Shown here: in pieces, positions 1 to 64,000 of the stretch
Position numbering within the stretch: the first letter of the stretch is position 1
Layout of the letters: every line of letters starts with the position of its first letter
Virus record (IMG/VR): IMGVR_UViG_3300006947_000007
Coordinates: 18,406 to 82,405 of that record
Source of the DNA: a virus
DNA length: 64,000 nt
Reading direction: 5' to 3' (one strand)
The notes under the pieces: model-generated
What the model was told of the DNA's origin: nothing
Database searches by the model: none
What the model saw: the letters and a program-made list of their open reading frames with translations, nothing else
Translations under genes and position numbers: made by a program

Positions 1-2
1 CT

Positions 3-719
3 GCTGGCGACCAGTGGCACGCTCCTAACTTTGAAGACCCCAATAGAGATGTTCTATCGCCTTTAGCGTTTAAAAAGATCGGTGATCATCTGTATACAAT
101 GACCGGTAATATCTTAGCAGAAGACTGTGAACGTATTGTTCCAGACCTACCTAAAGGTGACCATCCATTTACAGTTATATTAGAAAGCCCAGGCGGATCA
201 TTAGCAGATGGGGCCTGTTTAGCAGGGCATCTTAAAATTCGAAACGTAGTAACTGTAATTAGAGACACACCTATACTAAACGAAGACGGCGAAGTGATAT
301 ATGAGCCAGGACTAATTGGCCTAGCAGGCGATCCTGATCCAGATGGAAAAGTAATATGTGCCTCTTCGTGTTCATTACTATTTTTAGCAGGTGACAATCG
401 TTACTTGATTGGTGATGTGTGGTTAGGAATACACGGACCCAGAACACCTGATGATGCTATCGCTGGTATCGGTAAAAGAGCCCTCGAGGCATCAGCATAT
501 AGGACTTCAGCCGCAATAATGTTAATGTTAGATCAATTAGGAGTAACAGACAATCAAATTAAATATATGTTTGTTCAAGTTCCTTCAACATCGATGTATT
601 GGCTTAATGTAAAAGATTTTGAATATAAACCCGAACTCAAAACACTAGCTACCCACTATAAAAACTTTTGGGGTTTTACTGGCGTTGGTGCTGTAGGGTT
701 CGACGGTACTCAACAATGA
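3..719 (+). CDS. ClpP/crotonase-fold protein (COG3904-like), 5' end probably outside window
   Basis: Frame open from position 3; motifs LESPGG, CASSC (Ser nucleophile-like), GIH. Confidence 0.6.
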   Translation, partial: AGDQWHAPNFEDPNRDVLSPLAFKKIGDHLYTMTGNILAEDCERIVPDLPKGDHPFTVILESPGGSLADGACLAGHLKIRNVVTVIRDTPILNEDGEVIYEPGLIGLAGDPDPDGKVICASSCSLLFLAGDNRYLIGDVWLGIHGPRTPDDAIAGIGKRALEASAYRTSAAIMLMLDQLGVTDNQIKYMFVQVPSTSMYWLNVKDFEYKPELKTLATHYKNFWGFTGVGAVGFDGTQQ

Positions 720-735
720 TCAAAGGAGATATACA

Positions 736-1761
736 ATGTTAAAATCGTTTTTTGGAACATGGGCCTATGCCTTTTATGCTTGGGCAATGCTAAGTGTATT
801 GCTAGGTATATCTTGGTACACCGTAGAAATACTTGTTTTTTATAATGCCTGGAATAAAGAAATTTATGATGTCATTCAAACATTAAACGAAGATAGATTT
901 TGGGAATTATTCTTAGGATTTGATTTAGGACGAATGTGGGAGTTTTTCACATTAACAGAAGACACAATGCCGTCATTTGTTGAGATTATAATATTATATA
1001 CACCAATAGCCGTGTATGCTTCTTGGCAAACACAAAGGTATTGTTTTAAATGGCGTGAAGCTAATACTCACCATTACTTAGTTAGGTGGGAGAATTGTAA
1101 AGCTAAAATAGAAGGTGGTAGTCAGCGTATACAAGAAGACTTAATGATATTTGGTAAAACCCTACAAGGGTTATTTACTGGATTCTTTTCTTCTATATTA
1201 ATACTAATTGCTTTCCTCCCTATTCTATGGGAATTGTCTGAAGGTTTGCCAATATGGAACGGCAAAATAATTCCAGGATTCTTAGTATGGGTAGCATTAA
1301 GTGTATCTATAGGTGGTACATTGATATCTGTTATCCTTGGTTGGAAACTTCCAAAACTTGAGTACAATAATCAAAAAGTTGAAGCTACTTTTAGAAAACA
1401 ATTAGTGTACTCCGAAGATGATTTTAATAGCAGGGCTACCGAAGTTCTATTTCCTATGTTTTCATCAGTTAAAAGAAACTACTATAGACTTTTTAACTGG
1501 TATATGGGATTTGGCGTCTGGCAAACAGCATTTGGATTATGTGTAGGCAACTTAGCACTTATCGTACTTGCTCCAGCATACTTCCAACAGCTGATTACTT
1601 TAGGCGTATTATTCCAAGTTCTAAACGCCTTTGGTAGAGTAGAAAGTTCAATGGGTTTCTTCATAGATAGATGGACTACAATTGTAGACTTTTTATCAGT
1701 AATAAAACGTATCCGTGAATTTAACAAGGCCCTGGACCAAGCAGAATTAGAGGAAAAATAA
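736..1761 (+). CDS. sbmA: SbmA/BacA-family peptide transporter
   Basis: Multiple TM helices; QRIQED, FRKQLVYSED and C-terminal WTTIVDFLSVIKRIREF match SbmA/BacA signature segments. Confidence 0.85.
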   Translation: MLKSFFGTWAYAFYAWAMLSVLLGISWYTVEILVFYNAWNKEIYDVIQTLNEDRFWELFLGFDLGRMWEFFTLTEDTMPSFVEIIILYTPIAVYASWQTQRYCFKWREANTHHYLVRWENCKAKIEGGSQRIQEDLMIFGKTLQGLFTGFFSSILILIAFLPILWELSEGLPIWNGKIIPGFLVWVALSVSIGGTLISVILGWKLPKLEYNNQKVEATFRKQLVYSEDDFNSRATEVLFPMFSSVKRNYYRLFNWYMGFGVWQTAFGLCVGNLALIVLAPAYFQQLITLGVLFQVLNAFGRVESSMGFFIDRWTTIVDFLSVIKRIREFNKALDQAELEEK

Positions 1762-1762
1762 A

Positions 1763-2245
1763 ATGATAAAGAAAACTTTAGCCAGATGGTGGCTAATTAC
1801 TGTCATCACATTGTGTGGATTTGTGCCAGTATATCAATACGGCATATTCCATGACATTTATAAGGCAGACGTGACTGGTATTCACTTAGTGATTTACGGT
1901 GTGTTTCTAATAGCAACAATTCTAACAGGGATTGCCGCTTATAGAACATCCAAGGATTCTAGCAAAAAATATAATTCAACAACACACAAAGTAATAGAAA
2001 TGAATTGGTTCTGTTCAGAAGCTATGATGACATTAGGTTTGATTGGTACTGTAGCAGGTATGATATATTTGTTTGGGCAGATCTTTTTAGACATAGATCC
2101 AAGTAATGCAGACGATTTGAAAAAGGCATTATCTTATATGGCTACTGGTTTGTCAACTGCTATGTACACTACGATTTGCGGTATGATCGGAGCGTTGCTT
2201 ATCAAGGTCCAATTAATGAGTATAGAGTTTGATCAAGATGGATAA
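1763..2245 (+). CDS. MotA/TolQ/ExbB proton-channel family protein
   Basis: LGLIGTVAGMI and GLSTAMYTTICG TM motifs. Confidence 0.8.
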   Translation: MIKKTLARWWLITVITLCGFVPVYQYGIFHDIYKADVTGIHLVIYGVFLIATILTGIAAYRTSKDSSKKYNSTTHKVIEMNWFCSEAMMTLGLIGTVAGMIYLFGQIFLDIDPSNADDLKKALSYMATGLSTAMYTTICGMIGALLIKVQLMSIEFDQDG

Positions 2246-2918
2246 AAATAAGTATAAAAGCATGACATCATTCCTAGATATGTTATGGATATTACTAGCA
2301 GGGTTTGGTGCTATGTTTATTATTGCTTTTCTTCTTATACAACCTCCAGCAAAAGAGGCAGATATTATTAAGAAAGCAGAATATATTATTGTCCTTAGTT
2401 GGGACAGTAAAGTAGGTGATGATATTGACCTTTGGGTACAAGATCCAAAAGGTGTTACGGTTAGTTTTAAAAATAGATCAGCCGGCTTTATGAACTTAGA
2501 AAAAGACGACCTCGGAAGAACAAACGATACTATGACAGACGAGTATGGTACTGTAACTGTTATGGAAATAAACAGAGAAACAATAACACTTCGAGGGACT
2601 ATAGAAGGCGAATACCAAGTTATGATTCATGTTTACAACAGAGAGTTTAAGAGTATGGGCACAGGATTAGGCAGAGAACGAACTACTGGGCCGGTACCGT
2701 ATACAGTTGAAGTTGTTAAGATTAATCCTTATAGAATTGTTTATGCCGAAGAAGGATTTTATGAATTTGACAAACAGGAAATAAGCATTGTAAGATTTAA
2801 AGTAGATAAAAAAGGTTGGTTTGATGGTTTTAACAAAGATCCATCAAACATTATAATGATGAGATCTACCTCGTACGACGGCAATACTGAAACAGTAGAC
2901 GGGACACCAAGATTATGA
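2229..2918 (+). CDS. ExbD/TolR/MotB-like single-TM partner with periplasmic YfaP/DUF2135-like domain
   Basis: N-terminal TM with Asp (SFLDMLWILL); DDIDLWVQDPKG...LEKDD...E.ITL...GEYQVMIHVY; overlaps the ExbB-like gene. Confidence 0.6.
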   Translation: MIKMDKNKYKSMTSFLDMLWILLAGFGAMFIIAFLLIQPPAKEADIIKKAEYIIVLSWDSKVGDDIDLWVQDPKGVTVSFKNRSAGFMNLEKDDLGRTNDTMTDEYGTVTVMEINRETITLRGTIEGEYQVMIHVYNREFKSMGTGLGRERTTGPVPYTVEVVKINPYRIVYAEEGFYEFDKQEISIVRFKVDKKGWFDGFNKDPSNIIMMRSTSYDGNTETVDGTPRL

Positions 2919-3415
2919 TACTAGATATAGAAACTACTAAACTCTTTTTAACAATATCAATTTTCATACTAATGGGATTTAGTTTATTAGTATCCATTCG
3001 TTACGGTAAACTAAATAAATGGACTTACATAATGATTCCTGTTATATTAGCGTTATCTATAACTGTTAAAATTAGTATAGAAGATATGTTAGGTTATCCT
3101 ACTAACAGACAAGTAACTAAAGAACAATTATACCTGACTCACATGATCGGTATAAACAAAGAATGGATATATATTTGGGCAATTGACAAACAAGTATCTA
3201 TGGTGCCAAGGTCATATAGAATAGACTATACTAAAGAAAATGAGAAAAAACTTAATGAAGCTAAGAATCAAGCATCAAGCGGAGTGCCAATGGGAGTGAC
3301 AATTGAACGGCCGCCTATATCATTAAGTGATAATCAAGATCAAACTAGAGTCCGAGTAGATATTTACAACAAATTTACTGGGGTAACTAAACAAATTAAT
3401 GGGGAAAATGAATGA
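2915..3415 (+). CDS. membrane protein (2 N-terminal TM)
   Basis: Hydrophobic N-terminus; ATGA overlaps with both neighbours. Confidence 0.6.
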   Translation: MILDIETTKLFLTISIFILMGFSLLVSIRYGKLNKWTYIMIPVILALSITVKISIEDMLGYPTNRQVTKEQLYLTHMIGINKEWIYIWAIDKQVSMVPRSYRIDYTKENEKKLNEAKNQASSGVPMGVTIERPPISLSDNQDQTRVRVDIYNKFTGVTKQINGENE

Positions 3416-3990
3416 GTGAGAAAAAACAATTAACACCAGCAGACATGATACCACCTAAAATAGAATTACTATTAAATGGTATGTATGTGTTTATGGGAGA
3501 TGTTTCTATGGAAACTATGAGTCCAGTAGTTGACTGGATACTCGCTGAAAACATGAAAAAAACTAATAAAGCAAAAGAATTAACCTTAGGGATTTGTTCT
3601 CGAGGTGGAGACTTAAATGCCTGTTTTGCTTTAGTTGATGTTATGAGGGCGTCGTCAATACCCGTTAAAACAGTAGGACTTGGGATGATTGCTTCATGCG
3701 GTTTACTGTTGTTTATATCAGGTAAGAAAGGACGAAGAGTGCTTACACCTAATACAGCAATATTGTCTCACCAGTACAGTTGGGGAAGTGTAGGTAAAGA
3801 ACACGAACTATTTGCTCGTGTTAAGGAAATGGAACTAACCTCAGAGCGTTTAATTAATCACTATAGAAAGTGTACAGGATTATCAGAAAAGAAAATTAGA
3901 GAAGTTTTACTACCTCCTCAAGATGTATGGCTTGGTTCCGAAGAAGCCTTAGCATTAAAACTTTGCGATAGGGTAGAAAGCATTAAATAG
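3412..3990 (+). CDS. clpP: ClpP protease proteolytic subunit
   Basis: SRGG, IASCG (Ser), SHQ (His), QDVW (Asp): intact triad. Confidence 0.88.
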   Translation: MSEKKQLTPADMIPPKIELLLNGMYVFMGDVSMETMSPVVDWILAENMKKTNKAKELTLGICSRGGDLNACFALVDVMRASSIPVKTVGLGMIASCGLLLFISGKKGRRVLTPNTAILSHQYSWGSVGKEHELFARVKEMELTSERLINHYRKCTGLSEKKIREVLLPPQDVWLGSEEALALKLCDRVESIK

Positions 3991-4645
3991 AATAGTATCT
4001 CATCATTAACGAATCCCTATTAAAATCTGTTAAGTTATTAATAGGGTTAACTAAATGCCAAGAATCTTCACTTGGTTTAATACACCAAGCGACATTAGGT
4101 ATAAATGGTATAGTTTCAATTGTCATGTAACTAATCTTTACATTAAATGCGTTAAATTTCTTTAGTAACTTTAAACCCAACCCTGGATGGCTGTTGTCAA
4201 TAGGACAGTATACTTGAAAGTTCAATAGTAATCCTTCATGATTCATATCTGTATGTGGTTTTAAATCTATAGTAATTTCTCTGACTAGTTCTGACCCGCC
4301 TTTTGCTTCTTCTGTAATACCAAACTTGTTAAAGATTGCTTCTTTAACATTTACATTAGACAATAACACATCAACTTCCACATGTACACTATTTGCTTTA
4401 TACATATCATAAGTTATTGTACCGGCTTCGTGTATGTTTTCCAATGTAGGGCTAAAGTCGCCTTTATTAGGTATTTCAATCTTTCGTATTGCTTTAAGAT
4501 TGTCGTTTGTTAATTTATTATTTGCTTGGACTAATCTGTTATACAGATCAGCGGGTAAAAAGTCATGGATTATAAAATGATCGAAAGGTGCCGATGACAC
4601 CGTTGCTTTATTAATTTTGGATAGTATATGATCTAAATGTTTCAT
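3983..4645 (-). CDS. 2OG-Fe(II) oxygenase-like protein
   Basis: PFDHFIIHDFLP, HTD, DSWHLV, RDSL motifs. Confidence 0.65.
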   Translation of the reverse strand: MKHLDHILSKINKATVSSAPFDHFIIHDFLPADLYNRLVQANNKLTNDNLKAIRKIEIPNKGDFSPTLENIHEAGTITYDMYKANSVHVEVDVLLSNVNVKEAIFNKFGITEEAKGGSELVREITIDLKPHTDMNHEGLLLNFQVYCPIDNSHPGLGLKLLKKFNAFNVKISYMTIETIPFIPNVAWCIKPSEDSWHLVNPINNLTDFNRDSLMMRYYSI

Positions 4646-4664
4646 TGCTCACTCATATTTATGT

Positions 4665-4739
4665 TGGTACACCCTAGGAGAATCGAACTCCTCTTGATGG
4701 CATGAAAAGCCACAGTCCTAACCGATAGACGAAGGGTGC
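4665..4739 (-). tRNA. tRNA-Glu(UUC)
   Basis: GCACCCT...AGGGTGT-A-CCA cloverleaf, anticodon loop TTTTCAT, T-loop TTCGATT. Confidence 0.93.
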
Positions 4740-5063
4740 TTAAACTGTTTCTATGTCGTCAGCTATTTTAACTGAGATAACGTTAGCCCAGATGAAACTG
4801 CGCCAGCCTTCTGCTTTGATATCCCACACACTTTGTAAGTGTTCCTTAACAGGCTTAGGTTCCTCACCCTCTGCTAATGGCTTAGGACGATTCTCTACAG
4901 GTATTGCCTCGGTTACAAGTGTACACGTCATTACACGCTGTTCACCGTTTTTCTTTGTAAATGTTACTTCCATGATATTTGAGCGTAAATCTTCTTTAAC
5001 TTCAGAGTTACGTTCTGGATCATCAAATCCTATTTCTTCAAATAACTTCATTTGTACTGCCAT
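4740..5063 (-). CDS. WYL-like (Sm/SH3 fold) phage protein
   Basis: VTFTKKNGEQRVMTCTL...VWDIKAEGWRSF pattern. Confidence 0.7.
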   Translation of the reverse strand: MAVQMKLFEEIGFDDPERNSEVKEDLRSNIMEVTFTKKNGEQRVMTCTLVTEAIPVENRPKPLAEGEEPKPVKEHLQSVWDIKAEGWRSFIWANVISVKIADDIETV

Positions 5064-5383
5064 TATGCTATAACTCCATAATAAAAATTTAATAAGCCAA
5101 CAACTATGAGAGTCACTAGCACCGCATTTAGAAAAATAAGAGCACGGTCATGCCATAGCATACCTACCCACAACCAACCAACAGTTCCAATTAAACCAAA
5201 CCATAAATCAATGTGAGGTATAGTTCCTACACTCCTGGCCGATGTTGCTATTAATATAAACATTACTGACACCCACTTAACATACCATGACAAGTCGCCC
5301 TTGGGCGTTATCTTCTTAAATACCCTAGTTGAATCTAGGGCTTTAATTTTATCATTAAGTTTTTGTCTTTTTTCAGATGCCAT
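5063..5383 (-). CDS. small membrane protein (DUF6552-like)
   Basis: 3 TM; SWYVKWVS, WHDRALIFLN. Confidence 0.55.
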   Translation of the reverse strand: MASEKRQKLNDKIKALDSTRVFKKITPKGDLSWYVKWVSVMFILIATSARSVGTIPHIDLWFGLIGTVGWLWVGMLWHDRALIFLNAVLVTLIVVGLLNFYYGVIA

Positions 5384-5504
5384 AAAAGATCTTTCCTACT
5401 TCAAAAGTAATTACAACTGCTACTAGAAAGTATACAGTATTTTTCATTCGGTTCATTGAACGTTCTAACTTATCCATTCCTTTACTCATTTTTTTATCTC
5501 CACA

Positions 5505-5903
5505 TTATTTAAATTGTTGACACAACATCAAATCATCTACTTGATATTCTGTTGATTTAATACAAGTATAAGCCAATAATATTGTTTCTGTCATTTCGTT
5601 ATACTCTTCCTCGGTGTGTCCTACTGTCTCGATTATTGGCTCACAGCCCTGGTAACCACCACCGCATTTTCTATATACTTCAGCAACTACAAAATCTAAT
5701 GTTTTGTCTGCTTTGTTAAGTTCTTCTAACTTGTTAATAATAGGAATAGCACATTGTCCATTGCCGTAATTTTGTATAGACTTATGACAAATAGACATCT
5801 CATCATATATTACTCTGCCTTCACTTTTAAGACTAAGTTCTATCGCATCTGTAGTACCACTAAGTGCTAATGTAAGTAGTGATAATAAAATAAGATCTAT
5901 CAT
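5505..5903 (-). CDS. hypothetical secreted Cys-containing protein
   Basis: Signal peptide, 6 Cys, operon context. Confidence 0.5.
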   Translation of the reverse strand: MIDLILLSLLTLALSGTTDAIELSLKSEGRVIYDEMSICHKSIQNYGNGQCAIPIINKLEELNKADKTLDFVVAEVYRKCGGGYQGCEPIIETVGHTEEEYNEMTETILLAYTCIKSTEYQVDDLMLCQQFK

Positions 5904-6097
5904 ACAGTCTTAGGTTTAGGTGACTCGTATATAGTGAGGTTGTCTAGGCCTTGATCTATCTTAGCCTTATCCATTATAGCATCAAAGGCTTTCTGATTCT
6001 GTAGTATTCTCAACTTTTTAAAGGCTTTCTGTGCCTCTGGTGTAGGCTTCTTCCAGCCTTTGTATTGTTCTTTAGCTCTTTCTTTTAATGACTTCAT
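5900..6097 (-). CDS. hypothetical protein
   Basis: GAGG RBS, overlaps neighbour. Confidence 0.5.
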   Translation of the reverse strand: MKSLKERAKEQYKGWKKPTPEAQKAFKKLRILQNQKAFDAIMDKAKIDQGLDNLTIYESPKPKTV

Positions 6098-6865
6098 TTA
6101 AGCCTCCTCGACTTTTTTAACATAATTTAAACTTGTTTCCCAAGCACCTTTATAAAACTTACTAAGACCAAGACGTTTCACCTTCGCTTTGATATCAATA
6201 ACATCATTAGTTTCACCTAATTCTTTACCGTTCCAAAAGTTAACAAGGAACTTGTTTTCGTATATACCTGTGTAAATAAATGATTCATAATTTTTAGAAT
6301 AAAAAGCATTTATAAGTTTAACACTACCTTCTATCTTATCACCTATTGAACCAATGTATTCATTAGCACAATTTTCTAATACAGTATCCTCAATAACTTC
6401 TTGTTTAGCATCTCTGTAATAAGCAGACGGAGTTGAACATAGTAAGCCTACTCCAAATGCCGGTACTTCTTCTTTGTCTAATGTTTGCCAAATGTTCTCA
6501 ACATACTCGTTAAGTTGACCACCTAGTGCTTCAAATATTTTACCTTGAAAGTGTGATTTAATATCTTCTGCTAGGCATTTATCTTCCATAGTGATTTCAA
6601 TCTTACAGGCTTGTAAGAAATCATATCTTTGTGGGTGGTGAGCATAACTAGGAAGGTTGCCTGTTACTAAAAAATATACTAGAGATTTGTTACTTGCTTT
6701 TGTAACAATCCATTTAGTAGGCTGATGATCAGGTTTGTGGTATTTTGTTTGATCTTCTTTAACATACGACCCGTTGATATGTTGGGCGGCACAAGCCGCC
6801 TGTAATACCAAATCTGTATTGTACGTTTTTGTTTGTTTCATAGCATTAGCCTTATAGTACATCAT
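6098..6865 (-). CDS. hypothetical protein with C-terminal OB-fold-like region
   Basis: YIGSIGDKIEG...KAKVK...ETSLNYVK pattern. Confidence 0.5.
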   Translation of the reverse strand: MMYYKANAMKQTKTYNTDLVLQAACAAQHINGSYVKEDQTKYHKPDHQPTKWIVTKASNKSLVYFLVTGNLPSYAHHPQRYDFLQACKIEITMEDKCLAEDIKSHFQGKIFEALGGQLNEYVENIWQTLDKEEVPAFGVGLLCSTPSAYYRDAKQEVIEDTVLENCANEYIGSIGDKIEGSVKLINAFYSKNYESFIYTGIYENKFLVNFWNGKELGETNDVIDIKAKVKRLGLSKFYKGAWETSLNYVKKVEEA

Positions 6866-7012
6866 TAAAAGTCGTCTTTATCAATAGGTTGAGCAGGCCT
6901 CTCTTGGCAAATACCCGTACTTGGTAGTTCAATATCGACTGGCATATAACTACAACATCCAGCTAAAAATCCTGTACATAAAATAAACATTAAAGTTATT
7001 AAATATTTCATG

Positions 7013-7216
7013 TTATTGTACCCATATATGGTTATATTTGGTTGGCATGTTTTCGCAATTATAAGCAGTATCACTAAATAGAATGCTTGGGAAGTTCTCC
7101 ACTTCAACACAAACTCCGGTGCTGTGGGACATTAATACGTTTGGAATAGAGAACATATAGTCAGCACCTACAAAACCTAAACCAAATATAACTAACCCTA
7201 CTATAACTGTTTTCAT
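7013..7216 (-). CDS. hypothetical early protein
   Basis: First ORF downstream of promoter at 7250-7278. Confidence 0.5.
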   Translation of the reverse strand: MKTVIVGLVIFGLGFVGADYMFSIPNVLMSHSTGVCVEVENFPSILFSDTAYNCENMPTKYNHIWVQ

Positions 7217-7249
7217 ATCTTCTACTCTTTTTATTAACTTATACTATGT

Positions 7250-7278
7250 ATTATACACTAGTCTAGGCCAAAAGTCAA
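7250..7278 (-). promoter_or_regulatory. sigma70-type early promoter
   Basis: TTGACT-N17-TATAAT with shared GGTTGACTTTTGGCCT core. Confidence 0.8.
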
Positions 7279-7320
7279 CCGAAAAGACGTCTTTTTTTCA
7301 TCTAATTTAAGGATTTGTGG

Positions 7321-8214
7321 TTATTTGAAGGCTTCGTCGAAGAATTCAGCCATTTTAGACATATATTTGGAATGTAAATGATGGTAATCATCATGACAGT
7401 ACTGCCGAAAGTGTCTCCTCATTACGGCTCCAGGTGGATTGTTTTTTGCTTCTTGACTCTTAAATTCAACAACCGATTTTTCATATTCCCATTGTATCAT
7501 ATTGTTATTTTTTAACATATTTAGACTTGCTGGAATACGGAACGAACTCATTAACGCCGGCGACCAGGAGAACCAATATACTTGTTTACCTTTGGTTTTT
7601 CTTAAGAACGAGTCTATAAATTCACATTGTGCTACGACATCTGAGTGTTTAGATTTAAGGCCGCCATTAACATTTGTTAAGACTTGCTTATATCCTCGCC
7701 ACTGTTCCTCTGTTAAACTATTAAATGACATACCGGTTTTTTCGGTCCAATATTGATTTAATTCTTCAATAGACATATTAGCATGAAATGAATCTATTAC
7801 CGGTGTCGCGTGTTCACGGTATTCTTCGTATAGGTTTTGGGGTAGACCATCTACCCATTCTTGAACTGGAAAGTAACGTTCATAGTGCTCATGGTAGTCT
7901 GAATTAACGTGTGCTGAAAGACGCTCTCCTTCAGGAATTTCTAGTACAAATACATCAGGATCATATCGATTTATTAATTCTAATATTCTTTTAAAGTAAG
8001 GTTCAATGCCTTGAGCAGGCTCACTACAATTGTAAATTTTATTATTAGGATGTCTTTGAGAAACTGCTTGAACTAGATTAGTTTCAAATGCAAATCTAGG
8101 ATTCGACTTTCTCTTTTCTCCGGGCCAACTATTAACATAAAGATTAGATTTAAATTCATCCTCACATTGGGACAAATAACTTGTTCCAATAAAGGCATAT
8201 GATTTATCTATCAA
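7321..8214 (-). CDS. SGNH-hydrolase-like protein
   Basis: N-terminal FIGTSY, C-terminal DDYHHL; paralog of 26063..26956. Confidence 0.45.
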   Translation of the reverse strand: MIDKSYAFIGTSYLSQCEDEFKSNLYVNSWPGEKRKSNPRFAFETNLVQAVSQRHPNNKIYNCSEPAQGIEPYFKRILELINRYDPDVFVLEIPEGERLSAHVNSDYHEHYERYFPVQEWVDGLPQNLYEEYREHATPVIDSFHANMSIEELNQYWTEKTGMSFNSLTEEQWRGYKQVLTNVNGGLKSKHSDVVAQCEFIDSFLRKTKGKQVYWFSWSPALMSSFRIPASLNMLKNNNMIQWEYEKSVVEFKSQEAKNNPPGAVMRRHFRQYCHDDYHHLHSKYMSKMAEFFDEAFK

Positions 8215-8582
8215 AACGGTACTTGAATATAATCATCTTCTTCTAAGTCGGGTGGTGTTAGAAGCTCTAATGTTATATGTTGCTCAACTGCTAAAGCATA
8301 CTCGTCAGCTAGTTGTTTAAGATGTGGATGTTTTTCTTCCATTTCTACATTACGGTCCAAATCTGCTGGAATACCTAATGCCCTTTCTATTCGCTGTAGG
8401 CGATAATTAACTTGGTCTAGTTCAGTATTGTCTTCTGCTAAATCTGAAAGCCTGGCTTTAAGAAATGGTTCATTAGCAAAGTCTATTCCTGATTCGGAAG
8501 TCATATATTTAATTGAGTTGCTATCTTCATTGTAATAACTATCTATGTCTAGTATATACTGGCCGTGTTCATCTGGGTTCAT
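8211..8582 (-). CDS. hypothetical protein
   Basis: Translationally coupled ORF. Confidence 0.55.
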   Translation of the reverse strand: MNPDEHGQYILDIDSYYNEDSNSIKYMTSESGIDFANEPFLKARLSDLAEDNTELDQVNYRLQRIERALGIPADLDRNVEMEEKHPHLKQLADEYALAVEQHITLELLTPPDLEEDDYIQVPF

Positions 8583-9874
8583 TTTGTTTCTCCTAATTCG
8601 ATCCTTTCTTCTTTCTTAGATCTTAGTGATGTAGCAATTGATCCACAGTTATCAATACAAATATTAAGCCTAGGCTTATCGGGATCATCTGTTTTATTAT
8701 CCCAACTATCATGTAAATCCTTTTGAAAGAATTTATGATGTAAGATATCTTCTAATGTATGATGACTTGTATAGTTCCACTTCTCATCATACTTGTTAAC
8801 ATAGTAATTTTGGTATTCGTTATCAGGCTGTCCTTGTTCGTTTGCTGAATCCTTGTTCCAAGGTCTACCAAAGTATGCTGTCATATGGCAACAAACATGG
8901 ACTCGTCCGTCCCATTCAATTTGTAGCTTTCCTTCATTGCCCCACTGACACCAAATGCTACAATTATTAGCATAGTCGTCCATATCGTTGTTAAACTCTT
9001 CGACAACAATTTTCTTTGCTTTTACTTCCATTTCTTTGTATGCTTCTGTAGTGTGACTGTGTTCGGCACCGTCGGACATGTCTTTCTTTTTTACCTTGCT
9101 AAAGCCATCAACTTCATAACTTGTTTCTTTGTCTTCCACAGTCATAACACCTGTTCTAATTGCTTCTTCTCTTAGTGTGTTAGAAATGTGTTCTGCCATT
9201 CTACTACGTCTAATATCAAACCTGGAGAATCCATATTCTTTTGCTAGTTTTTGAGCATCTTGTATCTGATGTTTGTTATGATCAAATTCTATAAACTGCC
9301 ATACTGCTACACCACCAGCATCCATAAACCACTTAGCTCTTTCTAATACTTTTTCGTAAGGTACACCCCTACGATACATTTGGTGTGTCTTATCGTCTGT
9401 GCCTTCTAAAGCAAATATAACTTCAGAGTTGTTAGGGTTATATCGTTCACTGGCAATCTTGCCTAGTTCAGTCCAAAATGCTTTATCTCTTACACCACCG
9501 TTTGTGCTAATCCATAAGTCAGTACGTCGGTTACGACCGTTTGCTTCACGCTCTGCTTTTTGTGAATCACTAACGTCTGCTATATGGTGTAAGATTTCAA
9601 TCAAGTCTGGGTGCATTATACAGTCACCAAACGTGCCATTAAAGTCTAATGTTTTAAGACCTCCCATTACTGTAGGAGTAAACACATTTTTAACAGTTGA
9701 CAACGGCATGTTACCCTTATGTCCTACTTGTATAGCAGGATTGATATCACCTTCTTTAAGTCCTAGTCGTGGAACATCTGACGATACACGCCTCAAGCAT
9801 CCAGGACAGAAACTATTACAGTTGGCTGTAATATCTATTGTAATTCTTCTAAGTTTTTTAGGGTCTAAGAACAT
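8579..9874 (-). CDS. radical SAM protein with C-terminal SPASM/twitch domain
   Basis: CNSFCPGC motif; C-terminal GRVHVCCH...CIDNC. Confidence 0.88.
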   Translation of the reverse strand: MFLDPKKLRRITIDITANCNSFCPGCLRRVSSDVPRLGLKEGDINPAIQVGHKGNMPLSTVKNVFTPTVMGGLKTLDFNGTFGDCIMHPDLIEILHHIADVSDSQKAEREANGRNRRTDLWISTNGGVRDKAFWTELGKIASERYNPNNSEVIFALEGTDDKTHQMYRRGVPYEKVLERAKWFMDAGGVAVWQFIEFDHNKHQIQDAQKLAKEYGFSRFDIRRSRMAEHISNTLREEAIRTGVMTVEDKETSYEVDGFSKVKKKDMSDGAEHSHTTEAYKEMEVKAKKIVVEEFNNDMDDYANNCSIWCQWGNEGKLQIEWDGRVHVCCHMTAYFGRPWNKDSANEQGQPDNEYQNYYVNKYDEKWNYTSHHTLEDILHHKFFQKDLHDSWDNKTDDPDKPRLNICIDNCGSIATSLRSKKEERIELGETK

Positions 9875-10500
9875 TATATCATATTGCTGTGGTCTAATAC
9901 ATAACCCACAGAATCCTTATTAAGCAAAACGTTAAGTACAACCATAGTCATATTATCATAGCCACAGTTAAATAGCAAATGCTGTTTACATGTATTTACA
10001 AAATACGTAGATCCGTAGTCCCAATGAAGAACTTTATCTTCTATCATCATGTAACTGTGTACTGGATTCATATTTTCTAATGGAATTAAAAGCCTAAATG
10101 AGTCTATATCTGTTCCGTAATTATCAATGTGTGCTGGAAAATATCCACCCGGTCGTAACTGTAATATATGGCATCTTATTAAGTGTTCTTTAATAGGATC
10201 TAATGTATCCTTAAATATGTCATAGACGGGTGTAGGTGTTTTAAAGTCACGTTCAGATAATGACGTGCCACACAAAGTGTTGTACTGTAGTAAGCTATCT
10301 AAGTCTGGTCCAGCACCTAGTTTGCCATCTAGATTTGTTATACTTAGACCCCACCTGTTGTTAACTGTACGTGGATTGTAGCGTGTATAATCATTTTCGT
10401 AGGGTAGTAGCTGTTCTAACGTATTATAAGGATTAATATCTTTATTAAGTTGAAACTGATCACCATATGCTGTTAAGGTGTTGTACAGTTGGAAGCTCAC
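9874..10500 (-). CDS. aspartyl/asparaginyl beta-hydroxylase-like 2OG-Fe(II) oxygenase
   Basis: PGGYFPAHID, RLLIPL, NTCKQHLLFN. Confidence 0.7.
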   Translation of the reverse strand: MSFQLYNTLTAYGDQFQLNKDINPYNTLEQLLPYENDYTRYNPRTVNNRWGLSITNLDGKLGAGPDLDSLLQYNTLCGTSLSERDFKTPTPVYDIFKDTLDPIKEHLIRCHILQLRPGGYFPAHIDNYGTDIDSFRLLIPLENMNPVHSYMMIEDKVLHWDYGSTYFVNTCKQHLLFNCGYDNMTMVVLNVLLNKDSVGYVLDHSNMI

Positions 10501-11423
10501 GTTGTGCTAATTTGTGCTAGTTCAACTAATGTTGCTGACAGATTGATCTCAGGATCACTTACCATACTATGGTTAACTAGTCCTTTTCTAATAACGAGAA
10601 TAGCTTCGTCTTCTCCCTCTGCTGTAGGACTCCATAACTCTAAGTTATCGTACATCCAACGAAATAAGTCTTCCATTTCGTCTGCTCGTACTTGACTACA
10701 CAACAACTGCCTTGCTTCTCTAATCTTACCAGACTTAATCATATCAACCATTTGTAGTCTATAATCTGCTGTGCTATTGTCTGCTTCTTGCGGACTTTGT
10801 AATACACCGTCAACTGTATTCATTTGACATAAGTTTAAACATTTTCTTAGATCTGGATACGTTGCTTTTACATAACTGTCAAGCACATCTAGTTCCACTT
10901 CAACACCTTCTGTTACTAGTACTGTTGCTACTCTAGTTGTAAAGTCTGTTTGATCTAGTTTCTCTATATGAAAACCCTGGCACCTACTATGTAGTGCCGG
11001 AATAACCCTGTTAGGATAGTTACAGGTTAAAATAAATCTTGCTGTGCTGGCATACATTTCCATAACACCACGTAGGGCCGCTTGACCGTTTGGGCTAATG
11101 TAATCTGCTTCGTCTAGTAATACAACTTTAAAGTCACCAAATGGCATTGTTTGTACAAAGCCTGTGATCTTATCTCTAATTGTATCTACAGAGTTTTCTC
11201 GACTAGCATTAATCTCTAGGATGTCATATTGATCTACATCTAGTACATTTAATAATACCTTTGCCAATGTAGTCTTGCCAACGCCAGGAGCACCACTAAA
11301 CAATAAATGCGGTATTGTTTTTTCTGTTACCCAGCTTTGTACTTGTTTACGCTGTGCTTCATCTCTGAACACGTAATCTTCAATTACTGCTGGCCTATAC
11401 TTTTCAGTCCAAAGTTCTCTCAT
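10497..11423 (-). CDS. clamp loader ATPase subunit (RFC small subunit / gp44-like)
   Basis: WTEKYRP, GAPGVGKTT, LLDEAD, SRC motif. Confidence 0.93.
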   Translation of the reverse strand: MRELWTEKYRPAVIEDYVFRDEAQRKQVQSWVTEKTIPHLLFSGAPGVGKTTLAKVLLNVLDVDQYDILEINASRENSVDTIRDKITGFVQTMPFGDFKVVLLDEADYISPNGQAALRGVMEMYASTARFILTCNYPNRVIPALHSRCQGFHIEKLDQTDFTTRVATVLVTEGVEVELDVLDSYVKATYPDLRKCLNLCQMNTVDGVLQSPQEADNSTADYRLQMVDMIKSGKIREARQLLCSQVRADEMEDLFRWMYDNLELWSPTAEGEDEAILVIRKGLVNHSMVSDPEINLSATLVELAQISTT

Positions 11424-11477
11424 TATTCTCCCCAGTTTACAAATAGTTTTAGATTTTTCTTTCCCATTATATTTCTG

Positions 11478-11909
11478 CTACTCTGACATCAACATTGGAT
11501 TTTTTGGAACAAAGGTTGAGATAGATCCTGCTACCTCTTCTGGCTCTTTGTCTGATACAGCGAGTATTTCTTTTGGGTCTACACGCCTCAACTTTACAAC
11601 TGCGCCAGTATCAGGATCTTCTACATCGATACCCCTACTCCAGCGACCGTGGCTGATGAGTATCCATTCGCCTATTTCGTAGTCATCTTTGTTGTCAGGA
11701 CCTTTAGCAAATACTCGACCCCAACGTGGTTTAATTCCCTCGTCTTTGCCGTCGTCTGATTGAAGAATAATTCCACCTTTAGTAGTCCTTGCTTCGAAGT
11801 TCATCTCTTCGATAATAACATTATCTTTTATGGGTATAAGTTTACCCTTAATAGCATGATATTGGGTAACCTTACCACCCATCTTACCTGCATCAAAATT
11901 TGGTATCAT
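11478..11909 (-). CDS. groES: co-chaperonin GroES
   Basis: LIPIKDNVII...TKGGIIL...GRVFAKGP pattern. Confidence 0.8.
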   Translation of the reverse strand: MIPNFDAGKMGGKVTQYHAIKGKLIPIKDNVIIEEMNFEARTTKGGIILQSDDGKDEGIKPRWGRVFAKGPDNKDDYEIGEWILISHGRWSRGIDVEDPDTGAVVKLRRVDPKEILAVSDKEPEEVAGSISTFVPKNPMLMSE

Positions 11910-12835
11910 ACTGCTTCTTCCTCCTCAAATAATTGTTCCTGAATAGCTTTTCGTTCTTTTTCAACACTACTAGGAACTGTTTTAGTTTCTTTAATTGCTA
12001 CTTGACTCGTATAAGAATCAGTTAATAAACTTTTATGTATAAAGAATCTTTCCATCTTCCGTGTATAATGATCCCATTTAGTTCCAACATCGGTGCCATC
12101 TGCTAATGTAATAACAAAGTCCCTTGCTAAGAACCAATCATAAATATCCTGGCAACTGTACCCAAACCGTTCAGGTTGTCCATGTACCATTTCTAGTTGA
12201 ACAATAGGTTTTTGATTTACTATTGTTTGTTCAGCACCTAGTACTACTGGAAACTCGTACCCTTCTGTGTCAACTTTAATAATGTCAACGTCTTTAAAAT
12301 CATACGAGTCTAGTGTGTTAACCTTAATAGTTACCTTCTCTGGCTCTATTGTTCTACGTCTTGCTTTGCCGCTTGGCAATGGAACATCAATATTTTCTAT
12401 ATGATTGTGACCAGCATTGTCTTTCTTAATTAGTATCTCAAATTGGCCTTTTGCGTCACCTAGGCCACGATTGTATGTACTAATATTGCCTGTAGTTTCT
12501 AACGATTCAGATTGATACCAGGATTTAATCATTTGGTCATCAGTCTGTGCTTGGGCTAATACAATATTTCTAAGTGCCATATTGTATGTTTGGGGAGTAG
12601 GCTCAAATCCGTGAACGTCTTTGGCCCATGTTGAATATTCTATACTGTTCATACCAATGTTCATACCTACATCTAATATAGTACGAGCATTTGGTTTTAA
12701 CTCTCTTAGTCTTAATAAGTTTTGTTTTTGATACGGACCAGCATTTGCTATTCGTTGTTGATAAAAAACATCATCCTTATAGATCCAATATTGTCTCCCA
12801 ATGGCGTTTGTTACTAGTTCTTCAATATAATTCAT
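11906..12835 (-). CDS. FkbM-family SAM methyltransferase
   Basis: LDVGMNIG, GFEP, IKVDTEGYE; start set at ATG 8 nt after GAGGG. Confidence 0.85.
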   Translation of the reverse strand: MNYIEELVTNAIGRQYWIYKDDVFYQQRIANAGPYQKQNLLRLRELKPNARTILDVGMNIGMNSIEYSTWAKDVHGFEPTPQTYNMALRNIVLAQAQTDDQMIKSWYQSESLETTGNISTYNRGLGDAKGQFEILIKKDNAGHNHIENIDVPLPSGKARRRTIEPEKVTIKVNTLDSYDFKDVDIIKVDTEGYEFPVVLGAEQTIVNQKPIVQLEMVHGQPERFGYSCQDIYDWFLARDFVITLADGTDVGTKWDHYTRKMERFFIHKSLLTDSYTSQVAIKETKTVPSSVEKERKAIQEQLFEEEEAV

Positions 12836-12863
12836 TAACATACCCTCTTGTGTTATAACTTTT

Positions 12864-12892
12864 ATTATAACACTATTTGGTTTGATTGTCAA
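12864..12892 (-). promoter_or_regulatory. sigma70-type promoter
   Basis: Perfect TTGACA-N17-TATAAT. Confidence 0.75.
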
Positions 12893-12927
12893 CCATATTT
12901 TAGCTTGTTTTTAAGTTTCTGTTCGTT

Positions 12928-14136
12928 CTAAACTAGTTTATTTTTATCAAATTCAGCGGCTTCTTCCGAGCCTCCGGTAGCACTACCTTTACTATAAGAG
13001 TGAGCACCCATACCTGCTAGTTGGCCGTTTTGTACAATTAAATATGGATCTCTAATTGGAGTTCCATCAAAGAAACATTCTAGTATTTCTCTAACTCCAT
13101 CAGCATATCTTGTTTGTGCTGATAGTGAAGTACCTGAAGTATGTGGCGTCATACCGTGATTAGGCATTGTTCGCCATACATGATCATTAGGTGCTGGTTG
13201 TGGGAACCAAACGTCTCCTGCATAGCCACTTAACTGTCCTGACTCTAGTCCTCTAGCGATAGCATCTTTATCACATATCTTACCACGTGCTGTATTAATT
13301 ATATAAGCACCTTTTTTACACTTAGCAATCAACTCATCATTAAACATGTGTTCAGTTTCAGGGTGTAGTGGACAGCTAATGTTAATAACATCACAAACAG
13401 CAACTAAAGATTCTACTGTTTCGTGGAAAGTAAGATTTAACTCTTGCTCTACTGATTCAGGTAACCTATGTCGGTCCATGTAATGTAAATGTACATCAAA
13501 TGGTTTCATTTTTCGTAGCACATCAATACCAATACGTCCTGCCGCGATAGTACCTATGTTCATACCTTCAACGTCATAACTTCTTTTAACAGCGTCAGCA
13601 ATATGCCAACCGCCTTCGTTGACTATCTTGTATTGTGTGTGGTAATCTCTAACCATTGATAGTATCATCATAACGATATGTTCTGCTACACTTCTACTGT
13701 TACAGTATGTAACTTCAGTTACATCAATGTTATGATCCATTGCCGCTTCTAAATCTACATGATCAGATCCAATACCTGCTGTGATTGCCATCTTTAAGTT
13801 AGGTGCTGATTCCATTTTTTCTCTTGTTACATAGTAAGGCCAAAATGGTTGTGATATAACAATATCAGCATCAACTAATTCTTTGTCTGCTGTACAGCCT
13901 TCACCGTCTTTGTCACTAGTAACTACCAGTGTATGTCCTAGATCTTCTAAATACTTTCGTAGTCCTAACTCACCTGACACACATCCTAATAATTCCCCAG
14001 GAGTAAAATCTCTACCCTTTGGACTTGGTAATGTCATTCCATCTGGATATTTTTCTATTACTGGTAAATCGCTTAGTGGATAGCTTGTTGGCATACCATC
14101 TGTCGGGTCGTCATATAAAACACATAATATTTTCAT
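12928..14136 (-). CDS. fdh: NAD-dependent formate dehydrogenase
   Basis: KILCVLYDDP, ELLGCVSGELGLR, ISQPFWP, GIGSDH, AAGRIG, NTARG, GDVWFPQPAP, TPHTSG: full-length metal-independent FDH. Confidence 0.95.
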   Translation of the reverse strand: MKILCVLYDDPTDGMPTSYPLSDLPVIEKYPDGMTLPSPKGRDFTPGELLGCVSGELGLRKYLEDLGHTLVVTSDKDGEGCTADKELVDADIVISQPFWPYYVTREKMESAPNLKMAITAGIGSDHVDLEAAMDHNIDVTEVTYCNSRSVAEHIVMMILSMVRDYHTQYKIVNEGGWHIADAVKRSYDVEGMNIGTIAAGRIGIDVLRKMKPFDVHLHYMDRHRLPESVEQELNLTFHETVESLVAVCDVINISCPLHPETEHMFNDELIAKCKKGAYIINTARGKICDKDAIARGLESGQLSGYAGDVWFPQPAPNDHVWRTMPNHGMTPHTSGTSLSAQTRYADGVREILECFFDGTPIRDPYLIVQNGQLAGMGAHSYSKGSATGGSEEAAEFDKNKLV

Positions 14137-14813
14137 ATTCTTTTAACTCCTGACTTGGCTTTAATTTCTTGAGTTTCTGTCTTTTCTTTAACAACAGGTG
14201 TTGTTGTCTTAACCTTTGCTACTGCTGATGCTAGTCCACCACGAGGTGCTGTTTCTTCAACTGCTTTTCCAGTTGAACTAGCAATCTCATCTTGGGCTTC
14301 TTCTGCCGTAGCATCTTCAGTAGGTGCTGACGTTGGAACATTCATATTACTAGATGATAGTTCTACTTGTCTTTTTACTACCTGTGGTGCTTGTTCGAGT
14401 GTTTCTGTTGGTGCTAATACTTCAGCCGCCGCACTTTTTAAAGCAGGTTCTTCTTTAACTTCGACTGCCGTTTCGGCTAGTGCTTTTGCTAGTTGTTCGC
14501 TACTAATAATTTGGTCAGTATCATCTGCTTCTATAGTAGGAGTAGAGTCTGCTGTAATTGGTGAGTCCATTGGGCCATCTTGGTCATCCGGTACTGGCAT
14601 AGTATCGTCAGTTGGTATAACACCATTATGAATCCTATAATAGTCTGCCATCACTTCTTCACGTTTTTGTACAACATCACCACCGGGTCCTAACCTATCG
14701 CCACGAGCATTAACGCTCATATTTCCAACAGCAATAGTTTCTTCACCTTTAAGAGACAATGTATCAAAGTCTATTCGTTTGCCGCTTGCTGTTTTGTATT
14801 CTTTTTTTGCCAT
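14133..14813 (-). CDS. hypothetical phage protein with low-complexity acidic C-terminal half
   Basis: AVGNMSVNARGDRLGPGG; GGAG RBS; ATAAGTA motif upstream. Confidence 0.6.
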   Translation of the reverse strand: MAKKEYKTASGKRIDFDTLSLKGEETIAVGNMSVNARGDRLGPGGDVVQKREEVMADYYRIHNGVIPTDDTMPVPDDQDGPMDSPITADSTPTIEADDTDQIISSEQLAKALAETAVEVKEEPALKSAAAEVLAPTETLEQAPQVVKRQVELSSSNMNVPTSAPTEDATAEEAQDEIASSTGKAVEETAPRGGLASAVAKVKTTTPVVKEKTETQEIKAKSGVKRI

Positions 14814-14851
14814 TATATTATCTCCGGTTATATATATATATTATGTACTTA

Positions 14852-15361
14852 TTATCGCAGAAACTCTGAGAAGTCTAAACTGTAATATATTGGATTAATC
14901 CTATTAATTCCAATTTTGTATAATACAAAACTAGACACACTAGATCCTCTGCCTACTCCCCAAACTATATTATGTTTCCTCATAGTTTCTACTAGGTAGT
15001 ACATGAAATTTAACAATGGCAATAAGTTACGTTCTTGGAAAGCCAATAGTTCTTCACCTGCCCGTTGTAGCTCTGTGTCACTGTCACATTGTTCTAATAC
15101 CCACTTTGATATGTCAAAATCTATATATTCTTTGGGCATAAACCAGTTGCTTTGGTTATTTTTATCAAATTCTTCTACACTAATATCCAAAGGTACATAC
15201 TGCTTTAACTTTGGAACATCACTATATAATTCCTCTACTGCTTTGTTAAACTTAATAGAGTCCTCAATGATAATAGTATTTAGGTCTATCTTTGGATTAG
15301 CATAGATTATTTTTATAGCCTCTGCTTCGTTTAAATAAACTCGCCCGTAATGATCTTTCAT
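14852..15361 (-). CDS. DNA polymerase III alpha (DnaE) fragment
   Basis: WGVGRGSSVSSFVLYKIGI...LDFSEFLR; ends before the PDIDxD catalytic motif. Confidence 0.8.
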   Translation of the reverse strand: MKDHYGRVYLNEAEAIKIIYANPKIDLNTIIIEDSIKFNKAVEELYSDVPKLKQYVPLDISVEEFDKNNQSNWFMPKEYIDFDISKWVLEQCDSDTELQRAGEELLAFQERNLLPLLNFMYYLVETMRKHNIVWGVGRGSSVSSFVLYKIGINRINPIYYSLDFSEFLR

Positions 15362-15367
15362 ACTAGT

Positions 15368-15396
15368 ATTATACAATATTACAAGTTAAAAGTCAA
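15368..15396 (-). promoter_or_regulatory. sigma70-type promoter, probably leaderless transcript
   Basis: TTGACT-N17-TATAAT-N6-ATG. Confidence 0.7.
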
Positions 15397-15543
15397 GTAC
15401 TTTTTACTGTACCAATCTTTAAACTCTAGGTCTTGTTCCATTTCCTGTATAACTTGCTTTGCTGACAGTTGATCAGATCTAATGCAGTCAGCTAAATTTT
15501 GATAACGTCTTTCTTTGAGCAATTGTTGTTCGTTGGTTGTCAT
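15379..15543 (-). CDS. small hypothetical protein (54 aa, MTTNEQQLLKERRYQNLADCIRSDQ...)
   Basis: AGGAG RBS, fills gap in operon; not in ORF track. Confidence 0.6.
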   Translation of the reverse strand: MTTNEQQLLKERRYQNLADCIRSDQLSAKQVIQEMEQDLEFKDWYSKKYLTFNL

Positions 15544-15545
15544 AG

Positions 15546-15812
15546 TTATTCTCCTACATCTATAGAGTTTACTTGCTCCGGGTCTGTGTTCGCGTCGTAA
15601 TCGGGTGCTTCGGTCTTTTTAACCCTTAACATGTCTGTACTACGTCTAGCTAATGCTTCTGAAGTTTCCATGATCATAATACCAACTTGATTACATACTG
15701 ACTGGTTACCTGATTGTCTAGCACCGACCATACGAGCATTTAACTTACTTAATCTTGTAGTTAGATCGTCTATGCTTAATTCATTTAAGTCAGGTGTTAG
15801 TGGGTTATACAT
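15546..15812 (-). CDS. hypothetical protein
   Basis: Coupled ORF. Confidence 0.6.
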   Translation of the reverse strand: MYNPLTPDLNELSIDDLTTRLSKLNARMVGARQSGNQSVCNQVGIMIMETSEALARRSTDMLRVKKTEAPDYDANTDPEQVNSIDVGE

Positions 15813-16225
15813 TACAGATCGCCATCCTTACGATTTTCGCTATAATATACATCAAAGTCTCCATCTGGGTAACGCGATTCTAATTTGTGTACATTTTCTG
15901 CTATTACTTCATTAGGGTCCAAACCCAATGCCCTACAACTAGTAATCCAATACCAAATAATATCGCCCAACTCTCGTTTAGCATGAAAGATTGTGTCTGC
16001 ATCCAATGGCTTACCTTGGAATATACATTTTTTAACAATTTCACTGAACTCTCCTCCTTCTGATGCCATACCGATAGCACCTGTTAGTAACGAAGCCATA
16101 TGAACACCGCTACTCTCTTCTAATGTATTTAATTGTTTTGTTAATGAACTTGTTTCTTTTGATTGTTCAGATGTAACTTTTTCTACGAATGCCATATAGG
16201 CGTTTAAATCGATTTGTTTTGACAT
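15812..16225 (-). CDS. MazG-like nucleotide pyrophosphohydrolase
   Basis: SEGGEFSEIVKK, RELGDIIWY, NVHKLESRY. Confidence 0.85.
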   Translation of the reverse strand: MSKQIDLNAYMAFVEKVTSEQSKETSSLTKQLNTLEESSGVHMASLLTGAIGMASEGGEFSEIVKKCIFQGKPLDADTIFHAKRELGDIIWYWITSCRALGLDPNEVIAENVHKLESRYPDGDFDVYYSENRKDGDL

Positions 16226-16315
16226 TGATTAACTCCATTAATAATCATACTATATCATAGTATAACACTAAACAGTATATAAAGTCAAGTAAAGTTTAAG
16301 AAAAAATTGGATTAA

Positions 16316-17497
16316 TTATGCTACAGTACAGCCAGTATTGGAAATTAATGCCCATCCACCTGTTGTATTGTATACTAACATAGCAGAATCGCCTACATCA
16401 TTAAATGCAAGTGTTGTTCCGTTAGCAAATGTAGTAGGAGTAAGTGTACCAACTCCACCGTCAACAACCATTGTAATGATTTTAATTTGACCGTTAGTTC
16501 CATTAGCAAGTGTTAGTGCCTCGGCACCTGTTGTAGTAACTTGTGTAATTAATGTAGTTGTATTACACGCTCCAGCACCCGATAATGCTTGTACAGATCC
16601 TGTTAAGGCACCTGTAAACATTGTTGAGTATACGTTACTAAACTTCTTGGATGTGCTACCTAGGCTTCTAGTATTAGTTGTTCCAGGTAATATGTTTCCA
16701 GTTATAGCATTGCCGCCATTTCTTAGTAGTCTATTACTTGTTGCTTCGTCGGCGTGTATATCGATCTTCTTCCAAGCACCCGAGCCAGCTGTTCCAGTAA
16801 AAGCGTAAATAGAATCACCATCTATTGCTATCTGTCCAGCAACATCACCAGCTACTCCAACACCAGACTTTGCTGACGCTGTTTGTTGTATTTGAAGTAC
16901 GTCGCCGTGTATTACGTTTGGCGCTCTGTTTAAATCTTCAATTGCTACTGTTGTTCCAGCATCTATAGTTGAGAATTTAAATCTGTATTTGCCTGTTGTA
17001 GCAAAACTAATTTGTCTGCTTGTACTATTGTAGTCAGCAAGTTCGCTAATACCTAATGTACATTGTGTAGGGAGTGTTAATTTATGAGCCGTGGAAGCCA
17101 TGTCAACTTCTACTGTTACATTACCATATTTTCCAGTTGCGGGCCAGTTGCTAAATGATAAATCTATTGTAGCACTAGATGTTACTGTTTGAAAATGTCC
17201 AGAGGAGAAATCAATTGCTACAGCACCTGCTAGTGTGCCTTTGTTAACTGTAGTCAACGACATATCTTTAAGTTCGTGATCTTCTATTAAACTGCCAGCA
17301 CCATCATTCGATAGTGAAGTACCTGTTAACGCACTCTTAACGACTGCTTTCGCTTGTAAGTCTTCTAGCTCAGTTTTTGCTGAAGTTAAACTAGTTTTAA
17401 TATTGTTAAAGTTATCTCTAAATCCCTGAGAGTCATTATCTTGCCCAGCAATTGGGAAGGTTGTGCTTATATTGTTAGGGTTAATGCTACTTGCCAT
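16316..17497 (-). CDS. virion structural protein (tail/baseplate-associated)
   Basis: GQDNDSQGFRDNF N-terminus, T/G/S/A-rich beta repeats, fibre-like GSTSKKFSNVYS repeat. Confidence 0.65.
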   Translation of the reverse strand: MASSINPNNISTTFPIAGQDNDSQGFRDNFNNIKTSLTSAKTELEDLQAKAVVKSALTGTSLSNDGAGSLIEDHELKDMSLTTVNKGTLAGAVAIDFSSGHFQTVTSSATIDLSFSNWPATGKYGNVTVEVDMASTAHKLTLPTQCTLGISELADYNSTSRQISFATTGKYRFKFSTIDAGTTVAIEDLNRAPNVIHGDVLQIQQTASAKSGVGVAGDVAGQIAIDGDSIYAFTGTAGSGAWKKIDIHADEATSNRLLRNGGNAITGNILPGTTNTRSLGSTSKKFSNVYSTMFTGALTGSVQALSGAGACNTTTLITQVTTTGAEALTLANGTNGQIKIITMVVDGGVGTLTPTTFANGTTLAFNDVGDSAMLVYNTTGGWALISNTGCTVA

Positions 17498-17521
17498 TTT
17501 TCTATTCTCCGTATACTGTAT

Positions 17522-19843
17522 TTAGTTCGGCGTGTCCATAATTGTTTCTCGTGGAAATTTGAGATATGTGTCGCCTGTGTTCCAATTTGTTTCTACGTTA
17601 TCAACATTACCAAAAAAGCTCGTATAAGCACCCTCAAACGTAGTTGTGTCACTGTCAAATGTTGTCTCTGCGGCAGTGGTCCATTTTTGAGTTGATTTAT
17701 TAAAGTTTTTACTTCTGCTGTTGTCCCAAAGTAACCGATCAACAGTAAAAGATGTCTTTTGTATTTCTTTTGTAGTGTTTGCCGCATCTAAGTAATATTT
17801 AATGTGGTTTGCCTTTGTTGGTTTGGCATAACATAGCACCACCCCCGAAACATATCCTAAAACTTTACCGTCTGCTTGTGTGCTTCTCATCCACAGCGGC
17901 AACACTCTGCTATCTTGGTACCCAATCCCGTCAACTAATACTTTTCGCATAATTTCTAGGCCACTCGGGTATAGTTTTGTTTTATTCTTAACATCACCTG
18001 TGATTAAATTAGTGTTACTTTTAGTTATCTCATCAACAGTTAATGGGGAACTATAATTGGTAATTGTAGTTGATGAGTTAGCCGTAATAGCTACATTTCC
18101 CGGAACTACTTTTCCTAGTGTATTTGTTTCTGTTATTCTATCAACTATTTCTACATAGACAACTTCATACACAACTTTATCAGTGTCTGAGTCAACTGCT
18201 TGTGCTGTTTTAATCTCGCTATAGTTTAGTTCTAACTTATAAAAGTTCTTCTGTAAAACATGCATGTACTCTGAACTCAACTTTGGTTGTAGTCCTTGTA
18301 CTAATAACATCCTAGCATCATATTGTAATCCAAACTGTGGATCACTTCGTCTATAAATTAAGTCTAATGGTATGTTGTTAGTATTTGATAATACGTTCTT
18401 CCAAATGTCTCGTTCTGCCTGTGAAGATTGGTTAACTAGGTAAACATTTTCGTATGGCTTAAAGTTCTCATTTTTTATTGTTATAGTAAACTCACGTTCG
18501 GCTCTAATATCACCACTAGCATTAATCGCCTGTATGGTTACTTTAGATGCTTTATCAAATGTTGTTAATTTCTTATCATATGATGTAGTATGGTTGTCAT
18601 TTGAAAATGTTCCAAAGCCAGGAACACCTGTTATTGTGCCATCTGTTTGTAATGTTAAGCCTTGTGGCAAGCCACTTTTTGTGCCTGCTTTAACTTTATA
18701 ATAAAAGTTTTCTAACTGTGTACTTGTTGCCTTAACCTGAAGTCGACTAGCTTCGCCACTAATAAGTGATCCTAACATAGCAGGACTAGACCAAGTTGGT
18801 GTAATATTACTATCAACAACTACATTTAACTGAAACACTTTATCAGTATAGAACGCGGCATCATCATTTTTAGAAGCTCTAACAGTAAAGTTATATTCTT
18901 TTTTAATGTCTGTTATTTGAGGTAATGACCCGCTAATCCAACCTGTTGATGAATTAATAGTTATTCCCGATGGTAATGCTCCGGCACTAATGCTATATGT
19001 TATGCCAGTAAGATCAAAGTCATGTCCTATTATGTGTACAAACCAATTATTGTTATGTAATACATTATTAAATATTGTTTCACTGTTTAGGATGATCGGA
19101 GGATGTCTAGTATCCGAGTCAGCACCAAAGGTTTCCGAATCTGCTGTTATTCCGTCAAAAGACGATCTTAAATTATTTGTGGCCCGAACATCAATTGAAA
19201 ATGTTCGTAGTGATACATCTTTACCATCTGTTAATGATACTGTAAATTCATATGCTTTACTAATAAATGTGTCAGTAAAGTCATAGCCGTATTGGTCATA
19301 ATATGTTTGGTCATAACCATCATCAGGTGTTCCTGGTATCTTTGATGGTATAATTGCTCCGTCAAGTCTTCCTGAAGAACTCATTGCAATGCCTGGTGGT
19401 AGTTCGCCCGATGATAATGTGAAAGTGTACGTATCGTCGGGGTCAGGATCATGTGCTGTTAACTGTATGTCTATATTCGTTCCGTCTTTAAATGTTCCCA
19501 AAGAGCCACCAGCTGTAATAAACATAGGAGCATCTTGTCCTGTTACTGTTAGTGAGAATGTTCTATCTGTTACAATACTATCTGCTGTTGCTCGAACGGC
19601 AAACGTGCTAGTTACATCTTGGCCAACTTCTTGCGGAATACCTGCTACATCTACCTTAGTAGTAGGTTGTCCTTCTATAACGCCATCTCGTCTAATTAAT
19701 AGTCCCGGAGGCATTGAGCCTGCGATTAGGATATAAACGATATCAGAACTGCCAGCGGTAGCTATAACTGGAAGGCTATAATACTCGTTCTCTTGGATTG
19801 TACCAAGGTGTCCTGCGGGGGTTGTCCATATGGGATTACTCAT
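17522..19843 (-). CDS. virion structural protein with Ig-like (He_PIG/cadherin) repeats, putative baseplate wedge
   Basis: Repeated GxLPxGxxxxxxGxIxG Ig-like units. Confidence 0.7.
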   Translation of the reverse strand: MSNPIWTTPAGHLGTIQENEYYSLPVIATAGSSDIVYILIAGSMPPGLLIRRDGVIEGQPTTKVDVAGIPQEVGQDVTSTFAVRATADSIVTDRTFSLTVTGQDAPMFITAGGSLGTFKDGTNIDIQLTAHDPDPDDTYTFTLSSGELPPGIAMSSSGRLDGAIIPSKIPGTPDDGYDQTYYDQYGYDFTDTFISKAYEFTVSLTDGKDVSLRTFSIDVRATNNLRSSFDGITADSETFGADSDTRHPPIILNSETIFNNVLHNNNWFVHIIGHDFDLTGITYSISAGALPSGITINSSTGWISGSLPQITDIKKEYNFTVRASKNDDAAFYTDKVFQLNVVVDSNITPTWSSPAMLGSLISGEASRLQVKATSTQLENFYYKVKAGTKSGLPQGLTLQTDGTITGVPGFGTFSNDNHTTSYDKKLTTFDKASKVTIQAINASGDIRAEREFTITIKNENFKPYENVYLVNQSSQAERDIWKNVLSNTNNIPLDLIYRRSDPQFGLQYDARMLLVQGLQPKLSSEYMHVLQKNFYKLELNYSEIKTAQAVDSDTDKVVYEVVYVEIVDRITETNTLGKVVPGNVAITANSSTTITNYSSPLTVDEITKSNTNLITGDVKNKTKLYPSGLEIMRKVLVDGIGYQDSRVLPLWMRSTQADGKVLGYVSGVVLCYAKPTKANHIKYYLDAANTTKEIQKTSFTVDRLLWDNSRSKNFNKSTQKWTTAAETTFDSDTTTFEGAYTSFFGNVDNVETNWNTGDTYLKFPRETIMDTPN

Positions 19844-19873
19844 AAAAGTATTTATCTAAATTGTTGGGTTGGA

Positions 19874-20488
19874 TTATAGTGCCGCTATACGTGACTGGAA
19901 GTCAGCGAAGTCGCTCGATGCTGCAACGTGTGTTTTTAATATTGCTAACGACATTGTTTCTGCGGTCAAGTAAATGCTATCATTAGTCCATTGACTAATG
20001 TTACCAGACTTGTTTGTAAATGTGTCAGTACTAGATGCTGAAACGGCACCAGTTAAGCCTGTCCAGACACCGTTTACATATCCAACAAATTGATCTGTTG
20101 AAGTGTTATAATAAAGTGTGCCGTCTACTGGTGAACTAGGTGCTGACGATTGAGCATTAAAAACTGTCTTGTCAGTATAAACTGTAGTAGAGTGTAAGTT
20201 GTTCCAACTTTTACTTGCTGAACCTAAGTCTTTTGAATCTGTTGTATCTGGTTCAACATTACTAGATAGTACTATTTTACCTGTACCATTTGGATCTAAT
20301 GTAATATTAGCATTGGTTGTTGTTGAAGCAATAGTTGTACCAGTTAAATCTAATTGTGTATCAACTGCCCCAACTTGCCATAAGTTTGAAAAGTTTGTGT
20401 TTGCTTTGATTAAAGCGTCACGTAAGTAATCACCAGAGCCGTCGTCTGCTGTTGTTCCTACGTTTATAATCTCTCTTGTGTATGCCAT
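19874..20488 (-). CDS. baseplate/tail-fibre protein (gp9/gp10-like N-terminus)
   Basis: INVGTTADDGSGDYLRDALIKANTNF. Confidence 0.7.
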   Translation of the reverse strand: MAYTREIINVGTTADDGSGDYLRDALIKANTNFSNLWQVGAVDTQLDLTGTTIASTTTNANITLDPNGTGKIVLSSNVEPDTTDSKDLGSASKSWNNLHSTTVYTDKTVFNAQSSAPSSPVDGTLYYNTSTDQFVGYVNGVWTGLTGAVSASSTDTFTNKSGNISQWTNDSIYLTAETMSLAILKTHVAASSDFADFQSRIAAL

Positions 20489-20501
20489 TAAGTATTACCT
20501 A

Positions 20502-21170
20502 TTAAACTAAATTAACCCAAGCGCCGTTTTCGTAGCCCTTAAATTTGTTTGCTGATGTATCATAATATATCATACCATTAGTTGGTGAGCCCGGTGCTGT
20601 TCCTGGGTTGTGTAATGTATGGTTAGCACTTACTGAAACACTTGCTGTAAGTGTACCACCAAATATAGTTAACCATTGTAGACTAGCACTACCTAAACTC
20701 TTTTGGGCATCAGCACTTGGTTTAATATCACTTGCTACTGATAAATGACCTGTTCCTGCTGGATCAAGTACAATGTTTTCATTAGTTGTTGTAGACGATA
20801 TAGTACTAGCGTGTATTGATAAGTCTTCAACTGATAACGTGCTAGACGTAGCATTCCATGTCATTTTGGCATCGTGGCTTACATCACCATCAGCATCCAT
20901 ATATAAAATAGCATTATCAGTATGTGCTTCAAGCCTTAAACTTGTGCTAGTATCAACAACAACAATGCCGGCACCGTTAGTATCAAGTACTAAGTTTCCA
21001 TCTGTGTTAGTTGATTTAATTTTATTGCCGGATATATCAATGTTAGTGCCTACGGCGTCAGCACCATATATTTCGTCAAAGTTATCATTAATTTTATCAA
21101 ACGCTGTTCTTAACGGATCGCCTGTTCCATCATTTGCTGAACTGCCCAGATTTACTGTTTGTTTTGCCAT
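20502..21170 (-). CDS. baseplate/tail-fibre protein (gp9/gp10-like N-terminus)
   Basis: VNLGSSANDGTGDPLRTAFDKINDNF; paralog of neighbour; ATAAATA upstream. Confidence 0.72.
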   Translation of the reverse strand: MAKQTVNLGSSANDGTGDPLRTAFDKINDNFDEIYGADAVGTNIDISGNKIKSTNTDGNLVLDTNGAGIVVVDTSTSLRLEAHTDNAILYMDADGDVSHDAKMTWNATSSTLSVEDLSIHASTISSTTTNENIVLDPAGTGHLSVASDIKPSADAQKSLGSASLQWLTIFGGTLTASVSVSANHTLHNPGTAPGSPTNGMIYYDTSANKFKGYENGAWVNLV

Positions 21171-21236
21171 TTTATTGTTCCTATTTTATATATTGTATTT
21201 ATATTCTTAAACAGCAATTAGTCACTAAGAATAATG

Positions 21237-22517
21237 CTATTCAATTAATTCGTGGTAGTGAGGGAAATGATCAGAGAATGATATTTTTCTTCTTTTCTCT
21301 AATATTTCAAATTGCTTCTTTGCTAATTGCTTAGCCTCTGTACTTACCTTACCGCTAACCATAGATTTCATATCCCGTAGAACCGATATGTATCCTTGTT
21401 TATCGTCAAATGTTCCAGACATGTCGATAAAATAATCTATTTGTTCTTGTATTGTGTTAGTGTGGCTAGGGTCTAAACCTAACACAGAAAGCCACAACGG
21501 ATCTTGTACCCGATTATGGTGCATTATTATTTCTTTATCGTAATCAAATTTATTAATTTTCTCATTCAAATATATCAAAAAATCCTTAAAGTATGGTAGA
21601 CTTAAACTGTTATGAGCACAGCCAAATCCTAATATTAAATTTTTAGTTTCTTTTGATTGTTTAAAGAACGAGTCTACATTTTGGTTCCATTTATCAAAGT
21701 CCAGGCCCCATCTAATTAGTTCACTCCTCTTACCTAATGCTTCTCCGGAAAGTTGCATTTCATAACGAATGTTTGGGGTTCTCTTCACTAGCTCTATAAA
21801 CTTATCATACTTGTGTTTCGGAAAGTTTAAATTGGTTGTAACAACTAGTACAACTTCTTGCCCGTCGGTTATAGTGTCATTAATGTTAACTATAAATTCT
21901 TCTATAAATTGATACATGTGATTTGTAAAGAATGGTTCGCCACCTAATAAACTAAAGGTTATAAAATCTTTATGTTTAAGAGTACTGTTCCACCATTCAT
22001 TTAATAATTGAAGTACTTTTTCAAATATAGCATCCTCTGTATCTGGGAATCGTCTACCTGTTTCTTTCTGCCAACGGCTACTCTGACCTTCCCAACAATA
22101 GGCACATGCCATATTACATTTGTTTGTTAGTTCGAGTTCAACAAACTGAAATAGATCAGATGACAAGTCTAATTTTTTATTAAATAAGGGATTGTTTTTG
22201 CGAATATGCTCAGTTCTTGTACTAGTACCGCTCGCTTCTTCTGATTTCCAGCACCCAGAACAATCTGCGGATTGTATGCCGTTGCTTAATTCATATTTTC
22301 TTTTTTGTAGCGTTGGGTGATTGAGTAAGAAATCTAAGCCTTTTGCTTCTAATATATCTAAATCAAATGTAACTTCAGCTCGCTGATCTTCTGTTAATTC
22401 TGTCTTACAACACCAGTTGACTGTTTTATTTGGCAGAGATATAATAAGATCGTTCCAAGTTTTGAAACACATTGTATCCGCATGATGTTCAGACTGCAAA
22501 TGACTCGCCGCACCCAC
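21237..22517 (-). CDS. radical SAM protein with N-terminal twitch-like Cys cluster
   Basis: CFKTW..WCC..CSGC then CNMACAYC, GGEP; exact start uncertain. Confidence 0.88.
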   Translation of the reverse strand: MGAASHLQSEHHADTMCFKTWNDLIISLPNKTVNWCCKTELTEDQRAEVTFDLDILEAKGLDFLLNHPTLQKRKYELSNGIQSADCSGCWKSEEASGTSTRTEHIRKNNPLFNKKLDLSSDLFQFVELELTNKCNMACAYCWEGQSSRWQKETGRRFPDTEDAIFEKVLQLLNEWWNSTLKHKDFITFSLLGGEPFFTNHMYQFIEEFIVNINDTITDGQEVVLVVTTNLNFPKHKYDKFIELVKRTPNIRYEMQLSGEALGKRSELIRWGLDFDKWNQNVDSFFKQSKETKNLILGFGCAHNSLSLPYFKDFLIYLNEKINKFDYDKEIIMHHNRVQDPLWLSVLGLDPSHTNTIQEQIDYFIDMSGTFDDKQGYISVLRDMKSMVSGKVSTEAKQLAKKQFEILEKRRKISFSDHFPHYHELIE

Positions 22518-22821
22518 AACTTGAAGTTGCTTGGGGGTTCTTAACTGCTAGGAACGATCCGCCTAGTTCTTGAACATAGTCAATAACACTACCCAAGACG
22601 TACATTTCAGCAAGTTTATTAATCATTAATCTATTATCGGAATCGTCGCTTAGTTGTACTTCGATCCATTCGTCTGGGTCTGTGATTTCATTGGCAAACT
22701 TCCAGTCGTATGTAAATCCACTACAGCCACCACCTTTTATAGTGAATGTGGCATATTTCTTATCATTTGTTGTTGTGGCGTTTAGCAAATAATCCTTTGC
22801 TTTGTCAGTTACGTCTATCAT
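22489..22821 (-). CDS. A-type Fe-S carrier (HesB/IscA/SufA family)
   Basis: GGGCSGF and CGCGESF. Confidence 0.92.
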   Translation of the reverse strand: MIDVTDKAKDYLLNATTTNDKKYATFTIKGGGCSGFTYDWKFANEITDPDEWIEVQLSDDSDNRLMINKLAEMYVLGSVIDYVQELGGSFLAVKNPQATSSCGCGESFAV

Positions 22822-22855
22822 TTTAATTTCCTAGTGTTATACTTACTTATCGTTG

Positions 22856-23191
22856 TCAATCTATGTGATGTACTTTTACGATTAGTGATTTGTCTGGTAT
22901 TCCTCGTAAATCTACTTGGCACCCTAGTCTGCTTTTACCTTCTACATATCCTGGTGAATAATCTAAAAGGTCCAATTCAGCAAGTGGGATTTTGCCATGT
23001 TCCATTTCTCCTAAGAGCTCGTATCCTTTTATTACTTCTATATGGCAGGTAGCACATATACAACTTCCTCCACAATCACCCCAAGGTTCTCCCTTGAAGT
23101 GATCGTAGAGTGCTACCATTATGTTGTCGTTCTCACCATATTCAACATCAAACTCACGGCCTGACCTTGTAATACACTTGAACGTGGTCAT
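22856..23191 (-). CDS. 2Fe-2S ferredoxin (ISC/adrenodoxin type)
   Basis: CGGSCICATCH...SRLGCQ; start reassigned to MTTFK. Confidence 0.88.
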   Translation of the reverse strand: MTTFKCITRSGREFDVEYGENDNIMVALYDHFKGEPWGDCGGSCICATCHIEVIKGYELLGEMEHGKIPLAELDLLDYSPGYVEGKSRLGCQVDLRGIPDKSLIVKVHHID

Positions 23192-23193
23192 AA

Positions 23194-23379
23194 CTAGCCT
23201 TTCGTTAGTACTTGGTAGGCGCCGTAGGCTATTGCGGCATAGGCGGCGTATGTAACCCATCCACCTAAAAATAGTATAACTAATCCTACAGCAACTAATC
23301 CTAGTCCACCATGAGATGCTTTCTCTTTCATTCTACTTGTAATAAAATCCATAATATTCTCCTTTATATTGTGTAGCAT
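23194..23379 (-). CDS. small membrane protein
   Basis: AGGAG RBS before MDF, 2 TM segments. Confidence 0.5.
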   Translation of the reverse strand: MLHNIKENIMDFITSRMKEKASHGGLGLVAVGLVILFLGGWVTYAAYAAIAYGAYQVLTKG

Positions 23380-23391
23380 TGCTACGTTACA

Positions 23392-23952
23392 TTAAGCATT
23401 TTCTAATACTTTCCTTATGCTTAAAACCTTTTGCTTAATCAAATCCACATAGTCTGGATTTGTACTCCATTTACTAAGGAGCTCTATTTGTTTGTTTATA
23501 TTGAGTGAGTTAGTTTCTAATTGAATAGCTCTTTCAGTTCTAAAGAGCTCATAAGCATGATGCCCATTAATAGTATTTACCATATTTTTAACTGATTCAC
23601 ACTTGTTTTTGAACGCTCTAACACCCCATACAGCGTCTGGATCGCCTAATGGCTTTAGTTGAGGTATATCTTTATTCCAAGTTCTAATACCAAACAAGTT
23701 ATTACCTTCGTTAGCAAATCTACTCTTGCCGTACCCAGATTCCATTACTGCCATAGATATAATAATCTCACTACTTATTTGCTGATCAGGGTCAATATCT
23801 AAATTTACATATTTAATACAGTTATTTACAGCTAATACAAATTCATTGTTATTAGTATATTTCATGGTAGTTGAATGATTAGAAATATTGCCAACACTTG
23901 CTGTAACTATTGTTAACAGAATCGCAATAAGTATTCCTTGATTTTTATTCAT
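23392..23952 (-). CDS. GH73 glucosaminidase-like (Bax/FlgJ) protein
   Basis: MESGYGKSRFA..GNNLFGI, WSTNPDY. Confidence 0.8.
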   Translation of the reverse strand: MNKNQGILIAILLTIVTASVGNISNHSTTMKYTNNNEFVLAVNNCIKYVNLDIDPDQQISSEIIISMAVMESGYGKSRFANEGNNLFGIRTWNKDIPQLKPLGDPDAVWGVRAFKNKCESVKNMVNTINGHHAYELFRTERAIQLETNSLNINKQIELLSKWSTNPDYVDLIKQKVLSIRKVLENA

Positions 23953-23953
23953 A

Positions 23954-24460
23954 CTATACCTTTTTACCTGCTGTTAAGAGTTCTTCCCTCGAAACAACCA
24001 TGTAAGGTCCTTTATTATAAGCAGGGACAACCGAATATTGTTTGCTAATTTCAATTCTTTCAGCTTGTTCTTTCCAACTACGTTGTTCAGATCCGTGACT
24101 GGGAACCGTGGCAGAGGTGAACGGATTCGAACCGCTAGTTTTGGATTTGGAATCCAACGTGTTACCATTAACACTACACCCCTTGAATGGTTCTCTTAAT
24201 AGTGTTGGACCTGAAACAAGTTTATTAACTATTGGTGTATGTTTATTTTGATATGCTTGTTTAGGTTTATAATAGCCCTGAACATAATCAATGTATTCAG
24301 TAAGAGTCATTTGAAGACCATGTAGGTGTTGTTTTCTTAGATGTTTATTATATGCTTTAAGGTCTTTAGATAGTTTTATCTTTTCTTTCTCAGATACAAT
24401 CTTACGTTTATACTTTTTTGTATTTAACGAGGTCATCCCCCGTACCAAACCCATGGTCAT
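23954..24460 (-). CDS. conserved phage hypothetical protein containing a nested tRNA
   Basis: Basic N-terminus and C-terminal VPAYNKGPYMVV; packed 1 nt from both neighbours. Confidence 0.7.
   Translation of the reverse strand: MTMGLVRGMTSLNTKKYKRKIVSEKEKIKLSKDLKAYNKHLRKQHLHGLQMTLTEYIDYVQGYYKPKQAYQNKHTPIVNKLVSGPTLLREPFKGCSVNGNTLDSKSKTSGSNPFTSATVPSHGSEQRSWKEQAERIEISKQYSVVPAYNKGPYMVVSREELLTAGKKV
24109..24183 (-). tRNA. tRNA-Trp(CCA), nested in CDS 23954..24460
   Basis: AGGGGTG/CACCTCT acceptor, GTGT/ACAC D-stem, TTGGA-TTCCAAA-TCCAA anticodon arm, AGCGG-TTCGAAT-CCGTT T-arm, G73, encoded CCA. Confidence 0.93.
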
Positions 24461-24461
24461 A

Positions 24462-24713
24462 TTAGATAGCTTTCTTGAAAGTTACTTCGTCGAACTTGTT
24501 ATGATCCTCTTTATTAAATATGATATTGGACATTCCAAAATCAGTAGGAGCAAAAGTATCTTCGAATATTTTAAATTCTGATAACTTATATTCTAGCATT
24601 AATGTTAGGATATTAACAACTGCTGTTTTGTTCTTAATATCGTTTATGGAACCCGGAGCAAGTAACTTTAATACCTTCTCCAGGTCCTCTATATCTTTTA
24701 ATACGTCTATCAT
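24462..24713 (-). CDS. hypothetical protein
   Basis: Tightly packed operon ORF. Confidence 0.55.
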   Translation of the reverse strand: MIDVLKDIEDLEKVLKLLAPGSINDIKNKTAVVNILTLMLEYKLSEFKIFEDTFAPTDFGMSNIIFNKEDHNKFDEVTFKKAI

Positions 24714-24714
24714 A

Positions 24715-25179
24715 TTAAAATTCGTGTGTATAATTAGCGTAATACTTAACGTTATCTATCATCCAGCTTATTGTTGAATGAGAGTAAACTTCCTGCCTAG
24801 ATTCTTCATATCTAGTTTGTACTGTACAAATTGTTTGAGTTTGCCCGTTAGTAGTTGGCTTATTCTTGTTAGCTACATCGGCACCAATGATAGCACCTAA
24901 TATAGTTGCGGCATCGTTACCTTTGCCTTTACCTACTTGGTTACCAATAACACCGCCAATGATAGCACCAAACAATACATCGGCACTTGAAGCGCCAGTA
25001 CCATTAGTGTACACTTGCTTACAAACTTCAACATTGTACGGTACTTGGCTTATTACTGTTTTCATATGATGATAAACATTAGGCCTTTCTACTCTTCCCG
25101 AATTTAAATCAGCCATTGCTGACGCGGCTACCAATGTTAACATTGTACTAGCAATTATTACTTTGATTGTATTTTTCAT
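24715..25179 (-). CDS. glycine-zipper 2TM domain protein
   Basis: Signal peptide; GAIIGGVIGNQVGKGKGNDAATILGAIIGA. Confidence 0.8.
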   Translation of the reverse strand: MKNTIKVIIASTMLTLVAASAMADLNSGRVERPNVYHHMKTVISQVPYNVEVCKQVYTNGTGASSADVLFGAIIGGVIGNQVGKGKGNDAATILGAIIGADVANKNKPTTNGQTQTICTVQTRYEESRQEVYSHSTISWMIDNVKYYANYTHEF

Positions 25180-25213
25180 TTGTTATTCCTTCTTTTATTG
25201 TTTATATACTACT

Positions 25214-25280
25214 ATTATACACTATACAGGCCAAAAGTCAACCATTTTCTCGTCTTTTTTGTCAATATAACCTGTTGATT
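25214..25280 (-). promoter_or_regulatory. early promoter with upstream IHF-consensus site
   Basis: AATCAACAGGTTA-N26-TTGACT-N16-TATAAT. Confidence 0.7.
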
Positions 25281-25301
25281 TTACTAGATTATATATATTT
25301 A

Positions 25302-26066
25302 TTAGGATTTTATTTCTAAATCACGGTAAAACCACCAGTAATTCTCGTCATTTTCGGTGTTCGGAACAGTTAATGTGTCCAAATACACCATAAAGTCCTT
25401 CCAAGTTTGTCCATCGTAATCGTCATATTCCATATAAGGATACTCTTTAGTATCTCTAACTGCTTGATTAAAACTCTCAAACTTTATGTGCTTTCTTAAC
25501 CCTGTGTGAATTAATAAACTTCCTGTGTGTTCTTTTAGATTAGTAACTTCGCCGGTGCCGTAAGTCAACCATAAAGGCGTATAATGATTGTGGTGATTCT
25601 CTTTACTACGCTCAAAGTTCTGCCATTCTGTCCTGTCTATGCTAGGCCTAAACCCCGGAATAACTTCCCCATCTCGGTATCGAATGTCTTCATCCATTTC
25701 TGCTACATTAACGAAGTAGCAACTATTAAACATTCTTAAATAAAAGCCTTCATCAGTCCTGTCAATCATATGTCCGATAGCCCACCAACGTTTATCCTTA
25801 GTTTGTTCTAACACTAACTCAAATGTTTTTTCTGGTTCTAAAAATATATGGCCAGCACTAACTACACACACTACATCTAAGTCGTGTTTATTTTCGTATA
25901 TGTGATTCCATATTTGTTTTTGTCGATAGTCTTCTTTAGGAAATGCTATTACATCTGAATTAGCATACATCTTTTTAGCATTTTCAACCGTGTGGTCAAA
26001 CAACCGACTAGTAAGAACAGTTTCTTTATATGGGTTGTTAATGTATATTGTTAATTTACGTTTCAT
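25302..26066 (-). CDS. hypothetical protein (possibly glycan-modifying)
   Basis: Long ORF coupled to SGNH-like gene; no decisive motif. Confidence 0.5.
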   Translation of the reverse strand: MKRKLTIYINNPYKETVLTSRLFDHTVENAKKMYANSDVIAFPKEDYRQKQIWNHIYENKHDLDVVCVVSAGHIFLEPEKTFELVLEQTKDKRWWAIGHMIDRTDEGFYLRMFNSCYFVNVAEMDEDIRYRDGEVIPGFRPSIDRTEWQNFERSKENHHNHYTPLWLTYGTGEVTNLKEHTGSLLIHTGLRKHIKFESFNQAVRDTKEYPYMEYDDYDGQTWKDFMVYLDTLTVPNTENDENYWWFYRDLEIKS

Positions 26067-26956
26067 TTAGTCATATTAAATATAGGATCAAAGTATCTAG
26101 CAAACATTTTAAATCCTTCGTGATTTAAATGAGCATCATCGTGAGGTCTCATATATTTGTCTAATTGTGGTGTTTTGTCGTTTGCCCATTTAAGGAAGTA
26201 TGTTTCGTTTACTAAGTTGCTTTTAAGGAATTGTTTATCACTTTCAGGAAACTCATGAAAGAACTCATCCCTTTTATTATTTCTAAGAGGTTTCTCCCAT
26301 TGATAAAATTTAACCAACTTGCCTTTAGCTGTTAAGTAGCCGTGTATTAATTTTAAAGTACTTATAACTTGTTTCATTCGTGCCGAATCCGAATATGTTG
26401 TAAAAAATCTAGATACAGGCAAGATATGTGGTTTTGGTACCAAGTTAAAGAGATGATTCTCAACCATCTGTTCCTGCTCGTCACGTGCCAAAGTTGCCCA
26501 ATAGCTGTCCACTTGAGGTACTCTGTTATATTTTTTATTAGGGTTTAACAACTTCCCACTTTCGAATATTTGTAGTGGATAATAATTTTCATATTCTGTT
26601 AAGTACCTATCATCAATGTGCCAAGTCAATCGCATATAATTAGGTACCTCAATACAATATAGATCAGGATTATAGTTTTCTTCTGTATAGGTTATTCTAT
26701 CAGGTACTGTGTCTATGCCGGCACCTGGGTAACTTACATTATAAATTTTAAAATTTGGATTTTGTTTTGATAATTCTTTGACAAAGTTATCGCCATCTAC
26801 CCGGGTAGCATAATTGTCTGATTGGACATAGCCATTAAACGTGTATGATTCGTCATCGTCGTGACCGCGTTTTCTATTTCTAACTGAGCCTACTGCCGCA
26901 GGCTCTCCTTCTGATGCCATGTATGATGAACCAATAAATGCTACGCTATTAGCCAT
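26063..26956 (-). CDS. SGNH-hydrolase-like protein
   Basis: FIGSSY, YPGAG, DDAHLNHEG (blocks I, II, V). Confidence 0.55.
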   Translation of the reverse strand: MANSVAFIGSSYMASEGEPAAVGSVRNRKRGHDDDESYTFNGYVQSDNYATRVDGDNFVKELSKQNPNFKIYNVSYPGAGIDTVPDRITYTEENYNPDLYCIEVPNYMRLTWHIDDRYLTEYENYYPLQIFESGKLLNPNKKYNRVPQVDSYWATLARDEQEQMVENHLFNLVPKPHILPVSRFFTTYSDSARMKQVISTLKLIHGYLTAKGKLVKFYQWEKPLRNNKRDEFFHEFPESDKQFLKSNLVNETYFLKWANDKTPQLDKYMRPHDDAHLNHEGFKMFARYFDPIFNMTK

Positions 26957-26967
26957 ATATTACTTCC

Positions 26968-27477
26968 TTAATGTACGGTATTACCAGTAGAATCTTGGGG
27001 GAGATTAATTTTCTCAACACTATTTCGTGTTTCATGTATGTGTGATACAATATGGTCGTATTCTTGTTGTGTTAATATTGTACGATATAGTTTTAATGCT
27101 TCTGCTATAAGAGGGCCAGCAATAACTAAGCCACTAGTAAACGAAATATGTTTAGATATTAGTGCCTCAAGTTCAGTATGGAATATAATCATGTCATCGC
27201 TTCGTTCATCGGGTTGTCTAAAGTCAAAGTCTACATCACGCTGGTTCAAAAACTGCTCATCCATTTCGTCGTCGGTCATTTCGTCAATAACGTACCTGTC
27301 TTCGACGTTAGTGTCTTCTTCGTATTGTTTTAGTTCTAAGAATCGTTGCTTCTGTTCTTCTTTTGCTTTTTGTGATAAGAATTTATTAAATGAGCTAGAA
27401 TCACGTGATAATAATCTATCACTAGTTGTTAATAACATTCTGGCTAGGTGTAGTTTTATTTTTTCATTCCATGTCAT
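26968..27477 (-). CDS. hypothetical protein
   Basis: TAAGGA RBS; long structured leader. Confidence 0.55.
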   Translation of the reverse strand: MTWNEKIKLHLARMLLTTSDRLLSRDSSSFNKFLSQKAKEEQKQRFLELKQYEEDTNVEDRYVIDEMTDDEMDEQFLNQRDVDFDFRQPDERSDDMIIFHTELEALISKHISFTSGLVIAGPLIAEALKLYRTILTQQEYDHIVSHIHETRNSVEKINLPQDSTGNTVH

Positions 27478-27722
27478 TTGCTGTTTATCCTTAGATTAAG
27501 TCGTTCGCCTGTCCTACCAGGTTGTTCGCTCTTTGATTTTACTAGTATGTACTAATAAAAGTATAATAGTGACCCCCTTATCGCCGTCCTATTATCGACT
27601 ATCCCTGCCGTTGCCCGATCTGTTCAGCCCACATAACAAATTATAGCGAACATCGATAGTCTTTCCAATTCCTATATTAATAGTACTTATTAAACACTAC
27701 TATAATAACTAGGTAATTACAA

Positions 27723-27935
27723 TTAAAACTCGTAATCTGGCTCATCTGCGTTGTAACTAGTACACACAAATTGTAATGCCTTCCGGGCTTGTTTTACATT
27801 TGCTCCCTTTACATTTTTAAGTATAAACCTAATTGCTTTATCTTTTCCTAATTGTAGTTCATAAACAGCCTTGGTTGCTGAATCTTCTAGTTCAGTTGTT
27901 TTACGTTCTAATTGGTCTTGTGTAAGTTTACTCAT
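27723..27935 (-). CDS. hypothetical protein
   Basis: GAGGA RBS. Confidence 0.55.
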   Translation of the reverse strand: MSKLTQDQLERKTTELEDSATKAVYELQLGKDKAIRFILKNVKGANVKQARKALQFVCTSYNADEPDYEF

Positions 27936-27974
27936 TGCTATTTCCTCTAGCTAAATGTAAAAATAAATCTCTAG

Positions 27975-28139
27975 TTATACTTGTTTAGTAGTGATAGAGA
28001 CAATAGTGTCGGCTGTTACATTTTGTGCTTCAGCTGACGTTATAGCACGGTTAACACTCTCAGATTCGGTGTTTCCGTCCCATGATTCAAGTGACTCAGT
28101 ATTTAAGCCGTTTTGTACTTCAATTGTTGTAATAAACAT
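27975..28139 (-). CDS. small hypothetical protein (54 aa, MFITTIEVQNG...)
   Basis: AAAGG RBS, downstream of a TTGACT promoter near 28170-28197; not in ORF track. Confidence 0.5.
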   Translation of the reverse strand: MFITTIEVQNGLNTESLESWDGNTESESVNRAITSAEAQNVTADTIVSITTKQV

Positions 28140-28210
28140 ATGGTGCCTTTCTGTTGTTTGTATAGTACTATAATAGCATCTATTTGTTATAAGTCAACCA
28201 TTTTATTTGA

Positions 28211-29572
28211 TTAATCTATGTTTATTGTGTTAGGAGAGGTAATACCGAACGTAATTAGCGATTTAACCTTCTCATAAACATCAAAATCCTTAGAATAGGT
28301 AGTTTTGAACACTTGATCCCATAAAAACATCCATCCTAGTGTATTGTGTTCCTGTGGATCATCACCCATAAATCGCAGTTCACTGTTGCTATAAGTTCCG
28401 TTTGTGACCAGTCCAGTTACCTTAGGGTCTTTATAGTTTTCAGATGCCCATTGTACAAACTTTTCAATCTTAGGGTATTTTTTCCTAATGTCAATGCCTT
28501 GGTTGTGTAACACTATTGCCATAACTACCATTGATTGCCCAACTTCGTTGCCGCTTGATATTCCATAGTTGCCGCCATCACCGTTTCTGTGTTCATTCTT
28601 AAACGTTCCGTCGTTTCGCATTGTACTGTAGAAATCCTCAAAGCCATTTACTCCTGCTGTAAAATATGTTTCATTATCATCAGCAATTCCCCAGAGCATA
28701 TTTGCTACTTGTTTGTTAATTGTTTCGTGATTGCCTGCTTCGTGAAACGGTTTCCAGTTCCAGCGACTACCAATTGTACCGTTCATCGGCCCTTGCTCTA
28801 ATGCCCATACTCTCTTTTCTAACCAGTTGTGTACTAGATTAAACTCTTCAGGTGAGTACATCTTATTTCTTTGTAATACAATGTGTGCTTCTATTAGCGG
28901 TATGATTGTGGGATAAAATCTACCTAAAGAATTAGAAAATCCCTGATAGTCTTCTTGACCATTTGCCTGTCTATAGATAAATGTACCGGCTTGTAATTCT
29001 TTAAGCCATTTGCCGTCTGCTCCATCTATTAATCCTTCTTTTAAATTTGTAAGGTTATTAGATTGTAGTAAATGAGATATGTCATAGGCGTGTCTATAAG
29101 GAGCATACATTCCACCGTTAACTGGATATCCTAATTCTTTATTCTTTGGATTTAGTATTACCATCTTGTCGCCACCGTTTTCGTCAACACTCGGAGCATA
29201 CAGTATATTATCAAAATAAGATCGCCATTGTAAATTGTCACATGTATTCATCGCACACTGGTACAACGGATAGTAGTCATCTACTGTCCAGGTTTCTCCC
29301 CATACTCCGGACATATTTGTAGGAGTATAGCTTCCGTTGCCTGCTATATTAATTGCCCTGTTAGTACCATCAAAGGAACTTTTACCTACAAACAATACTG
29401 GCTCTTTGATTAGGTTTTCTATTATTACATTACAAGACCCTGTTCTAGCACAATTATATCCGTATGCCTTTCCAGTTGGCCAATCAGCTTTGGCTTGTGT
29501 TGTAAAACATAATGCCCCTAGCACTACTAAAAGAGTCATCATCTGGTAGATTAGTATTTTATTTTTGTTCAT
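28211..29572 (-). CDS. secreted protein with alginate-lyase-like (alpha/alpha toroid) C-terminal region
   Basis: Signal peptide; GNH...W.. and DGTFKNEHRNG resemble PL5-type NNH and DGxxxxExxRG motifs. Confidence 0.35.
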   Translation of the reverse strand: MNKNKILIYQMMTLLVVLGALCFTTQAKADWPTGKAYGYNCARTGSCNVIIENLIKEPVLFVGKSSFDGTNRAINIAGNGSYTPTNMSGVWGETWTVDDYYPLYQCAMNTCDNLQWRSYFDNILYAPSVDENGGDKMVILNPKNKELGYPVNGGMYAPYRHAYDISHLLQSNNLTNLKEGLIDGADGKWLKELQAGTFIYRQANGQEDYQGFSNSLGRFYPTIIPLIEAHIVLQRNKMYSPEEFNLVHNWLEKRVWALEQGPMNGTIGSRWNWKPFHEAGNHETINKQVANMLWGIADDNETYFTAGVNGFEDFYSTMRNDGTFKNEHRNGDGGNYGISSGNEVGQSMVVMAIVLHNQGIDIRKKYPKIEKFVQWASENYKDPKVTGLVTNGTYSNSELRFMGDDPQEHNTLGWMFLWDQVFKTTYSKDFDVYEKVKSLITFGITSPNTINID

Positions 29573-30068
29573 TCTCTCTCCGGTATAGAACTTCATCAAG
29601 TGATATCGGTGTGGCATTTATTTGCTCAACTGATACATTAACATACCTTTGATCAGGCAAAACTTGATCATGTATGTGTCCGTGTATATTAGCATCAAAT
29701 CTTAACAACTGTTGCGGGTGAACAGGGATATGTGTTAATATCATTTTATAGAGTTCAAATGCCCCACGAATGTCTTTAAAATACTTCATGTAATCTTTTA
29801 CAGCAAATTGATCATGGTTACCTTTTATAAGAACTTTATTACCATTTAGTTGTTCAAGTATAGCTAACTTCCTTCTAGGAAATGCTACATCACCTAAATG
29901 ATAAACTCTATCGTGTGGTTTAACAACACTATTCCATCTCTCGACCATGACAGCATCACCTTCCTCAGAGTTGTCAGCAAAATTTCTAACTCGTCTACCA
30001 TCTTCGTGGGTAAAATGATATACAGCTTCGTGCCCGAAGTGTGTGTCACCTATAAAGAATCTTTCCAT
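29559..30068 (-). CDS. calcineurin-like metallophosphoesterase
   Basis: DTHFGH, GD, GNHD, THIP, HGHIH. Confidence 0.9.
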   Translation of the reverse strand: MERFFIGDTHFGHEAVYHFTHEDGRRVRNFADNSEEGDAVMVERWNSVVKPHDRVYHLGDVAFPRRKLAILEQLNGNKVLIKGNHDQFAVKDYMKYFKDIRGAFELYKMILTHIPVHPQQLLRFDANIHGHIHDQVLPDQRYVNVSVEQINATPISLDEVLYRRENEQK

Positions 30069-30184
30069 TTTAGTATCCTATTTGAGTTTACTTTCTTTTA
30101 GTCGTTTAAGTTTAGCAACTAACTTGTCAGTTTCATTTAATGCCCTTACGACATCTTTGGGATTATTTTTTAAACTGTTAAAAC

Positions 30185-30526
30185 TCATGATTCTTCTTCA
30201 GTGTGTCTTCCGCCATCGAATACACATACAAAATAAATACCACCTGGTCCTGCTTCAACTTTATGAAACACTCCGTCCTCAATCAGAACCATTTCGCCCT
30301 CTTTAACCAAAAACCTATCGTCATCTATTGTCATCCAACCGTTGCCTTTAATAAACATATACACTTCTTCTTGTCCTTCGTGTTTATGTCCATTAGTAGA
30401 TCTATTTGCTTTAAGACTTGTAGAACTTACAACGAGGTTTTTAAGAGAAGTATTATCAGTAACTGTATACCTGGCGTCTTTCTTAACTACTTCGCCACCT
30501 ACATCATTTATTTTAACTTTAAGCAT
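30185..30526 (-). CDS. cupin-domain protein
   Basis: HKHEGQEEVY...GVFHKV. Confidence 0.82.
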   Translation of the reverse strand: MLKVKINDVGGEVVKKDARYTVTDNTSLKNLVVSSTSLKANRSTNGHKHEGQEEVYMFIKGNGWMTIDDDRFLVKEGEMVLIEDGVFHKVEAGPGGIYFVCVFDGGRHTEEES

Positions 30527-30830
30527 CTGGTTCTATTCTATCTATGGCGCCCGGTGCCCAGGCACTATTCTTAGTAGCTGACTCTTCAGTACGGGCTTCG
30601 TTGGCTTTTATCATCTTCTTCCATTCAGGTGAATCAAATCCGTAATTCTTCTTTGATGATGCTTCAACCTTATTAATTAATCTTAAAATACCCACAGACA
30701 TTTCAGCTCTGCCTTCATTAAGTTGTTCAGTACCATCAGTAACTTCAACACCTTCTTCTAGAATTTCAATCTCTTCGAGGCAGGTCATTTTTACTGCTTC
30801 AATTATTTCTTTTGCTTTTTCTAAATCCAT
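30519..30830 (-). CDS. hypothetical protein
   Basis: GGAG RBS, operon. Confidence 0.55.
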   Translation of the reverse strand: MDLEKAKEIIEAVKMTCLEEIEILEEGVEVTDGTEQLNEGRAEMSVGILRLINKVEASSKKNYGFDSPEWKKMIKANEARTEESATKNSAWAPGAIDRIEPDA

Positions 30831-30833
30831 TTC

Positions 30834-31139
30834 TTACTCCTCTATGTAAACTGAAAACCGTTCAGCCATCGCTTTAGTACAGTCGTTCATCCATAAGTTC
30901 TTAGGTCTAGGTCCTCTATATCTAATTCTTTTCCTTTGAATGGGCATTGTATTTAACAGTTGTATAACCGACGAATGTAGATTCATTGGCACATTTTTAA
31001 AAGTAGATCGTTCATCTTCAGGACTAAAATACTGCTCAAGTATCGAGTGTTCGTCTATAGTTAAACAACTAAACATTAAAAATTTAAAATTATTGCTTGT
31101 CATAATCTTTCCATCTAAATTCATCTTTCGACCATTCAT
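30834..31139 (-). CDS. hypothetical protein
   Basis: RIRYRGPR...AERFSVY; start probably internal. Confidence 0.5.
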   Translation of the reverse strand: MNGRKMNLDGKIMTSNNFKFLMFSCLTIDEHSILEQYFSPEDERSTFKNVPMNLHSSVIQLLNTMPIQRKRIRYRGPRPKNLWMNDCTKAMAERFSVYIEE

Positions 31140-31479
31140 GATCTTCGTAGTTTAGAAACTCCTCGTTAGTTTCAATGTCAACATCTTCATAAGGAACACA
31201 TTCAGCAATTTTTTCTGATGACGAAGTGTCAGCAAAGTTAAAGTCTGAGGAATACACTTCTAAAGGAGTATCTGGACTAAAACCTTCTTCCCATACTATT
31301 TCCTCTATGCCACCTAGTTCGATTACAGCCTTCTCGGCTTCTTCTTTAGAGGTAGCAATTACATCATATGTAACTTGAGCATTATAATACTGCCTAACTC
31401 TAAACTTTTGCTTACCTATGTCCTTGTGTGGATCATCTTTTTTATAAGTTCCGTCTATTATTTTTACTTCTTCAGTCAT
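31090..31479 (-). CDS. hypothetical acidic protein
   Basis: Coupled to ligase stop. Confidence 0.55.
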   Translation of the reverse strand: MTEEVKIIDGTYKKDDPHKDIGKQKFRVRQYYNAQVTYDVIATSKEEAEKAVIELGGIEEIVWEEGFSPDTPLEVYSSDFNFADTSSSEKIAECVPYEDVDIETNEEFLNYEDHEWSKDEFRWKDYDKQ

Positions 31480-32816
31480 TATAGCTTCTCCCCTACTTCA
31501 AAGCCTCTAAAAGTTTTAAACCTTGGAAACCTTAAACTAAATGTTCCGTCTTGGTTCTGTGTAACAGCGTCGGCTCTAACTTCCGCTACTTGCCCAATTA
31601 ATGCTTGTTTGTCTTCCCAAAAACTATCTCTTTGGGCATCACTTAAACCACTACCAACATTAACTTTAATATCTTTGCCATCATCTGTACCTTCACAAAC
31701 TAAAGCACCTAACTTACCTTCAAGTCTACCTGTGCCTTCTTCAGTTGACATAACAGTTAATGATACTTCAATGAAAGGTTTCATCTTTAACCAACTATGA
31801 CTCCTCTTACAAGTATAACCTGCTTCAATGTCTTTAATCATTACGCCTTCGTAACCACCTTCAACTGCTAGTTTGTTAATCTCTGTAAACCTTGCTTCGC
31901 CCTCTGGCGTATCCAAATTAACATCTTCCCACTCTAACCCACTAACATGAGGAAGTGCTTCGCTGTTTGATTCAACCCAGTCTTTAATGCTTTTACTTCG
32001 CAAGTTTTGGGATATGTTCCACAAACCTTTTTTAAAGTCTGCTAAAGGAATTAGGTCAAACAAGTATAGCACGGCATCTATTGCTCCTGCTGAACTCTTT
32101 CTATGAACTTGTTTCATTAAATCTTGAAAGTTATCACTCATAACCTCACCATCTAATACCATGTCCTCATCAAAGTCTGCTACTGCTTTAATTTCCTCAC
32201 ATATGTGATCGAAGTTATTAAACTGTTTGCCATTTCTACTAAACATTTCAACAGTACCACCATTTGCTTTACTTTTAACAATAGTAATAACTCTTACTCC
32301 GTCTAGCTTAATTTCGATTTGCTTAGTGCCACTCATTTTCTTTTCATGGTTAGCAGAATCATGTGCTAACTGACAAGTAAATGTAGGAATAATATACTGT
32401 GGTGCCTTTGCTTTCTTGGCTACATTGTTAATAGTCTTTTCACTTGTACCACATTTAAAGTCTTTAATAAGAATAAGTCTATACCAATCGTTCCATTGTT
32501 CGATTGTAGCCCTGTTCATAATCTCAATAATTTTGTCCCTAGCATCGTGTCCTGTTAGTTCTCTATTTTGTAAAGGAGTTGCTAGTTCTGTAACAAAGTC
32601 AGTCCAAACAAGGCCTACACCCTCGTTCTCAGTTTTTTCTGGAACTTGTTTAACACCAAATGTAACAAGTTTATCTAGCGTTAGTTTAGCACCAGCAAAG
32701 AATACTTCATTCTCAGAACCAATCTCACCTAGTATAACAGTTTCTTTAAATATTCTACTGTTATCAGATCTAAGTTTTTGTATTACTTGCCAAGATTCCA
32801 TTTTATATAAATTCAT
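31479..32816 (-). CDS. ATP-dependent DNA ligase
   Basis: KLDGVR, LDGE, EGVMIK, WLKMK, LRFPRF; start at ATG after AGGAG. Confidence 0.93.
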   Translation of the reverse strand: MNLYKMESWQVIQKLRSDNSRIFKETVILGEIGSENEVFFAGAKLTLDKLVTFGVKQVPEKTENEGVGLVWTDFVTELATPLQNRELTGHDARDKIIEIMNRATIEQWNDWYRLILIKDFKCGTSEKTINNVAKKAKAPQYIIPTFTCQLAHDSANHEKKMSGTKQIEIKLDGVRVITIVKSKANGGTVEMFSRNGKQFNNFDHICEEIKAVADFDEDMVLDGEVMSDNFQDLMKQVHRKSSAGAIDAVLYLFDLIPLADFKKGLWNISQNLRSKSIKDWVESNSEALPHVSGLEWEDVNLDTPEGEARFTEINKLAVEGGYEGVMIKDIEAGYTCKRSHSWLKMKPFIEVSLTVMSTEEGTGRLEGKLGALVCEGTDDGKDIKVNVGSGLSDAQRDSFWEDKQALIGQVAEVRADAVTQNQDGTFSLRFPRFKTFRGFEVGEKL

Positions 32817-32824
32817 ACAGTCTC

Positions 32825-33163
32825 CTATTTCAAGTAAAGTGGGCCAGTCCAACGAACTGTATAGCCACCGTCTAATATGTTGCCACGTGCCTTGTTTAAA
32901 GCAGGAGCATTCCAACCCGCCGCTTTAAGGATATCACCTTTTTTAAAATGTTTAAAGTCTGCCTTAACAACGAATCCCCAAACAGTATTATCTCTAATAA
33001 TTTTGATATACTTACTGCCTTCTGTAACAGTAGTTTGTTCATCAAAGTTGTTAACTTGGTCTAACATATAACCACTTAGTTGTTCCTTGCCGTTTCGCGT
33101 AGCGAACCTAATGTAGTCTTTCTTGATTGCTTTTTTTAAGTGTTTAATTGCTTGTTCTAACAT
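32825..33163 (-). CDS. conserved early phage protein
   Basis: GDILKAAGWNAPA..ARGNI; directly downstream of early promoter. Confidence 0.65.
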   Translation of the reverse strand: MLEQAIKHLKKAIKKDYIRFATRNGKEQLSGYMLDQVNNFDEQTTVTEGSKYIKIIRDNTVWGFVVKADFKHFKKGDILKAAGWNAPALNKARGNILDGGYTVRWTGPLYLK

Positions 33164-33198
33164 AATTTATTCCTTATCTTTTATTAACTATACTATGT

Positions 33199-33266
33199 AT
33201 TATACACTCATTAAGGCCAAAAGTCAACCAAAAAAGCATCTTATTTGCCACGGTAAGTCATTGATA
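33199..33266 (-). promoter_or_regulatory. early promoter with upstream IHF-consensus site
   Basis: TATCAATGACTTA-N26-TTGACT-N17-TATAAT. Confidence 0.8.
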
Positions 33267-33291
33267 CTACTACATTTTCAATCTTTTTTTG

Positions 33292-33324
33292 GTTTTGGCC
33301 TACGTTTTGGCCTACGTTTTGGCG
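33292..33324. repeat. 12-bp tandem repeat (GTTTTGGCCTAC x ~2.7)
   Basis: Read directly; overlaps stop codon of 33312..33998. Confidence 0.8.
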
Positions 33325-33998
33325 AAATTTGACAGTAATTCGTCGTTTCGGGTGGAGTATAAGTCAATCCAATACTGTAAAGTATCTAGTTGTGCTTCGC
33401 TTATAGTTGTAGATAGTGTAAAGTTAATAAACTTCCTAACTGTTTCTCTGTAACAAAATGTGTATAAGTCATCAGCTTCTATCGTACAAAGAGGTAAGTT
33501 CTTTCGTACTGCTTTGTTATTGGTCGTCCATTGGTCTGGATCATAATCAGGAACATGGCCGTTCTTTATTTGAAATAGTCTATAAAACTTCTTTGCCATT
33601 TCGTCTGTCGAGCCTAGGTGAAATATTATATTAATGTTACTGAAATGGTCCTCTAACCATGTAGGATAAGAATGTATAACACCAAAGTGTATTGCTCCAT
33701 CCTTTGCTATTATATCATCAAAGTATTTCAGTCTTTCTTCTGTTGTTTCTATATTGTATTGATCATTCCACGATGTGCCGCCCAACGTTATATTCTTCTT
33801 AGCCGGCCCGGGTGTATTAAATTCAAGTCCATGTGTCCATGTGTCCCATCTATTCTTAAAATCTTGCTTAGTTGAGTGGATTGGTGTCTGTCCCAGCTTG
33901 TATTCTTGTTCGCTCATGATCATATGCTGTAGGAACATTAAAAAGTGAGTTCCTGCGCCTTCTGTTATAATGCTCATTGTTACAGGGGCATTATTCAT
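33312..33998 (-). CDS. sulfotransferase-like P-loop protein (GAGxxFL family)
   Basis: EGAGTHFL; C-terminal Y..RNDELL. Confidence 0.4.
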   Translation of the reverse strand: MNNAPVTMSIITEGAGTHFLMFLQHMIMSEQEYKLGQTPIHSTKQDFKNRWDTWTHGLEFNTPGPAKKNITLGGTSWNDQYNIETTEERLKYFDDIIAKDGAIHFGVIHSYPTWLEDHFSNINIIFHLGSTDEMAKKFYRLFQIKNGHVPDYDPDQWTTNNKAVRKNLPLCTIEADDLYTFCYRETVRKFINFTLSTTISEAQLDTLQYWIDLYSTRNDELLSNFAKT

Positions 33999-34677
33999 TT
34001 AACAATTCCTTATTAAGTTTTGTATATGTTTTGATCATTTCACATATGGGGTCTAATCGTTCTTGATTGATATCGTTATAAGGTAACGTGTTTATTAGAA
34101 ACTTTTCTATTTCATTGTTATTAATCTCAAAGAAAAACTTCTTATATGATATCATAGTGTTGGGCGGATACAATTCAAATGCTGTTTCGTTTATTTTAAA
34201 TATTCTATTAAGGTACTCGTGATCTAATATTTTATTAGGGTTCAAGCATTCTTCGTTGTTTTTTATATGGCCTTTTACTCGAGCTAACTTTTGAACAAAT
34301 TCCTGTGTCTCGATGTCCTCAACATTTACTGCAATTTCGTGAGTAATATGCTTCCATTGTTGTTCTATACCAACCGGGAAAGTATGCTGGAGCAACATAG
34401 TATTTGTTATAATATTTTTGGACAGATCCCTGTAAAGTTCTTGACTCTTAACAACATCAAATCCAGTGGCTCTGGGCAGAGGTAATGACATCATAGGCAT
34501 ATCTTGTTGTAAGTGCCACACATTAAATGGTTTCTCTTCGTCCCAGATATTTCCTATGGGGAAGTCGGCTTCTTCTTTATACGGAACAATATCTCGATAG
34601 TATGCCTGTAAGTATCCTAAAAAAGATTTACCAGCACCCGCAGGAACTGTACATATATAAAGATGGTTATCATTCAT
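33991..34677 (-). CDS. sulfotransferase-like P-loop protein (GAGxxFL family)
   Basis: PAGAGKSFLGYLQ; ISYKKFF; ICEMIKTYTKLN. Confidence 0.45.
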   Translation of the reverse strand: MNDNHLYICTVPAGAGKSFLGYLQAYYRDIVPYKEEADFPIGNIWDEEKPFNVWHLQQDMPMMSLPLPRATGFDVVKSQELYRDLSKNIITNTMLLQHTFPVGIEQQWKHITHEIAVNVEDIETQEFVQKLARVKGHIKNNEECLNPNKILDHEYLNRIFKINETAFELYPPNTMISYKKFFFEINNNEIEKFLINTLPYNDINQERLDPICEMIKTYTKLNKELLNE

Positions 34678-35650
34678 CCAAAGTGCTCCATTTATGTGAC
34701 GTTAATACTTTGTTGCTCACTAGGTGCCAGTTTTTCATTATTTTAAGATTTGTATCGTGGTATCTTTTTAATAAATCTTGACACGTTGATATCATATTAT
34801 CAGATGTGTCTGCCCCGGTAGTTGCTTGTAGGAATCGCTTAACAGTATTATAATCTTGATCAATAATCAACTCTGAGTAACTTATCTTAATTTTCGGCTT
34901 CATTCCGTATTTTCTAGCTATACAATATATCTTCCATTCAGTATTACATCGTTCGAGATTAGTTGAAATACTGTGTATAGGGACCGGTGGTGTTTTGTTA
35001 CTATTATCCATAAACCTACGAACAGTCTTTCCGCCCAGATCTCCGTTGGCTGCATGTTTCAATGATGCTAAAAAATGGGTCCAAACAAATGTTTTGATAT
35101 CCATATCGAGGAAAAAGACACATTCTGTTTCAACAAAAAATGGCAATGTTAATAGATCAGTGTGGACTTGTAGCTCGTGGGTTTCTGTAAAACGCAATAC
35201 AAATGATATAAATTTAGACCAGGTCTGCTCCCACGTGGTATGCCTGTTTACTAAGTCCATAACATCCTGTTCTAAGTCTGCTGTTCGTTTTTGTCCGTGT
35301 ATTGGATTTTTTGTAAGTTCTTTAAAATTAAGCCCGTAAATATCGTCCCATAAGTTGATTTTTCTATTCTCGGGGCTGATAGCCTCAATTTCGATCTCAC
35401 CTTTTGCTAACTCCTGAAGCACTCCTAAAAAACTGCCACCTGCACCGTATGGAGCAATCGAATAACATAATTTAATATCTCTATGCGGATTTAATTCAAA
35501 TAGTTTGAAGTGATTCTTTGGATGTCGAGTTTGTATCTCATTTCGCAAAGAACTTTCAGTAGCATTCATAAGTTGAGGTAGACCTATAGCACAGACATAC
35601 TTGTCAAAGTCTTGAAGTTGTTCCTGGCATTCTATTATTCTATGTTTCAT
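34670..35650 (-). CDS. sulfotransferase-like P-loop protein (GAGxxFL family)
   Basis: YGAGGSFLGVLQ; ISYSELI; YHDTN. Confidence 0.45.
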   Translation of the reverse strand: MKHRIIECQEQLQDFDKYVCAIGLPQLMNATESSLRNEIQTRHPKNHFKLFELNPHRDIKLCYSIAPYGAGGSFLGVLQELAKGEIEIEAISPENRKINLWDDIYGLNFKELTKNPIHGQKRTADLEQDVMDLVNRHTTWEQTWSKFISFVLRFTETHELQVHTDLLTLPFFVETECVFFLDMDIKTFVWTHFLASLKHAANGDLGGKTVRRFMDNSNKTPPVPIHSISTNLERCNTEWKIYCIARKYGMKPKIKISYSELIIDQDYNTVKRFLQATTGADTSDNMISTCQDLLKRYHDTNLKIMKNWHLVSNKVLTSHKWSTLDE

Positions 35651-36035
35651 CTACTGGCTCACTAATTACTCTCCGCCAGCTGAGACCGTTGTAGAAATAT
35701 AGATCTTGTGTGTCGGAACAATACATTACCTGGCCAGGTAATGCTGGAAATGGTAAATTGCCAGACCTAGTAGGTTTTAATGCTATATGATTTGTTACTA
35801 TACTGTTGGCATCAAATTCGTTGAATACAACAACTTCTCCAGATGCCTTAACTACTAATTTGTTATCGTTATTTTTATCAGCTACAGATAGTATAGCCAA
35901 TGACTTAGGATACGTTGGGTCACCTGCCTTAATCCTAAGACCCATTCCTGCGTCATTTATATTATGTATAGTTAAGCCGTAGTCTTCTGTGCTAATATCT
36001 ATTATTGATTCTGGTAAGTCCTTCCTCTCACTCAT
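35640..36035 (-). CDS. hypothetical protein with tail-fibre-like repeat
   Basis: GQVMYCSDTQDLYFYNGLSW; start reassigned to MSERK. Confidence 0.45.
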   Translation of the reverse strand: MSERKDLPESIIDISTEDYGLTIHNINDAGMGLRIKAGDPTYPKSLAILSVADKNNDNKLVVKASGEVVVFNEFDANSIVTNHIALKPTRSGNLPFPALPGQVMYCSDTQDLYFYNGLSWRRVISEPVDET

Positions 36036-37185
36036 AACTAGTGTCTCCCGGAAACAATGGTAATTTAGTTCCTGGTGCTCGTTTAGGTATCTTACTATCT
36101 GCTGAACTAACACATGAAGGACTAATACAAGGCATAGGTTTACTAAACAACTTAAAGCCTGTTTCAATGTTTCCTAACGGTACATCCTTGCAACTGTAAC
36201 TTCTTTTTACACTACCATCCGGTTCTCTAATAATAATACTACGATACCCTGAACTACATTCCCAGTCGGTGAACTTATTAAAGTTAAAAGCATTAAATCT
36301 TTCTGCTTGATCCATGTACCATTCCTTATGATTACTATCCTTAAACTCTACTTGGAAGTGTTGTGGCACACTCTCCTCACCAAAGTTTTTATATATAGGA
36401 TCAGGTGCTCTCATAAATGTAGGTGTGGGTCTTTCTACATTTATATTTTTAGATTCAGTAAATGCCCGCTGTGGCATTCCGTTGTGTAACCTTTCAAGCA
36501 TGTCTTTAGTGTAACCGTCGACAACCTTAGACGCTGTTGGATCTGATTGAGGCTTGAGCGTAACGTTAATACCTCTATTGTGGAAATATAACGATTCTTC
36601 CCATAGGTCTTCGAACCATTCGGGAACCATAACTTGGTTAATTGTGACTTGGACATCGTGTTCCTGGACGAAGCAAAGTTTATCGGCGAAGTCTTCTCGT
36701 TTCTCTTGTGTGTTAACGTGTTCCCTGTGGTATGAGGCTGTAATACTGGCTCTATGGAACGCTGATACAATTTTGACATATTTTTCAAACCATTTCATAT
36801 TTCTCGACATGTTCGTAGTCATGTGTACACTAGTAAAATTAGTGTTGCTTACGTCATCTGCCAAGTGTTTCATTATATCTAAATAGCCAGGATGGAACGT
36901 TGGTTCACCTCCACTTAAACTAAAGTGAAAACTGTTAAATCCACGTTCACGTGCTTGGCGCTTAATCTCATCAACTGTTGTTAAACATAACTCAGTAGGC
37001 CTGAAATCTTTCTTATCACTTCTAGCATACGGCCAACAGTAAGAACATTTGTAGTTACAAAAACGTCCTAGTAACCAACTAACTGAAAACATATCTCTAT
37101 ACAGCATAGTTCGTTGTCCTACTCTAACTAAATCGTCAAAGGGGACTTTACTAAAATCGTAGTTGCTCCATTTTAAATCATTCAT
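36028..37185 (-). CDS. radical SAM protein
   Basis: CNYKCSYC, SGGEPT, C-terminal C..G...C...C.C cluster. Confidence 0.9.
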   Translation of the reverse strand: MNDLKWSNYDFSKVPFDDLVRVGQRTMLYRDMFSVSWLLGRFCNYKCSYCWPYARSDKKDFRPTELCLTTVDEIKRQARERGFNSFHFSLSGGEPTFHPGYLDIMKHLADDVSNTNFTSVHMTTNMSRNMKWFEKYVKIVSAFHRASITASYHREHVNTQEKREDFADKLCFVQEHDVQVTINQVMVPEWFEDLWEESLYFHNRGINVTLKPQSDPTASKVVDGYTKDMLERLHNGMPQRAFTESKNINVERPTPTFMRAPDPIYKNFGEESVPQHFQVEFKDSNHKEWYMDQAERFNAFNFNKFTDWECSSGYRSIIIREPDGSVKRSYSCKDVPLGNIETGFKLFSKPMPCISPSCVSSADSKIPKRAPGTKLPLFPGDTSYE

Positions 37186-38362
37186 TTAATAACTCCTTTG
37201 CCCACGGAAACATATCTCGATACTTAATGGGGTTATTAAAATCCCATAGTTGAACACTCGTATATAGTTCACGGCGTTCTTGGTTAGTAATTTCCCGTAC
37301 ATCATTCTTTATCCGATGAAGTAGTGTATGGTAACTGTTGCTAACATTTGTGGGGAAAGCAAAGTTGTCTAGTTGTTCTATTAGATTAGTTCGATACTTC
37401 ATCGGAATTAGTTCCCAATTAAGGCAGGTAGGATAGTCGATATCATTCCATTCGATTTTACAAGTGATATTATCTTCTTTAATCCAGTTGAAAAACTCAA
37501 CGATTCCGAACAAATTTAAATGACTCCAACACGGTGTAATAGAAGTTGTTATTCCGTGCTCTAATAATATATTGTAATTTCTTTTTACTGATTTCCATCT
37601 TACTGGATAGCGTTGATATTCGATCCATTTGTCTACACCATCTATGCTACAGCCGATACTGGCACTATCGAATTGTTTAAGTATATCTAAGACATAAGTT
37701 TTCACTGTAGTACAGTTTGTTAAGAAGAACGTATGTAAGTCTGTGCGGCCCGCTTTGATTAGTTTTATTAATAGTTCTTCTACTTCTGGCATTACAAACG
37801 GTTCACCACCAGCAAATTTTATTTCTTTAATATTCTCATTGTTTAAAATAAATTCATATAAGCCTTTAACAGGATCAATATAACCAACACTACTGTAATA
37901 TACAGCATTTTCATCCTTAGCAAATTGAATATCTAAAACGCCTGCCTCTGTAGCTGATACTATATTCTTTGCTATTTGGTCACTGTTGCCGGAGTAACAC
38001 ATCTTACATTGTAAGTTACATTTATTCGAAAGACGCACATCTATTATTTCTAATACAGGAGTATCAAAAGGATCTATTCTGCGTTCTTTATATAATTTAT
38101 TTGATTCTTGCCTTTTAGATATAGATCCACTGTCTTCTAATTTCCAACATGACACACAGCTCGACGGCCTAGTATCTGTTAGAAACTCATGCCGTATATT
38201 ATTTAATCCCTCATCAGTATGGAACCAGTTGTTCGATCCGCTAAGAGGTGTTCCCTTGTAACTATCTGTTTGTATACAGCAAGACTTATATCCGGGTGTA
38301 GTGTCGCCCGAATTATGATCTATATATAGTTCTCTGAACGGGATATAACAAAAGTTTTTCAT
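37178..38362 (-). CDS. radical SAM protein with N-terminal twitch domain
   Basis: FCYIPF..SCC..CVSC; CNLQCKMC; GGEP. Confidence 0.9.
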   Translation of the reverse strand: MKNFCYIPFRELYIDHNSGDTTPGYKSCCIQTDSYKGTPLSGSNNWFHTDEGLNNIRHEFLTDTRPSSCVSCWKLEDSGSISKRQESNKLYKERRIDPFDTPVLEIIDVRLSNKCNLQCKMCYSGNSDQIAKNIVSATEAGVLDIQFAKDENAVYYSSVGYIDPVKGLYEFILNNENIKEIKFAGGEPFVMPEVEELLIKLIKAGRTDLHTFFLTNCTTVKTYVLDILKQFDSASIGCSIDGVDKWIEYQRYPVRWKSVKRNYNILLEHGITTSITPCWSHLNLFGIVEFFNWIKEDNITCKIEWNDIDYPTCLNWELIPMKYRTNLIEQLDNFAFPTNVSNSYHTLLHRIKNDVREITNQERRELYTSVQLWDFNNPIKYRDMFPWAKELLNE

Positions 38363-39135
38363 AGTGTCCTCATAAACGATATCCTCACGCCACCTTTCAT
38401 AATAAAATTACCTGCGGTAGATTCGTGTACTTGCGCGGTGTCGAATACAAGTAACGACCCCGGTGACCATTTAAAATCCCTTTCAATTGTTAGTCCTTTA
38501 TGGTATTCTTTATCAGTTATTCCTATCCTGGCCATCTCTTTTTGTTTCATTTTCTCATCACCAATAACAGTAGGTCTGCGATTAACATCGTACACATCCT
38601 TAATAGCAGTATAATCTGTTGAGGAGTCGTAGTGCGAAGTAGGCACAGTTGAGCCGTGATCTAATGTTGTGCCTACATCTGCTATACGTTGATCATAGAA
38701 TACTATACGGCAGTTGCTAGTGTCTGGTTGTAAGTATAGTGGGATTAATACACTCTTGTAGGGTGTATTTTGATGTTCCCAAGCACCGCGTTCTGGCATG
38801 TCAGTATGTATACCGTATTGGTGCGGTGTGTGAAAGAAATTACCCTGTACGCTAGTAACAATGTCAAAATCAATATACTGTGATAACTTTTCTTTTAGGA
38901 TATTAACTAATTCGTCAAAGTTCCCTGCTGTCATTAGCAATCCACTAGTGTTTCCTAGCATCCACTCATCTGTTTTATTGTACATAAAATCTGTTAGTGT
39001 TTCTAATTCATCTTCTGAAAACATATCTTCATGACATTCGGCTACAGAGAAGTATTTTGTTAATTCATCGGGATATTCGGAACGCCACTTATGATCAGCG
39101 TGTGCTTTAAGTTCGGTATTATGTCCTATAGTCAT
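38359..39135 (-). CDS. 2OG-Fe(II) oxygenase-like protein
   Basis: GIHTD, LIPL, WSPGSLLVFD..QVH. Confidence 0.6.
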   Translation of the reverse strand: MTIGHNTELKAHADHKWRSEYPDELTKYFSVAECHEDMFSEDELETLTDFMYNKTDEWMLGNTSGLLMTAGNFDELVNILKEKLSQYIDFDIVTSVQGNFFHTPHQYGIHTDMPERGAWEHQNTPYKSVLIPLYLQPDTSNCRIVFYDQRIADVGTTLDHGSTVPTSHYDSSTDYTAIKDVYDVNRRPTVIGDEKMKQKEMARIGITDKEYHKGLTIERDFKWSPGSLLVFDTAQVHESTAGNFIMKGGVRISFMRTL

Positions 39136-40178
39136 ACTGCTACCCAGGCCTCTTCTTGCTCTATGTGGTTATTCATTGTCCATGCATTGCCCTTACATAC
39201 ATTCCAGCATACTTTATATTCACAACCACTTTTCTTTTCCCATTCCTCCTTAAACTGTTCAAATACACCATGTTGTAATATAAACTGTAGTGTATTCTTT
39301 TCTGCTAAGTTAAATCCTTTATTATAATGATTAAACAAATAAGGATTATCTGTTTTAAATTGTTCTGGATAACCGATGTGGCTTTTACAATAACGTTGAC
39401 TAGTATAACAGCAAGGCCATATTCGTCCTTCACCGTTTAAATAAATTCTACTTAATTCTAAGGATTTACAACCTATGGCTTGATCGTTTGTCACTACATC
39501 AACTGTGTTTGCTCGTATATCTTCTGCTTGTGCAGTTGTATATTTAACTCCATTAGCACCCGGATGCGAGTTTAATGATTTGTATAATGCAGGTGGTGGT
39601 CTCATGCTCATTCTAGAATCAAATCTAGCAAACCTATAAGACTTTGCTAATTGACTAGCTTCTGTTGTTTGGTGTTTGTTATGCTCAAATATTAGCCATT
39701 TCCATGTTGCCTTGCCGCCTGCTTCAATAAACGTTGTAAAGTTTTGTTTAAGTTTTGTCCAATCTACATTAACTCTGTATATGTGATTAGTATCTTCTAG
39801 TCCGTCTATGCTAAATGTACAGTCAACTCTAGGTATCTTTGCGAGTTTTTGCCAAAACTCATTGCTTCTAAGTCCACCATTAGTATCTATAAACACTTTA
39901 CTAACACCCAAGTCCACCCATGTCTGAATACCTTCTAGTATCCTAGGGTTCATTAACGGATCGCCTAGATTACCGCATAGGTGTATTTCTAATTCGTTTA
40001 TATTAGGTATTTGTTTAATTACTTTTGTTACTATGTCAACATCTAGATGTTCTTCAATTAAATTGGGTAATTTATCACTGGTTCCCCAATAATGTCTACT
40101 ACAGCCAGGGCATGCCGCATTACAGTATGTAGATAATTCTACTTCTAATTGTTTTATTTTATCTAGTTCAATAAACAT
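39132..40178 (-). CDS. radical SAM protein with C-terminal SPASM/twitch domain
   Basis: CNAACPGC, GNLGDP, IWPCC...CWNVC; paralog of 8579..9874. Confidence 0.9.
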   Translation of the reverse strand: MFIELDKIKQLEVELSTYCNAACPGCSRHYWGTSDKLPNLIEEHLDVDIVTKVIKQIPNINELEIHLCGNLGDPLMNPRILEGIQTWVDLGVSKVFIDTNGGLRSNEFWQKLAKIPRVDCTFSIDGLEDTNHIYRVNVDWTKLKQNFTTFIEAGGKATWKWLIFEHNKHQTTEASQLAKSYRFARFDSRMSMRPPPALYKSLNSHPGANGVKYTTAQAEDIRANTVDVVTNDQAIGCKSLELSRIYLNGEGRIWPCCYTSQRYCKSHIGYPEQFKTDNPYLFNHYNKGFNLAEKNTLQFILQHGVFEQFKEEWEKKSGCEYKVCWNVCKGNAWTMNNHIEQEEAWVAV

Positions 40179-40179
40179 G

Positions 40180-40380
40180 TCATTCTTTGCCCCATTCTAT
40201 TTTATCCCATACTCGTTCATGAATATAATACAAAATAGCCATACCAAATAAAGAAACAACAAACCAACCAGTCTGTTCCCAATTACCTGTTATAATATAA
40301 CTTACTATTGTTAAAAGAACTATAACAATAATTCTCCATGATATTGTTTTAACAATAGATCTTTTTTTAGTGTCCATCAA
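40180..40380 (-). CDS. DUF2061-like small membrane protein
   Basis: DTKKRSIVKTISWRII...YYIHERVWDKIEWG. Confidence 0.75.
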   Translation of the reverse strand: MMDTKKRSIVKTISWRIIVIVLLTIVSYIITGNWEQTGWFVVSLFGMAILYYIHERVWDKIEWGKE

Positions 40381-41680
40381 ACAGTTCCTTATACTGCGGT
40401 GTAACCATTAATATGTTTTGTTTTCTTTCTTGGTCTAAGTACTTTGTAAACTTAATAAATTCAGGCATTTTATCTGAATAGTCTTCAGCGTCCATATAGT
40501 TTGTTACACTATCTAATATTTTATTAAACTTTTGTTTAACATTGTCATCTATTGTTGTATCTTTATCTAATTTATCTTTATAATAATTGTAATGTTCGTG
40601 GACATCTTGTTTTAATTCTTTATTTAATAATCTAATATTAGCACGTTTAGGACCGTGAGCTACGTGATGTGTTATAACAGGCTTACTGCTACTTGAATTA
40701 ATCTTTTTATATCCTGATTCTTTTAATTTCCACATCATAAATTCAGGTAAATGAAATATATTATATGCTGTAACAGTAAAGGCAATCCAGGCAACAACAT
40801 TCTTAGGTAAATTATCTAACTTTTCTAAGTTTGCTTTTGCCTGTCGCCATTTAACTGGCCAACGTTGGTATTCTATCATCGGCCCCATTCCATCTATACT
40901 AGCACCGACTCTTATTTGTTTAAATTCTTCCCACATTTTTAATACTCTAGGTGGAAGTGATGTCATATTCGTATTATATTCAATCATTATATTTTTAGCA
41001 CACCCCGAATCAATACATCTCTGTAAGAATTCATAATGACGTTCGATCATCATCGGTTCGCCGCCTGCCATATAAACATGTTCAATATAAGGAATATTCT
41101 TTTCCATTTGTTCCCAAAATGTTTCTGAATTATGCCAATCATAGTCAGTTGTTTCTAACCTTCCTTTAGCATTACGTTTAAGTTCCACGGTTCCGTGTGT
41201 ATCTTCGTACGTTGTTCCTCCGTGGTACCCTAGCCATTGTTCGTACCATGTGTGACTATCAGTTGGGCCACACATCCTACAGGCTAGATTACATAAGTTT
41301 CCGAAACGTAAATCGTAATACTGGTTGCGAACTGTGATGCTACCGTCAGGTGCTGTATCACGAACAGCGGACTCGTAATCATATTCCCAATGCTCTAATT
41401 CGTACAACCTTCGGCTTTGTAATCCTGCTTCTTCTTCAGATTTACAGCGACCGCACTCCTCACTCCAACGACCTGCTAACATATTTTTACGAACTATCTT
41501 CATTAGGTCAGCGTTCTTGGCATCATCAAAGTTATCACGGCCAGCATTAAAACTGGTACCGTCTGGGTGTCTTACTACGCCCTGATTCTTAGTCACATTG
41601 GCTTGACAACATATTCTAATGTCTCCATTGTTTCTAACTGCTTGGAAGTTCCAAGGTATCGGGCAAAATGTTTTACTCAT
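40367..41680 (-). CDS. radical SAM protein with N-terminal twitch domain
   Basis: FCPIPW..ICC..CGRC; CNLACRMC; GGEP. Confidence 0.92.
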   Translation of the reverse strand: MSKTFCPIPWNFQAVRNNGDIRICCQANVTKNQGVVRHPDGTSFNAGRDNFDDAKNADLMKIVRKNMLAGRWSEECGRCKSEEEAGLQSRRLYELEHWEYDYESAVRDTAPDGSITVRNQYYDLRFGNLCNLACRMCGPTDSHTWYEQWLGYHGGTTYEDTHGTVELKRNAKGRLETTDYDWHNSETFWEQMEKNIPYIEHVYMAGGEPMMIERHYEFLQRCIDSGCAKNIMIEYNTNMTSLPPRVLKMWEEFKQIRVGASIDGMGPMIEYQRWPVKWRQAKANLEKLDNLPKNVVAWIAFTVTAYNIFHLPEFMMWKLKESGYKKINSSSSKPVITHHVAHGPKRANIRLLNKELKQDVHEHYNYYKDKLDKDTTIDDNVKQKFNKILDSVTNYMDAEDYSDKMPEFIKFTKYLDQERKQNILMVTPQYKELFDGH

Positions 41681-42359
41681 GTTTAAGATTTCCTAGTTCT
41701 AATATTTCCCAATTTTTCCTATGATATTTTGCTATCAATGTAGTAATATCTCCTATAGTCACCGGGCTTTCTACTTTAAATGTATCCTCAGTACGCTCTA
41801 CTATCTCAGTTATCAAACGAGGATCCAATTCATGAAATAAACTAGTGTAGTCATAAGTGTAATCAGCTTTATAGTGATTCATGTTCTCAGTTTCCCAAGA
41901 ATGAATGAGAGTTTGTTCAGCTTCGTGTACACTTCTATTAAATTCGTCTTTCTTTTTATAGTTTGCTAGATTATTTAATTCTATTCTTTGATCAACATTA
42001 TCTAAAATACATACAACACCGTAATGCGGTATGCCTGGAAGACTAGCGTCTAATATGAATGTTCCTTTGTAAGACACATTTAATCTATCTATGATTTCTT
42101 TCCGAGCTCGATGTTTCTCATACCTATTTCCTAAGTATTTACGCCAAATGCTTTGGCACTCAAGTAATTCTTTATTCCAGTCAGTTCTATCATACCAATT
42201 AGGATTAAAATGGAATGGCAAGTATATACCGTCAAACAAATTATTAGTATCTATTTGTTTTTCGATGTTTTTTACAGTTTCTTTCCCTTTAATTACTGTT
42301 TGTAATGCTCCGAGAAAGTTCTTCCCCGCACCGTGTTGTATTATGCTAAATTCTCTCAT
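41673..42359 (-). CDS. sulfotransferase-like P-loop protein (GAGxxFL family)
   Basis: HGAGKNFLGALQ; YDYTSLF; YHRKN. Confidence 0.4.
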   Translation of the reverse strand: MREFSIIQHGAGKNFLGALQTVIKGKETVKNIEKQIDTNNLFDGIYLPFHFNPNWYDRTDWNKELLECQSIWRKYLGNRYEKHRARKEIIDRLNVSYKGTFILDASLPGIPHYGVVCILDNVDQRIELNNLANYKKKDEFNRSVHEAEQTLIHSWETENMNHYKADYTYDYTSLFHELDPRLITEIVERTEDTFKVESPVTIGDITTLIAKYHRKNWEILELGNLKHE

Positions 42360-42398
42360 TTTATTATACTTCTATATCTATTATTGTTCCTTGAAGGG

Positions 42399-43259
42399 TC
42401 ATCTATAACTCTCCAAATTTATATCTGTTATCATACAGTTTTGATCTATTGTCATTAAGTCCGATAAACCATCAATTTCATATTTCTTATGTATTTTTGT
42501 TGCTAGTTCATATAGTTGGTCATAATTAGAAACAATATCTTTTTTATCAGGTGCTTTTGAGTTGTTATCTTTTAATTGATCATAATGTTGTCCGGTATGG
42601 ACTATTACTTCGTCAACCTCTGGTAATTCCTCAGTTAAAGTATCGCATATAGATAAAGAGCCAAATATTTCTTTCGGTGTCCGTCCTACTATGTCATCCT
42701 CATAAAACAGCAAATCTTGAGCCTTTATATTGTGTGGGTTATTTGCTAAAGTCATATAATTACCTTCTATAACACTCTTACATACTAATTCAAAAAACTC
42801 TGGATCTATATGTATTTTGCTAGTATCATTATACGGCGGCAGCCATTCTAGTTTATGTCTAGCAATTGTGGCGCTCAGTACAGTACTCCATATATCACGT
42901 CTAGTTAAAACAATATTATGTTGAGCTAAATTCATCGTTACTTTTTTCAAATCATCCATATCTTTGAAGATTTCGTCTTCCATTTCACCCGGGTGTGTTT
43001 TCCAGACAGCGGCATTAGTTTTGCCATTTACAAGTGCTTCCATTTTATTGCAGACTGCCTGCCTAATTTGTTCTGGTGTGTCTAAACCCATCAACTCATC
43101 ATTATTAAAAGAAAATGGTGACCCAGTCCACATGGGGTTATCAGCACATTTAGGACAAGCGTCCATATATAACATAATTATATCATGTAAGTAATTGCTA
43201 CCCGATCTAGGTGTAGCATAAATTTGAACCTTTTTTGGTTTTGTTTGTGCCCATTTCAT
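42399..43259 (-). CDS. sulfotransferase family protein (Stf0-like)
   Basis: TPRSGSNYL (5'-PSB), KTH, LTRRD...S (3'-PB), FYEDD. Confidence 0.7.
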   Translation of the reverse strand: MKWAQTKPKKVQIYATPRSGSNYLHDIIMLYMDACPKCADNPMWTGSPFSFNNDELMGLDTPEQIRQAVCNKMEALVNGKTNAAVWKTHPGEMEDEIFKDMDDLKKVTMNLAQHNIVLTRRDIWSTVLSATIARHKLEWLPPYNDTSKIHIDPEFFELVCKSVIEGNYMTLANNPHNIKAQDLLFYEDDIVGRTPKEIFGSLSICDTLTEELPEVDEVIVHTGQHYDQLKDNNSKAPDKKDIVSNYDQLYELATKIHKKYEIDGLSDLMTIDQNCMITDINLESYR

Positions 43260-43987
43260 GTTAGTATTTCCGTTAATTTAGGTATTATAGCCTCGGCAAA
43301 CTTTTTATGACTCTTTGCTCCGGGGTGTTTATCTTTGTAATCATCATTAGCATACGTTGGACTATTTCGTTGTATACCTACGCCAGGTATAAAGAACTGC
43401 TTATGGCATAGGTGTTGAGCATAATTAAATGCAGAAACATCGTAATGATCTTTACATAGTAGTTCATCGCTTTCAACATAAGCATAAGGAATCTTTAAAT
43501 TACCTAGATATTGTTCTGCGATACCTACTTCTTTATATAAATTAATTAATTGTTGTGCTTTATTAATATATAATTTATTGTGGGCGTTAATTAATGATTT
43601 ATCTATTCCATTAGTAGTACTTGCCCATGTACTGTTAGAGAAGTTAGGTTGTTTATCTTCACTCCAGTTTAAATGTATAACACCGTCGTCAGCAATATAA
43701 CTTACGTTTTCTTTATTACTAACCACGTCAGTAAAATATTCATTTCTATTAGCATTTGGCCATTGTATAAACACAAAGTCAGGATAGCCGTGTACGGGGT
43801 TATCTAAGTATTGTAATAATATTCTATTAACCGTGCTAGGACTTGCTCCTGGTATTGCTAAATTAATTAATTTATTAAATCCTAATTGTTCTTTTAATTG
43901 TATAGTATAACTATTATATCTTATGCCATACTGTATGTGATGACCTAAATGACTATAGCTACAGCCTAGTACTAATAAATTACTCAT
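43256..43987 (-). CDS. SGNH-hydrolase-like protein
   Basis: LGCSYS, NLAIPGAS, DKHPG..SH. Confidence 0.6.
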   Translation of the reverse strand: MSNLLVLGCSYSHLGHHIQYGIRYNSYTIQLKEQLGFNKLINLAIPGASPSTVNRILLQYLDNPVHGYPDFVFIQWPNANRNEYFTDVVSNKENVSYIADDGVIHLNWSEDKQPNFSNSTWASTTNGIDKSLINAHNKLYINKAQQLINLYKEVGIAEQYLGNLKIPYAYVESDELLCKDHYDVSAFNYAQHLCHKQFFIPGVGIQRNSPTYANDDYKDKHPGAKSHKKFAEAIIPKLTEILT

Positions 43988-45245
43988 TTAAAAATTCCTT
44001 TAATTTAGGAAATACCGTTTCCCAATTCTCTTGTCTTACTACATCTACTACTCGCTCGTGTTTATTAAAGTTCGCTAGTGCTGACGTTGTGATTAAAGAA
44101 TCCATTATATGAGCAAGGTCTAACGTTTGTAAACTATTCTTTAATTCTGTTAAAGAATGCCATACTTGATTTTGCCACTTGCTACTTACTCCTTCATCAG
44201 CAAAATTAAATGAGTTAAAATCCTCATCAATCAATTCTAATAACCTAGTCTTCTGCTTATTATTTAAGCAATATACACTTAGGTGTGACGGTTCGCTTAA
44301 TCGTGCTGTATTAAGAAAGAATGACTCTTTATCATTTAATATGCTTTTATCTATATACATAGTACACCAATCTATAAACTCTCTATAGTATAACACATTA
44401 TAGAGGCTTTGTGTGTGCGATACGCCAATATATATGTTTTTATTTTCGTTATGTAGTTTACAGTACCAAGCAACAGCTTCTTCTACCTTACTCCAATTAC
44501 TCTTCTTACGCATAAACTCGCCACGTTTGCCTATGCCATCTAAGGACATATTAAGGAATACTGTATTAAACTTATTAAAGTTTTTAATATATTTGTTTTT
44601 AGGAATGAATGTAGCATTAGTAAAGATGTCTAATGTAATGTTCTTAGCAAAACCCCAATCAACTAAGCGTTGTAGGAACTCTGCTAGGTATTCACTAAGG
44701 AATGGTTCACCACCTGTTACTTTAACTTCATTTAAGTATTTACAGTCGTCCTTAGATAAGTTAAGCATTGTGTCTATTGTCTTAGGTATTGCCTTATCCT
44801 GTTCCCAGGCTTCATTGTTACCATAAAACCATTTAACCAAATGATCCGATGCTTCTAAGTCTTCATCCCAACTTGTACTTAATACTGGGTCACATATACG
44901 ACATTTAAGGTTACAGTAGCGTCCTGTTGTTATTTCTAAGTAAGTCAACACTCCTTTTATCTCTGGAGAGTTCGGCTTAACACTACGATTAAACTTATCA
45001 TATGGTAATAGACTGCTTGTTCGCATACTAGTATTACTAGAGTCTTCTTCTACTTTACAGCGTAAACAACCATTATCCCATATACCATTAGCCATGTTAT
45101 CTCTAGGCGTACTATATAACTCTTTGAATTCAATAGGATTATCTACGTATTCACTATTGCCTGTGTAACGACAACAAGGCTTAACACTACCGTTAGGTTC
45201 TATCATCATTCCATGCTCTAAATACTTACATACTATCGCGGTCAT
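43980..45245 (-). CDS. radical SAM protein with N-terminal twitch domain
   Basis: VKPCC..CLRC; CNLKCRIC; GGEP. Confidence 0.9.
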   Translation of the reverse strand: MTAIVCKYLEHGMMIEPNGSVKPCCRYTGNSEYVDNPIEFKELYSTPRDNMANGIWDNGCLRCKVEEDSSNTSMRTSSLLPYDKFNRSVKPNSPEIKGVLTYLEITTGRYCNLKCRICDPVLSTSWDEDLEASDHLVKWFYGNNEAWEQDKAIPKTIDTMLNLSKDDCKYLNEVKVTGGEPFLSEYLAEFLQRLVDWGFAKNITLDIFTNATFIPKNKYIKNFNKFNTVFLNMSLDGIGKRGEFMRKKSNWSKVEEAVAWYCKLHNENKNIYIGVSHTQSLYNVLYYREFIDWCTMYIDKSILNDKESFFLNTARLSEPSHLSVYCLNNKQKTRLLELIDEDFNSFNFADEGVSSKWQNQVWHSLTELKNSLQTLDLAHIMDSLITTSALANFNKHERVVDVVRQENWETVFPKLKEFLNE

Positions 45246-46033
45246 GCTATTAATTCCTTATTAACTTGTGTATATGTCTTAATCATTTCGCATATAGTCT
45301 CTAGTTTATCGTTATTAAATTCTTTAATATCTATTGTACTTGTTAAAAACTTCTTTATTTCATCTTTATCTATATCAATAAAGATCTTTTTATAGTCAAT
45401 ATTAGTTAAAGGACTTGCTAATTGTATATTTTTATAAACATCTTCTGCTTTATCTTTTATTTTATTCTTGTTTCTTTCCATCCATAATGGAGATTTAGCA
45501 CTTTTTAATTGAGAAGCATACTTAATTGTATCTAAATCGCCTGTAACTGCTAGTGTATGCTCTACATATTTGAACATTAATCGCAAGTCTATAGCGAAAT
45601 CGTGTGGAAATATGTGGCAAGGCATAAAAAAGTTATAGGCACTTTCAACGCCAAATTGTTGTATTCTTTCGGAAACAGCACTATTAATTCTATTAGAAAG
45701 TCTATTAATATCATTGTTTATTATATCCTGCTTATCCTTACCTTTAATAAACAGTTCCTCGAAACCAGGTTCCCAATCAGGAATAAGAGGCATATCCTTA
45801 TATTCATAGCCTGCTCCAATTGAATCCCAATGATTGTTATGAGGGAAGTCTTTTATATCTATAGGTTCAACAATAGCATTATCCTTGTCATGACCTACGT
45901 AAAGTTGTTGTAAATAACCCAAGAAAGCACCACCTGCACCAGCAGGAATAGTCATTATGTATAGTGTAACATTATTTCGTATAAAGTCTTTATCTAACAT
46001 AGTCATATTTAAGCAATTCGGGAGGTGCGGCAC
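45242..46033 (-). CDS. sulfotransferase-like P-loop protein (GAGxxFL family)
   Basis: PAGAGGAFLGYLQ; ICEMIKTYT shared with 33991..34677. Confidence 0.45.
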   Translation of the reverse strand: MPHLPNCLNMTMLDKDFIRNNVTLYIMTIPAGAGGAFLGYLQQLYVGHDKDNAIVEPIDIKDFPHNNHWDSIGAGYEYKDMPLIPDWEPGFEELFIKGKDKQDIINNDINRLSNRINSAVSERIQQFGVESAYNFFMPCHIFPHDFAIDLRLMFKYVEHTLAVTGDLDTIKYASQLKSAKSPLWMERNKNKIKDKAEDVYKNIQLASPLTNIDYKKIFIDIDKDEIKKFLTSTIDIKEFNNDKLETICEMIKTYTQVNKELIA

Positions 46034-46145
46034 ATAAAAACGGAGTTAAAAATTTTTTTAGCTGGTAGCAATATAGTATGTTTATTCCGTATAGAGGGGA
46101 GCGGCACATATTAGGGCGAAGCCTAATTTTTTTGCCCTTTTAAAG

Positions 46146-46226
46146 TTAACTTAACAAGTCAAAGGATATAACATAAACAACTATAACAGCAACAGTAATC
46201 ATAACTGCCTTAACTATATTATTCAT
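46146..46226 (-). CDS. 26-aa single-TM peptide (MNNIVKAVMITVAVIVVYVISFDLLS)
   Basis: AGGGAG RBS; hydrophobic. Confidence 0.35.
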   Translation of the reverse strand: MNNIVKAVMITVAVIVVYVISFDLLS

Positions 46227-46294
46227 AAGAACTCCCTAATAATGTCCATATTAACGTATAAAGATCTGCTCTAGGACTGTAAACTATGCTAAGA

Positions 46295-46522
46295 TTATTC
46301 CTCATAGATATCTTTACTATAAGCAGTAAACTCCATACCATAAGCTGATCCAACATAAACTTTACCGTAGCCAGCATTATATTTTAACTGTATTCGCTGT
46401 GAAGCCATAAAAATACTCATGTACTCCTTGGGCTTGAATCTATCTACAACAGCATCAACGGTATTGCCATTATCAGTACAAGTGACTTTAACCTTTTGTA
46501 TCCTACTGCTAATCTGACTCAT
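46295..46522 (-). CDS. hypothetical protein
   Basis: AAGGAG RBS; TTGACA promoter at ~46552-46579. Confidence 0.65.
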   Translation of the reverse strand: MSQISSRIQKVKVTCTDNGNTVDAVVDRFKPKEYMSIFMASQRIQLKYNAGYGKVYVGSAYGMEFTAYSKDIYEE

Positions 46523-46825
46523 ATAACTCCTTTTATTATTAACTTACTATACTATAACATAAACACGTTTGAATGTCAAGTGTTTAATGTAAGCACTATG
46601 TTCAGTATGAGTGTAAGCATTACAGACAGATTTTTAATAATAGCAACAAAAAATAGCGTTAACTCCTTACTAATACTAAATGCTAACCTTATTATACGTA
46701 GTAAGAACTTTACATAGTCTAAAGACTAACTACTCGTTAACACTCGTAGTTGTTTTATTAAGTTAATTATAATGCTGAATTAAATTAGAAAGAATCTATT
46801 TAACAAGTACGTTAAACAGTGATTA

Positions 46826-48028
46826 CTATATACGAGGATTAACCCGTTCGAAATAAGTTTGACGTTGGTTGTCTAATAGAGCCGTATATGCCCTAAACTT
46901 TGGTACTAACTCTGGTTGATATGGTATTGAGTCTGACCATTTTATCAGCTCTTCACATCGCCTTGGAAAACTTTTTTTGACTACACTAATCATACGCTCA
47001 CGTTCACTATAGGGGACCACTGCAAGCCCTAAAAAGCCCTGATCAACTGGTTGTATGACTAATTCACAATGGCCTTGAATAGATCCATCCTTATTAAACT
47101 CGCTTTTCCACTTGTCGCAGTACTTTATAACGTCTAATACAGCCGACCAGTTCCAGGCTTGTAACACGAAGTGAAACGATACGATAGAACTCAGCCTGCC
47201 CCATTGTGTCCGTAGTAAGTGTTCTACAGCATTATCAAACCTATCCCACTTAGCAGGTGTTCTAATGTATTCATATTCCGAGCCGGTACCATCTATGCTA
47301 AGAGTCCATGACACTTGCGCAAACTTCTTCAAGTATGGTTGTATGTTATTAAATTGTACAGGTGTAGAAGCATTGGTTGTTATATCAACCTTACTGTGTT
47401 CATTGTATTCCATCTTGTCTAGTATACTGTACACTTCTTTTTGTATTGTAGGTTCTCCCCCTAGTAGCTTTAAGTTGACTACCTTGTTTAACTCTGGTAG
47501 TTCGTAATGCTTCCTCTGTGAAAATTTCGCTAACTCGTCGTTATCAAAGTTGTTCTCTAGTGTTATATTTGCAATGCCATTTGGTTCTTGTAACTTGAGC
47601 CATTCCCTCGCGATTTCTGTGCTGTTATCGGGGTAACACATGCGACACTTTAAGTTACATAGGTTACTAGGGCGTATATCTGCCCAACGAGGATCTGGCA
47701 TTGTTAATTCTAATGGTTCGTCAGGATCTATAGTATCACTATGTACAGCAGATTCATACCAGGCATCGAACATATGACGATCAGACTCTAGTCCTATGTC
47801 CTCTCTTTCTTTACATTGGTGACATGTTGAGTGCCATTCACCTTCTAGCATAGACTTTCTTATGTCCTGTGCTAGAGGATTATTGAATACATCATCCATT
47901 TCATTGCTAGTTAGCTCGTGCCGGCCGGTATTCATACAGCATACACGTGACTCTTTAGACGAGGCCCGGAGGTAAACGTTGTAGAATGGAGCATAGCATA
48001 GAGGTTTGGAGGGCTTTTCGGTTGACAT
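46826..48028 (-). CDS. radical SAM protein with N-terminal twitch domain
   Basis: LCYAPF..VCC..CHQC; CNLKCRMC; GGEP. Confidence 0.92.
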   Translation of the reverse strand: MSTEKPSKPLCYAPFYNVYLRASSKESRVCCMNTGRHELTSNEMDDVFNNPLAQDIRKSMLEGEWHSTCHQCKEREDIGLESDRHMFDAWYESAVHSDTIDPDEPLELTMPDPRWADIRPSNLCNLKCRMCYPDNSTEIAREWLKLQEPNGIANITLENNFDNDELAKFSQRKHYELPELNKVVNLKLLGGEPTIQKEVYSILDKMEYNEHSKVDITTNASTPVQFNNIQPYLKKFAQVSWTLSIDGTGSEYEYIRTPAKWDRFDNAVEHLLRTQWGRLSSIVSFHFVLQAWNWSAVLDVIKYCDKWKSEFNKDGSIQGHCELVIQPVDQGFLGLAVVPYSERERMISVVKKSFPRRCEELIKWSDSIPYQPELVPKFRAYTALLDNQRQTYFERVNPRI

Positions 48029-48050
48029 ATTGACCTTTTTGTGTTATAAT
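48022..48050 (+). promoter_or_regulatory. sigma70-type promoter
   Basis: Perfect TTGACA-N17-TATAAT. Confidence 0.65.
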
Positions 48051-48127
48051 AACTGTATACTATATTTATAGACTGTGGAATCCTTGCTGTCAGAAGGTGG
48101 CCACAAGCAAATAAGATGCTTTTTTGG

Positions 48128-48156
48128 TTGACATTGGCCACAAAGTGTGCTATAAT
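48128..48156 (+). promoter_or_regulatory. sigma70-type early promoter
   Basis: Perfect TTGACA-N17-TATAAT; 26-bp segment identical to promoter at 33.2 kb. Confidence 0.8.
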
Positions 48157-48190
48157 AGTATTAATATTAACTAAAAGTCGAGGAGGCTAT

Positions 48191-48448
48191 ATGAATATTA
48201 AAGAAGGAAAGTATACACACAAGGTAACTCTGTCACATTATAGAGGCCATACTGTAACAAGGTACACAAACGACCCTGAAACTAGGGGCGAAGTACTGTT
48301 AGATCACGGGTACAAACCTCTAGAGGGCCAAACAGAACTGTTATTTGAACAGATTAATCCTGTTATGGACCAAGTAGAGTTGGAACCTATGATAGATACA
48401 ACCAATTCAGAGGTAGTATCTAGCATGGATCTTGGCGAAACTGCTTAA
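48191..48448 (+). CDS. hypothetical early protein
   Basis: GAGGAGG RBS. Confidence 0.6.
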   Translation: MNIKEGKYTHKVTLSHYRGHTVTRYTNDPETRGEVLLDHGYKPLEGQTELLFEQINPVMDQVELEPMIDTTNSEVVSSMDLGETA

Positions 48449-48542
48449 CTCATAGAGTTATCTGGCGGGGCTTATGCCCCTAGTTTGCTAAGGATGTAGT
48501 CGATATTGTAAAAGTCGACTACATCGTGCTGAATATATGGCC

Positions 48543-48572
48543 GAAATACCCTTACTATTTGTGTGGGTATTG
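48543..48572. repeat. 30-bp dyad-symmetric element, copy 1
   Basis: AATACCC-N13-GGGTATT; 28/30 identical to 50124..50153. Confidence 0.8.
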
Positions 48573-48596
48573 GAAAATAAATGAATAACCTAGCGT

Positions 48597-48664
48597 TATC
48601 AATGACTTACATCGGCAAATGAGTTGCTATTTTGGTTGACTTTTGGCCTTTTTGACTGTATAAT
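48597..48664 (+). promoter_or_regulatory. early promoter with upstream IHF-consensus site
   Basis: TATCAATGACTTA-N26-TTGACT-N17-TATAAT; near-identical inverted copy at 62156..62223. Confidence 0.8.
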
Positions 48665-48695
48665 ATATATATAACAATTAGGAAATGGATAAAAT

Positions 48696-49109
48696 ATGTA
48701 TAAAGAAAATGGTAAACCGGTTAAAAAGTTCTTCTTAGAATTAAAATATGATACATTTGTTGGTAAACCCAAGCAAGAAGTCATTAAACAGTTCGAAGAT
48801 ACCTACACAAAGGACAGCGTTGTACGTTGGACTAAGTCAGATAACGTAGTTCCAGAAGACTTTTTATACGATTTCAGAGACTTAGGTCTTATACCTACCG
48901 AGTTTATCCAGATATCTTTGGACGCTAAGACTGTTGATATGGAAAAACATGTCGGCGAATACATACAGTCCATGAAAGACTTTAAGAAAAACAACCCTGA
49001 GGGTTGGGCGGAACAACAAGCCGAGATGATGTTTGAAGCATCAGCGGCAATGGGACCAGGCGAAGAGATGGTTAACATCTTTACTGGCGATACTTTTACA
49101 ACAAGATAA
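48696..49109 (+). CDS. hypothetical early protein
   Basis: Downstream of promoter; C-terminal E..AAMGPGEEMVNIFTG. Confidence 0.65.
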   Translation: MYKENGKPVKKFFLELKYDTFVGKPKQEVIKQFEDTYTKDSVVRWTKSDNVVPEDFLYDFRDLGLIPTEFIQISLDAKTVDMEKHVGEYIQSMKDFKKNNPEGWAEQQAEMMFEASAAMGPGEEMVNIFTGDTFTTR

Positions 49110-49117
49110 GGAGTTAT

Positions 49118-49381
49118 ATGTCATTAGATAATAATTTAGTTTACGGTAAACCAGGAATGGTTTGTACACCTTTTTTCACTTCATTCTTAGGTACATACCA
49201 AATAGGATACAGAGAGCCTAAGGCCAAAATTAACACATGTGAGTATGTGTATGTTAAGGCTATGAGCAAGGAACATGCCTTTGAAGTAGCACACAGCTTA
49301 CCAGGTGAACGTACTGTTACAAGCGTTGAGGCACCGGGCGAAGAACTATACGGACTTACTCCAGGAGTACAGTATGTATAA
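49118..49381 (+). CDS. hypothetical protein
   Basis: AAGGAG RBS. Confidence 0.6.
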   Translation: MSLDNNLVYGKPGMVCTPFFTSFLGTYQIGYREPKAKINTCEYVYVKAMSKEHAFEVAHSLPGERTVTSVEAPGEELYGLTPGVQYV

Positions 49382-49940
49382 AGTAAATGATTACGTTAAG
49401 TTTCACAACGGTAAGCGTACTGTTAAAGGCACAGTTACAATAGCTGATACTGACACAAGTGATATGGTTACTATATGGGAAGCCGACGGCCAAGCATATA
49501 AGGTGAACAAGTATAATGTATCAGAAGTTAAGCCTGAACTACATAACACTAAGTTAGTATATGAGTCAGACGATGTATGCCTAGGACGTGAGGAGCGTAC
49601 AGGTAGAACGTATGTATACGAACGTGAAGAAGGACGTGAGAAACACTTTGGTTGGCAGCCTGGACGTTATGTAGAGTTCGATCGCAGTCGTAGTGAATGG
49701 GTATCAATGAACACTGGTACACCTGTATACTTTACTACACCAGAAGAGATCGCTCAGTACTGGAGAGAGAACATGATGCTTAGTCCTATGCCACCTAAGG
49801 GATCACAGGAGTGGATAGACAGTATGATGAATAGCATGTTACCAGAAGGACAGTCACTAAAGCATACAGGCTTATACACTATGAGTGACCTAGACATTGC
49901 TAATACATTACTACGTAATGGTGAACATATCATACGATGA
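49374..49940 (+). CDS. hypothetical protein
   Basis: AGGAG RBS before MYKVN. Confidence 0.6.
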   Translation: MYKVNDYVKFHNGKRTVKGTVTIADTDTSDMVTIWEADGQAYKVNKYNVSEVKPELHNTKLVYESDDVCLGREERTGRTYVYEREEGREKHFGWQPGRYVEFDRSRSEWVSMNTGTPVYFTTPEEIAQYWRENMMLSPMPPKGSQEWIDSMMNSMLPEGQSLKHTGLYTMSDLDIANTLLRNGEHIIR

Positions 49941-50123
49941 ACATACACATTGTTATACTAGCCCTACTACTCACTACTATAGCTACTAGTGAGTATGTTA
50001 ATGACTATAGTAGTATACCATTAGGCCCACACAGGGCCACACCCACACACCTATAACACACTACAGAGCGGCGTAGACCACACCTCAACCGTCGCGACCG
50101 TGTAGCTGAATACTCAACATGTT

Positions 50124-50153
50124 GAAATACCCTTACTGATTGTGTGGGTATTG
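50124..50153. repeat. 30-bp dyad-symmetric element, copy 2
   Basis: AATACCC-N13-GGGTATT. Confidence 0.8.
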
Positions 50154-50158
50154 ACCAA

Positions 50159-50186
50159 TAAAAATAAAAATAAAATAAAAATAAAA
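50159..50186. repeat. (TAAAA[A])x5 A-tract array
   Basis: Read directly. Confidence 0.85.
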
Positions 50187-50702
50187 TGTCTTGGGGTGGT
50201 GGTCATACAGCAGAGAATTGTTGTATTTTTACAACAGGCCGCTAGCCACGTCTCATTTTTTTTATGGCTAGCTGTATAGGCCCCTTTAAGCCTTTATCTA
50301 TTGTATAGTGTAATCAACATGTTACTGTATAGCTTATAGTGTAATGTGTGTATTACATCTTTATCTATTGTGTATACACGTACACGTTCTTGTTATACCT
50401 TTATCACACGTACATGTTCTTACTATATGCTATACTACATATATTGTTACTATTATATACTATACTATATATTTTGTTAGTACTATAGTCTATTGTTATT
50501 GTTTTACTACTGTTATAGTTACTGTTACTACTATAAGTCTTATTGTTATTACTATAGTCTTTACTACTATGTGTTTCTTCTTATACATAATTTCCTTCCC
50601 CTTATACAGCTTAAAGTTTGAGATTGTATATAAGAGTGAGTATAAAAATTTTACGCTATACTTTTTTTCGAGTTACTACTACAGTCATTTATAAATATGT
50701 AC

Positions 50703-51809
50703 ATGAATAACAAATACAACTCGTGGTGTAAGTGGCATCCGCTTAAAACTATAATGCTAGGGAGATCATATTATCCTGAGTATTATCGCGATATTGGTAA
50801 CCCGAGGATAAAAGATTGTTTAGTTAGGATAGCAGAAGAAACAGAAGAAGACTTTAAGAATTACGAAAAAGTACTAACAGACTTTGGCTGTGAAGTTATT
50901 AGACCAGAGCTCGACCCTAATGAGAACATAATGGACTACGTTGATGACGAGGAAAAGTCTTGGCGAGTACAACCTAATGCTTGGACAGGTACTATACTAC
51001 GACCTCCTGCTCAGCCTCGTGATGCTCAATTAGTAATGGGTAATGAACTATTGCTTACTGGCAGAGATAACCCTGCTATTCAGGAAACACTTTTAAAGTA
51101 TAATAGTACTGATGTTTCAGACTTAGTAGAGGAAACACGAAACATTATAATATCAGAAGATGAAGCCTTTCATCATGTAAGTGGTGAGAAGTTGTTAGGG
51201 CAAGGTGCTTTAGAGTTTGATGCTCCTACTATGACGTGTGTAGGTAATAGAGTTTATATTGATCGTAAAGAAATACCTAAAGCAGTTATTGATCTACTTA
51301 AAGTTAAATATCCAGATAGAGAATTCATTCAAGTTAAGATAGGTGGACATTCAGACGGGTGCTTTCATACATTAAAGCCAGGCGCTATAATTTCACTTAA
51401 CGAAATACAAAGTTACAAAGATACGTTTCCGGGTTGGGACGTTTGCTATCTTCCTGATCAGTCTTGGAGTTTAGTAGAACCGTTCTCTGTATTAAAAAAG
51501 AAGAACAAAGGTAAGTGGTGGTTAGCTGGTGAAGAGAATAATAACGACTTTACTAATTTTGTAGAAACATGGTTAACGGATTGGGTAGGCTATGTTGAGG
51601 AAACTGTATTCGATGTTAATGTAGTAATGCTAGATGACAGTCATGTATGTGTTTCTAATTACAATAAACAAGTGTTTGACTTTTTAGAAAAGCATAACAT
51701 TGAACCAATCATAGTTCCGTTTAGACATAGGTACTTCTGGGATGGAGGGCTACATTGTGTAACATTAGACCTGTATCGCGAAGGCAGTATGGAAAACTAT
51801 TTCGAATGA
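50703..51809 (+). CDS. amidinotransferase (glycine/inosamine-phosphate amidinotransferase family)
   Basis: PRD, GHSDG, GGLHCVTLDL (catalytic Cys/His/Asp pattern). Confidence 0.85.
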   Translation: MNNKYNSWCKWHPLKTIMLGRSYYPEYYRDIGNPRIKDCLVRIAEETEEDFKNYEKVLTDFGCEVIRPELDPNENIMDYVDDEEKSWRVQPNAWTGTILRPPAQPRDAQLVMGNELLLTGRDNPAIQETLLKYNSTDVSDLVEETRNIIISEDEAFHHVSGEKLLGQGALEFDAPTMTCVGNRVYIDRKEIPKAVIDLLKVKYPDREFIQVKIGGHSDGCFHTLKPGAIISLNEIQSYKDTFPGWDVCYLPDQSWSLVEPFSVLKKKNKGKWWLAGEENNNDFTNFVETWLTDWVGYVEETVFDVNVVMLDDSHVCVSNYNKQVFDFLEKHNIEPIIVPFRHRYFWDGGLHCVTLDLYREGSMENYFE

Positions 51810-52074
51810 TAATGAAATTATATATGATAGCAATAGGCTTAATATGGCTGTGGTTATTCTATGCTTGGTTCAACGTTAGTTAAAATTAATCTACCGTTTC
51901 AGTTCATTTATCTAAAGTTCTATGTAAATACAGCATGTCCAATCAACAGTGGTTCTGGAAAACTAATAGGAAGAAAGCTACTACTAAGCCTGCGAGTTCG
52001 CGAGGACTTGTACCTCTAGATGCTACCGCAGACATGATCATGAAACTAAGAAAGCGTAAACCATAAGTACTAGC

Positions 52075-52263
52075 ATGATTAAATCACCGTGTTTAAAAAT
52101 ATGTGTTATGTCACCGCATAACAAAACTATATGCTCTGGGTGTCTCCGCACACTCGATGAGATCACAGCATGGCGTACACTAGATGATCCAAGTAAGTTG
52201 TTAGTACTTAAAGCGGTCAAGGCCAGACGTGCCCTACTTAAACAGTCAGATAATGGATGCTAA
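52075..52263 (+). CDS. DUF1289-like Cys-rich protein
   Basis: SPCLKIC...CSGCLRTLDEITAW. Confidence 0.8.
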   Translation: MIKSPCLKICVMSPHNKTICSGCLRTLDEITAWRTLDDPSKLLVLKAVKARRALLKQSDNGC

Positions 52264-52502
52264 TGCGGTTGTAAATAATACAGAAGGGGATTATTATGAT
52301 AGCGTTAAGCATACTCGGTTCGTTATTTTTATTGTGTATTACAATATATCTATATGACAAGTATTACTATAAAACAAAATCACGTAAATCATCTAAAGGG
52401 CTGTGGCGGCTATAGAGGCACCTGTACCCAATTTTAAGCGTCATACAGCAACATTAACGAACAAGTGCTATACACGGCATTAAAACTATAATAATTAATG
52501 CT

Positions 52503-52571
52503 TATCCGATTTAAATCGGATACAAACTATACAGGAATCCGGTTGACTTTGTGGTAGTGATATGCTATAAT
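52503..52571 (+). promoter_or_regulatory. 20-bp perfect palindrome plus sigma70 promoter
   Basis: TATCCGATTTAAATCGGATA, then TTGACT-N17-TATAAT-N6-ATG. Confidence 0.65.
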
Positions 52572-52577
52572 ATATGT

Positions 52578-52706
52578 ATGACTAAGAGTAAATTAGAAGT
52601 ACAATTAGATAGATCAAAGCATACTATGGAACTAGTAAGAACTGTTACAGCGTTACTTGTATTGGCCTTACAACTTGTTATCATCGGTAAGCTATTCGGA
52701 GGGTAA
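52578..52706 (+). CDS. 42-aa membrane peptide (MTKSKLEVQLDRSKHTMELVRT...)
   Basis: Leaderless position after -10; abuts next gene. Confidence 0.55.
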   Translation: MTKSKLEVQLDRSKHTMELVRTVTALLVLALQLVIIGKLFGG

Positions 52707-52707
52707 C

Positions 52708-53070
52708 ATGGCAAAGACTATAGAAGAAATAAAAGTAAAGTTAAACAACTGGACTGATGTTATTGTTAAAGCTGAAACTAAAAAGGATATGACTTATTCT
52801 TTTACGTTTAAGAATCAACAAGGACAAATGGTATGGGGATCTAAAGTTAGACCCTTACCACACGCTAGAGAGTTTTTAGTAGGTTGCGGTCAAAAGAAGT
52901 ATAAAGACTATGACTTCACAGCAGATAAGACTACTGGAGAATATTGTTACATGTTTAGAGATCCAGCAGTTGCTACATTATTCGGACTATGGTTTACTAA
53001 GGATTCGCCAGTAGCAACAACACAGTATACTAAGCAACACACTTGTCCAGAATGCGGACATGACTTTTAA
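52708..53070 (+). CDS. hypothetical protein with C-terminal Zn-ribbon half (CPECGH)
   Basis: GGAGG RBS. Confidence 0.6.
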   Translation: MAKTIEEIKVKLNNWTDVIVKAETKKDMTYSFTFKNQQGQMVWGSKVRPLPHAREFLVGCGQKKYKDYDFTADKTTGEYCYMFRDPAVATLFGLWFTKDSPVATTQYTKQHTCPECGHDF

Positions 53071-53695
53071 TGTTAAGCTGGCACAAGATGTACTACAAGA
53101 AAGTACAAAAGGCGTTAGGGATATCAGGCTATGCTATGGGGTGGCTTGCGTTTATTAAAGGATTAGTAGTGGGACTACTAATTGCTATATGGATTAGTTA
53201 AATGACTCTTGAACAAGTTCTCGAACAAGTACCAAGGCAACGTATATACAAATCAGAGGATATATTTGTATGTATTGCGTGTGAGAAGATGTACACAATA
53301 GAGATGATAGATGATCACCTTAATAAGTGTGAAAAACTAGAACAAAAATTAAATGACTAATAAACAAAAACTCTTATTAACATTCTTAACAGTATCATTC
53401 TTGTCAGGTTGCGGGATAAACATCTTTGGTCCTATGGCATTAATAAAAGAAGATAGCAATACAGTAAATACAGTAAATACATTAGAGGCGGTACCGCATG
53501 CGGTTCAGGAGTTATAATTGTCTAAGAGATTTAATAATTATAAATCGTACGATAACTGGGTAGTCGGTAGAGTTTATAAGGGTGATGATTGGCTCAACCA
53601 GTTCCAAGGAAAAGACTTTACACGAGCAATAAAGCCTAATATATTTAAACGTATTGTTACTTGGTATAAAAATAACTATTGGTTAGGTTAATATT

Positions 53696-53935
53696 ATGGA
53701 CAATGTAAAAACAACAACAGTTAAGCCACACATCAAGTGGGACGGCTTTAGAAAACAATACAACGGTATTATTAAAAACCTTTTAAACAATGTAGACATT
53801 TGTAATGAGCGTTATGTTAAAGAGGGTGAAGAAGGATATCTTGTACAGCGTGATGCGTATATAAACGAAATAGAAACAATGAAAGCATTTATCAAAACAG
53901 AAGAGATACGTTTAGGATATTATAACGATGAATAA
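53696..53935 (+). CDS. hypothetical protein
   Basis: ORF track; coupled to next gene. Confidence 0.55.
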   Translation: MDNVKTTTVKPHIKWDGFRKQYNGIIKNLLNNVDICNERYVKEGEEGYLVQRDAYINEIETMKAFIKTEEIRLGYYNDE

Positions 53936-54098
53936 GATTCCAATGAAAGGTGGCGATGAGTACGATGCCCTTACTAAGGCACGGAAGATTCACCATTGGA
54001 GCAAAGGTCAACTTAAAAAGATCAAACGAAGTTATAACAAACGCTTTCGTAAAGAAGGAAAGAAAATAGATGCAACAAAAATCAGAGTACTTATATGA
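53928..54098 (+). CDS. small basic protein (MNKIPMKGGDEYDALTKARK...)
   Basis: AGGA RBS; 56 aa; not in ORF track. Confidence 0.6.
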   Translation: MNKIPMKGGDEYDALTKARKIHHWSKGQLKKIKRSYNKRFRKEGKKIDATKIRVLI

Positions 54099-54624
54099 AT
54101 TGGATTTGCAGTACGATACATCTAAACTTCAAGAAGAAGTAGATGCATTAGATTTAGAACCGTACTTTAAAGACAATCCAAATAAAGATAGTTGGTTCGC
54201 AGGTCCAGAAACATGGTTATACGCAGATATACAAAACAAGGCTAACACAGAAGTTGATAGTATGAGTAAGCAATTAAAAGAATTACTAGGAACTAATGAT
54301 GTTGTGTTTGCTGTTATGCGCCAAAAAGCAAACACCGAAGTTCCAGTTCATAATGATAATCTGCCTAAGAGGATATTAGATAGGTATCCGGACACGAGGC
54401 CAATTCAATGTGCGGTCAATGTCCAATTAAATGATAACATTGGACCAATCAACTTTCCATCATTAGGTTCACTTGAAACATACAAATGTGCGTTGTTAAA
54501 CATATTAGAAGACCACGGAGTTCCGGCCTTTGAAACTGATAGATATTTTGTTAAATTTAAGATACTAGATGTGTCTTATAAGAAAGCACTTGAGAATTAT
54601 TTAAATTTTAAAATAAATAGATAG
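54070..54624 (+). CDS. 2OG-Fe(II) oxygenase-like protein
   Basis: PVHND, CAVN, DHGV...R. Confidence 0.55.
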   Translation: MQQKSEYLYELDLQYDTSKLQEEVDALDLEPYFKDNPNKDSWFAGPETWLYADIQNKANTEVDSMSKQLKELLGTNDVVFAVMRQKANTEVPVHNDNLPKRILDRYPDTRPIQCAVNVQLNDNIGPINFPSLGSLETYKCALLNILEDHGVPAFETDRYFVKFKILDVSYKKALENYLNFKINR

Positions 54625-54636
54625 GATATTATAACG

Positions 54637-54804
54637 ATGAAGAAATCAACTAATAGAGATATCAAAAAAGCAACACAACTTCAACACATTAAACAAAAAC
54701 TACACGACTTAAAGAACACTACTAAGAGTCGTAAAAAAGATAGCCTTGTTAAGAACTTAAAGAACTTAATGAAACGAGCAGTACGAAAAGGGACATACAA
54801 GTAA
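54637..54804 (+). CDS. small basic protein (MKKSTNRDIKK...)
   Basis: AGGA RBS; 55 aa. Confidence 0.5.
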   Translation: MKKSTNRDIKKATQLQHIKQKLHDLKNTTKSRKKDSLVKNLKNLMKRAVRKGTYK

Positions 54805-54805
54805 C

Positions 54806-55132
54806 ATGATAACAATAACTGAAGTAGGTGCCGAACGAGTAACTCGGTATTTAGAAAACAGAAAGAAAGGATTGGGCATCAGGGTCAAAATTCAAACGAC
54901 AGGATGTTCGGGTTACGCATATCATTTAGAGTTTGTTGATGAAGCAAATGACGATGATAGTATATTTGAATCAAACGGTGTAAAGATTTTAGTTGATAAT
55001 AAATCATTAACGATGATTGATGGCACAGAATTAGATTACAAAGTTGATGGCCTCAACGCAGGATTTGCCTTTAAGAATCCATACGAAGATGCAACATGCG
55101 GATGCGGAGAATCATTTACACTTAAAAACTAA
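54806..55132 (+). CDS. iscA: A-type Fe-S carrier IscA
   Basis: RKKGLGIRV..TTGCSGYAY.LEFVDE...CGCGESF; gamma/beta-proteobacterial style. Confidence 0.9.
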   Translation: MITITEVGAERVTRYLENRKKGLGIRVKIQTTGCSGYAYHLEFVDEANDDDSIFESNGVKILVDNKSLTMIDGTELDYKVDGLNAGFAFKNPYEDATCGCGESFTLKN

Positions 55133-55141
55133 AAGGAAACT

Positions 55142-55297
55142 ATGAGAACAAAAATAAGAATGCAATCATCGGAATCTCCACACTTTTATACACGACATAA
55201 GAATAATCGATTACATCCAGAAAAGATGAAGTTAAATATGTTTGACCCAACAGTAAGAAAGCACGTGGTGTATAATGAAAAGAAGATTAAGAAATAG
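55142..55297 (+). CDS. rpmG: 50S ribosomal protein bL33 (Zn-independent type)
   Basis: [51 protein letters not shown]; AAGGA RBS; missed by ORF track. Confidence 0.9.
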
Positions 55298-55338
55298 GGG
55301 TTGACAACAGCGGCTGTTTGCAGTATACTAACAACACT

Positions 55339-55797
55339 ATGAGAATATCTAAAGAGTTCGAAAGCAGTTTAGAATTCGGCGACAAGCTAGAGAAGAACTA
55401 TGCTCTTACAGTGATCCAGAAGATACATCCTAAGTGTACTATACACGAACCAGAAGAGTATAGAGAAGATGGATTAGCAGTTCCTGATCATATAGTAAAG
55501 AAGGGTAAAAAAATTGTAGCCTTTTATGATAGCAAGAACAAGCGAAGCACATATAAAGTAAGAGGCGTACCAGAAAGATTCTGGAGCGTAGATGAGAAAC
55601 TATTAGAGTATAGAACGTATGCTCTAAAACATAAAGTTCCATGCTACTTGTTATTTTACAATAAGAGTAGTGATAAAGAGAATGTGTACATTGTTGATGT
55701 TACAGTTGAACCTAAATTCTACAAACGAATTAATAACAGATTTGGAGAACATTGGTTCGGCTACTACATATCACAAACAACACCATATGCGATATGA
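55339..55797 (+). CDS. PD-(D/E)xK nuclease-like protein
   Basis: E...PD...FYDSK pattern; TTGACA-N17-TATACT just upstream. Confidence 0.5.
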   Translation: MRISKEFESSLEFGDKLEKNYALTVIQKIHPKCTIHEPEEYREDGLAVPDHIVKKGKKIVAFYDSKNKRSTYKVRGVPERFWSVDEKLLEYRTYALKHKVPCYLLFYNKSSDKENVYIVDVTVEPKFYKRINNRFGEHWFGYYISQTTPYAI

Positions 55798-56150
55798 CAC
55801 TATCAGACGTAGTATTAAAAAAGAACACTAGGAACCATGACAGCAAGTACCGTCATATAACTAACAACACAAGTGACTATCATGCTATAATAGATTTCGG
55901 CAGTTTTGATTTAAGCATTGTCCAGAACGATAGAGACTACGGTAACAATCAAAATCAATTTCAAATTGTCGTATTCGGTAAAGATGGAGCAACAGAACTA
56001 GACTTACCAAACATACCAAAGGCGGGCTATGGATTAAACACACCTAGCTACAACAGTTGGTTAACATTCACAGACTTAGACAGCATACTCAGACAACTAG
56101 AGTTTGAAGCATTAGCAGTACATAAGTTTAAACCCAGACAAGTACAGTAA
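55794..56150 (+). CDS. hypothetical protein
   Basis: ATGA overlap with upstream gene. Confidence 0.55.
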   Translation: MTLSDVVLKKNTRNHDSKYRHITNNTSDYHAIIDFGSFDLSIVQNDRDYGNNQNQFQIVVFGKDGATELDLPNIPKAGYGLNTPSYNSWLTFTDLDSILRQLEFEALAVHKFKPRQVQ

Positions 56151-56157
56151 CTAACAA

Positions 56158-56234
56158 GTCTCCATAGCTCAGTTGGATAGAGCAACAGCCTTCTAAGCTG
56201 TAGGTCATAGGTTCGAATCCTATTGGGGACACCA
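56158..56234 (+). tRNA. tRNA-Arg(UCU)
   Basis: GTCTCCA...TGGGGAC-A-CCA cloverleaf, anticodon loop CTTCTAA. Confidence 0.95.
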
Positions 56235-56244
56235 CATTACACTA

Positions 56245-56504
56245 CGGAGTCGATTGATACAGAAAAGCAGTAATGCTAAAGCGAAGCGTAGCATATATGC
56301 TTTGAGCGACGACTGTGTAGACTCACACTAAAGAGCCTTAACTATCAGCTTGTATGTACAGACGTGCGACGCGGAGGTACATGCAAGAAGGCGGTTGTGT
56401 AGGAGCACAGTAAAGAAGGCAAAGACATCTGAAGAGTCAGCCCTGCTGACCTGAAGTGCCTGGTACTGTAGAAGCTACCGCCAAAAAAAAATCTAAAAGC
56501 TCCG
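56245..56504 (+). ncRNA. candidate structured ncRNA (~260 nt)
   Basis: GC-enriched, no long ORF, at least 7 nested helices with closing stem CGGAGT/GCTCCG. Confidence 0.55.
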
Positions 56505-56545
56505 CATATATCGTCCGCCAGCCCACCAATTATAATAACGTCATA

Positions 56546-57295
56546 TTATACTAGCCTACCGAAGCCCCACATTCGTTCTAAACAAAACCAACACACTTCA
56601 CAATGCGATGAGAAATCATCTGTCCATGCTTCGCAACTACGTGTAAGTGGGAATAGGGTATCTAGTAATCCGAAGTGTGAATACAGTTCAGCAACTGCTT
56701 TCTTATCTACATTAATCAATGGACTAAAGATATTACCAGGTGTTCCCCAATCAGGTGGGAACGTTGCGGGGTCACCGTAGTATTGTATGGGTAACAGCTT
56801 ATCTGTTTTGTTACGTTCGGGCGGCATACTTACTTCTTGATGTTTCTCATCTTGTCCTACGAACTCGCTAGGGTTTGCTGTAACACCATTGAACAAGCAA
56901 CGTATCTTTAAATTATCAAACAGCTTTTGGGTTATTAATCTTTGATCCTCATTATAGTTTGGATTGGCTTTACCTTCATCCCCCATGTGCGGGTTTATTT
57001 CTATAATGGGGTCCGAGCCTAGTCCTGTGATGTGCTCACCAAACGTAACAGTAGGCCATTGTTCCTTTAAGAAAGCAACTACACCTTTAGCAAACTTTAC
57101 TTGATATGCTTTACCTGGTTGGTCCATTGTGATCGGATACACAATAGGATCGCTGTTACATTCTTCTACAATAGCTTTACATAACATCCAACCTACTACA
57201 GCCGAGTCGGCACCGCCACTTACCTTATATCCTATATTCTTATAGTGTTTAGGAATTGTAAATTCAATACGGCCTTGTTTTGTATCTAATATCAT
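56546..57295 (-). CDS. QueC-like PP-loop ATP pyrophosphatase
   Basis: SGGADSA; TRSCE...HCEVCWFCLER Zn motif. Confidence 0.75.
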   Translation of the reverse strand: MILDTKQGRIEFTIPKHYKNIGYKVSGGADSAVVGWMLCKAIVEECNSDPIVYPITMDQPGKAYQVKFAKGVVAFLKEQWPTVTFGEHITGLGSDPIIEINPHMGDEGKANPNYNEDQRLITQKLFDNLKIRCLFNGVTANPSEFVGQDEKHQEVSMPPERNKTDKLLPIQYYGDPATFPPDWGTPGNIFSPLINVDKKAVAELYSHFGLLDTLFPLTRSCEAWTDDFSSHCEVCWFCLERMWGFGRLV

Positions 57296-57312
57296 ATGCT
57301 ATCTCAGTATAA

Positions 57313-57341
57313 TTGGATAGGCTCTTTGTTAACTAATTCAA
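57313..57341. repeat. 29-bp perfect direct repeat, copy 1
   Basis: TTGGATAGGCTCTTTGTTAACTAATTCAA, also at 57794..57822. Confidence 0.9.
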
Positions 57342-57763
57342 ACATTATTAATCTCCATCCAACGTTTTACTACTGGCATCAGTTGTTCGTGTGTATTATC
57401 AAACCAACCTTCGATGTGATAGTCTACATTACTGGGTGGTTCAAACATTGCATTAGTATCATCAAAGCGTCCTTCTTTAATAGTGTCCATCCATATTGTG
57501 AAGTCTGGATTAAAGTTTTGTCTTGCTTCTTCTGTAGGACAAATGAAATCACACACTGCAATTTTACCTGCCATAACTACACCATCTGCTAAGTGTTTCA
57601 TACGAACCGATTGTCTAATGCGACCTGATAGACTAAAGTCCCAATCATTATAACTTGTTCTAACTACGTCAGCATTAATCCATACACCATTAACTAGTTT
57701 AGCAAATGGTTCTGCTAGTGTTGACTTACCGCTACCTGGAAGTCCGCATATTAATATTTTCAT
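57338..57763 (-). CDS. cysC: adenylyl-sulfate (APS) kinase-like protein
   Basis: GLPGSGKST, ADVVR...DWDFS..GR, FICP, FEPP; start MKILI after GAGGA. Confidence 0.75.
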   Translation of the reverse strand: MKILICGLPGSGKSTLAEPFAKLVNGVWINADVVRTSYNDWDFSLSGRIRQSVRMKHLADGVVMAGKIAVCDFICPTEEARQNFNPDFTIWMDTIKEGRFDDTNAMFEPPSNVDYHIEGWFDNTHEQLMPVVKRWMEINNV

Positions 57764-57793
57764 CTTGCTTGTCCTCATGCCAGCAGTAAAACG

Positions 57794-57822
57794 TTGGATA
57801 GGCTCTTTGTTAACTAATTCAA
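57794..57822. repeat. 29-bp perfect direct repeat, copy 2
   Basis: Identical to 57313..57341. Confidence 0.9.
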
Positions 57823-58481
57823 TCAAGTTTACCAAAGCCCCATTCACGTTCTTTACAGTACCAACACTTGCCACAATGTTTACTAAAGTCTAACGTTACT
57901 TCTTCGCAACTGCGGGTCTCTAAGAACAGCGTATCCAGGAGATTATATTGTTTGTATATACTTGCTACACCTTGTTTATCTGTATTAATAAACGGTCGAT
58001 AACCAGGATGACTATTATCGCCGTTCCATTGAGCAAACTTGCCAAAGCGAGTATCGTCGAACTCACCTATTGACTCATCTTCAAACTGTTCTGATATTTC
58101 CCTTGGGGGGTTTTGAGTAATACCGTTGTAGTGTCTTTCAATCTTAAATTCGTTGTATGCTTTATCTAGTACTACGTCTTGAGCATCACTGTAATCCATA
58201 CTGCCTGTATCGTTGGTAACGTGTGCTATTACTTTTACAGATGGGAACTCGTGTTGTAACCATGTTATAACTTTTTTACTGAATATTCTTTGATACGGTT
58301 TATCGGTATGGTCAGTTGTTATAATTACAATTTCTACGTCTAAGTTTTGTTTGTGTATTGTTTTGAATATCATATACGAAACTCCGGCACTATCAGCACC
58401 ACCGGATACTTTAATACCTATTCGTTTTACTGTATCAAGATTGCCAAAGTTATAAGTGTCTTGTTCTGTTTTAAATATCAT
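57819..58481 (-). CDS. QueC-like PP-loop ATP pyrophosphatase
   Basis: SGGADSA; TRSCE...HCGKCWYCKER. Confidence 0.75.
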   Translation of the reverse strand: MIFKTEQDTYNFGNLDTVKRIGIKVSGGADSAGVSYMIFKTIHKQNLDVEIVIITTDHTDKPYQRIFSKKVITWLQHEFPSVKVIAHVTNDTGSMDYSDAQDVVLDKAYNEFKIERHYNGITQNPPREISEQFEDESIGEFDDTRFGKFAQWNGDNSHPGYRPFINTDKQGVASIYKQYNLLDTLFLETRSCEEVTLDFSKHCGKCWYCKEREWGFGKLD

Positions 58482-58953
58482 GTTTTAACATTTCTCTAAT
58501 TTCGTTATATGGCTTATCAAAACTTATTTGTAAAAAAAATCTATCTTTACTTGATTTAGGGACCGAATGTTCTTGTTGGTTGTTTTGTAAGTAAACACCT
58601 AAGTTATGATGTAGCGTCCAAGCGTAGCCAACATCATTTCTAAATATAGTAGGTGTCTCTGAAGCATTTAATTGAAACGTCATACTTGATTTTCTTTTGT
58701 CATCAGTATGCCAAGGTACCTCACCTTTGTTTTTTAAAAACACAGGCCACCCGACTTTTAAAAAATCCTTTGCTTTTTCTTTAAACCAGTTTGGTAATAA
58801 TTCTGCTTCGGTAACATGATTGTTATCAGGCGCATTATCTTTCTCAATTAAATACGGTTCAAAGTTACTATGCTGTGCTATTTGATATAGTTCGTCTCTT
58901 TCATTTTGATTCAAATTTATATCTACTTTACAATAAAAATCTTTTACTTCCAT
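58471..58953 (-). CDS. 2OG-Fe(II) oxygenase-like protein
   Basis: PWHTD, EHSV...RFFLQ. Confidence 0.6.
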   Translation of the reverse strand: MEVKDFYCKVDINLNQNERDELYQIAQHSNFEPYLIEKDNAPDNNHVTEAELLPNWFKEKAKDFLKVGWPVFLKNKGEVPWHTDDKRKSSMTFQLNASETPTIFRNDVGYAWTLHHNLGVYLQNNQQEHSVPKSSKDRFFLQISFDKPYNEIREMLKHDI

Positions 58954-58954
58954 G

Positions 58955-59647
58955 TTATAATTTCCCAAATCCCCATTCACGTTCTTTACAAAACCAGCAG
59001 TCATTACAATGCTCGTCAAAGTTATTTGTCCATGCTTCGCAACTTCTAGTTTGGTTAAACAATGTATCTTCTAATCCATATTGCTTATATAACTCAGCGA
59101 CACCTTTTTTGTTTGTGTTAATAAGAGGCCTATAACTTGGTTGGTTTGGATTGTTGTTACATTGAGGTTGGTTCGGTACATCACGTTCTGGTGTACCACC
59201 ATTTAATACCGGACCTTCTTTACTAAAAAATTGTTCATACACTTCTTTTGGAGGGTTAGCAGTAATGCCATTATAATGTCTTTCAATACCTAACATATAT
59301 GCTTCATCTAATAAATTGTCTTGCCTGTTATGATACTCTGTACTGGTCCATTTATTACCTACTTTAACTGCTGGGCAAGTATTAGTAAGATGCTCGCCTA
59401 TCGTTACATTAGGAAATTCGTTTATTAACCACATAAGAACCTTATCAGAATAAACTTTTTGATATGCTTTTTGTTCGTGTACAGTTGTTAGTAAAGTTAC
59501 TTTAGTATTGTACTTGCATTCTTGTATTGTTTTGAATAACATATAAGCAACAATGGCCGAGTCAGCGCCACCGGATAATTTAATACCTATGTGCTTGTTG
59601 TTTAAACCTTCAAATTGATATGTGTCTTGATCGGTCCAGTATATCAT
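58955..59647 (-). CDS. QueC-like PP-loop ATP pyrophosphatase
   Basis: SGGADSA; TRSCE...HCNDCWFCKER; start MIYWT. Confidence 0.75.
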   Translation of the reverse strand: MIYWTDQDTYQFEGLNNKHIGIKLSGGADSAIVAYMLFKTIQECKYNTKVTLLTTVHEQKAYQKVYSDKVLMWLINEFPNVTIGEHLTNTCPAVKVGNKWTSTEYHNRQDNLLDEAYMLGIERHYNGITANPPKEVYEQFFSKEGPVLNGGTPERDVPNQPQCNNNPNQPSYRPLINTNKKGVAELYKQYGLEDTLFNQTRSCEAWTNNFDEHCNDCWFCKEREWGFGKL

Positions 59648-59706
59648 ATACTTACTTATAAGGTCTGAACATAAGATAATAAATACTTGATACAAAGGGA
59701 ACACCT

Positions 59707-61149
59707 ATGGGATTAACAAGAGCAAAAGTACAAAATATAGACTTTGATGTGACTAACATCACTGACCCGCTGATACGAATCAATAGCGGCGAAACAGGAT
59801 CAGCAGATAAAGACGCCGGTATTGTAATAGAACGAGGCGACGATACTAACGTTGCTATACTGTATGACGAAAGTGCTAACGAATTTGCTGTAGTTAATAC
59901 TTCCGAAACAGGTACAACAGCAGGCAATGTTACTATATCAAGTTATGCTAATATTAAAGCAGATGAGTTTCATGGAGATGGTTCTAACTTAACTGGTATT
60001 GGAAGTTCATACACACATCCTAATCACAGTGGCGATGTAGTATCTTCGGGCGATGGAGCATTAACTATTCAAACAGATGCTGTTGATATTGCTATGTTAT
60101 CTGCTTCTGGAACTGCTTCAAGTAGTACGTTTTTAAGAGGAGATAACTCTTGGGCTACTGCGGCTGGAACTCTAGATGGGTTAACAGATTGTACAGTATC
60201 AGCCTCAACTCCAACAGCTACAAGCAACCCTTCAGCAGTAGGACATCTATGGATAGAAGAAGATAGAGGTTTGGCTTACATTTGTACAGACGCAACTACC
60301 AATGCAAATGTTTGGAGAGGTGTTGGAATAGAATCTCTTTCTACAGTTGAATATTTAGTTGTTGCCGGCGGCGGCGGCGGCGGTGGTAATAATGGTACTG
60401 GTAATGCTGGTGGCGGTGGTGCAGGTGGTTATAGAACTAGTACTAGTTTTGCTATCACAACAGGTTCATCTTATACAGTTACAGTTGGAGCAGGCGGTGG
60501 CGGCGCGGCGACAAACGTAGGTTCTAATGGTGCTAACTCGGTATTTGGTAGTATTACTTCTACAGGCGGTGGAGGTGGTGGTGCTTACTCAAACCAGGCT
60601 GGACTTGCTGGTGGCTCTGGAGGCGGTGGTCCACAGACTAATGGTAGTGGTGGTGCAGGAACATCAGGCCAAGGCAATGCTGGTGGAGACAATGGTGGCA
60701 TAGGTGGCTCAGGCGGCGGCGGTGCTGGTGGTACTGGTTATTCTAGCACTGGCTCTAGTAATAGAGAAGGTGGTGTAGGTGGTATTGGTCTAGCCTCGTC
60801 AATAACTGGTTCATCTGTGTATAGAGCAGGTGGCGGTGGTGGCGGTACACACAACACAGGTACTGGTGGATACGGAGTTTCAGGTGCTGGTGGTCAAGGT
60901 GGTGGGGGACATGGACATTACAAAAACACAAACCAATCCGAAGCCGGCGGTGCTAATCAAGGTGGTGGCGGTGGTGGTGGCGGTGAAACCAGTCACGCTG
61001 GAGCAAATGGTGGTTCGGGTGTTGTTATTATTGCTTATTCAACAGACTATTCGGCCGCAACAACAAGTGGTACAGTATCAGTTTCTACGGCATCTAGATC
61101 TGGCTACCGTGTATATACTTTCACTGGTAGCGGCACAATTACATTTTAG
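59707..61149 (+). CDS. glycine-rich tail fibre/virion protein
   Basis: DAGIVIERG, YTHPNH, VEYLVVAGGGGGG, GGSGVVII, YTFTGSGT; ATAAATA upstream. Confidence 0.8.
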   Translation: MGLTRAKVQNIDFDVTNITDPLIRINSGETGSADKDAGIVIERGDDTNVAILYDESANEFAVVNTSETGTTAGNVTISSYANIKADEFHGDGSNLTGIGSSYTHPNHSGDVVSSGDGALTIQTDAVDIAMLSASGTASSSTFLRGDNSWATAAGTLDGLTDCTVSASTPTATSNPSAVGHLWIEEDRGLAYICTDATTNANVWRGVGIESLSTVEYLVVAGGGGGGGNNGTGNAGGGGAGGYRTSTSFAITTGSSYTVTVGAGGGGAATNVGSNGANSVFGSITSTGGGGGGAYSNQAGLAGGSGGGGPQTNGSGGAGTSGQGNAGGDNGGIGGSGGGGAGGTGYSSTGSSNREGGVGGIGLASSITGSSVYRAGGGGGGTHNTGTGGYGVSGAGGQGGGGHGHYKNTNQSEAGGANQGGGGGGGGETSHAGANGGSGVVIIAYSTDYSAATTSGTVSVSTASRSGYRVYTFTGSGTITF

Positions 61150-61160
61150 GAGATAATATA

Positions 61161-61400
61161 ATGAGATTTGTAAGAGCAAACACTTTAACTTTAAAAGTAG
61201 AAAATGTTTTGTTAGGAGATAAAATTGATTTCATAAATAGACCTGATTGTGATAATTGGATTGAAAATGATACAGCAAAGATAAACGATACTTATAATGT
61301 AACAACAGGAACGTTCACATCACCTCCACAATATCCAGATGATGGAAAATTATATACTTGGAACGAAGACACAACAGCTTGGGTCGAAGTAACCGAATAG
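61161..61400 (+). CDS. tail-fibre-associated small protein
   Basis: FTSPPQYPDDGKLYTWNEDTTAW; AGGAG RBS. Confidence 0.65.
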   Translation: MRFVRANTLTLKVENVLLGDKIDFINRPDCDNWIENDTAKINDTYNVTTGTFTSPPQYPDDGKLYTWNEDTTAWVEVTE

Positions 61401-61406
61401 TTAGTC

Positions 61407-61457
61407 AAAAAAATGCTCCAACAGTTAACTCGGGTTAGGAGTAATTCGCCGGAGCAT
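61407..61457 (-). terminator. possible intrinsic terminator at convergent junction
   Basis: ATGCTCC/GGAGCAT stem with internal hairpin followed by a T-run on minus strand. Confidence 0.4.
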
Positions 61458-61649
61458 CTTCACGTGCTGTTTTTTATTTTATGTCGGGTAAACTAACTTA
61501 AAGTTCGACAAGTATCTTTTATCAGTTTTGGAGTCTTATATAAAAGTACTAAAAGAGTGACTCGCTACTTTTGTTTTCTTTTATGTTCATTACGTTAGTG
61601 TTAAAACAGCCGCTTCGGCTAAAACGATCACTAACTCCTTGCTAGTAAA

Positions 61650-61856
61650 CTAACAAGAATTCTTTACTTTGATATCAGTAATAAAGTCAGTAACATCATT
61701 AACTGAATCAAAACCTAACAATCCCCAAGCCTCATCGGCATCTATGATTGTTTTAATTGCTTGACTTTGGGTTAGTAGACCAGTTTCAATTTGTTCTACT
61801 ATAGTATCAAGTTTCTTTTCTGCTTGATCCCAAAAATAACTTTTGCTTAAACTCAT
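61650..61856 (-). CDS. hypothetical early protein
   Basis: Start MSLSK coupled to upstream stop. Confidence 0.55.
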   Translation of the reverse strand: MSLSKSYFWDQAEKKLDTIVEQIETGLLTQSQAIKTIIDADEAWGLLGFDSVNDVTDFITDIKVKNSC

Positions 61857-62122
61857 TAAGCCGCCTTTCGTAGTAGTGTTGCTGATACTCTCCACTTACC
61901 TCGACCAGTATCAACTGTTATGTTTTTAATTGCTTTCTTAGTAATAGTACCTTGTATAGTACCGCCCCTAGCATCAAACTCAACTGTATCGCCAACTTCA
62001 AAACCTCTAACACTACTTTTAGCAATGTAGGTTCTTCGATCTTTAATAGCACTTACTACAGCATTGATTTCATCACCGTTCATTTTAGTGATTTCTAGTA
62101 TTACTTTTGATAGATTTGACAT
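61856..62122 (-). CDS. hypothetical early protein (SH3/KOW-like)
   Basis: FEVGDTVEF...GTITK...WRVS. Confidence 0.6.
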   Translation of the reverse strand: MSNLSKVILEITKMNGDEINAVVSAIKDRRTYIAKSSVRGFEVGDTVEFDARGGTIQGTITKKAIKNITVDTGRGKWRVSATLLRKAA

Positions 62123-62155
62123 ATTTCTTATTCCTTTATTGTTTAATATATATAT

Positions 62156-62223
62156 ATTATACACTAAGTTAGGCCAAAAGTCAACCAAAATAGCAACTCA
62201 TTTGCCGACGTAAGTCATTGATA
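62156..62223 (-). promoter_or_regulatory. early promoter with upstream IHF-consensus site
   Basis: TATCAATGACTTA-N26-TTGACT-N17-TATAAT. Confidence 0.8.
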
Positions 62224-62258
62224 ATATTAGGTATTTAAAAAAAGATGAAAAATAATTG

Positions 62259-63515
62259 TTAATTGGGTGCTTTTGGAGAAGGCAATGTGTCGTATATGTG
62301 TTCAATAAAGGAATAAACTATAGGCACATGGTCTTTAATATGCTGTTTCCTAGCAGTATCAAATGCCTTAGTTGCGTTGGCTAACATCCAGAGATTAGGT
62401 TTAGTGTAATCTGTTAATAATCCTTTTAGAAGTTTCTTAAGAGGTTTGTGTGATTCCTCCATTAATCTAACAACATACGGATCTGTAATGTTTAATATAC
62501 GTTCTATCTCGTTGTGCCTAGCGTTGACTGGCAAGTTGTTAACTGTGGCCCAGTTAGGTCCTTCTATATTATAGAACTCTACAGGTAACGTGATAGTTTC
62601 TAAATTAATTGCTTTGTTATAATCAGCTAACCAAAACAGAAAGTCATATACATTAAAAAGGTTTAATGCTTGTAATGTAAAATGTATTTGTCTATGTTCT
62701 GATAAGTTGACCCATTCGGTTATTACTTCTTGTGCTTTATTCCAATGCAACGGAGAGCGGATATATTCTAATGTTTTTCCTATGCCGTCGATGCTTAATT
62801 GTGCTCCTATACTACGAAACTTTTTAAGTTTGTCAAACATTGCTTTGTTATTAAAATTAGTACAGTTGGTTGTAATGTGTATGTTACAATTAGTCTTGTC
62901 AGCATCTATTAACGTGTCTAGCATTTGAGATACCTCTGGCATAATAGTAGGCTCGCCACCTAAGAATTTTATATCGCTATCATCTGTTAACCCAGATATT
63001 AAATGGTTTATATTATCTTTACTCATGACACTTGGAGAAAATTCTACTGTGTGCCCAGCCCACTTAGACAAGTAAGGGTTTTTCTTTTGCTCTTTATCTA
63101 GTTGACTACTATACTTGGGTGTACACATTCTACATTTTAAGTTACATAGGTTGCTCGGGCGTATATCGAGGTCTAACGGCGTGTTTAAATTGGTTCCAGT
63201 AACAACATTAAGTTCTGGACTGCTGTGCTTTTGATACTTCGCATCAAACATTTGTCTATCACTATCGATGCCATCTTCTTCTAAACTCCAACAACTAGAA
63301 CATATATCAAGTTTTTCACCTGCTAACATTCGTCGTCTAATGTCTTGGTAGTAATCACTTTGCCAATGATTCTCTAAATCCAATGATTCGACAGTATGTG
63401 TTCCTAATGGTTCGTTGCTAGTACAACACACTCGAGGCCCATCATTCGGGTGTATGTATTTGTGTATGAATGGAGCATAGCATATATTTTTATGATGCTT
63501 GGTATTACTCATCAT
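62259..63515 (-). CDS. radical SAM protein with N-terminal twitch domain
   Basis: ICYAPF..VCC..CSSC; CNLKCRMC; GGEP. Confidence 0.92.
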   Translation of the reverse strand: MMSNTKHHKNICYAPFIHKYIHPNDGPRVCCTSNEPLGTHTVESLDLENHWQSDYYQDIRRRMLAGEKLDICSSCWSLEEDGIDSDRQMFDAKYQKHSSPELNVVTGTNLNTPLDLDIRPSNLCNLKCRMCTPKYSSQLDKEQKKNPYLSKWAGHTVEFSPSVMSKDNINHLISGLTDDSDIKFLGGEPTIMPEVSQMLDTLIDADKTNCNIHITTNCTNFNNKAMFDKLKKFRSIGAQLSIDGIGKTLEYIRSPLHWNKAQEVITEWVNLSEHRQIHFTLQALNLFNVYDFLFWLADYNKAINLETITLPVEFYNIEGPNWATVNNLPVNARHNEIERILNITDPYVVRLMEESHKPLKKLLKGLLTDYTKPNLWMLANATKAFDTARKQHIKDHVPIVYSFIEHIYDTLPSPKAPN

Positions 63516-64000
63516 TTTGTCGCGGTAGGTATTTGTATGTACATATCTTCAATACATGAATATACTTCAGGCACATAATCTTTAATATGTTGTCGTCTAG
63601 CAGTATCGTGGTCTTTAATCCATCTAGATAGTTTCCAAGTATCGCCTTCAGACTTATCGTTTAATAATTCTGTTAAACAATTTGCTAGTGGATTATTTGA
63701 TTCATTCATTAATCTAACAACATACGGATCAGTTATATTTAACAACCTGTTTACTTCGATGTTTCTTTCGTAAACTGGCAAGTTCCTAACATGCACTAAG
63801 TTGGGTTGATCGATTAAATAGAACTCCACGGGTAATGTGATATTTTCCTTGTCTATTGCTTTATTAAACTCAGCTAACCAAAAAAGAAAATCATAAACGT
63901 TAAAGAGATTTAATGCTTGGAAACAGAAATGTATTGCTCGATGATTGGTTAATTCGATCCATTGAGTTATTACTTCTTGTGCTTTATCCCAATGTAATGG
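63512..64000 (-). CDS. radical SAM protein, C-terminal part (runs off window); tandem paralog of 62259..63515
   Basis: Frame open to window end: PLHWDKAQEVIT...QALNLFNVYDFLFWLA. Confidence 0.85.
   Translation of the reverse strand, partial: PLHWDKAQEVITQWIELTNHRAIHFCFQALNLFNVYDFLFWLAEFNKAIDKENITLPVEFYLIDQPNLVHVRNLPVYERNIEVNRLLNITDPYVVRLMNESNNPLANCLTELLNDKSEGDTWKLSRWIKDHDTARRQHIKDYVPEVYSCIEDMYIQIPTATK

Follow-up and report, generated by a model that had tools for sequence, protein, structure and literature searches.

A lineage-typical, radical SAM-rich tailoring enzyme set in a marine jumbo phage and its possible sugar- or aminocyclitol-type target

A 2017 paper (PMC5332604) had already noted marine T4-like phages that carry 12 radical SAM genes. 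Here, we analysed a 64,000-nt stretch of DNA (the window) taken from an IMG/VR record of 82 kb and representing ~23% of one jumbo phage, an uncultured marine relative of Pseudomonas phage PA5oct. The tailoring genes form one 15 kb island (33.3-48.0 kb) and further units spread across the window. Pfam scans showed that the scattered units interleave with replication, structural, lysis and early genes; the other contents include a clamp loader, a ligase, a Pol III alpha fragment, GroES, baseplate/fibre genes, a lysis enzyme, MazG, three tRNA genes and a small-gene block driven by sigma70. An earlier note had treated positions 7321-64000 as one pathway. This was not upheld, because the span is shared with replication, structural, lysis, tRNA and sigma70-driven small genes. 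Its claim of a tailoring enzyme set was borne out: co-occurrence and dN/dS indicate that the set is real, selected and recurrent. We consider it quite possible, if short of probable, that this is a lineage-typical, tailoring-only enzyme set that acts on a sugar- or aminocyclitol-type moiety and owes its expression at least in part to T4-type late promoters.

Pfam and six-frame HMM searches recovered ten minus-strand radical SAM genes, nine of them complete and one broken off by the contig end, in agreement with the ten radical SAM proteins noted earlier:

8579-9874, minus strand, radical SAM with C-terminal twitch/SPASM-like Cys domain (Pfam Radical_SAM and SPASM, Cys pattern); paralogue of 39132-40178 (25% identity, full length)
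21237-22517, minus strand, N-terminal-twitch radical SAM (NF033640, 185 bits; Pfam); fdx and iscA-like genes directly upstream, baseplate-like genes downstream
36028-37185, minus strand, core radical SAM of class B, CNYKCSYC plus four conserved C-terminal Cys (Pfam, 49.9 bits)
37178-38362, minus strand, N-terminal-twitch radical SAM (NF033640, 230 bits)
39132-40178, minus strand, core radical SAM of class C, C-terminal twitch-like Cys domain (Pfam)
40367-41680, minus strand, core N-terminal-twitch radical SAM, best NF033640 match (374 bits)
43980-45245, minus strand, N-terminal-twitch radical SAM (NF033640, 245 bits; Pfam SPASM match at residues 6-40)
46826-48028, minus strand, N-terminal-twitch radical SAM, first gene of the island (NF033640, 237 bits)
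62259-63515, minus strand, N-terminal-twitch radical SAM, complete, in tandem with 63512-64000 (NF033640, 283 bits)
63512-64000, minus strand, N-terminal-twitch radical SAM fragment at the contig end (NF033640, 43 bits), 62% identical to the 62259 C-terminus

The conserved core comprises three radical SAM classes, all of which carry a single additional Fe-S domain of the twitch type: the N-terminal-twitch class (NCBIfam NF033640, N_Twi_rSAM; seven copies in the window, truncated gene included), the C-terminal-twitch class (39132 and 8579) and the CNYKCSYC class (36028). C-x17-22-CC-x34-50-CxxC precedes CxxxCxxC in six complete genes, as had been noticed before, and the same six score 185-374 bits against NF033640 (cut-off, 170 bits). 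The auxiliary-cluster Cys are at least 98% conserved across all three classes. Within the system, conservation is highest for 36028-37185 (dN/dS 0.045; C310, C332, C353 and C358 at least 98% conserved), with orthologues 59-91% identical in 66/80 viral and 33/79 bacterial loci. The class C gene 39132-40178 (conserved C237, C256, C257, C324 and C328; dN/dS 0.12) was found in 67/80 viral loci, and 40367-41680 (N-terminal Cys 6, 24, 25, 76 and 79 at least 98% conserved; dN/dS 0.09) had 1254 homologues at E<=1e-10 and occurred in at least 549 viral loci.

QueC-like ATPases and genes for Fe-S supply were also present:

56546-57295, minus strand, QueC-like PP-loop ATPase (Pfam QueC C-terminal match)
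57819-58481, minus strand, QueC-like PP-loop ATPase (Pfam QueC C-terminal match)
58955-59704, minus strand, QueC-like PP-loop ATPase (Pfam QueC C-terminal match)
22489-22821, minus strand, A-type Fe-S carrier (Pfam Fe-S_biosyn; six-frame HMM)
22856-23260, minus strand, 2Fe-2S ferredoxin (Pfam Fer2; six-frame HMM)
54806-55132, plus strand, second A-type Fe-S carrier of the window (PF01521, 76 bits)

The Pfam matches, together with SGGxDS and four Cys that are invariant in the family alignment (A6), confirmed the three QueC-like ATPases; the family is present in 49/80 viral loci. The Fe-S kit of the phage consists of an IscS-like desulfurase, three A-type carriers and a ferredoxin, and Fe-S cofactors would be supplied by the phage's own genes.

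Radical SAM genes are found together with QueC-like and amidinotransferase genes across 80 viral and 79 bacterial loci, and 158 loci hold 887 radical SAM ORFs. The dN/dS values of the array genes (0.045-0.17) do not exceed that of the neighbouring DNA ligase and indicate purifying rather than relaxed selection (dN/dS near 1). Near-identical island DNA was found in at least six marine studies; short exact island matches were also present in metatranscriptome contigs, the sole RNA evidence, which may be carried-over DNA. Together, the QueC-like ATPase and the three classes of radical SAM enzyme make up a core that is conserved in at least 549 viral loci and in predatory Bdellovibrio-type bacteria (Bdellovibrionota). 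Variable accessory enzymes surround this core. Ralstonia phage RsoM2USA has a single homologue. Array partners in relatives include an SDR with an S-Y-K triad, a PLP aminotransferase-like family, B12-radical SAM proteins and PF05118 hydroxylases. It is distinctly unlikely that the 57 kb span merely gathers unrelated auxiliary genes, among them numerous radical SAM paralogues that serve separate targets. The dispersal of the units among replication, structural, lysis and early genes fits such a collection, as does accessory content that varies between close relatives (L001 lacks 37178 and 38359); FkbM, 2-hydroxyacid dehydrogenase and cupin genes do not co-occur with the arrays among related loci. 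However, in viruses and bacteria alike, the QueC-like family and the three classes of radical SAM enzyme are tightly associated, often as overlapping genes, and one relative carries a fusion of a NodU/TobZ-type carbamoyltransferase and an N-twitch radical SAM.

The following accessory and candidate proteins were identified:

50697-51809, plus strand, StrB1/AGAT-family amidinotransferase (family profile A5)
57338-57874, minus strand, APS-kinase-like P-loop kinase
42399-43259, minus strand, candidate Stf0-like sulfotransferase with PRSGSN motif (ESM-Atlas neighbours)
33312-33998, minus strand, P-loop-like paralogue, PAGAGxSFLGYLQ motif (blastp)
33991-34677, minus strand, P-loop-like paralogue, PAGAGxSFLGYLQ motif (blastp)
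34670-35650, minus strand, P-loop-like paralogue, PAGAGxSFLGYLQ motif (blastp)
41673-42359, minus strand, paralogue of the P-loop-like family (blastp)
45242-46033, minus strand, paralogue of the P-loop-like family, modelled member (AF2)
43256-43987, minus strand, SGNH/GDSL-fold protein, putative esterase or acyltransferase (AF2 model, Foldseek)
7321-8214, minus strand, candidate SGNH-like protein, paralogue of 26063-26956 (26% identity)
9874-10500, minus strand, Asp/Asn beta-hydroxylase-type (PF05118-like) 2OG/Fe(II) oxygenase (hhalign)
38359-39135, minus strand, candidate Fe(II)/2OG oxygenase of an unannotated family (HxD...H motif)
58471-59019, minus strand, HxD...H candidate (motif)
11906-12892, minus strand, FkbM-family methyltransferase (Pfam Methyltransf_21, 68 bits)
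40180-40377, minus strand, DUF2061 small membrane protein of 65 aa, flanked by two radical SAM genes (PF09834, 39.2 bits, above cut-off)

The amidinotransferase, FkbM methyltransferase and DUF2061 assignments of the earlier note were all reproduced. The amidinotransferase profile matched StrB1 (1bwd) over its full length (E=1.8e-66), followed by SxtG, AGAT and HsvA, and the family occurs in 14 array loci (8 viral, 6 bacterial). FkbM was found in 1/80 related loci and, like several "like" proteins of the window, is not conserved alongside the arrays. An APS-kinase-like kinase was confirmed too: it matches Pfam APS_kinase at 33.8 bits (cut-off, 21.1) with partial coverage and lies below NCBIfam cut-offs. 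Other assignments held in part. For the one sulfotransferase called clear, the PRSGSN motif and viral Stf0 (PF09037) clusters among the ESM-Atlas neighbours (score 0.97, 200/256 features) make a Stf0-like enzyme a lead, although HMM searches gave no match. The five proteins called degenerate sulfotransferases are a real, rare family (21 representatives in 1.84 billion proteins; dN/dS 0.17 for 41673-42359 relative to L001), but in the 45242-46033 model (pLDDT 84.7) NMP kinases (Z 8.2) tie with sulfotransferases (Z 7.7-7.4). Support for the sulfation branch comes from the Atlas neighbours of one protein and the incomplete APS-kinase match.

Among the three proteins reported as SGNH-like, the 43256-43987 model (pLDDT 66) gave 27 Foldseek PDB matches at E<=1e-3, all SGNH/GDSL (CE2, TesA, PatB), and Ser10, D219 and H221 are invariant in its family. 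The 7321/26063 pair had an hhalign probability of 1.6% to that family and no Pfam, NCBIfam or PHROG match. A 2OG-oxygenase assignment is supported for 9874-10500, which carries HxD...H and aligned by hhalign (100% and 99.8%) to clusters with PF05118-matching members; for 38359, 58471 and 54070 the support is the HxD...H motif, with no Pfam or PHROG match. D112 and H237 are invariant and H110 nearly so in the 38359-39135 alignment (A4), and 0/28 members of that family had a Pfam match. The capacity for acylation, and most of that for sulfation, that had been proposed rests on candidate folds.

From these families, we infer the substrate class and reaction types as follows. The radical SAM enzymes may abstract H atoms from a small moiety rich in hydroxyls and amines (of the sugar, aminocyclitol or nucleotide-sugar type) and so oxidise, epimerise or dehydrate it or carry out C-methyl-type steps. 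By activating a carboxyl or carbonyl, the PP-loop enzymes would prepare it for amidation. The window's accessories (StrB1-type amidinotransferase, Stf0-like sulfotransferase with APS-kinase-like kinase, SGNH esterase/acyltransferase, 2OG-type hydroxylase(s) and the rare P-loop family) could then add amidino, sulfate, acyl and hydroxyl groups. The product may stay free as a metabolite or be attached to a glycoconjugate of the virion or the cell envelope. A scaffold-building enzyme is not in sight: GT2, the sole GT family searched for in the 82 kb record, gave no match there, and five related phage records (845 kb, 80 radical SAM matches) contained no GT2, no GT8 and one clear GT1/4. The claim that virion proteins or glycans are the target did not find support. 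Three N-twitch radical SAM genes form part of a conserved chromosomal operon in at least nine genomes of Bdellovibrionales, where they immediately follow two genes for GT2 glycosyltransferases. Protein or peptide substrates would be equally compatible with the PF05118 hydroxylases, the twitch/SPASM radical SAMs and an N-twitch radical SAM fused to TPR repeats.

Solved structures gave no close match. The weak NCBIfam matches that the radical SAM enzymes gave are chiefly RiPP maturases, and solved-structure matches include SkfB and SuiB. Twitch/SPASM maturases might accordingly crosslink, epimerise or oxidise virion or host proteins or a ribosomal peptide, with PF05118-type hydroxylases (an Asp/Asn beta-hydroxylase family) and PP-loop enzymes as co-tailoring enzymes. 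One N-twitch radical SAM of a Halobacteriovoraceae genome bears C-terminal TPR repeats, and radical SAM 21237 adjoins baseplate and fibre genes. We consider this reading unlikely: no candidate precursor was found among the small array ORFs, window proteins share no N-terminal tag, and the StrB1-type amidinotransferase, carbamoyltransferase, SDR and aminotransferase are small-molecule enzymes. The sole widely conserved small array ORF (74 aa, 31 loci, outside the window) is uniformly conserved, lacks a variable core and had no meaningful match to solved structures, RRE (RiPP recognition element) domains included.

The top solved-structure match of the N-twitch profile was archaeal tetraether lipid synthase (7tol, E=1e-8), and Tes was among the weak NCBIfam matches. 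PF05118 includes LpxO/OlsC, Stf0 begins sulfolipid synthesis in mycobacteria, and the SGNH model resembles TesA lipases. Remodelling of membrane lipid or lipid A, with radical SAMs acting on acyl or isoprenoid chains, LpxO/OlsC-type hydroxylases, an SGNH lipase and a Stf0-type sulfolipid, is nevertheless highly improbable: all the matches are to the generic radical SAM core, the enzymes all look soluble (DUF2061 being the only membrane-type protein), and we know of no lipid role for amidino-, carbamoyl- or aminotransferases.

Jumbo phages frequently modify their own DNA, and the window encodes MazG and three tRNA genes besides three PP-loop ATPases with a QueC-type C-terminal Cys cluster and a P-loop family whose modelled fold is NMP-kinase-like. 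These ATPases, P-loop kinase-like proteins, radical SAMs and amino-group enzymes might build a modified DNA or tRNA base, a reading modelled on 7-deazaguanine or thymidine-hypermodification pathways. It is very unlikely: the ATPases score 17.9 against the QueC equivalog cut-off of 150, and Pfam scans of the window ORFs found no TGT/DpdA, QueD, FolE, QueE-equivalog or dUMP-hydroxymethylase. The amidinotransferase is nearest to StrB1, SxtG and AGAT, and the Bdellovibrionales homologues sit with GT2 genes. Because these hallmarks are absent, DNA is a less likely target, as the earlier note had proposed.

Late action had also been proposed. TATAAATA, a T4-type late-promoter-like motif, has three copies in the window (~15 expected), each just upstream of a start: those of 20502-21170 (gp9/10-like), 46826-48028 (radical SAM) and 50697-51809 (amidinotransferase). 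Two of these copies are:

48063-48070, minus strand, TATAAATA, 42 nt upstream of the island's first radical SAM gene
50690-50697, plus strand, TATAAATA before the amidinotransferase (motif search)

ATAARTA sites had been placed at 48063, 50691 and 59653; the first two correspond to these copies, but the third, ATAAATA upstream of 59707, lies at 59679. Across the 80 related loci, the late-type motif is 4-fold depleted overall and 12-fold enriched upstream of starts, and 19/33 motif-preceded genes are radical SAM genes. We infer that T4-type late promoters drive at least part of the transcription of the tailoring genes. However, a sigma70-like promoter (11/12 match) at 46579-46551 within the island gap makes early or middle expression possible, and the claim of late action did not find support.

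The comparison with characterised systems bears on the favoured sugar- or aminocyclitol-type substrate. The closest solved relative of the phage amidinotransferase is the aminocyclitol enzyme StrB1, and the nearest characterised relatives of the set (StrB1, Stf0 and, for the relatives' arrays, NodU/TobZ-type carbamoyltransferases) act on sugars or aminocyclitols.

The source record is an 82,405-base linear IMG/VR virus entry, and the window corresponds to its bases 18406-82405. CheckV completeness was ~23%; the whole genome is therefore probably ~350 kb. GC content is 33-42%. Pfam analysis revealed replication and structural genes of T4-superfamily type (clamp loader, GroES-like Cpn10, DNA ligase, Pol III alpha fragment, MazG, baseplate proteins of gp9/10 type, a fibre-like He_PIG protein and a glucosaminidase). 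The clamp loader has counterparts in Pseudomonas jumbo phage PA5oct (59% identity) and Agrobacterium phage Atu_ph07 (46%). The earlier note had described a 57 kb span of modification genes as one unit. This did not hold: the span resolves into an island and scattered units, with replication, structural and lysis genes in between. Also between the enzyme units are three tRNAs and, on the plus strand, a block of small genes headed by two perfect sigma70 promoters:

48028 down to 33312, minus strand: island of contiguous, overlapping, same-strand genes
8579-10500: radical SAM gene and 2OG oxygenase gene
21237-23260: radical SAM gene, A-type carrier and ferredoxin
50697-51809: amidinotransferase
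56546-59704: three QueC-like ATPases and a kinase
62259-64000: two radical SAM genes
4665-4739, minus strand: tRNA-Glu
24109-24183, minus strand: tRNA-Trp(CCA), predicted by ARAGORN
56158-56234, plus strand: tRNA-Arg(TCT)

The island contains six radical SAM genes, five P-loop paralogues, a sulfotransferase candidate, an SGNH gene, an HxD...H protein gene and DUF2061. Near-identical copies of its DNA were seen in marine metagenomes from six or more studies. The tRNA-Trp gene lies inside a same-strand 168-aa ORF without family match (23954-24460, minus strand), which may be spurious or may represent two small genes on either side of the tRNA. Among the replication genes is a full-length D-2-hydroxyacid/formate dehydrogenase-family gene (12928-14136, minus strand; 2-Hacid_dh_C, 160 bits), which does not co-occur with radical SAM arrays elsewhere. 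The only match of a 174-aa ORF (14852-15376, minus strand) was to the Pol III alpha NTPase domain, at positions 23-94; the ORF may be part of a dnaE-type polymerase gene that is split or interrupted.

Pfam and six-frame HMM searches revealed nine complete radical SAM genes, all within the window. The tenth gene of the earlier count, 63512-64000, is a fragment comprising the C-terminal 162 residues, with 62% identity (blast-type comparison) to the C-terminus of the adjoining 62259-63515. Six complete genes have the N-terminal Cys cluster that had been noticed ahead of CxxxCxxC. Its pattern is C-x17-22-CC-x34-50-CxxC, ~45 residues before the CxxxCxxC motif, which is located at residues 111-134. 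These six proteins matched the whole 398-position model NF033640 (NCBIfam N_Twi_rSAM, twitch domain-containing radical SAM protein), with scores of 185.3 (21237), 229.8 (37178), 374.0 (40367), 244.9 (43980), 237.2 (46826) and 282.7 bits (62259). All exceed the curated whole-protein cut-off of 170 bits, and the genes therefore belong to a known, named family, hereafter N-twitch. The fragment scored 43 bits, on the C-terminal part of the model only. The family is thus expanded to seven copies per 64 kb in a phage setting. Two other classes are present: 8579 and 39132 are paralogues whose C-terminal domain has the pattern C-x18-CC...C-x3-C, and 36028 forms a separate class with a CNYKCSYC motif and four C-terminal Cys.

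SPASM domains (TIGR04085/PF13186) have a seven-Cys motif, CX9-15GX4C-gap-CX2CX5CX3C-gap-C, which binds two auxiliary clusters. This motif was found in none of the three classes, and Pfam SPASM matches were partial and sub-threshold. Each class has only four to five conserved auxiliary Cys. These residues were 93-100% conserved in alignments of 56-115 relatives, and the five N-terminal Cys of the N-twitch class were each at least 98% conserved among 61 orthologues. The absence of the seven-Cys motif argues that all three classes are twitch-type, with one predicted extra cluster, and not full SPASM. A profile search against solved structures revealed no close relative of the N-twitch class, and phmmer searches of PDB sequences with 36028 and 39132 gave nothing useful. 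No assayed NF033640 member was found; literature searches on N_Twi_rSAM, and on Bdellovibrio with radical SAM and SPASM, were empty.

Genes for Fe-S supply accompany these enzymes. The record encodes three A-type carriers, two of them in the window (22489-22821 and 54806-55132). A 2Fe-2S ferredoxin gene adjoins radical SAM gene 21237, and an IscS-like cysteine desulfurase is encoded upstream of the window. The combination of Fe-S supply genes and many radical SAM genes agrees with the findings of Nishimura et al. 2017 (PMC5332604).

The amidinotransferase (50697-51809) was missed by Pfam. A profile of its 13-member family matched StrB1 inosamine-phosphate amidinotransferase (1bwd) with E=1.8e-66 over the full length (profile positions 5-368 against 3-346). 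The next best matches were SxtG (3.7e-52), AGAT (1.8e-51) and then HsvA. D220/H218 and H353-C354 of the GGxHCxTxD motif were invariant in the 13 members, and the motif aligned with GGGFHCATLD at the StrB1 C-terminus. The assignment was thus upheld, with the Cys-His-Asp catalytic residues retained.

The three QueC-like ATPases were likewise found as described, yet they fall far below the level of QueC itself. S26-G27-G28-x-D30-S31 and C192, C203, C206 and C209 were invariant among 30 family members, which thus have both the SGGxDS motif of PP-loop enzymes and the C-terminal four-Cys zinc-site pattern. The QueC equivalog TIGR00364 gave 17.9 bits against a cut-off of 150.3, and Pfam QueC aligned to the C-terminal 55 residues only. 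A role of the enzyme set in nucleic-acid hypermodification would give such ATPases a place; we nevertheless judge it very unlikely. TGT/DpdA, QueD/FolE/QueE, and dUMP hydroxymethylase with 5-hmdU DNA kinase were all absent from Pfam scans of ~70 ORFs; the record represents ~23% of the genome, and such genes may lie in the remainder.

The APS kinase candidate 57338 scored 33.8 bits on Pfam PF01583 (cut-off 21.1), but the match covered only profile positions 4-91 of 152, and NCBIfam apsK models, with cut-offs of 127-163, gave 28 bits. The protein has a Walker A motif, and NADVVR stands in place of DGDxxR. One clear and five degenerate sulfotransferase-like proteins had also been listed. The first, 42399-43259, has a PRSGSN motif, and its ESM-Atlas neighbours are viral Stf0 clusters (score 0.97). 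We retain it as a lead only, a putative Stf0-like sulfotransferase. Neither it nor the P-loop paralogues matched a sulfotransferase family of Pfam or NCBIfam, and a phmmer search of PDB sequences with 42399 gave nothing useful. PF09037, searched in six frames, gave no match in the record, but none in the control genomes either. The other five (33312, 33991, 34670, 41673 and 45242) constitute a genuine, rare family, with 21 representatives among 1.84 billion proteins, a common PAGAGxSFLGYLQ motif and a conserved His. They may be kinase- or sulfotransferase-like: for a 45242 model (pLDDT 84.7), NMP kinases (Z 8.2) tied with sulfotransferases (Z 7.7-7.4, full length). Foldseek gave no match at E<=1e-3, and hhalign revealed no link between the family and 42399.

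Among three proposed SGNH-like proteins, 43256-43987 was borne out. Its AF2 model was moderate (pLDDT 66); all 27 Foldseek matches at E<=1e-3 were SGNH proteins, including CE2 carbohydrate esterases and the peptidoglycan O-acetyltransferase PatB, and S10 (block I Ser), D219 and H221 (block V Asp/His) were invariant. The pair 7321/26063 showed no hhalign link to it. Five 2OG-Fe(II)-oxygenase-like proteins had been listed, and 9874-10500 was firmly confirmed as a predicted 2OG/Fe(II) oxygenase of PF05118 (Asp_Arg_Hydrox) type by homology to Pfam-verified PF05118 relatives (hhalign 100% and 99.8%) and by its HxD/E...H triad. The unannotated 38359 family has an invariant HxD...H motif, and none of 28 members gave a Pfam match; 58471 and 54070 have the HxD...H motif alone. 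DUF2061 (40180-40377; a membrane protein of 65 aa, with a radical SAM gene on either side) and the FkbM methyltransferase, seen by Pfam in the window, were present as reported. Pfam, NCBIfam and PHROGs gave no match for 7321, 26063, 25302, 33312-35650, 38359, 41673, 42399, 45242, 54070 or 58471, and a methyltransferase-like cluster (A9) had no PDB match.

The T4 late-promoter consensus TATAAATA occurs three times in the window, against ~15 copies expected. Every copy lies 7-42 nt ahead of a start: that of a gp9/10-like baseplate gene, the island's first radical SAM gene, and the amidinotransferase gene. In 80 related viral loci the consensus was 4-fold depleted overall; 38% of copies were located 8-70 nt upstream of starts, ~12-fold above expectation, and 19 of 33 start-preceding copies stood before radical SAM genes. 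From these positions and the upstream enrichment we infer that transcription is probably late, at least in part, as had been proposed. Because a sigma70-like promoter also lies within the island, early or middle transcription of the genes downstream of it may occur. This promoter (46579-46551; 11/12, TG extension) is in a gap of the minus strand (46034-46825) and is followed by a 75-aa ORF (46295-46522) with a strong ribosome-binding site, 39% conserved in the related locus L002, and by a 26-aa hydrophobic ORF. On the plus strand, three sigma70 promoters (48022-48050, 48128-48156 and 48636-48664; two perfect 12/12 with TG extensions, one 11/12) head a block of small unannotated genes (48116-56150), which looks like an early-gene region divergent from the radical SAM island. 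Metatranscriptomes of four runs (three studies) gave exact short matches within island genes; these are assembled contigs that show presence only, without level, strand or timing, so that uncovered parts are uninformative, and DNA carry-over is possible.

Two further features of the plus strand were observed. At 50280-50600, ~320 bp of low-complexity, pyrimidine- and A-rich sequence with short CTAT/TTACTA-type repeats is open in all three plus frames, immediately upstream of TATAAATA and the amidinotransferase gene. Most likely this stretch does not encode protein and is regulatory or origin-like. At 59707-61149, divergent from the QueC-like/kinase block and preceded by ATAAATA, lies a likely structural (fibre) gene; its product is a Gly_rich_2 protein of 480 aa whose N-terminus is fibre-like.

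Relaxed selection, which the earlier note had named as speaking against its proposal, was checked and not found. Relative to the closest relative, dN/dS was 0.045 for 36028, 0.09 for 40367, 0.12 for 39132, and 0.17 for both a P-loop paralogue and the adjoining DNA ligase; the values are approximate because dS is high.

When the six N-twitch paralogues served as queries in a pattern search, at least 549 loci were confirmed in IMG/VR. A protein search with 40367 gave 1254 homologues (E<=1e-10), the longest of their contigs reaching 300 kb. Radical SAM ORFs numbered 887 over 158 loci of ~17-21 kb each, and five related phage records of 122-233 kb had 10-19 radical SAM matches apiece. Among cultured phages, single N-twitch homologues occur in Ralstonia phage RsoM2USA, where the neighbourhood is annotated hypothetical throughout, and in Vibrio phages K566/K567; tblastn revealed no 36028 homologue in cultured phages, and megablast of the island against them gave nothing. 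The 199 GTDB relatives are nearly all Bdellovibrionota, with megabase-scale chromosomes and a cultured Bdellovibrio isolate among them. At least nine Bdellovibrionales genomes have a syntenic chromosomal operon of two GT2 genes followed by three radical SAM genes, the first of which is N-twitch.

The conserved core consists of the 40367 orthologue, the 36028-type (66/80 viral and 33/79 bacterial loci, 59-91% identity), the 39132-type (67/80 viral loci) and the QueC-like family (49/80 viral loci). Partners common elsewhere and absent from the window are PF05118 hydroxylases, B12-radical SAM enzymes and NodU/TobZ-type carbamoyltransferases, one of which is fused to an N-twitch radical SAM enzyme; others are an SDR with S-Y-K triad, a PLP aminotransferase-like family, a repeat-bearing methyltransferase-like protein and a conserved 74-aa protein. 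The last, absent from the window, is encoded after the repeat-bearing methyltransferase-like gene in 31 arrays (L003:7067-7297 and 30 other loci), with ~70% column identity and no meaningful PDB match. Two fusions occur in Bdellovibrionota: a 934-aa protein of NodU/TobZ-type carbamoyltransferase, SPASM and radical SAM (L140:14063-16867), and a 599-aa N-twitch radical SAM protein with C-terminal TPR repeats (L152:9256-11055). The enzymes might have no common pathway, as the scatter of units over the window could suggest; with a core that recurs in viral and bacterial loci, we consider this decidedly unlikely.

Every accessory enzyme that could be assigned has its closest characterised relatives among enzymes for small molecules rich in hydroxyl and amine groups, for example StrB1 (aminocyclitol phosphate), Stf0 (trehalose), NodU/TobZ (Nod factor, aminoglycosides), carbohydrate esterases of the SGNH type, SDRs and aminotransferases. 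Because of these relatives, and because one bacterial branch is operonic with glycosyltransferases, we favor the view that a moiety of sugar, aminocyclitol or nucleotide-sugar type is tailored, a reading to which we give a little less than even confidence. Radical SAM enzymes would catalyze oxidation, epimerisation, dehydration or methylation steps, and PP-loop enzymes would catalyze amidation. Lipid remodelling, in which membrane lipids or lipid A would be the substrate, appears highly improbable. For the favored tailoring reaction, a virion or envelope glycoconjugate is a plausible destination of the product, given the late motif and the fibre and baseplate genes close by. The phages, however, have hardly any recognised glycosyltransferases (no GT2 in the record itself; neither GT2 nor GT8, and a single clear GT1/4, in 845 kb of related phage DNA), which gives the set a "tailoring-only" look. 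The enzymes may use a substrate made by the host or yield a free metabolite.

Radical SAM enzymes come at a high cost and are sensitive to oxygen, yet these phages, which live in oxic surface waters of the ocean, spend tens of kb, and Fe-S assembly genes of their own, on 10-19 or more such enzymes and maintain them under strong purifying selection. The dominant NF033640 family, for which no characterised member was found, is concentrated outside viruses in predatory Bdellovibrionota. One possible, rather doubtful explanation is that marine jumbo phages and these predators have in common a large radical SAM pathway, for which each partial phage genome encodes 10-19 or more radical SAM enzymes, leading to a novel, heavily modified sugar- or aminocyclitol-like molecule. 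This free metabolite or surface decoration would be used in the attack or takeover of bacterial cells, and the N-twitch enzymes would perform radical SAM reaction types new to science. The identity of the substrate would give function to thousands of environmental genes, probably expose new radical chemistry, and show how an abundant marine jumbo phage clade affects its host or virion. The cultured Bdellovibrio isolate with N-twitch genes and the single homologues in RsoM2USA and K566/K567 provide experimental handles. The enzyme superfamilies and the N-twitch family already have names, and it has been noted before that radical SAM genes abound in marine T4-like phages. The three-class core with its accessory palette, its near-exclusive sharing with Bdellovibrionota, and the product remain undescribed in the literature searched.

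A close precedent is the set of marine T4-like viral genomes with Fe-S assembly genes, among them TARA_ERS488813_N000010, in which 12 radical SAM genes accompany an A-type carrier (Nishimura et al. 2017, PMC5332604). Like the window, these are marine T4-superfamily genomes with A-type carriers and many radical SAM genes. That study treats the radical SAM genes as clients of Fe-S metabolism; enzyme classes, accessory enzymes, a Bdellovibrionota counterpart and function are not described there.

RiPP maturases (SkfB, SuiB, AlbA, anSME) share the radical SAM core and an auxiliary Cys domain with the present enzymes, and the N-twitch profile weakly matched SkfB (9e-7) and SuiB (9e-6) among solved structures. 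Protein or peptide modification is thus worth considering, but we regard it as unlikely. In contrast to the SPASM maturases, the enzymes here have five auxiliary Cys and a twitch domain rather than the seven-Cys SPASM. We found no small conserved ORF with a variable core and no RRE match, in a screen that short precursors may escape, and no N-terminal tag common to the window's proteins.

The favored sugar- or aminocyclitol-type tailoring has parallels in the BtrN, StrB1 and TobZ/NodU systems; shared features are one auxiliary cluster (here predicted) per radical SAM enzyme and the amidinotransferase homology to StrB1. In related arrays, the partners include carbamoyltransferase, SDR, aminotransferase-like and B12-radical SAM proteins. 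The phage differs from aminocyclitol/aminoglycoside systems in having no 2-deoxy-scyllo-inosose synthase, inositol-phosphate synthase or recognised glycosyltransferase, and from BtrN in having the twitch domain at the opposite end of the protein, with no sequence-level link.

Phage glycan clusters, such as the LPS-type clusters of T4-like cyanophages and the genes for mycobacteriophage virion glycosylation, are built around glycosyltransferases and nucleotide-sugar enzymes. Like them, the window combines late-type promoter motifs with auxiliary tailoring genes that lie close to structural ones in a large myovirus. In contrast to those clusters, glycosyltransferases are almost absent here, and radical SAM enzymes dominate.

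What the first reader, a model, noticed from the sequence alone, without database searches (positions are those of the whole stretch)
23954..24460. Intact tRNA-Trp nested in-frame inside a same-strand protein-coding gene
Seen: a 75-nt (25-codon-long) tRNA-Trp(CCA) at 24109..24183 with all four stems, G73 and encoded CCA. It sits in the middle of a 168-aa ORF that reads through it without a stop (..KGCSVNGNTLDSKSKTSGSNPFTSAT..). The ORF abuts both neighbours by 1 nt and has protein-like ends; I recall the C-terminal PAYNKG.Y motif from a marine phage family. Inference: dual-coding DNA in which tRNA maturation destroys the mRNA, so each transcript yields either protein or tRNA. This could be a processing-based switch, or a tRNA inserted into a tolerant linker.
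Basis: partly seen in the sequence, partly recalled or inferred. Interest (0 to 1): 0.85.

Follow-up and report, generated by a model that had tools for sequence, protein, structure and literature searches.

The report
tRNA gene nested inside phage gene
A complete, working-looking tryptophan tRNA gene lies inside the floppy middle of a small two-part protein gene of an uncultured marine giant phage, and relatives keep both the tRNA shape and the open reading frame. So one stretch of DNA is selected both as tRNA and as protein code.

Summary
A tRNA-Trp(CCA) at 24109-24183 (minus strand) lies inside the 168-codon ORF 23954-24460 on the same strand.

- **One gene, not two.** 182 homologues cover both flanks, so this is one two-domain protein. 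Most homologues lack the insert.
- **The insert sits in a tolerant linker.** The tRNA-coded residues 93-118 lie in a variable linker that AlphaFold models as disordered.
- **The nesting recurs.** The homologous gene holds a nested tRNA-Trp in eight other contigs and in the cultured phage Melnitz. Genes sharing the C-terminal PAYNKG motif hold nested Ala, Thr, Asp, Glu or Glu+Ala tRNAs. The frame is open in every case found.
- **Both layers are selected.** The tRNA shows compensatory pair changes. The C-domain downstream of it has dN/dS of 0.07-0.39.
- **The 75-nt length is a coincidence.** Of the other 39 nested tRNAs (30 in 26 distinct ORFs of the wider set, plus nine Trp), none has a length divisible by three. 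An excisable, intron-like cassette is therefore rejected.
- **New for this window.** Its tRNA is a different type, read in a different codon phase, from the other nested Trp genes. It is 73/75 identical to free-standing tRNAs in unrelated phages.

That each transcript yields either tRNA or protein is inference. The protein's function is unknown. This scan has reported the same layout on other genomes. The closest published case is selC inside selB (Mukai 2021).

The parts
23954..24460 (-). 168-codon protein gene (plus stop) that contains the tRNA. The N-terminus MTMGLVRG..LNTKK is conserved across the family.
   Evidence: ORF list. 182 homologues cover both flanks. RNA-library contigs 100% identical to 24241-24441 and 23985-24135.
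24251..24460 (-). N-terminal domain, residues 1-70: a basic stretch followed by two helices (24-43 and 53-61) and the motif EYIDYVQGY.
   Evidence: Alignments A1 and A4. AlphaFold pLDDT above 90 for residues 21-60. dN/dS 0.09-0.5 among tRNA-bearing members.
24086..24250 (-). Variable linker, residues 71-125, predicted disordered. It holds the tRNA.
   Evidence: Length and sequence vary among homologues. pLDDT 42-51 for residues 71-120.
24109..24183 (-). tRNA-Trp(CCA), 75 nt, with A1-U72, G73 and encoded CCA. It is read by the ORF as residues 93-118 (K GCSVNGNTLDSKSKTSGSNPFTSA T).
   Evidence: ARAGORN. Rfam 60.9 bits. Covariation across 10 nested Trp genes: 98.9% of cells paired, 9 of 21 pairs with changes on both sides. 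73/75 identical to free-standing phage tRNA-Trp genes.
23957..24085 (-). C-terminal domain, residues 126-168 (W..ERIEISKQY..PAYNKGPYMVV..TAGKKV): helix, beta-hairpin, helix.
   Evidence: Nearly invariant in the family. pLDDT 82-89. dN/dS 0.07-0.39 with dS mostly above 0.9 among tRNA-bearing members. No in-frame start codon lies between the tRNA and this domain.
25214..25241 (-). Promoter-like site (TTGACT, 16 nt, TATAAT; 11 of 12 matches) in the intergenic gap two genes upstream. It may be the start of the transcript that carries the gene.
   Evidence: Consensus scan only. The number of such sites in the region is no higher than in shuffles. This is a weak lead.

Best explanation
A functional tRNA-Trp gene sits, on the coding strand, in the disordered linker between the two conserved domains of a small phage protein of unknown function, and both products are made from the same DNA.

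Ribosomes that start at the ATG at 24460 must read straight through the tRNA sequence, which yields a 26-residue piece of linker, in order to reach the C-terminal PAYNKG domain. Transcripts, or stretches of transcript, that are free of ribosomes can fold into the cloverleaf. Host RNase P (5' side) and the 3' processing enzymes then cut them to release tRNA-Trp. That cut severs this gene's message.

The either/or fate of each RNA molecule is most likely a tolerated by-product of putting a tRNA into the one place in a tightly packed operon where an insert does no harm to the protein. It is less likely to be a purpose-built switch.

The linker of this family acts as a recurrent landing place for tRNA genes. 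The window's copy was acquired, or replaced, separately from the 76-nt tRNA-Trp found in its relatives.

Shown here: the anatomy, the recurrence, and selection on both the RNA structure and the reading frame. Inferred: expression of both products, the processing route, mutual exclusivity, and the history of the insert.
For: 1. One protein, two domains. 182 homologues of 126-168 aa cover both flanks and most lack the insert. In tRNA-less relatives the sequences flanking the window's tRNA are contiguous: '..VRETQF|VPS..' against '..LREPF[tRNA]VP..'.
2. The linker is predicted disordered (pLDDT 42-51), while the N and C domains are confident.
3. Recurrence. A nested tRNA-Trp on the same strand, with an uninterrupted ORF, is found in L002, L137, L029, L034, L135, L136, L144 and L150 and in cultured phage Melnitz gene 124. 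In genes sharing the C-domain there are 30 more nested tRNAs (Ala, Thr, Asp, Glu, Glu+Ala) in 26 distinct ORFs, all read in a stop-free frame.
4. The tRNA is under RNA-level selection. 98.9% of cells are paired, 9 of 21 pairs show changes on both sides, and 0 of 500 shuffles reach this. tRNAs are 93-97% identical between members whose flanks are saturated at synonymous sites.
5. The frame is under selection.
   - The C-domain downstream of the tRNA has dN/dS 0.07-0.39.
   - There is no in-frame start between the tRNA and the C-domain in the window, L002, L137, L029 or L135.
   - The 76-nt type has only one stop-free frame, and that is the one used.
   - The window's 75-nt tRNA, one base shorter in the D-loop, is entered one base later, so the 3' half is read in the same frame as in the relatives.
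   - Glu-Ala spacers of 8 or 5 nt both keep the frame.
6. Separate history of the window's tRNA.
   - It is only 56-61/76 identical to the other nested Trp genes, but 73/75 identical to free-standing copies in otherwise unrelated contigs.
   - tRNA-bearing members sit in three places on the protein tree.
   - Holding them as one clade costs 42 log-likelihood units, p-AU 0.034.
7. Metatranscriptome libraries hold 100%-identical contigs of the gene. One runs from the C-domain 27 nt into the tRNA. This is a weak hint only.
Against: - No direct evidence exists that either the mature tRNA or the full-length protein is made. The RNA-library contigs are short and of low depth, could be DNA carry-over, and the one touching the tRNA has fewer than 31 nt inside it.
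- For a single insertion, an open frame is not improbable, roughly 1 in 6.
- The protein has no recognisable family or fold, so no functional link between protein and tRNA can be argued.
- The tree rests on about 140 columns and the AU test is only marginal (p 0.034), so one ancient origin followed by many losses and a later tRNA replacement is not excluded.
- The cloverleaf is the minimum-energy fold in context for the window, but not for several relatives.
Confidence: 0.68

Rival explanations
1. Chance read-through of a dead gene. The tRNA insertion inactivated the protein gene, and the ORF merely happens to remain open.
For: Two of the three frames of the window's tRNA lack stops. Free-standing tRNA-Trp genes have about 1.3 open frames on average. 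A single in-frame insertion therefore has a chance of roughly 1 in 6.
Against: The ORF is open in all 9 Trp-bearing genes, in Melnitz, and in all 26 distinct ORFs of the wider set. The C-domain downstream of the tRNA evolves at dN/dS 0.07-0.39 while synonymous sites are saturated. Length changes in the tRNA and in spacers are compensated so that the frame holds.
Confidence: 0.04
2. The tRNA is a relic. Only the protein matters, and the tRNA-like stretch is a former tRNA now serving as linker code.
For: The segment is in a disordered linker where almost any sequence is tolerated. Mukai 2021 describes decayed tRNA remnants inside selB.
Against: A relic would lose its pairing. Here 98.9% of cells pair, 9 pairs show compensatory changes, and the Rfam score is 60.9 bits. 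The window's copy differs at only 2 of 75 positions from free-standing tRNA-Trp genes in non-coding DNA of other phages, and one of those two changes turns G3-U70 into G3-C70. tRNA-less linkers show no tRNA remnant.
Confidence: 0.07
3. Intron-like cassette. The tRNA is cut out by RNase P and the 3' endonuclease, and the two mRNA halves are rejoined by an RNA ligase, giving a message for a protein without the 25 extra residues.
For: In the window the tRNA is exactly 75 nt, so precise removal would keep the frame. The cleavage products would carry 3'-OH and 5'-phosphate ends, which T4-type RNA ligases accept (established knowledge; no ligase gene was looked for).
Against: All other nested tRNAs of the family are 74, 76 or 77 nt long. 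None of the 30 in the wider set, none of the 8 other Trp cases and not Melnitz has a length divisible by three. The flanks are in frame only if the tRNA is translated.
Confidence: 0.02
4. Read-through is selected for the operon, not for this protein. Continuous translation across the tRNA is kept to avoid Rho-dependent polarity or to keep translational coupling to the downstream glucosaminidase gene.
For: The stop is 1 nt from the next ATG. Mukai 2021 proposes coupling for selB and its downstream ORF. The genes are packed on one strand.
Against: It does not explain the near-invariant amino-acid sequence and low dN/dS of the C-domain, nor why the same C-domain follows nested tRNAs in genes with unrelated N-termini and neighbours. 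It may act in addition to protein function.
Confidence: 0.08

Closest known systems
selC (tRNA-Sec) nested inside the selB ORF of Alphaproteobacteria (Mukai 2021, Int J Mol Sci 22:4605, PMC8124441; read)
   Same: An entire tRNA gene lies on the coding strand inside a protein ORF and is translated into extra residues. The trait is kept across lineages. The author proposes that folding and processing of the tRNA represses the full-length protein. The evidence is bioinformatic only.
   Different: There the tRNA forms a C-terminal extension with no conserved protein domain after it, is always tRNA-Sec, and the protein (SelB) binds that very tRNA. Here the tRNA lies between two conserved domains, so the ribosome must cross it to make a functional protein. 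The host is a phage, the tRNA identity varies across the family (Trp, Ala, Thr, Asp, Glu, even two in tandem), and no link between protein and tRNA is known.
Methylophilales phage Melnitz gene 124 and tRNA gene 125 (MZ577097; Buchholz et al. 2022, PMC9004378)
   Same: A homologous gene (EYIDYVQG and AYNKG motifs) with a tRNA-Trp(CCA) nested on the same strand. It is a cultured phage-host pair.
   Different: The tRNA is 74 nt and only 49/76 identical to the window's, and the protein is distant (36% identity to L034). In the passages I searched, the paper lists the tRNA as gene 125 and does not mention that it lies inside gene 124.
Free-standing tRNA genes of T4-like and other large phages
   Same: The window's tRNA is 73/75 identical to such genes in other marine viral contigs. 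It has the usual bacterial tRNA-Trp marks (A1-U72, G73, CCA anticodon).
   Different: Those copies lie in non-coding DNA, after terminator-like hairpins or beside other tRNAs. This one has no non-coding flank at all.
Co-transcribed tRNA-mRNA operons (E. coli thrU-tyrU-glyT-thrT-tufB) and mitochondrial tRNA punctuation (from general knowledge)
   Same: One primary transcript carries both tRNA and mRNA, and tRNA processing cuts it.
   Different: In those systems the tRNAs lie between coding regions, so cutting releases intact messages. Here cutting destroys one.

Membership tests
Bacterial-type tRNA-Trp | Cloverleaf recognised by tRNA finders | tested here: met
   ARAGORN. Rfam RF00005 60.9 bits against a cut-off of 29.
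Bacterial-type tRNA-Trp | Anticodon CCA, discriminator G73, A1-U72 (identity elements from the literature on E. coli TrpRS, recalled), encoded 3' CCA | tested here: met
   Read directly from the sequence.
Bacterial-type tRNA-Trp | Stems kept by compensatory change among relatives | tested here: met
   9 of 21 pairs show changes on both sides, 98.9% of cells are paired, 0 of 500 shuffles reach this, and slid controls give 44-53% paired.
Bacterial-type tRNA-Trp | Mature, aminoacylated tRNA is produced | not testable with these tools
   Only short contigs from RNA libraries were available.
tRNA nested in a protein ORF (selB-selC kind, Mukai 2021) | Whole tRNA on the coding strand inside an ORF that stays open across lineages | tested here: met
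tRNA nested in a protein ORF (selB-selC kind, Mukai 2021) | tRNA-coded residues form a C-terminal extension, with no conserved domain after them | tested here: not met
   A conserved 43-residue C-domain follows the tRNA.
tRNA nested in a protein ORF (selB-selC kind, Mukai 2021) | The protein acts on the nested tRNA (SelB binds tRNA-Sec) | not tested
   The protein has no known family or fold.
PAYNKG-motif small proteins of marine phages (partly PHROG 4593, function unknown) | C-terminal W..E.S..Y..PAYNKG.Y motif block | tested here: met
   Invariant columns in A1. phrog_4593 E = 0.006 for the C-part alone, and 5 of 64 members match at E <= 0.001.
PAYNKG-motif small proteins of marine phages (partly PHROG 4593, function unknown) | N-terminal MTM.L..G..LNTK / YNK / EYIDY.QG block of the myophage subfamily | tested here: met
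In-frame excisable cassette (intron- or intein-like insert) | Insert length is a multiple of three, so that removal restores the frame, in all members | tested here: not met
   Only the window's tRNA is 75 nt. The others are 74, 76 or 77 nt.

The most novel reading that the evidence does not exclude
The disordered linker of this protein family is a dedicated, exchangeable slot for tRNA genes in marine phages, and the contest between ribosomes and RNase P for the same RNA is put to use. When translation of the operon is brisk, the protein is made. When ribosomes are scarce or stalled (late infection, host shut-off, tRNA-targeting defence), the cloverleaf folds and the phage's own tRNA is released instead. 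Supply of the tRNA would then be tied to the state of translation, possibly with the protein acting on tRNA or on the ribosome.
Probability: 0.15. Interest if true: 0.9.

Novelty: new variant of a known kind. Interest (0 to 1): 0.74.

Why it matters
Genes for stable RNAs and genes for proteins are normally treated as separate units, and annotation pipelines either drop one of the two or flag the overlap as an error. The GenBank table for Melnitz lists the ORF without remark.

Here a whole tRNA is read as protein code between two conserved domains. This happens in many independent lineages and with at least five tRNA identities. The same 75 bases therefore meet two unrelated sets of constraints, and every transcript faces a choice between being a message and being a tRNA precursor.

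If both products are confirmed, this would be the clearest natural case of mRNA/tRNA dual coding. It would offer a simple system for studying how ribosomes and RNase P compete for one RNA. It would also give a rule for annotating phage genomes: do not discard ORFs that run through tRNAs. A cultured phage with the same layout makes it testable.

Tried and rejected
- **DNA of other tRNA-signature proteins.** The DNA of the five further protein clusters whose linker text looks like a translated tRNA (P0002, P0026, P0028, P0030, P0072) could not be fetched. Their tRNAs are inferred from peptide text only. P0002, the window's closest relative at 84% identity, is among them.
- **Protein function.** No informative match came from:
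  - Pfam and PHROGs on the protein and on 64 members;
  - Foldseek against PDB and BFVD;
  - VIA-align wide, best Z 4.0;
  - the ESM Atlas.
- **tRNA remnants in tRNA-less relatives.** The Rfam scan at E <= 1 found none inside the genes. Local alignment of 16 linkers against both tRNA types was no better than shuffles, apart from three marginal values, p 0.02-0.04 uncorrected. The idea that ordinary linkers are decayed tRNAs therefore has no support.
- **Conserved helix bracketing the tRNA.** In the window the flanks pair (GAACC/GGUUC) outside the acceptor stem. This is not seen in six relatives, so I treat it as chance.
- **Adaptation of the tRNA to the frame.** The free-standing twins are already stop-free in the frame the window uses, and the two differences create or remove no stop.
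- **RNA evidence.** Four metatranscriptome runs gave only five short contigs. None formally bridges a tRNA boundary: the best has 27 nt inside the tRNA. Parts without cover say nothing.
- **Promoter and terminator scan.** The counts are no higher than in shuffles.
- **Literature.** Six searches found no description of nested tRNAs in phage ORFs. The theta-ribozyme paper was checked and is unrelated.

Full report
**1. The observation**

ARAGORN finds three tRNAs in the window. One is tRNA-Trp(cca) at 24109-24183 on the minus strand. Rfam's tRNA model scores it 60.9 bits against a cut-off of 29. The sequence shows a regular cloverleaf with A1-U72, G73 and an encoded CCA.

The ORF 23954-24460, also on the minus strand, is 168 codons long and runs through the tRNA. 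The tRNA begins at the second base of codon 93 and ends at the first base of codon 118. One base separates the ORF from the stop of the gene upstream and one from the ATG of the gene downstream.

The window is part of an 82-kb viral record that CheckV rates 23% complete, which points to a very large phage. The closest cultured relatives of the gene are in the marine myophages Mosig, HTVC008M and Melnitz.

**2. Is the ORF a real gene?**

A search of the large protein collection gave 182 homologues of 126-168 residues covering 90-100% of the query. Their alignment shows three parts:
- a conserved N-terminal part (MTM.L..G..LNTK, YNK, EYIDY.QG);
- a linker that varies in length and sequence;
- a nearly invariant C-terminal part (W..ERIEISKQY..PAYNKGPYMVV..TAGKKV).

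Most members have no insert.

AlphaFold on a 64-sequence alignment gives confident helices at 24-43 and 53-61. It gives a confident helix / beta-hairpin / helix at 129-163. Residues 71-120, which include all tRNA-coded residues, have pLDDT of only 42-51.

In the nearest tRNA-less relatives, the residues that flank the window's tRNA are adjacent: '..VRETQF|VPS..' against '..LREPF[tRNA]VP..'.

**3. The nesting recurs**

I scanned viral and metagenome contigs with the family profile and ran ARAGORN on the loci. A tRNA-Trp(cca) lies inside the homologous gene, on the same strand and with the ORF uninterrupted, in L002, L029, L034 and in L135, L136, L137, L144, L150. 148 other family loci had none.

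I checked it. Gene MelnitzEXVC044M_124 (148 aa) contains a 74-nt tRNA-Trp on the same strand. The published description lists the tRNA as gene 125 and, in the passages I searched, does not mention the nesting.

One representative from the profile search (P0244) had linker text that looked like a translated tRNA. Following it led to a wider set of viral contigs. There the same C-terminal domain is preceded, inside one ORF, by tRNA-Ala, tRNA-Thr, tRNA-Asp, tRNA-Glu, or tRNA-Glu plus tRNA-Ala in tandem. That makes 30 tRNAs in 26 distinct ORFs, each read in a stop-free frame and each with a start codon upstream.

**4. Selection on the RNA**

Ten nested Trp genes were aligned to the cloverleaf. They pair in 98.9% of cells. 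Nine of 21 pairs show changes on both sides. No shuffle out of 500 reaches these values, and sliding the partners drops pairing to 44-53%.

Within the clade that holds L029, L034, L135 and L136, the tRNAs are 93-97% identical, while synonymous sites of the flanking codons are near or beyond saturation.

**5. Selection on the frame**

- Downstream of the tRNA, the C-domain evolves at dN/dS 0.07-0.39 among tRNA-bearing members. The N-domain evolves at 0.09-0.5.
- In the window, L002, L137, L029 and L135 there is no in-frame ATG, GTG or TTG between the tRNA and the conserved domain. The domain can therefore only be reached from the upstream start.
- The 76-nt tRNA type has a single stop-free frame, and it is the one used.
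- The window's tRNA is one base shorter in the D-loop and is entered one base later. From the D-stem onward it is read in the same frame as its relatives.
- In the Glu+Ala genes, the spacer between the two tRNAs is 8 nt or 5 nt, and both keep the frame.

As a control I looked at about 50 free-standing phage tRNA-Trp genes with the same D-arm. Their stop-to-stop frames are only 25-112 codons long and none carries the family motif. They have 1.3 open frames on average. A single in-frame, stop-free insertion therefore has a chance of roughly 1 in 6. The weight of the argument lies in the recurrence and in the dN/dS values, not in the single case.

**6. The 25-codon length is a coincidence**

None of the other nested tRNAs has a length divisible by three: 74 nt in Melnitz, 76 nt in eight Trp genes, and 76 or 77 nt in all 30 of the wider set. 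Their flanks are in frame only if the tRNA itself is translated.

This rejects the idea of an excisable, intron-like cassette whose removal and re-ligation would restore the message.

**7. What is particular to this window**

Its tRNA is only 56-61/76 identical to the other nested Trp genes. It is 73/75 identical to free-standing tRNA-Trp genes in six viral contigs (L095, L096, L108, L120, L122, L128). Those contigs share almost nothing else with the window at the DNA level. In them the tRNA lies in non-coding DNA, behind a terminator-like hairpin or next to another tRNA. One of the two differences turns G3-U70 into G3-C70. Neither affects a stop codon.

On a tree of 108 distinct family proteins, tRNA-bearing members fall in three places:
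- a well-supported clade of seven, six of them with the tRNA;
- the pair L002/L137;
- the window alone.

Forcing all nine together costs 42 log-likelihood units (p-AU 0.034).

The different tRNA type, codon phase and insertion point add to this. Taken together, the window's lineage most likely captured its tRNA separately, or swapped it by recombination with another phage's tRNA-Trp. One old origin with many losses is not excluded.

tRNA-less linkers carry no detectable tRNA remnant.

In the L034 clade the tRNA replaces a stretch of linker of similar length, so the proteins stay at 145-150 aa against 140-145 without it. In the window it adds length.

The C-domain also occurs behind unrelated N-terminal parts. 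The linker is thus a general recombination joint of the family.

**8. How it most likely works**

The gene lies in a run of tightly packed minus-strand genes. A consensus-like promoter lies two genes upstream, which is a weak lead only.

The ribosome must unwind and read the tRNA sequence to make the full protein. RNase P and the 3' processing enzymes must find the folded cloverleaf to make the tRNA, and their cuts sever the message. This leaves a 5' piece without a stop codon and a 3' piece without a start. That each RNA molecule therefore gives one product or the other follows from established knowledge of tRNA processing, but it is not shown here.

I think the either/or is a tolerated cost of using the one harmless insertion site in a compact operon. 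An evolved switch is possible but has no evidence.

Metatranscriptome libraries from three studies hold contigs 100% identical to parts of the gene. One (23985-24135) runs from the C-domain 27 nt into the tRNA. This fits an unprocessed transcript, but it is short, thin and could be DNA.

**9. Comparison with what is known**

The closest published case is selC inside selB in Alphaproteobacteria. [quoted passage not shown] There the tRNA forms a C-terminal tail, is always tRNA-Sec, and the protein binds that tRNA.

Here the tRNA sits between two conserved domains, the carrier is a phage, the tRNA identity varies, and the protein is unknown. I found no paper describing this in phages.

This scan has reported the same layout on other genomes. 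Those notes gave me the Melnitz and Mukai leads, and I checked both.

I class the finding as a new variant of a known kind.

**10. Limits**

- The protein's function remains unknown.
- No experiment shows either product.

Noticed in passing
window 21237-23260 (minus strand): Three overlapping or adjacent iron-sulphur genes just downstream in the same gene run: a radical-SAM-like protein (426 aa, below the Pfam cut-off), an IscA/HesB-type Fe-S assembly protein (110 aa) and a 2Fe-2S ferredoxin (134 aa).
   Followed up: partly
window 24715-25179 and 23392-23952 (minus strand): Two genes upstream lies a glycine-zipper (Rick_17kDa_Anti) lipoprotein-like gene. Directly downstream lies a glucosaminidase-domain gene. 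In Pelagibacter phage HTVC008M the family homologue gp171 lies two genes from a 'surface antigen / outer membrane protein', gp173, so part of the neighbourhood may be conserved.
   Followed up: no
L218 1652-2038, L219, L221, L232-L235: A single ORF of 123-128 codons runs through two tRNA genes in tandem: tRNA-Glu (77 nt) then tRNA-Ala (76 nt). The spacer is 8 or 5 nt, and both lengths keep the frame.
   Followed up: partly
L138 1098-1520: This is the only tRNA-less member inside the otherwise tRNA-bearing clade. It sits on a long branch (0.76) and no tRNA remnant is detectable in its linker. It is probably a loss with replacement of the linker.
   Followed up: partly
L095 10081-10167 against window 4658-4743: The contig that carries a free-standing near-twin of the window's tRNA-Trp also has a tRNA-Glu 85% identical to the window's tRNA-Glu, while the rest of the DNA does not match. 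The tRNAs seem to travel or persist apart from their surroundings.
   Followed up: no
L096, L108, L120, L128 (just upstream of the free-standing tRNA-Trp): The free-standing twins sit directly behind a G+C-rich hairpin followed by a T run (terminator-like). They would then have to be transcribed by read-through or from a promoter of their own.
   Followed up: no
window 24184-24196 and 24098-24108: In the window's RNA the flanks just outside the acceptor stem can pair (GAACC with GGUUC), and a second outer helix can form. This is not conserved in six relatives.
   Followed up: yes
P0125, P0244 and loci L215-L294: The 40-residue PAYNKG C-domain is joined to at least four unrelated N-terminal parts. 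Many proteins share only the N-domain of the window's protein. The two halves behave as separate modules joined at the linker.
   Followed up: partly

Follow-up and report, generated by a model that had tools for sequence, protein, structure and literature searches.

An intergenic RNA block in an uncultured marine phage

The 64-kb stretch of DNA analysed in this study, referred to as the window, was taken from an IMG/VR virus record of 82.4 kb. As the 82 kb were rated 23% complete by CheckV, the phage genome is probably very large. Near-identical DNA was present in marine and seawater metagenomes of many studies, with 0.96-0.97 of the sampled words recovered in DNA runs from some sites. No close cultured phage was found, the DNA ligase being at most 36% identical to that of any GenBank phage. 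The + strand upstream of the RNA block encodes an IscA-like protein and ribosomal protein bL33; genes for three QueC-like paralogues and an APS-kinase-like protein lie downstream on the - strand. The block itself is flanked by two ORFs that converge on it (55752-56150, +, and 56546-57295, -). The cumulative GC skew has its peak at this change of strand, and the 310 nt 3' of the tRNA contain no ORF of more than 34 aa. With a GC content of 0.465-0.475 versus 0.32-0.39 in the flanks it is GC-enriched, as the initial annotation had described. That annotation had also located the block just after a tRNA-Arg gene, which is correct, and its start 10 nt past the CCA; the conserved core begins 5 nt past the CCA instead (Table 1). 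ARAGORN detected only this tRNA-Arg (56158-56234) in the window and nothing within the element at any locus. Contigs from three marine metatranscriptome runs, with one DNA run alongside, were matched to positions 55000-58000. The matches were mainly unrelated tRNAs (56165-56223), together with a few low-depth exact pieces in flanking genes; no RNA-library contig lay over 56245-56504, which has no bearing on expression either way.

Table 1. Features of the locus and elements of the predicted three-module RNA
Feature	Position	Strand	Remarks
ORF132 family gene	55794-56150	+	orphan, 118-132 aa; tblastn synteny
tRNA-Arg(TCT), encoded CCA	56158-56234	+	ARAGORN; Rfam tRNA 74.7 bits
Conserved RNA core, three tandem hairpin modules	56239-56469	+	~231-235 nt; six homologues
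Module I	56239-56318	+	three-module model
Module I base helix	ACACU 56239-43 with UGUGU 56314-18	+	without covariation
Module I internal loop, ACGGA / GAC		+	
Module I GUCG/CGAC	56249-52 with 56307-10	+	three independent compensatory changes
Module I AAAGCA/UGCUUU	56264-69 with 56298-303	+	covaries
Module I inner AUGCUA/UAGCAU	56273-78 with 56289-94	+	covaries
Module II	56325-56400	+	three-module model
Module II base helix	ACACU 56325-29 with UGUGU 56396-400	+	
Module II internal loop, AAAGA / GGU		+	
Module II GCCUU/AAGGC	56335-39 with 56388-92	+	two compensatory changes (L007 G-C, L010 C-G)
Module II 9-nt bulge, AACUAUCAG	56340-48	+	
Module II long hairpin	56349-64 with 56372-87	+	holds the 11-bp helix of the initial annotation
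Module III	56407-56469	+	absent from L010
Module III base helix	ACAGU 56407-11 with ACUGU 56465-69	+	invariant in 6/6
Module III internal loop, AAAGA / GGU		+	
Module III AGGCA/UGCCU	56417-21 with 56457-61	+	invariant in 6/6
Module III CAUC with GAAG		+	
Module III apical helix	AGAGUCAGC 56433-41 with GCUGACCU 56445-52	+	6/8 pairs change on both sides
Variable linker and tail	56470-56505	+	GUAG-AAG-CUAC hairpin (window-specific), ACCGCC 56477-82, A9 56483-91, CUCCG 56500-04
Relic of the conserved promoter block	56506-56552	+	CCGCC 56515-19 and -10-like TATTAT 56544-49 remain

Homologues, gene context and non-coding character

We scanned JGI, ENA and TARA metagenome contigs with an alignment of QueC-like relatives and obtained seven close loci. 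The nearest relatives of the converging QueC-like protein showed 77-85% identity. Using blastn, the element was found in six of the seven loci (L004, L005, L007, L008, L009 and L010), the remaining contig, L006, being too short to reach the place where the RNA would be expected. The core of these homologues is 75-82% identical to the window copy at the nucleotide level; over the neighbouring genes, the identity amounts to 63-65% (ORF132) and 78-88% (QueC-like). Conservation begins abruptly at ACACU (56239), whatever sequence stands upstream. An initial covariance model (R1) scored the six homologues with 160-278 bits, and 22 unpaired positions are invariant in the RNA family. Natural variants also exist: module III is absent in L010, module I is remodelled in L007, and the tail is gone in L009.

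Further searches in databases did not extend this set. Among GenBank phages, blastn with the window copy matched the tRNA only, and blastn with the L005 copy returned no further member. No other member was found in IMG/VR, neither by pattern scans nor by protein-anchored scans including those with the ORF132 and QueC-like alignments; the window's own record was possibly excluded from both kinds of scan. The sole IMG/VR pattern match, L012, proved to be a chance match in coding DNA. Pattern scans of GTDB genomes gave no copy, the covariance model found no member at the distant QueC-like or ORF353-like loci L002, L003, L011 and L013-L016, and the 82-kb record of the phage itself contained no second copy. 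Within the reach of these data, the RNA family is confined to one lineage of uncultured marine phages.

The ORF132 family is the only neighbour that occurs 5' of the RNA and on the same strand at every locus reaching upstream (five relatives and the window). It comprises 11 protein clusters among 5.8 billion proteins and had no Pfam or PHROG match. The AF2 model of ORF132 (pLDDT 77) had no Foldseek match in the PDB and no recognisable RNA-binding fold. A tRNA gene between the ORF132 gene and the RNA was seen in the window and L004 only, which makes two of seven loci with direct adjacency, and the link to tRNA suggested at the outset does not extend to the family. L005 and L009 carry a tRNA-Arg(GCG) upstream of the ORF132 homologue, ~0.4-0.7 kb from the RNA. 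As both anticodon and place differ there and adjacency is limited to the window and L004, the tRNA linkage is likely to be incidental. In L009, an ORF on the opposite strand separates ORF120 from the RNA.

Downstream of the RNA, five relatives share a block consisting of an A-run, CUCCG, CGCCCGCCAC and a sigma-70-like promoter (TTCACA-17-TATAAT), which matched at 11 of 12 positions in a promoter scan of L005. In the same five relatives a 353-aa gene (ORF353 family) follows on the same strand, 60-100 nt 3' of the RNA, and the predicted spacing between the -10 box and its ATG is ~12 nt. ORF353 matched nothing in Pfam or PHROG; a language-model search (0.91) gave a sulfotransferase-like protein as a lead. 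The A-run and CUCCG are conserved in six of the seven sequences and deleted in L009. In this locus the -35 region is deleted as well, and its ORF357 may therefore depend on read-through. The ORF353 family is absent from the window and L004, where the decayed block abuts the converging gene; judged from these remnants, both have lost the gene. The TATTAT left in the window (56544-49) overlaps the stop codon of the converging gene. No intrinsic terminator was predicted on either strand of positions 55600-56800 of the window or 4200-5266 of L005, and the hairpins are not followed by a U-tract.

The element is non-coding. Nearly every one of the six frames contains 1-13 stops in the seven sequences, with the exception of one frame of the short L010 copy which has none. 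Indels that are not multiples of three occur 4-9 times per pairwise comparison, and substitutions are distributed flatly over the codon positions with no 3-periodicity among the seven sequences. A small ORF after GGAGG-N3-AUG in module II was considered and rejected, since its AUG is missing from L007 and indels put the frame out of register. Concerning the strand, the helices of the alignment contain 14 G-U cells versus 6 A-C cells, in agreement with the early observation that G-U pairs favour the + strand. One U-G pair is kept in six of the seven sequences; read on the opposite strand, it would become a C-A mismatch. Moreover, both flanking genes of the relatives share the sense of the RNA. 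The G-U pairs and the gene context thus point to the + strand as the RNA strand. The + strand of 56235-56520 folded with -91.4 kcal/mol (z = -4.45), which none of 200 dinucleotide shuffles reached; the - strand fold of the window gave a z-score of -1.36. In L005 the antisense (z = -4.07) folded as well as the sense (z = -3.82) and thermodynamics alone therefore leaves the strand unsettled.

Three tandem modules and the support for the fold

The comparison of the seven sequences shows that 56239-56469 (+) encodes a conserved non-coding structured RNA element, predicted to form three tandem irregular hairpins. Each of these modules would start from a common base, in which a 5-bp helix, ACA(C/G)U / A(G/C)UGU, is followed by an internal loop and a second helix of 4-5 bp, namely GUCG/CGAC in module I, GCCUU/AAGGC in module II and AGGCA/UGCCU in module III. 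The longer strand of the loop has 5 nt ending in A, usually NAAGA, and faces the 3-nt strand G-R-U. A strict pattern of the module base had 15 instances, all within the seven RNAs and none elsewhere in ~150 kb, and the expectation from shuffles was 0.07 per 64 kb. In the window, modules I and II share one A-to-U change at corresponding positions (56314 and 56396).

Together with RNAalifold, our first model R1 of 273 positions and 70 pairs showed 89.8% paired cells and 26 pairs changed on both sides. R1 included a local hairpin at 56247-56262, a long-range ACACU/AGUGU pairing and a GUGU/ACAC hairpin. This topology was replaced by the three modules because an all-against-all column-pair scan revealed the covariation of GUCG/CGAC. 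In the three-module model, 91.2% of the pair cells are standard pairs, versus 21-40% when the partner was slid by 1-3 columns. Changes on both sides were observed for 27 of 69 pairs across the six homologues and the window, a number reached by none of 500 shuffles. The covarying pairs cluster in GUCG/CGAC, both upper helices of module I, GCCUU/AAGGC, the hairpin of module II and the apical helix of module III. The compensatory changes in GUCG/CGAC are U-A in L008, U-A in L009 and C-G in L010. In the two upper helices of module I, L005 has AGCG/CGCU and L009 has GGCA/UGCC, and the first pair of the inner helix changes from A-U to G-C. L007 has lost the upper part of module I and retains the same topology with ACGC-U-GUCGGC...GCCGAC-CC-GCGU. 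Ten of the 16 pairs of the module II hairpin change on both sides. For the apex of module III, the variants GUCAGC/GCUGAC, CCCAG/CUGGG, UCCAG/CUGGA and GACAG/CUGUC were found. Besides, tandem G-A pairs are present inside one helix. Single-sequence MFE predictions reproduced module II unaided for the window and likewise for L005, and module I for L008.

Several features limit how far the model can be read. The seven sequences come from one phage lineage and their alignment was partly fitted to the structure. The three base helices and AGGCA/UGCCU show no variation in the alignment. As the base helices never covary, the case for pairing ACACU with its AGUGU inside one module is built on L007, the MFE predictions and the threefold symmetry; the RNAalifold arrangement is the alternative to it. 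The scan of all column pairs in the seven sequences found no supported pseudoknot or pairing between modules. UAUC in the bulge of module II with GRUA in the loop of module III had at most one compensatory event, and the same applied to each of GAUAGU/ACUAUC, UUGA/UCAG and GGCGG/CCGUU. In L004, a change of GGCGG to GGCGA together with CUCCG to CUUCG is one compensatory event, which hints at a possible pairing of the tail with 56390-94.

The fold proposed in the initial annotation consisted of eight nested helices, four of which hold on the six homologues. The 11-bp helix CTTGTATGTAC/GTACATGCAAG and the hairpin GTCAGC-CCT-GCTGAC are backed by covariation. ACAGTA/TACTGT and GGCA/TGCC are retained as ACAGT/ACTGT and AGGCA/TGCCT, both invariant. 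The other four fail. For the closing helix CGGAGT/GCTCCG, the 3' CTCCG is conserved and the 5' half varies without compensation; its GTCG pairs instead with CGAC at 56307-56310. ACCGCC, the partner proposed for GGCGGT, occurs in the window only, and the GGC is used by the covarying GCCTT/AAGGC. Covariation prefers AAAGCA/TGCTTT plus ATGCTA/TAGCAT to the GNRA hairpin AGCA-GTAA-TGCT. Finally, TTGATA/TATCAG is broken or shifted in three of the seven sequences.

Relation to known RNAs and possible roles

We compared the window and the six homologous loci with Rfam 15 (4227 models), which includes models for tmRNA, RNase P, SRP, 6S, GOLLD, ROOL, group I/II introns and self-cleaving ribozymes. At the gathering threshold only tRNAs were detected, and even at E<=5-10 neither the window copy nor any of the six homologues matched a family, the sub-threshold hits (TCL6_1 with 14.7 bits, HIV-1_SL3 and mir-392) being spurious. 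The absence of tmRNA, RNase P, SRP and 6S hallmarks stated earlier is consistent with these results, and a reading of SRP-like strings was rejected. Judged by sequence comparison, the element represents a genuine RNA family, missing from Rfam 15, whose predicted fold has good comparative support. The earlier proposal of a novel multi-domain RNA of no known class has therefore stood up to both the Rfam search and the covariation analysis. We rate the element as a new family within a known broad kind, the orphan phage-encoded structured RNAs. To our knowledge, only few phage-encoded structured RNAs larger than tRNA have been described. The best-known large ones, GOLLD and ROOL, are still without a function, and the present element, at ~235 nt, is a compact representative whose fold is clearly modular and some of whose natural variants have lost a single module.

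GOLLD and ROOL are large, ornate RNAs of phages or prophages; they often lie beside tRNA genes, have no known function and form self-assembling RNA-only particles (PMC12286853). Our element resembles them as a phage-encoded structured non-coding RNA with many conserved unpaired nucleotides, the window copy of which lies directly 3' of a tRNA. However, GOLLD and ROOL are 2-4 times larger (~580-800+ nt) and pseudoknotted, whereas this RNA of ~235 nt is a string of three hairpins without a supported pseudoknot. Moreover, their Rfam models gave no match at E<=10, and tRNA adjacency, which is frequent for GOLLD and ROOL, was found at two of seven loci here. Species 1 and 2 of phage T4 (rnaC/rnaD), which have no known function, are small stable RNAs of ~120-140 nt from a tRNA cluster; they are transcribed together with tRNAs and cut free by tRNA-processing nucleases. 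By analogy, the window copy may follow the same processing route; five of our seven loci, however, have no adjoining tRNA.

The base of the modules can be compared with known internal loops. A standard kink-turn has a 3-nt bulge, tandem G-A/A-G pairs and a GA beside the canonical stem on the non-bulged strand. Kink-turns and purine-rich asymmetric loops of the UAA/GAN type are docking sites for proteins or tertiary contacts. The module base shares with them the succession of a helix, a longer strand ending in an invariant A, a shorter strand opening with an invariant G, and a second helix. As the invariant A faces the invariant G, a sheared A-G pair beside the upper helix is possible. The shorter strand has, however, 3 nt (G-R-U) with an extra U instead of the 2-nt GA, and in place of the second G-A pair, G-G, A-A or U-A is frequently seen. 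The predicted module base resembles kink-turn and UAA/GAN loops and probably departs from the standard k-turn pattern. The phage RNA candidates which Fremin and Bhatt described in 2023 from IMG/VR have lengths of 29-151 nt and occur in at least three IMG/VR regions each (PMC10690425). Our element is likewise an orphan phage RNA motif recognised by comparative genomics and covariation, but it is longer and our pattern and protein-anchored scans of IMG/VR gave no other member.

Two additional classes were tried and rejected. For a sponge of the CsrB/RsmZ type binding CsrA, one recurrent GGA was seen, in the apical loop of module II or nearby, in six of seven sequences, and no other conserved one. 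Complementarity to the anticodon loop of tRNA-Arg was seen in L004 only.

We tentatively favour, at somewhat less than even probability, a stable trans-acting RNA which offers three copies of one docking platform. The RNA would be the last part of an auxiliary/early unit on the + strand, comprising the genes for the IscA-like protein, bL33, ORF159, ORF132 and tRNA-Arg. In the genome from which the window comes, the 5' end of the RNA would be released by host nucleases during maturation of the adjoining tRNA, and the RNA would then persist as a stable species acting in trans. The three repeated base motifs might serve as three docking copies for one host- or phage-encoded protein, with the product of the always-linked ORF132 as one candidate partner, and the RNA would work as scaffold or decoy and not as message or leader. 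A role in trans rather than in cis is suggested by the window and L004, in which the RNA has been retained with no gene after it on its own strand and with the converging gene abutting. The 22 invariant unpaired positions also exceed what a simple exonuclease barrier would need. The docking platform is suggested by the threefold repetition of the 5/3 internal loop and by the concerted change from A to U in modules I and II of the window. Variants which lack or remodel single modules (L010 and L007) would fit modules that act independently. Several observations speak against this trans-acting docking RNA. The loss of whole modules could just as well indicate a dispensable element, and the conserved tail and promoter block 3' of the RNA leave room for a role in cis. 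The ORF132 model offers no fold of an RNA-binding protein, and the points raised above on the L005 antisense, the non-covarying base helices and the seven sequences of one lineage apply here as well.

A role in cis at the 3' end of the upstream unit is rather unlikely. Processing sites, barriers to 3'-exonucleases or a transcription roadblock would then set and protect the 3' terminus of the transcript that carries ORF132 and the tRNA, and insulate this transcript from the unit that follows. The constant location of the RNA directly 3' of ORF132 on the same strand is in line with this, as are the independent promoter behind the RNA in five relatives and the position of the window copy at the junction of converging units with no intrinsic terminator predicted on either strand. 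The tolerated loss of single modules also fits. However, barrier hairpins need no conserved loops, whereas 22 unpaired positions are invariant here and an identical 5/3 internal loop occurs three times. The lack of a U-tract after the hairpins and the opposite-strand ORF between ORF120 and the RNA in L009 argue against such a 3'-end element, too. It is improbable that the RNA acts as a cis leader of the ORF353 cluster, that is, as an antiterminator or as a riboswitch-like or protein-responsive element on read-through transcripts. In five of seven loci the RNA precedes an ORF353 family gene at the distance given above, but a near-consensus promoter (11/12) with a -10 box ~12 nt before the ATG separates the RNA from the start codon. 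The full structure is also preserved in the window and L004, two loci that lack ORF353 and have a converging gene next to the RNA. For the same two reasons, the promoter in between and the missing same-strand gene downstream in the window and L004, assignment to a riboswitch or 5' leader class was rejected. What would suit a leader is the deleted -35 region of L009, where ORF357 may need read-through, and the L004 event, which hints at a pairing of GGCGG with the tail in competition with GCCUU/AAGGC.

A protein-free RNA, either a ribozyme or a self-assembling RNA-only particle, seems very improbable. No Rfam model of a ribozyme, GOLLD or ROOL matched at E<=10. A hammerhead was considered for CUGAAGAG (56429-36), which is followed by a stem and then by CCUGAAG and not by the GAAA expected after the stem; it had no Rfam match, and U4 is C in the three sequences L005, L007 and L008. 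The absence of a supported pseudoknot or inter-module pairing and the existence of module-deletion variants also count against an RNA of this kind, even though its multi-helix architecture with many conserved unpaired nucleotides would be suitable and the threefold internal repeat could support symmetric contacts. It is also phage-encoded and tRNA-adjacent in the window, and tRNA islands are a frequent neighbourhood of GOLLD and ROOL (PMC12286853). We consider it most improbable that the conservation reflects an element at the DNA level, such as a replication, recombination or promoter-upstream site, or a hitch-hiking sequence without RNA function. Recognition of a DNA sequence does not predict the compensatory double changes which keep 27 pairs, nor does it account for strand-specific G-U pairs or for the tandem G-A pairs inside a helix that are usual in RNA. 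The abrupt onset of conservation at ACACU, irrespective of the upstream sequence, argues in the same direction. On the other hand, the RNA is a predicted transcript, both strands of L005 fold equally well, and the element sits at a strand-switch point with a peak of the cumulative GC skew, followed by an A-tract and the conserved promoter block.

Going one step further from the trans-acting docking RNA, it is conceivable, though somewhat unlikely, that the element represents a new class of phage RNA whose three platforms recruit or sequester a specific protein, serving as an RNP scaffold or decoy in the takeover of marine hosts. In view of the neighbouring phage bL33 and tRNA genes, a protein of the translation or RNA-processing machinery might be the target. 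Should the repeated motif turn out to dock a protein, the RNA would offer a tractable model of RNP-based host takeover by phages; should the RNA serve only in processing or at a 3' end, it would be a well-documented but ordinary feature. A covariance model is deserved either way, since the library compared, Rfam 15, does not detect this RNA family. The threefold modular architecture is unusual and easy to test, and the size of the element suits in vitro probing, pull-downs and structural work. As a minor observation, bL33, IscA, tRNAs and an unusual enzyme island are all carried by the same uncultured marine phage.

Natural variants and concerted change in the RNA

Natural variants of the structured RNA were found in the metagenome contigs L007, L009 and L010, and the parts affected are listed in the table below. 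Within a single genome, the repeated units of the RNA vary in concert, as observed in the window and in a further contig with a homologue, L004. The window carries an identical A-to-U change at positions 56314 and 56396, the first base of AGUGU (3' strand of the module base helix) in modules I and II. In L004, GGCGA replaces GGCGG at two sites, one following module II and the other following module III (about 1375-1380 and 1290-1295).

The ORF353 family and its promoter

In five relatives the RNA is followed on its 3' side by a member of the ORF353 family, which is not present in the window. The copies in the contigs L007 and L008 look truncated or split. A YxGG(S/T)GGE motif at the N-terminus is conserved across the family. 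No Pfam or PHROG match was obtained for it, and a language-model search returned a high-scoring sulfotransferase-like lead. A conserved block composed of A8-T4-A4, CTCCG and CGCCCGCCAC lies 5' of a near-consensus sigma-70-type promoter. This promoter is separated from the ORF353 start codon by only ~12 nt in L005 and at the equivalent sites, which implies that the mRNA would be nearly leaderless.

Coordinates of features in the window and in contigs with RNA homologues
Feature	Location	Strand	Remark
IscA-like Fe-S assembly protein	window 54806-55132	+	PF01521, 76.9 bits
Ribosomal protein bL33	window 55142-55297	+	PF00471 (Pfam), 46 bits, above cutoff
Relic of promoter block	window 56506-56552
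QueC-like/PP-loop paralogue	window 56546-57295	-
APS-kinase-like gene	window 57338-57874	-	PF01583
QueC-like/PP-loop paralogue	window 57819-58481	-
QueC-like/PP-loop paralogue	window 58955-59704	-
Radical-SAM-like ORF	window 8579-9874	-	PHROG match
Radical-SAM-like ORF	window 21237-22517	-	PHROG match
Radical-SAM-like ORF	window 40367-41680	-	PHROG match
Radical-SAM-like ORF	window 43980-45245	-	PHROG match
Radical-SAM-like ORF	window 46826-48028	-	PHROG match
Radical-SAM-like ORF	window 62259-63515	-	PHROG match
ORF353 family	L005:3324-4385	-
ORF353 family	L009:6551-7624 and 5527-6564	-	tandem paralogues
ORF353 family	L010:2776-3834	-
Sigma-70-type promoter	L005:4396-4424	-	TTCACA-17-TATAAT; equivalent sites in L007, L008, L010
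RNA variant	L010:3889-4083	-	module III absent, bulge II (9 nt in module II) altered
RNA variant	L007:6169-6409	-	module I reduced to simple hairpin
RNA variant	L009:7625-7902	-	A-run, CUCCG and -35 block absent
tRNA-Arg GCG	L005:5121-5198	-
tRNA-Arg GCG	L009:8612-8688	-
88-aa ORF	L009:7957-8223	+	locus orientation; opposite to RNA

Gene neighbourhood

Close relatives differ in the anticodon and position of tRNA-Arg. A TCT tRNA lies between the orphan gene ORF132 and the RNA in the window (56158-56234) and in L004, and a GCG tRNA is located 5' of ORF132 in L005 and L009. Moreover, in L009 the 88-aa ORF is inserted between the RNA and the ORF132 homologue on the other strand.

The bL33 gene, a phage-encoded ribosomal protein, is adjacent to the IscA-like gene in the window, in a common + strand block that closes with the tRNA and then the RNA. 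At least six radical-SAM-like ORFs, all on the - strand, were identified by PHROG matches, an unusually large enzyme island for a single phage window. Besides, the APS-kinase-like gene is interleaved among three QueC-like/PP-loop paralogues (56546-59704, - strand).
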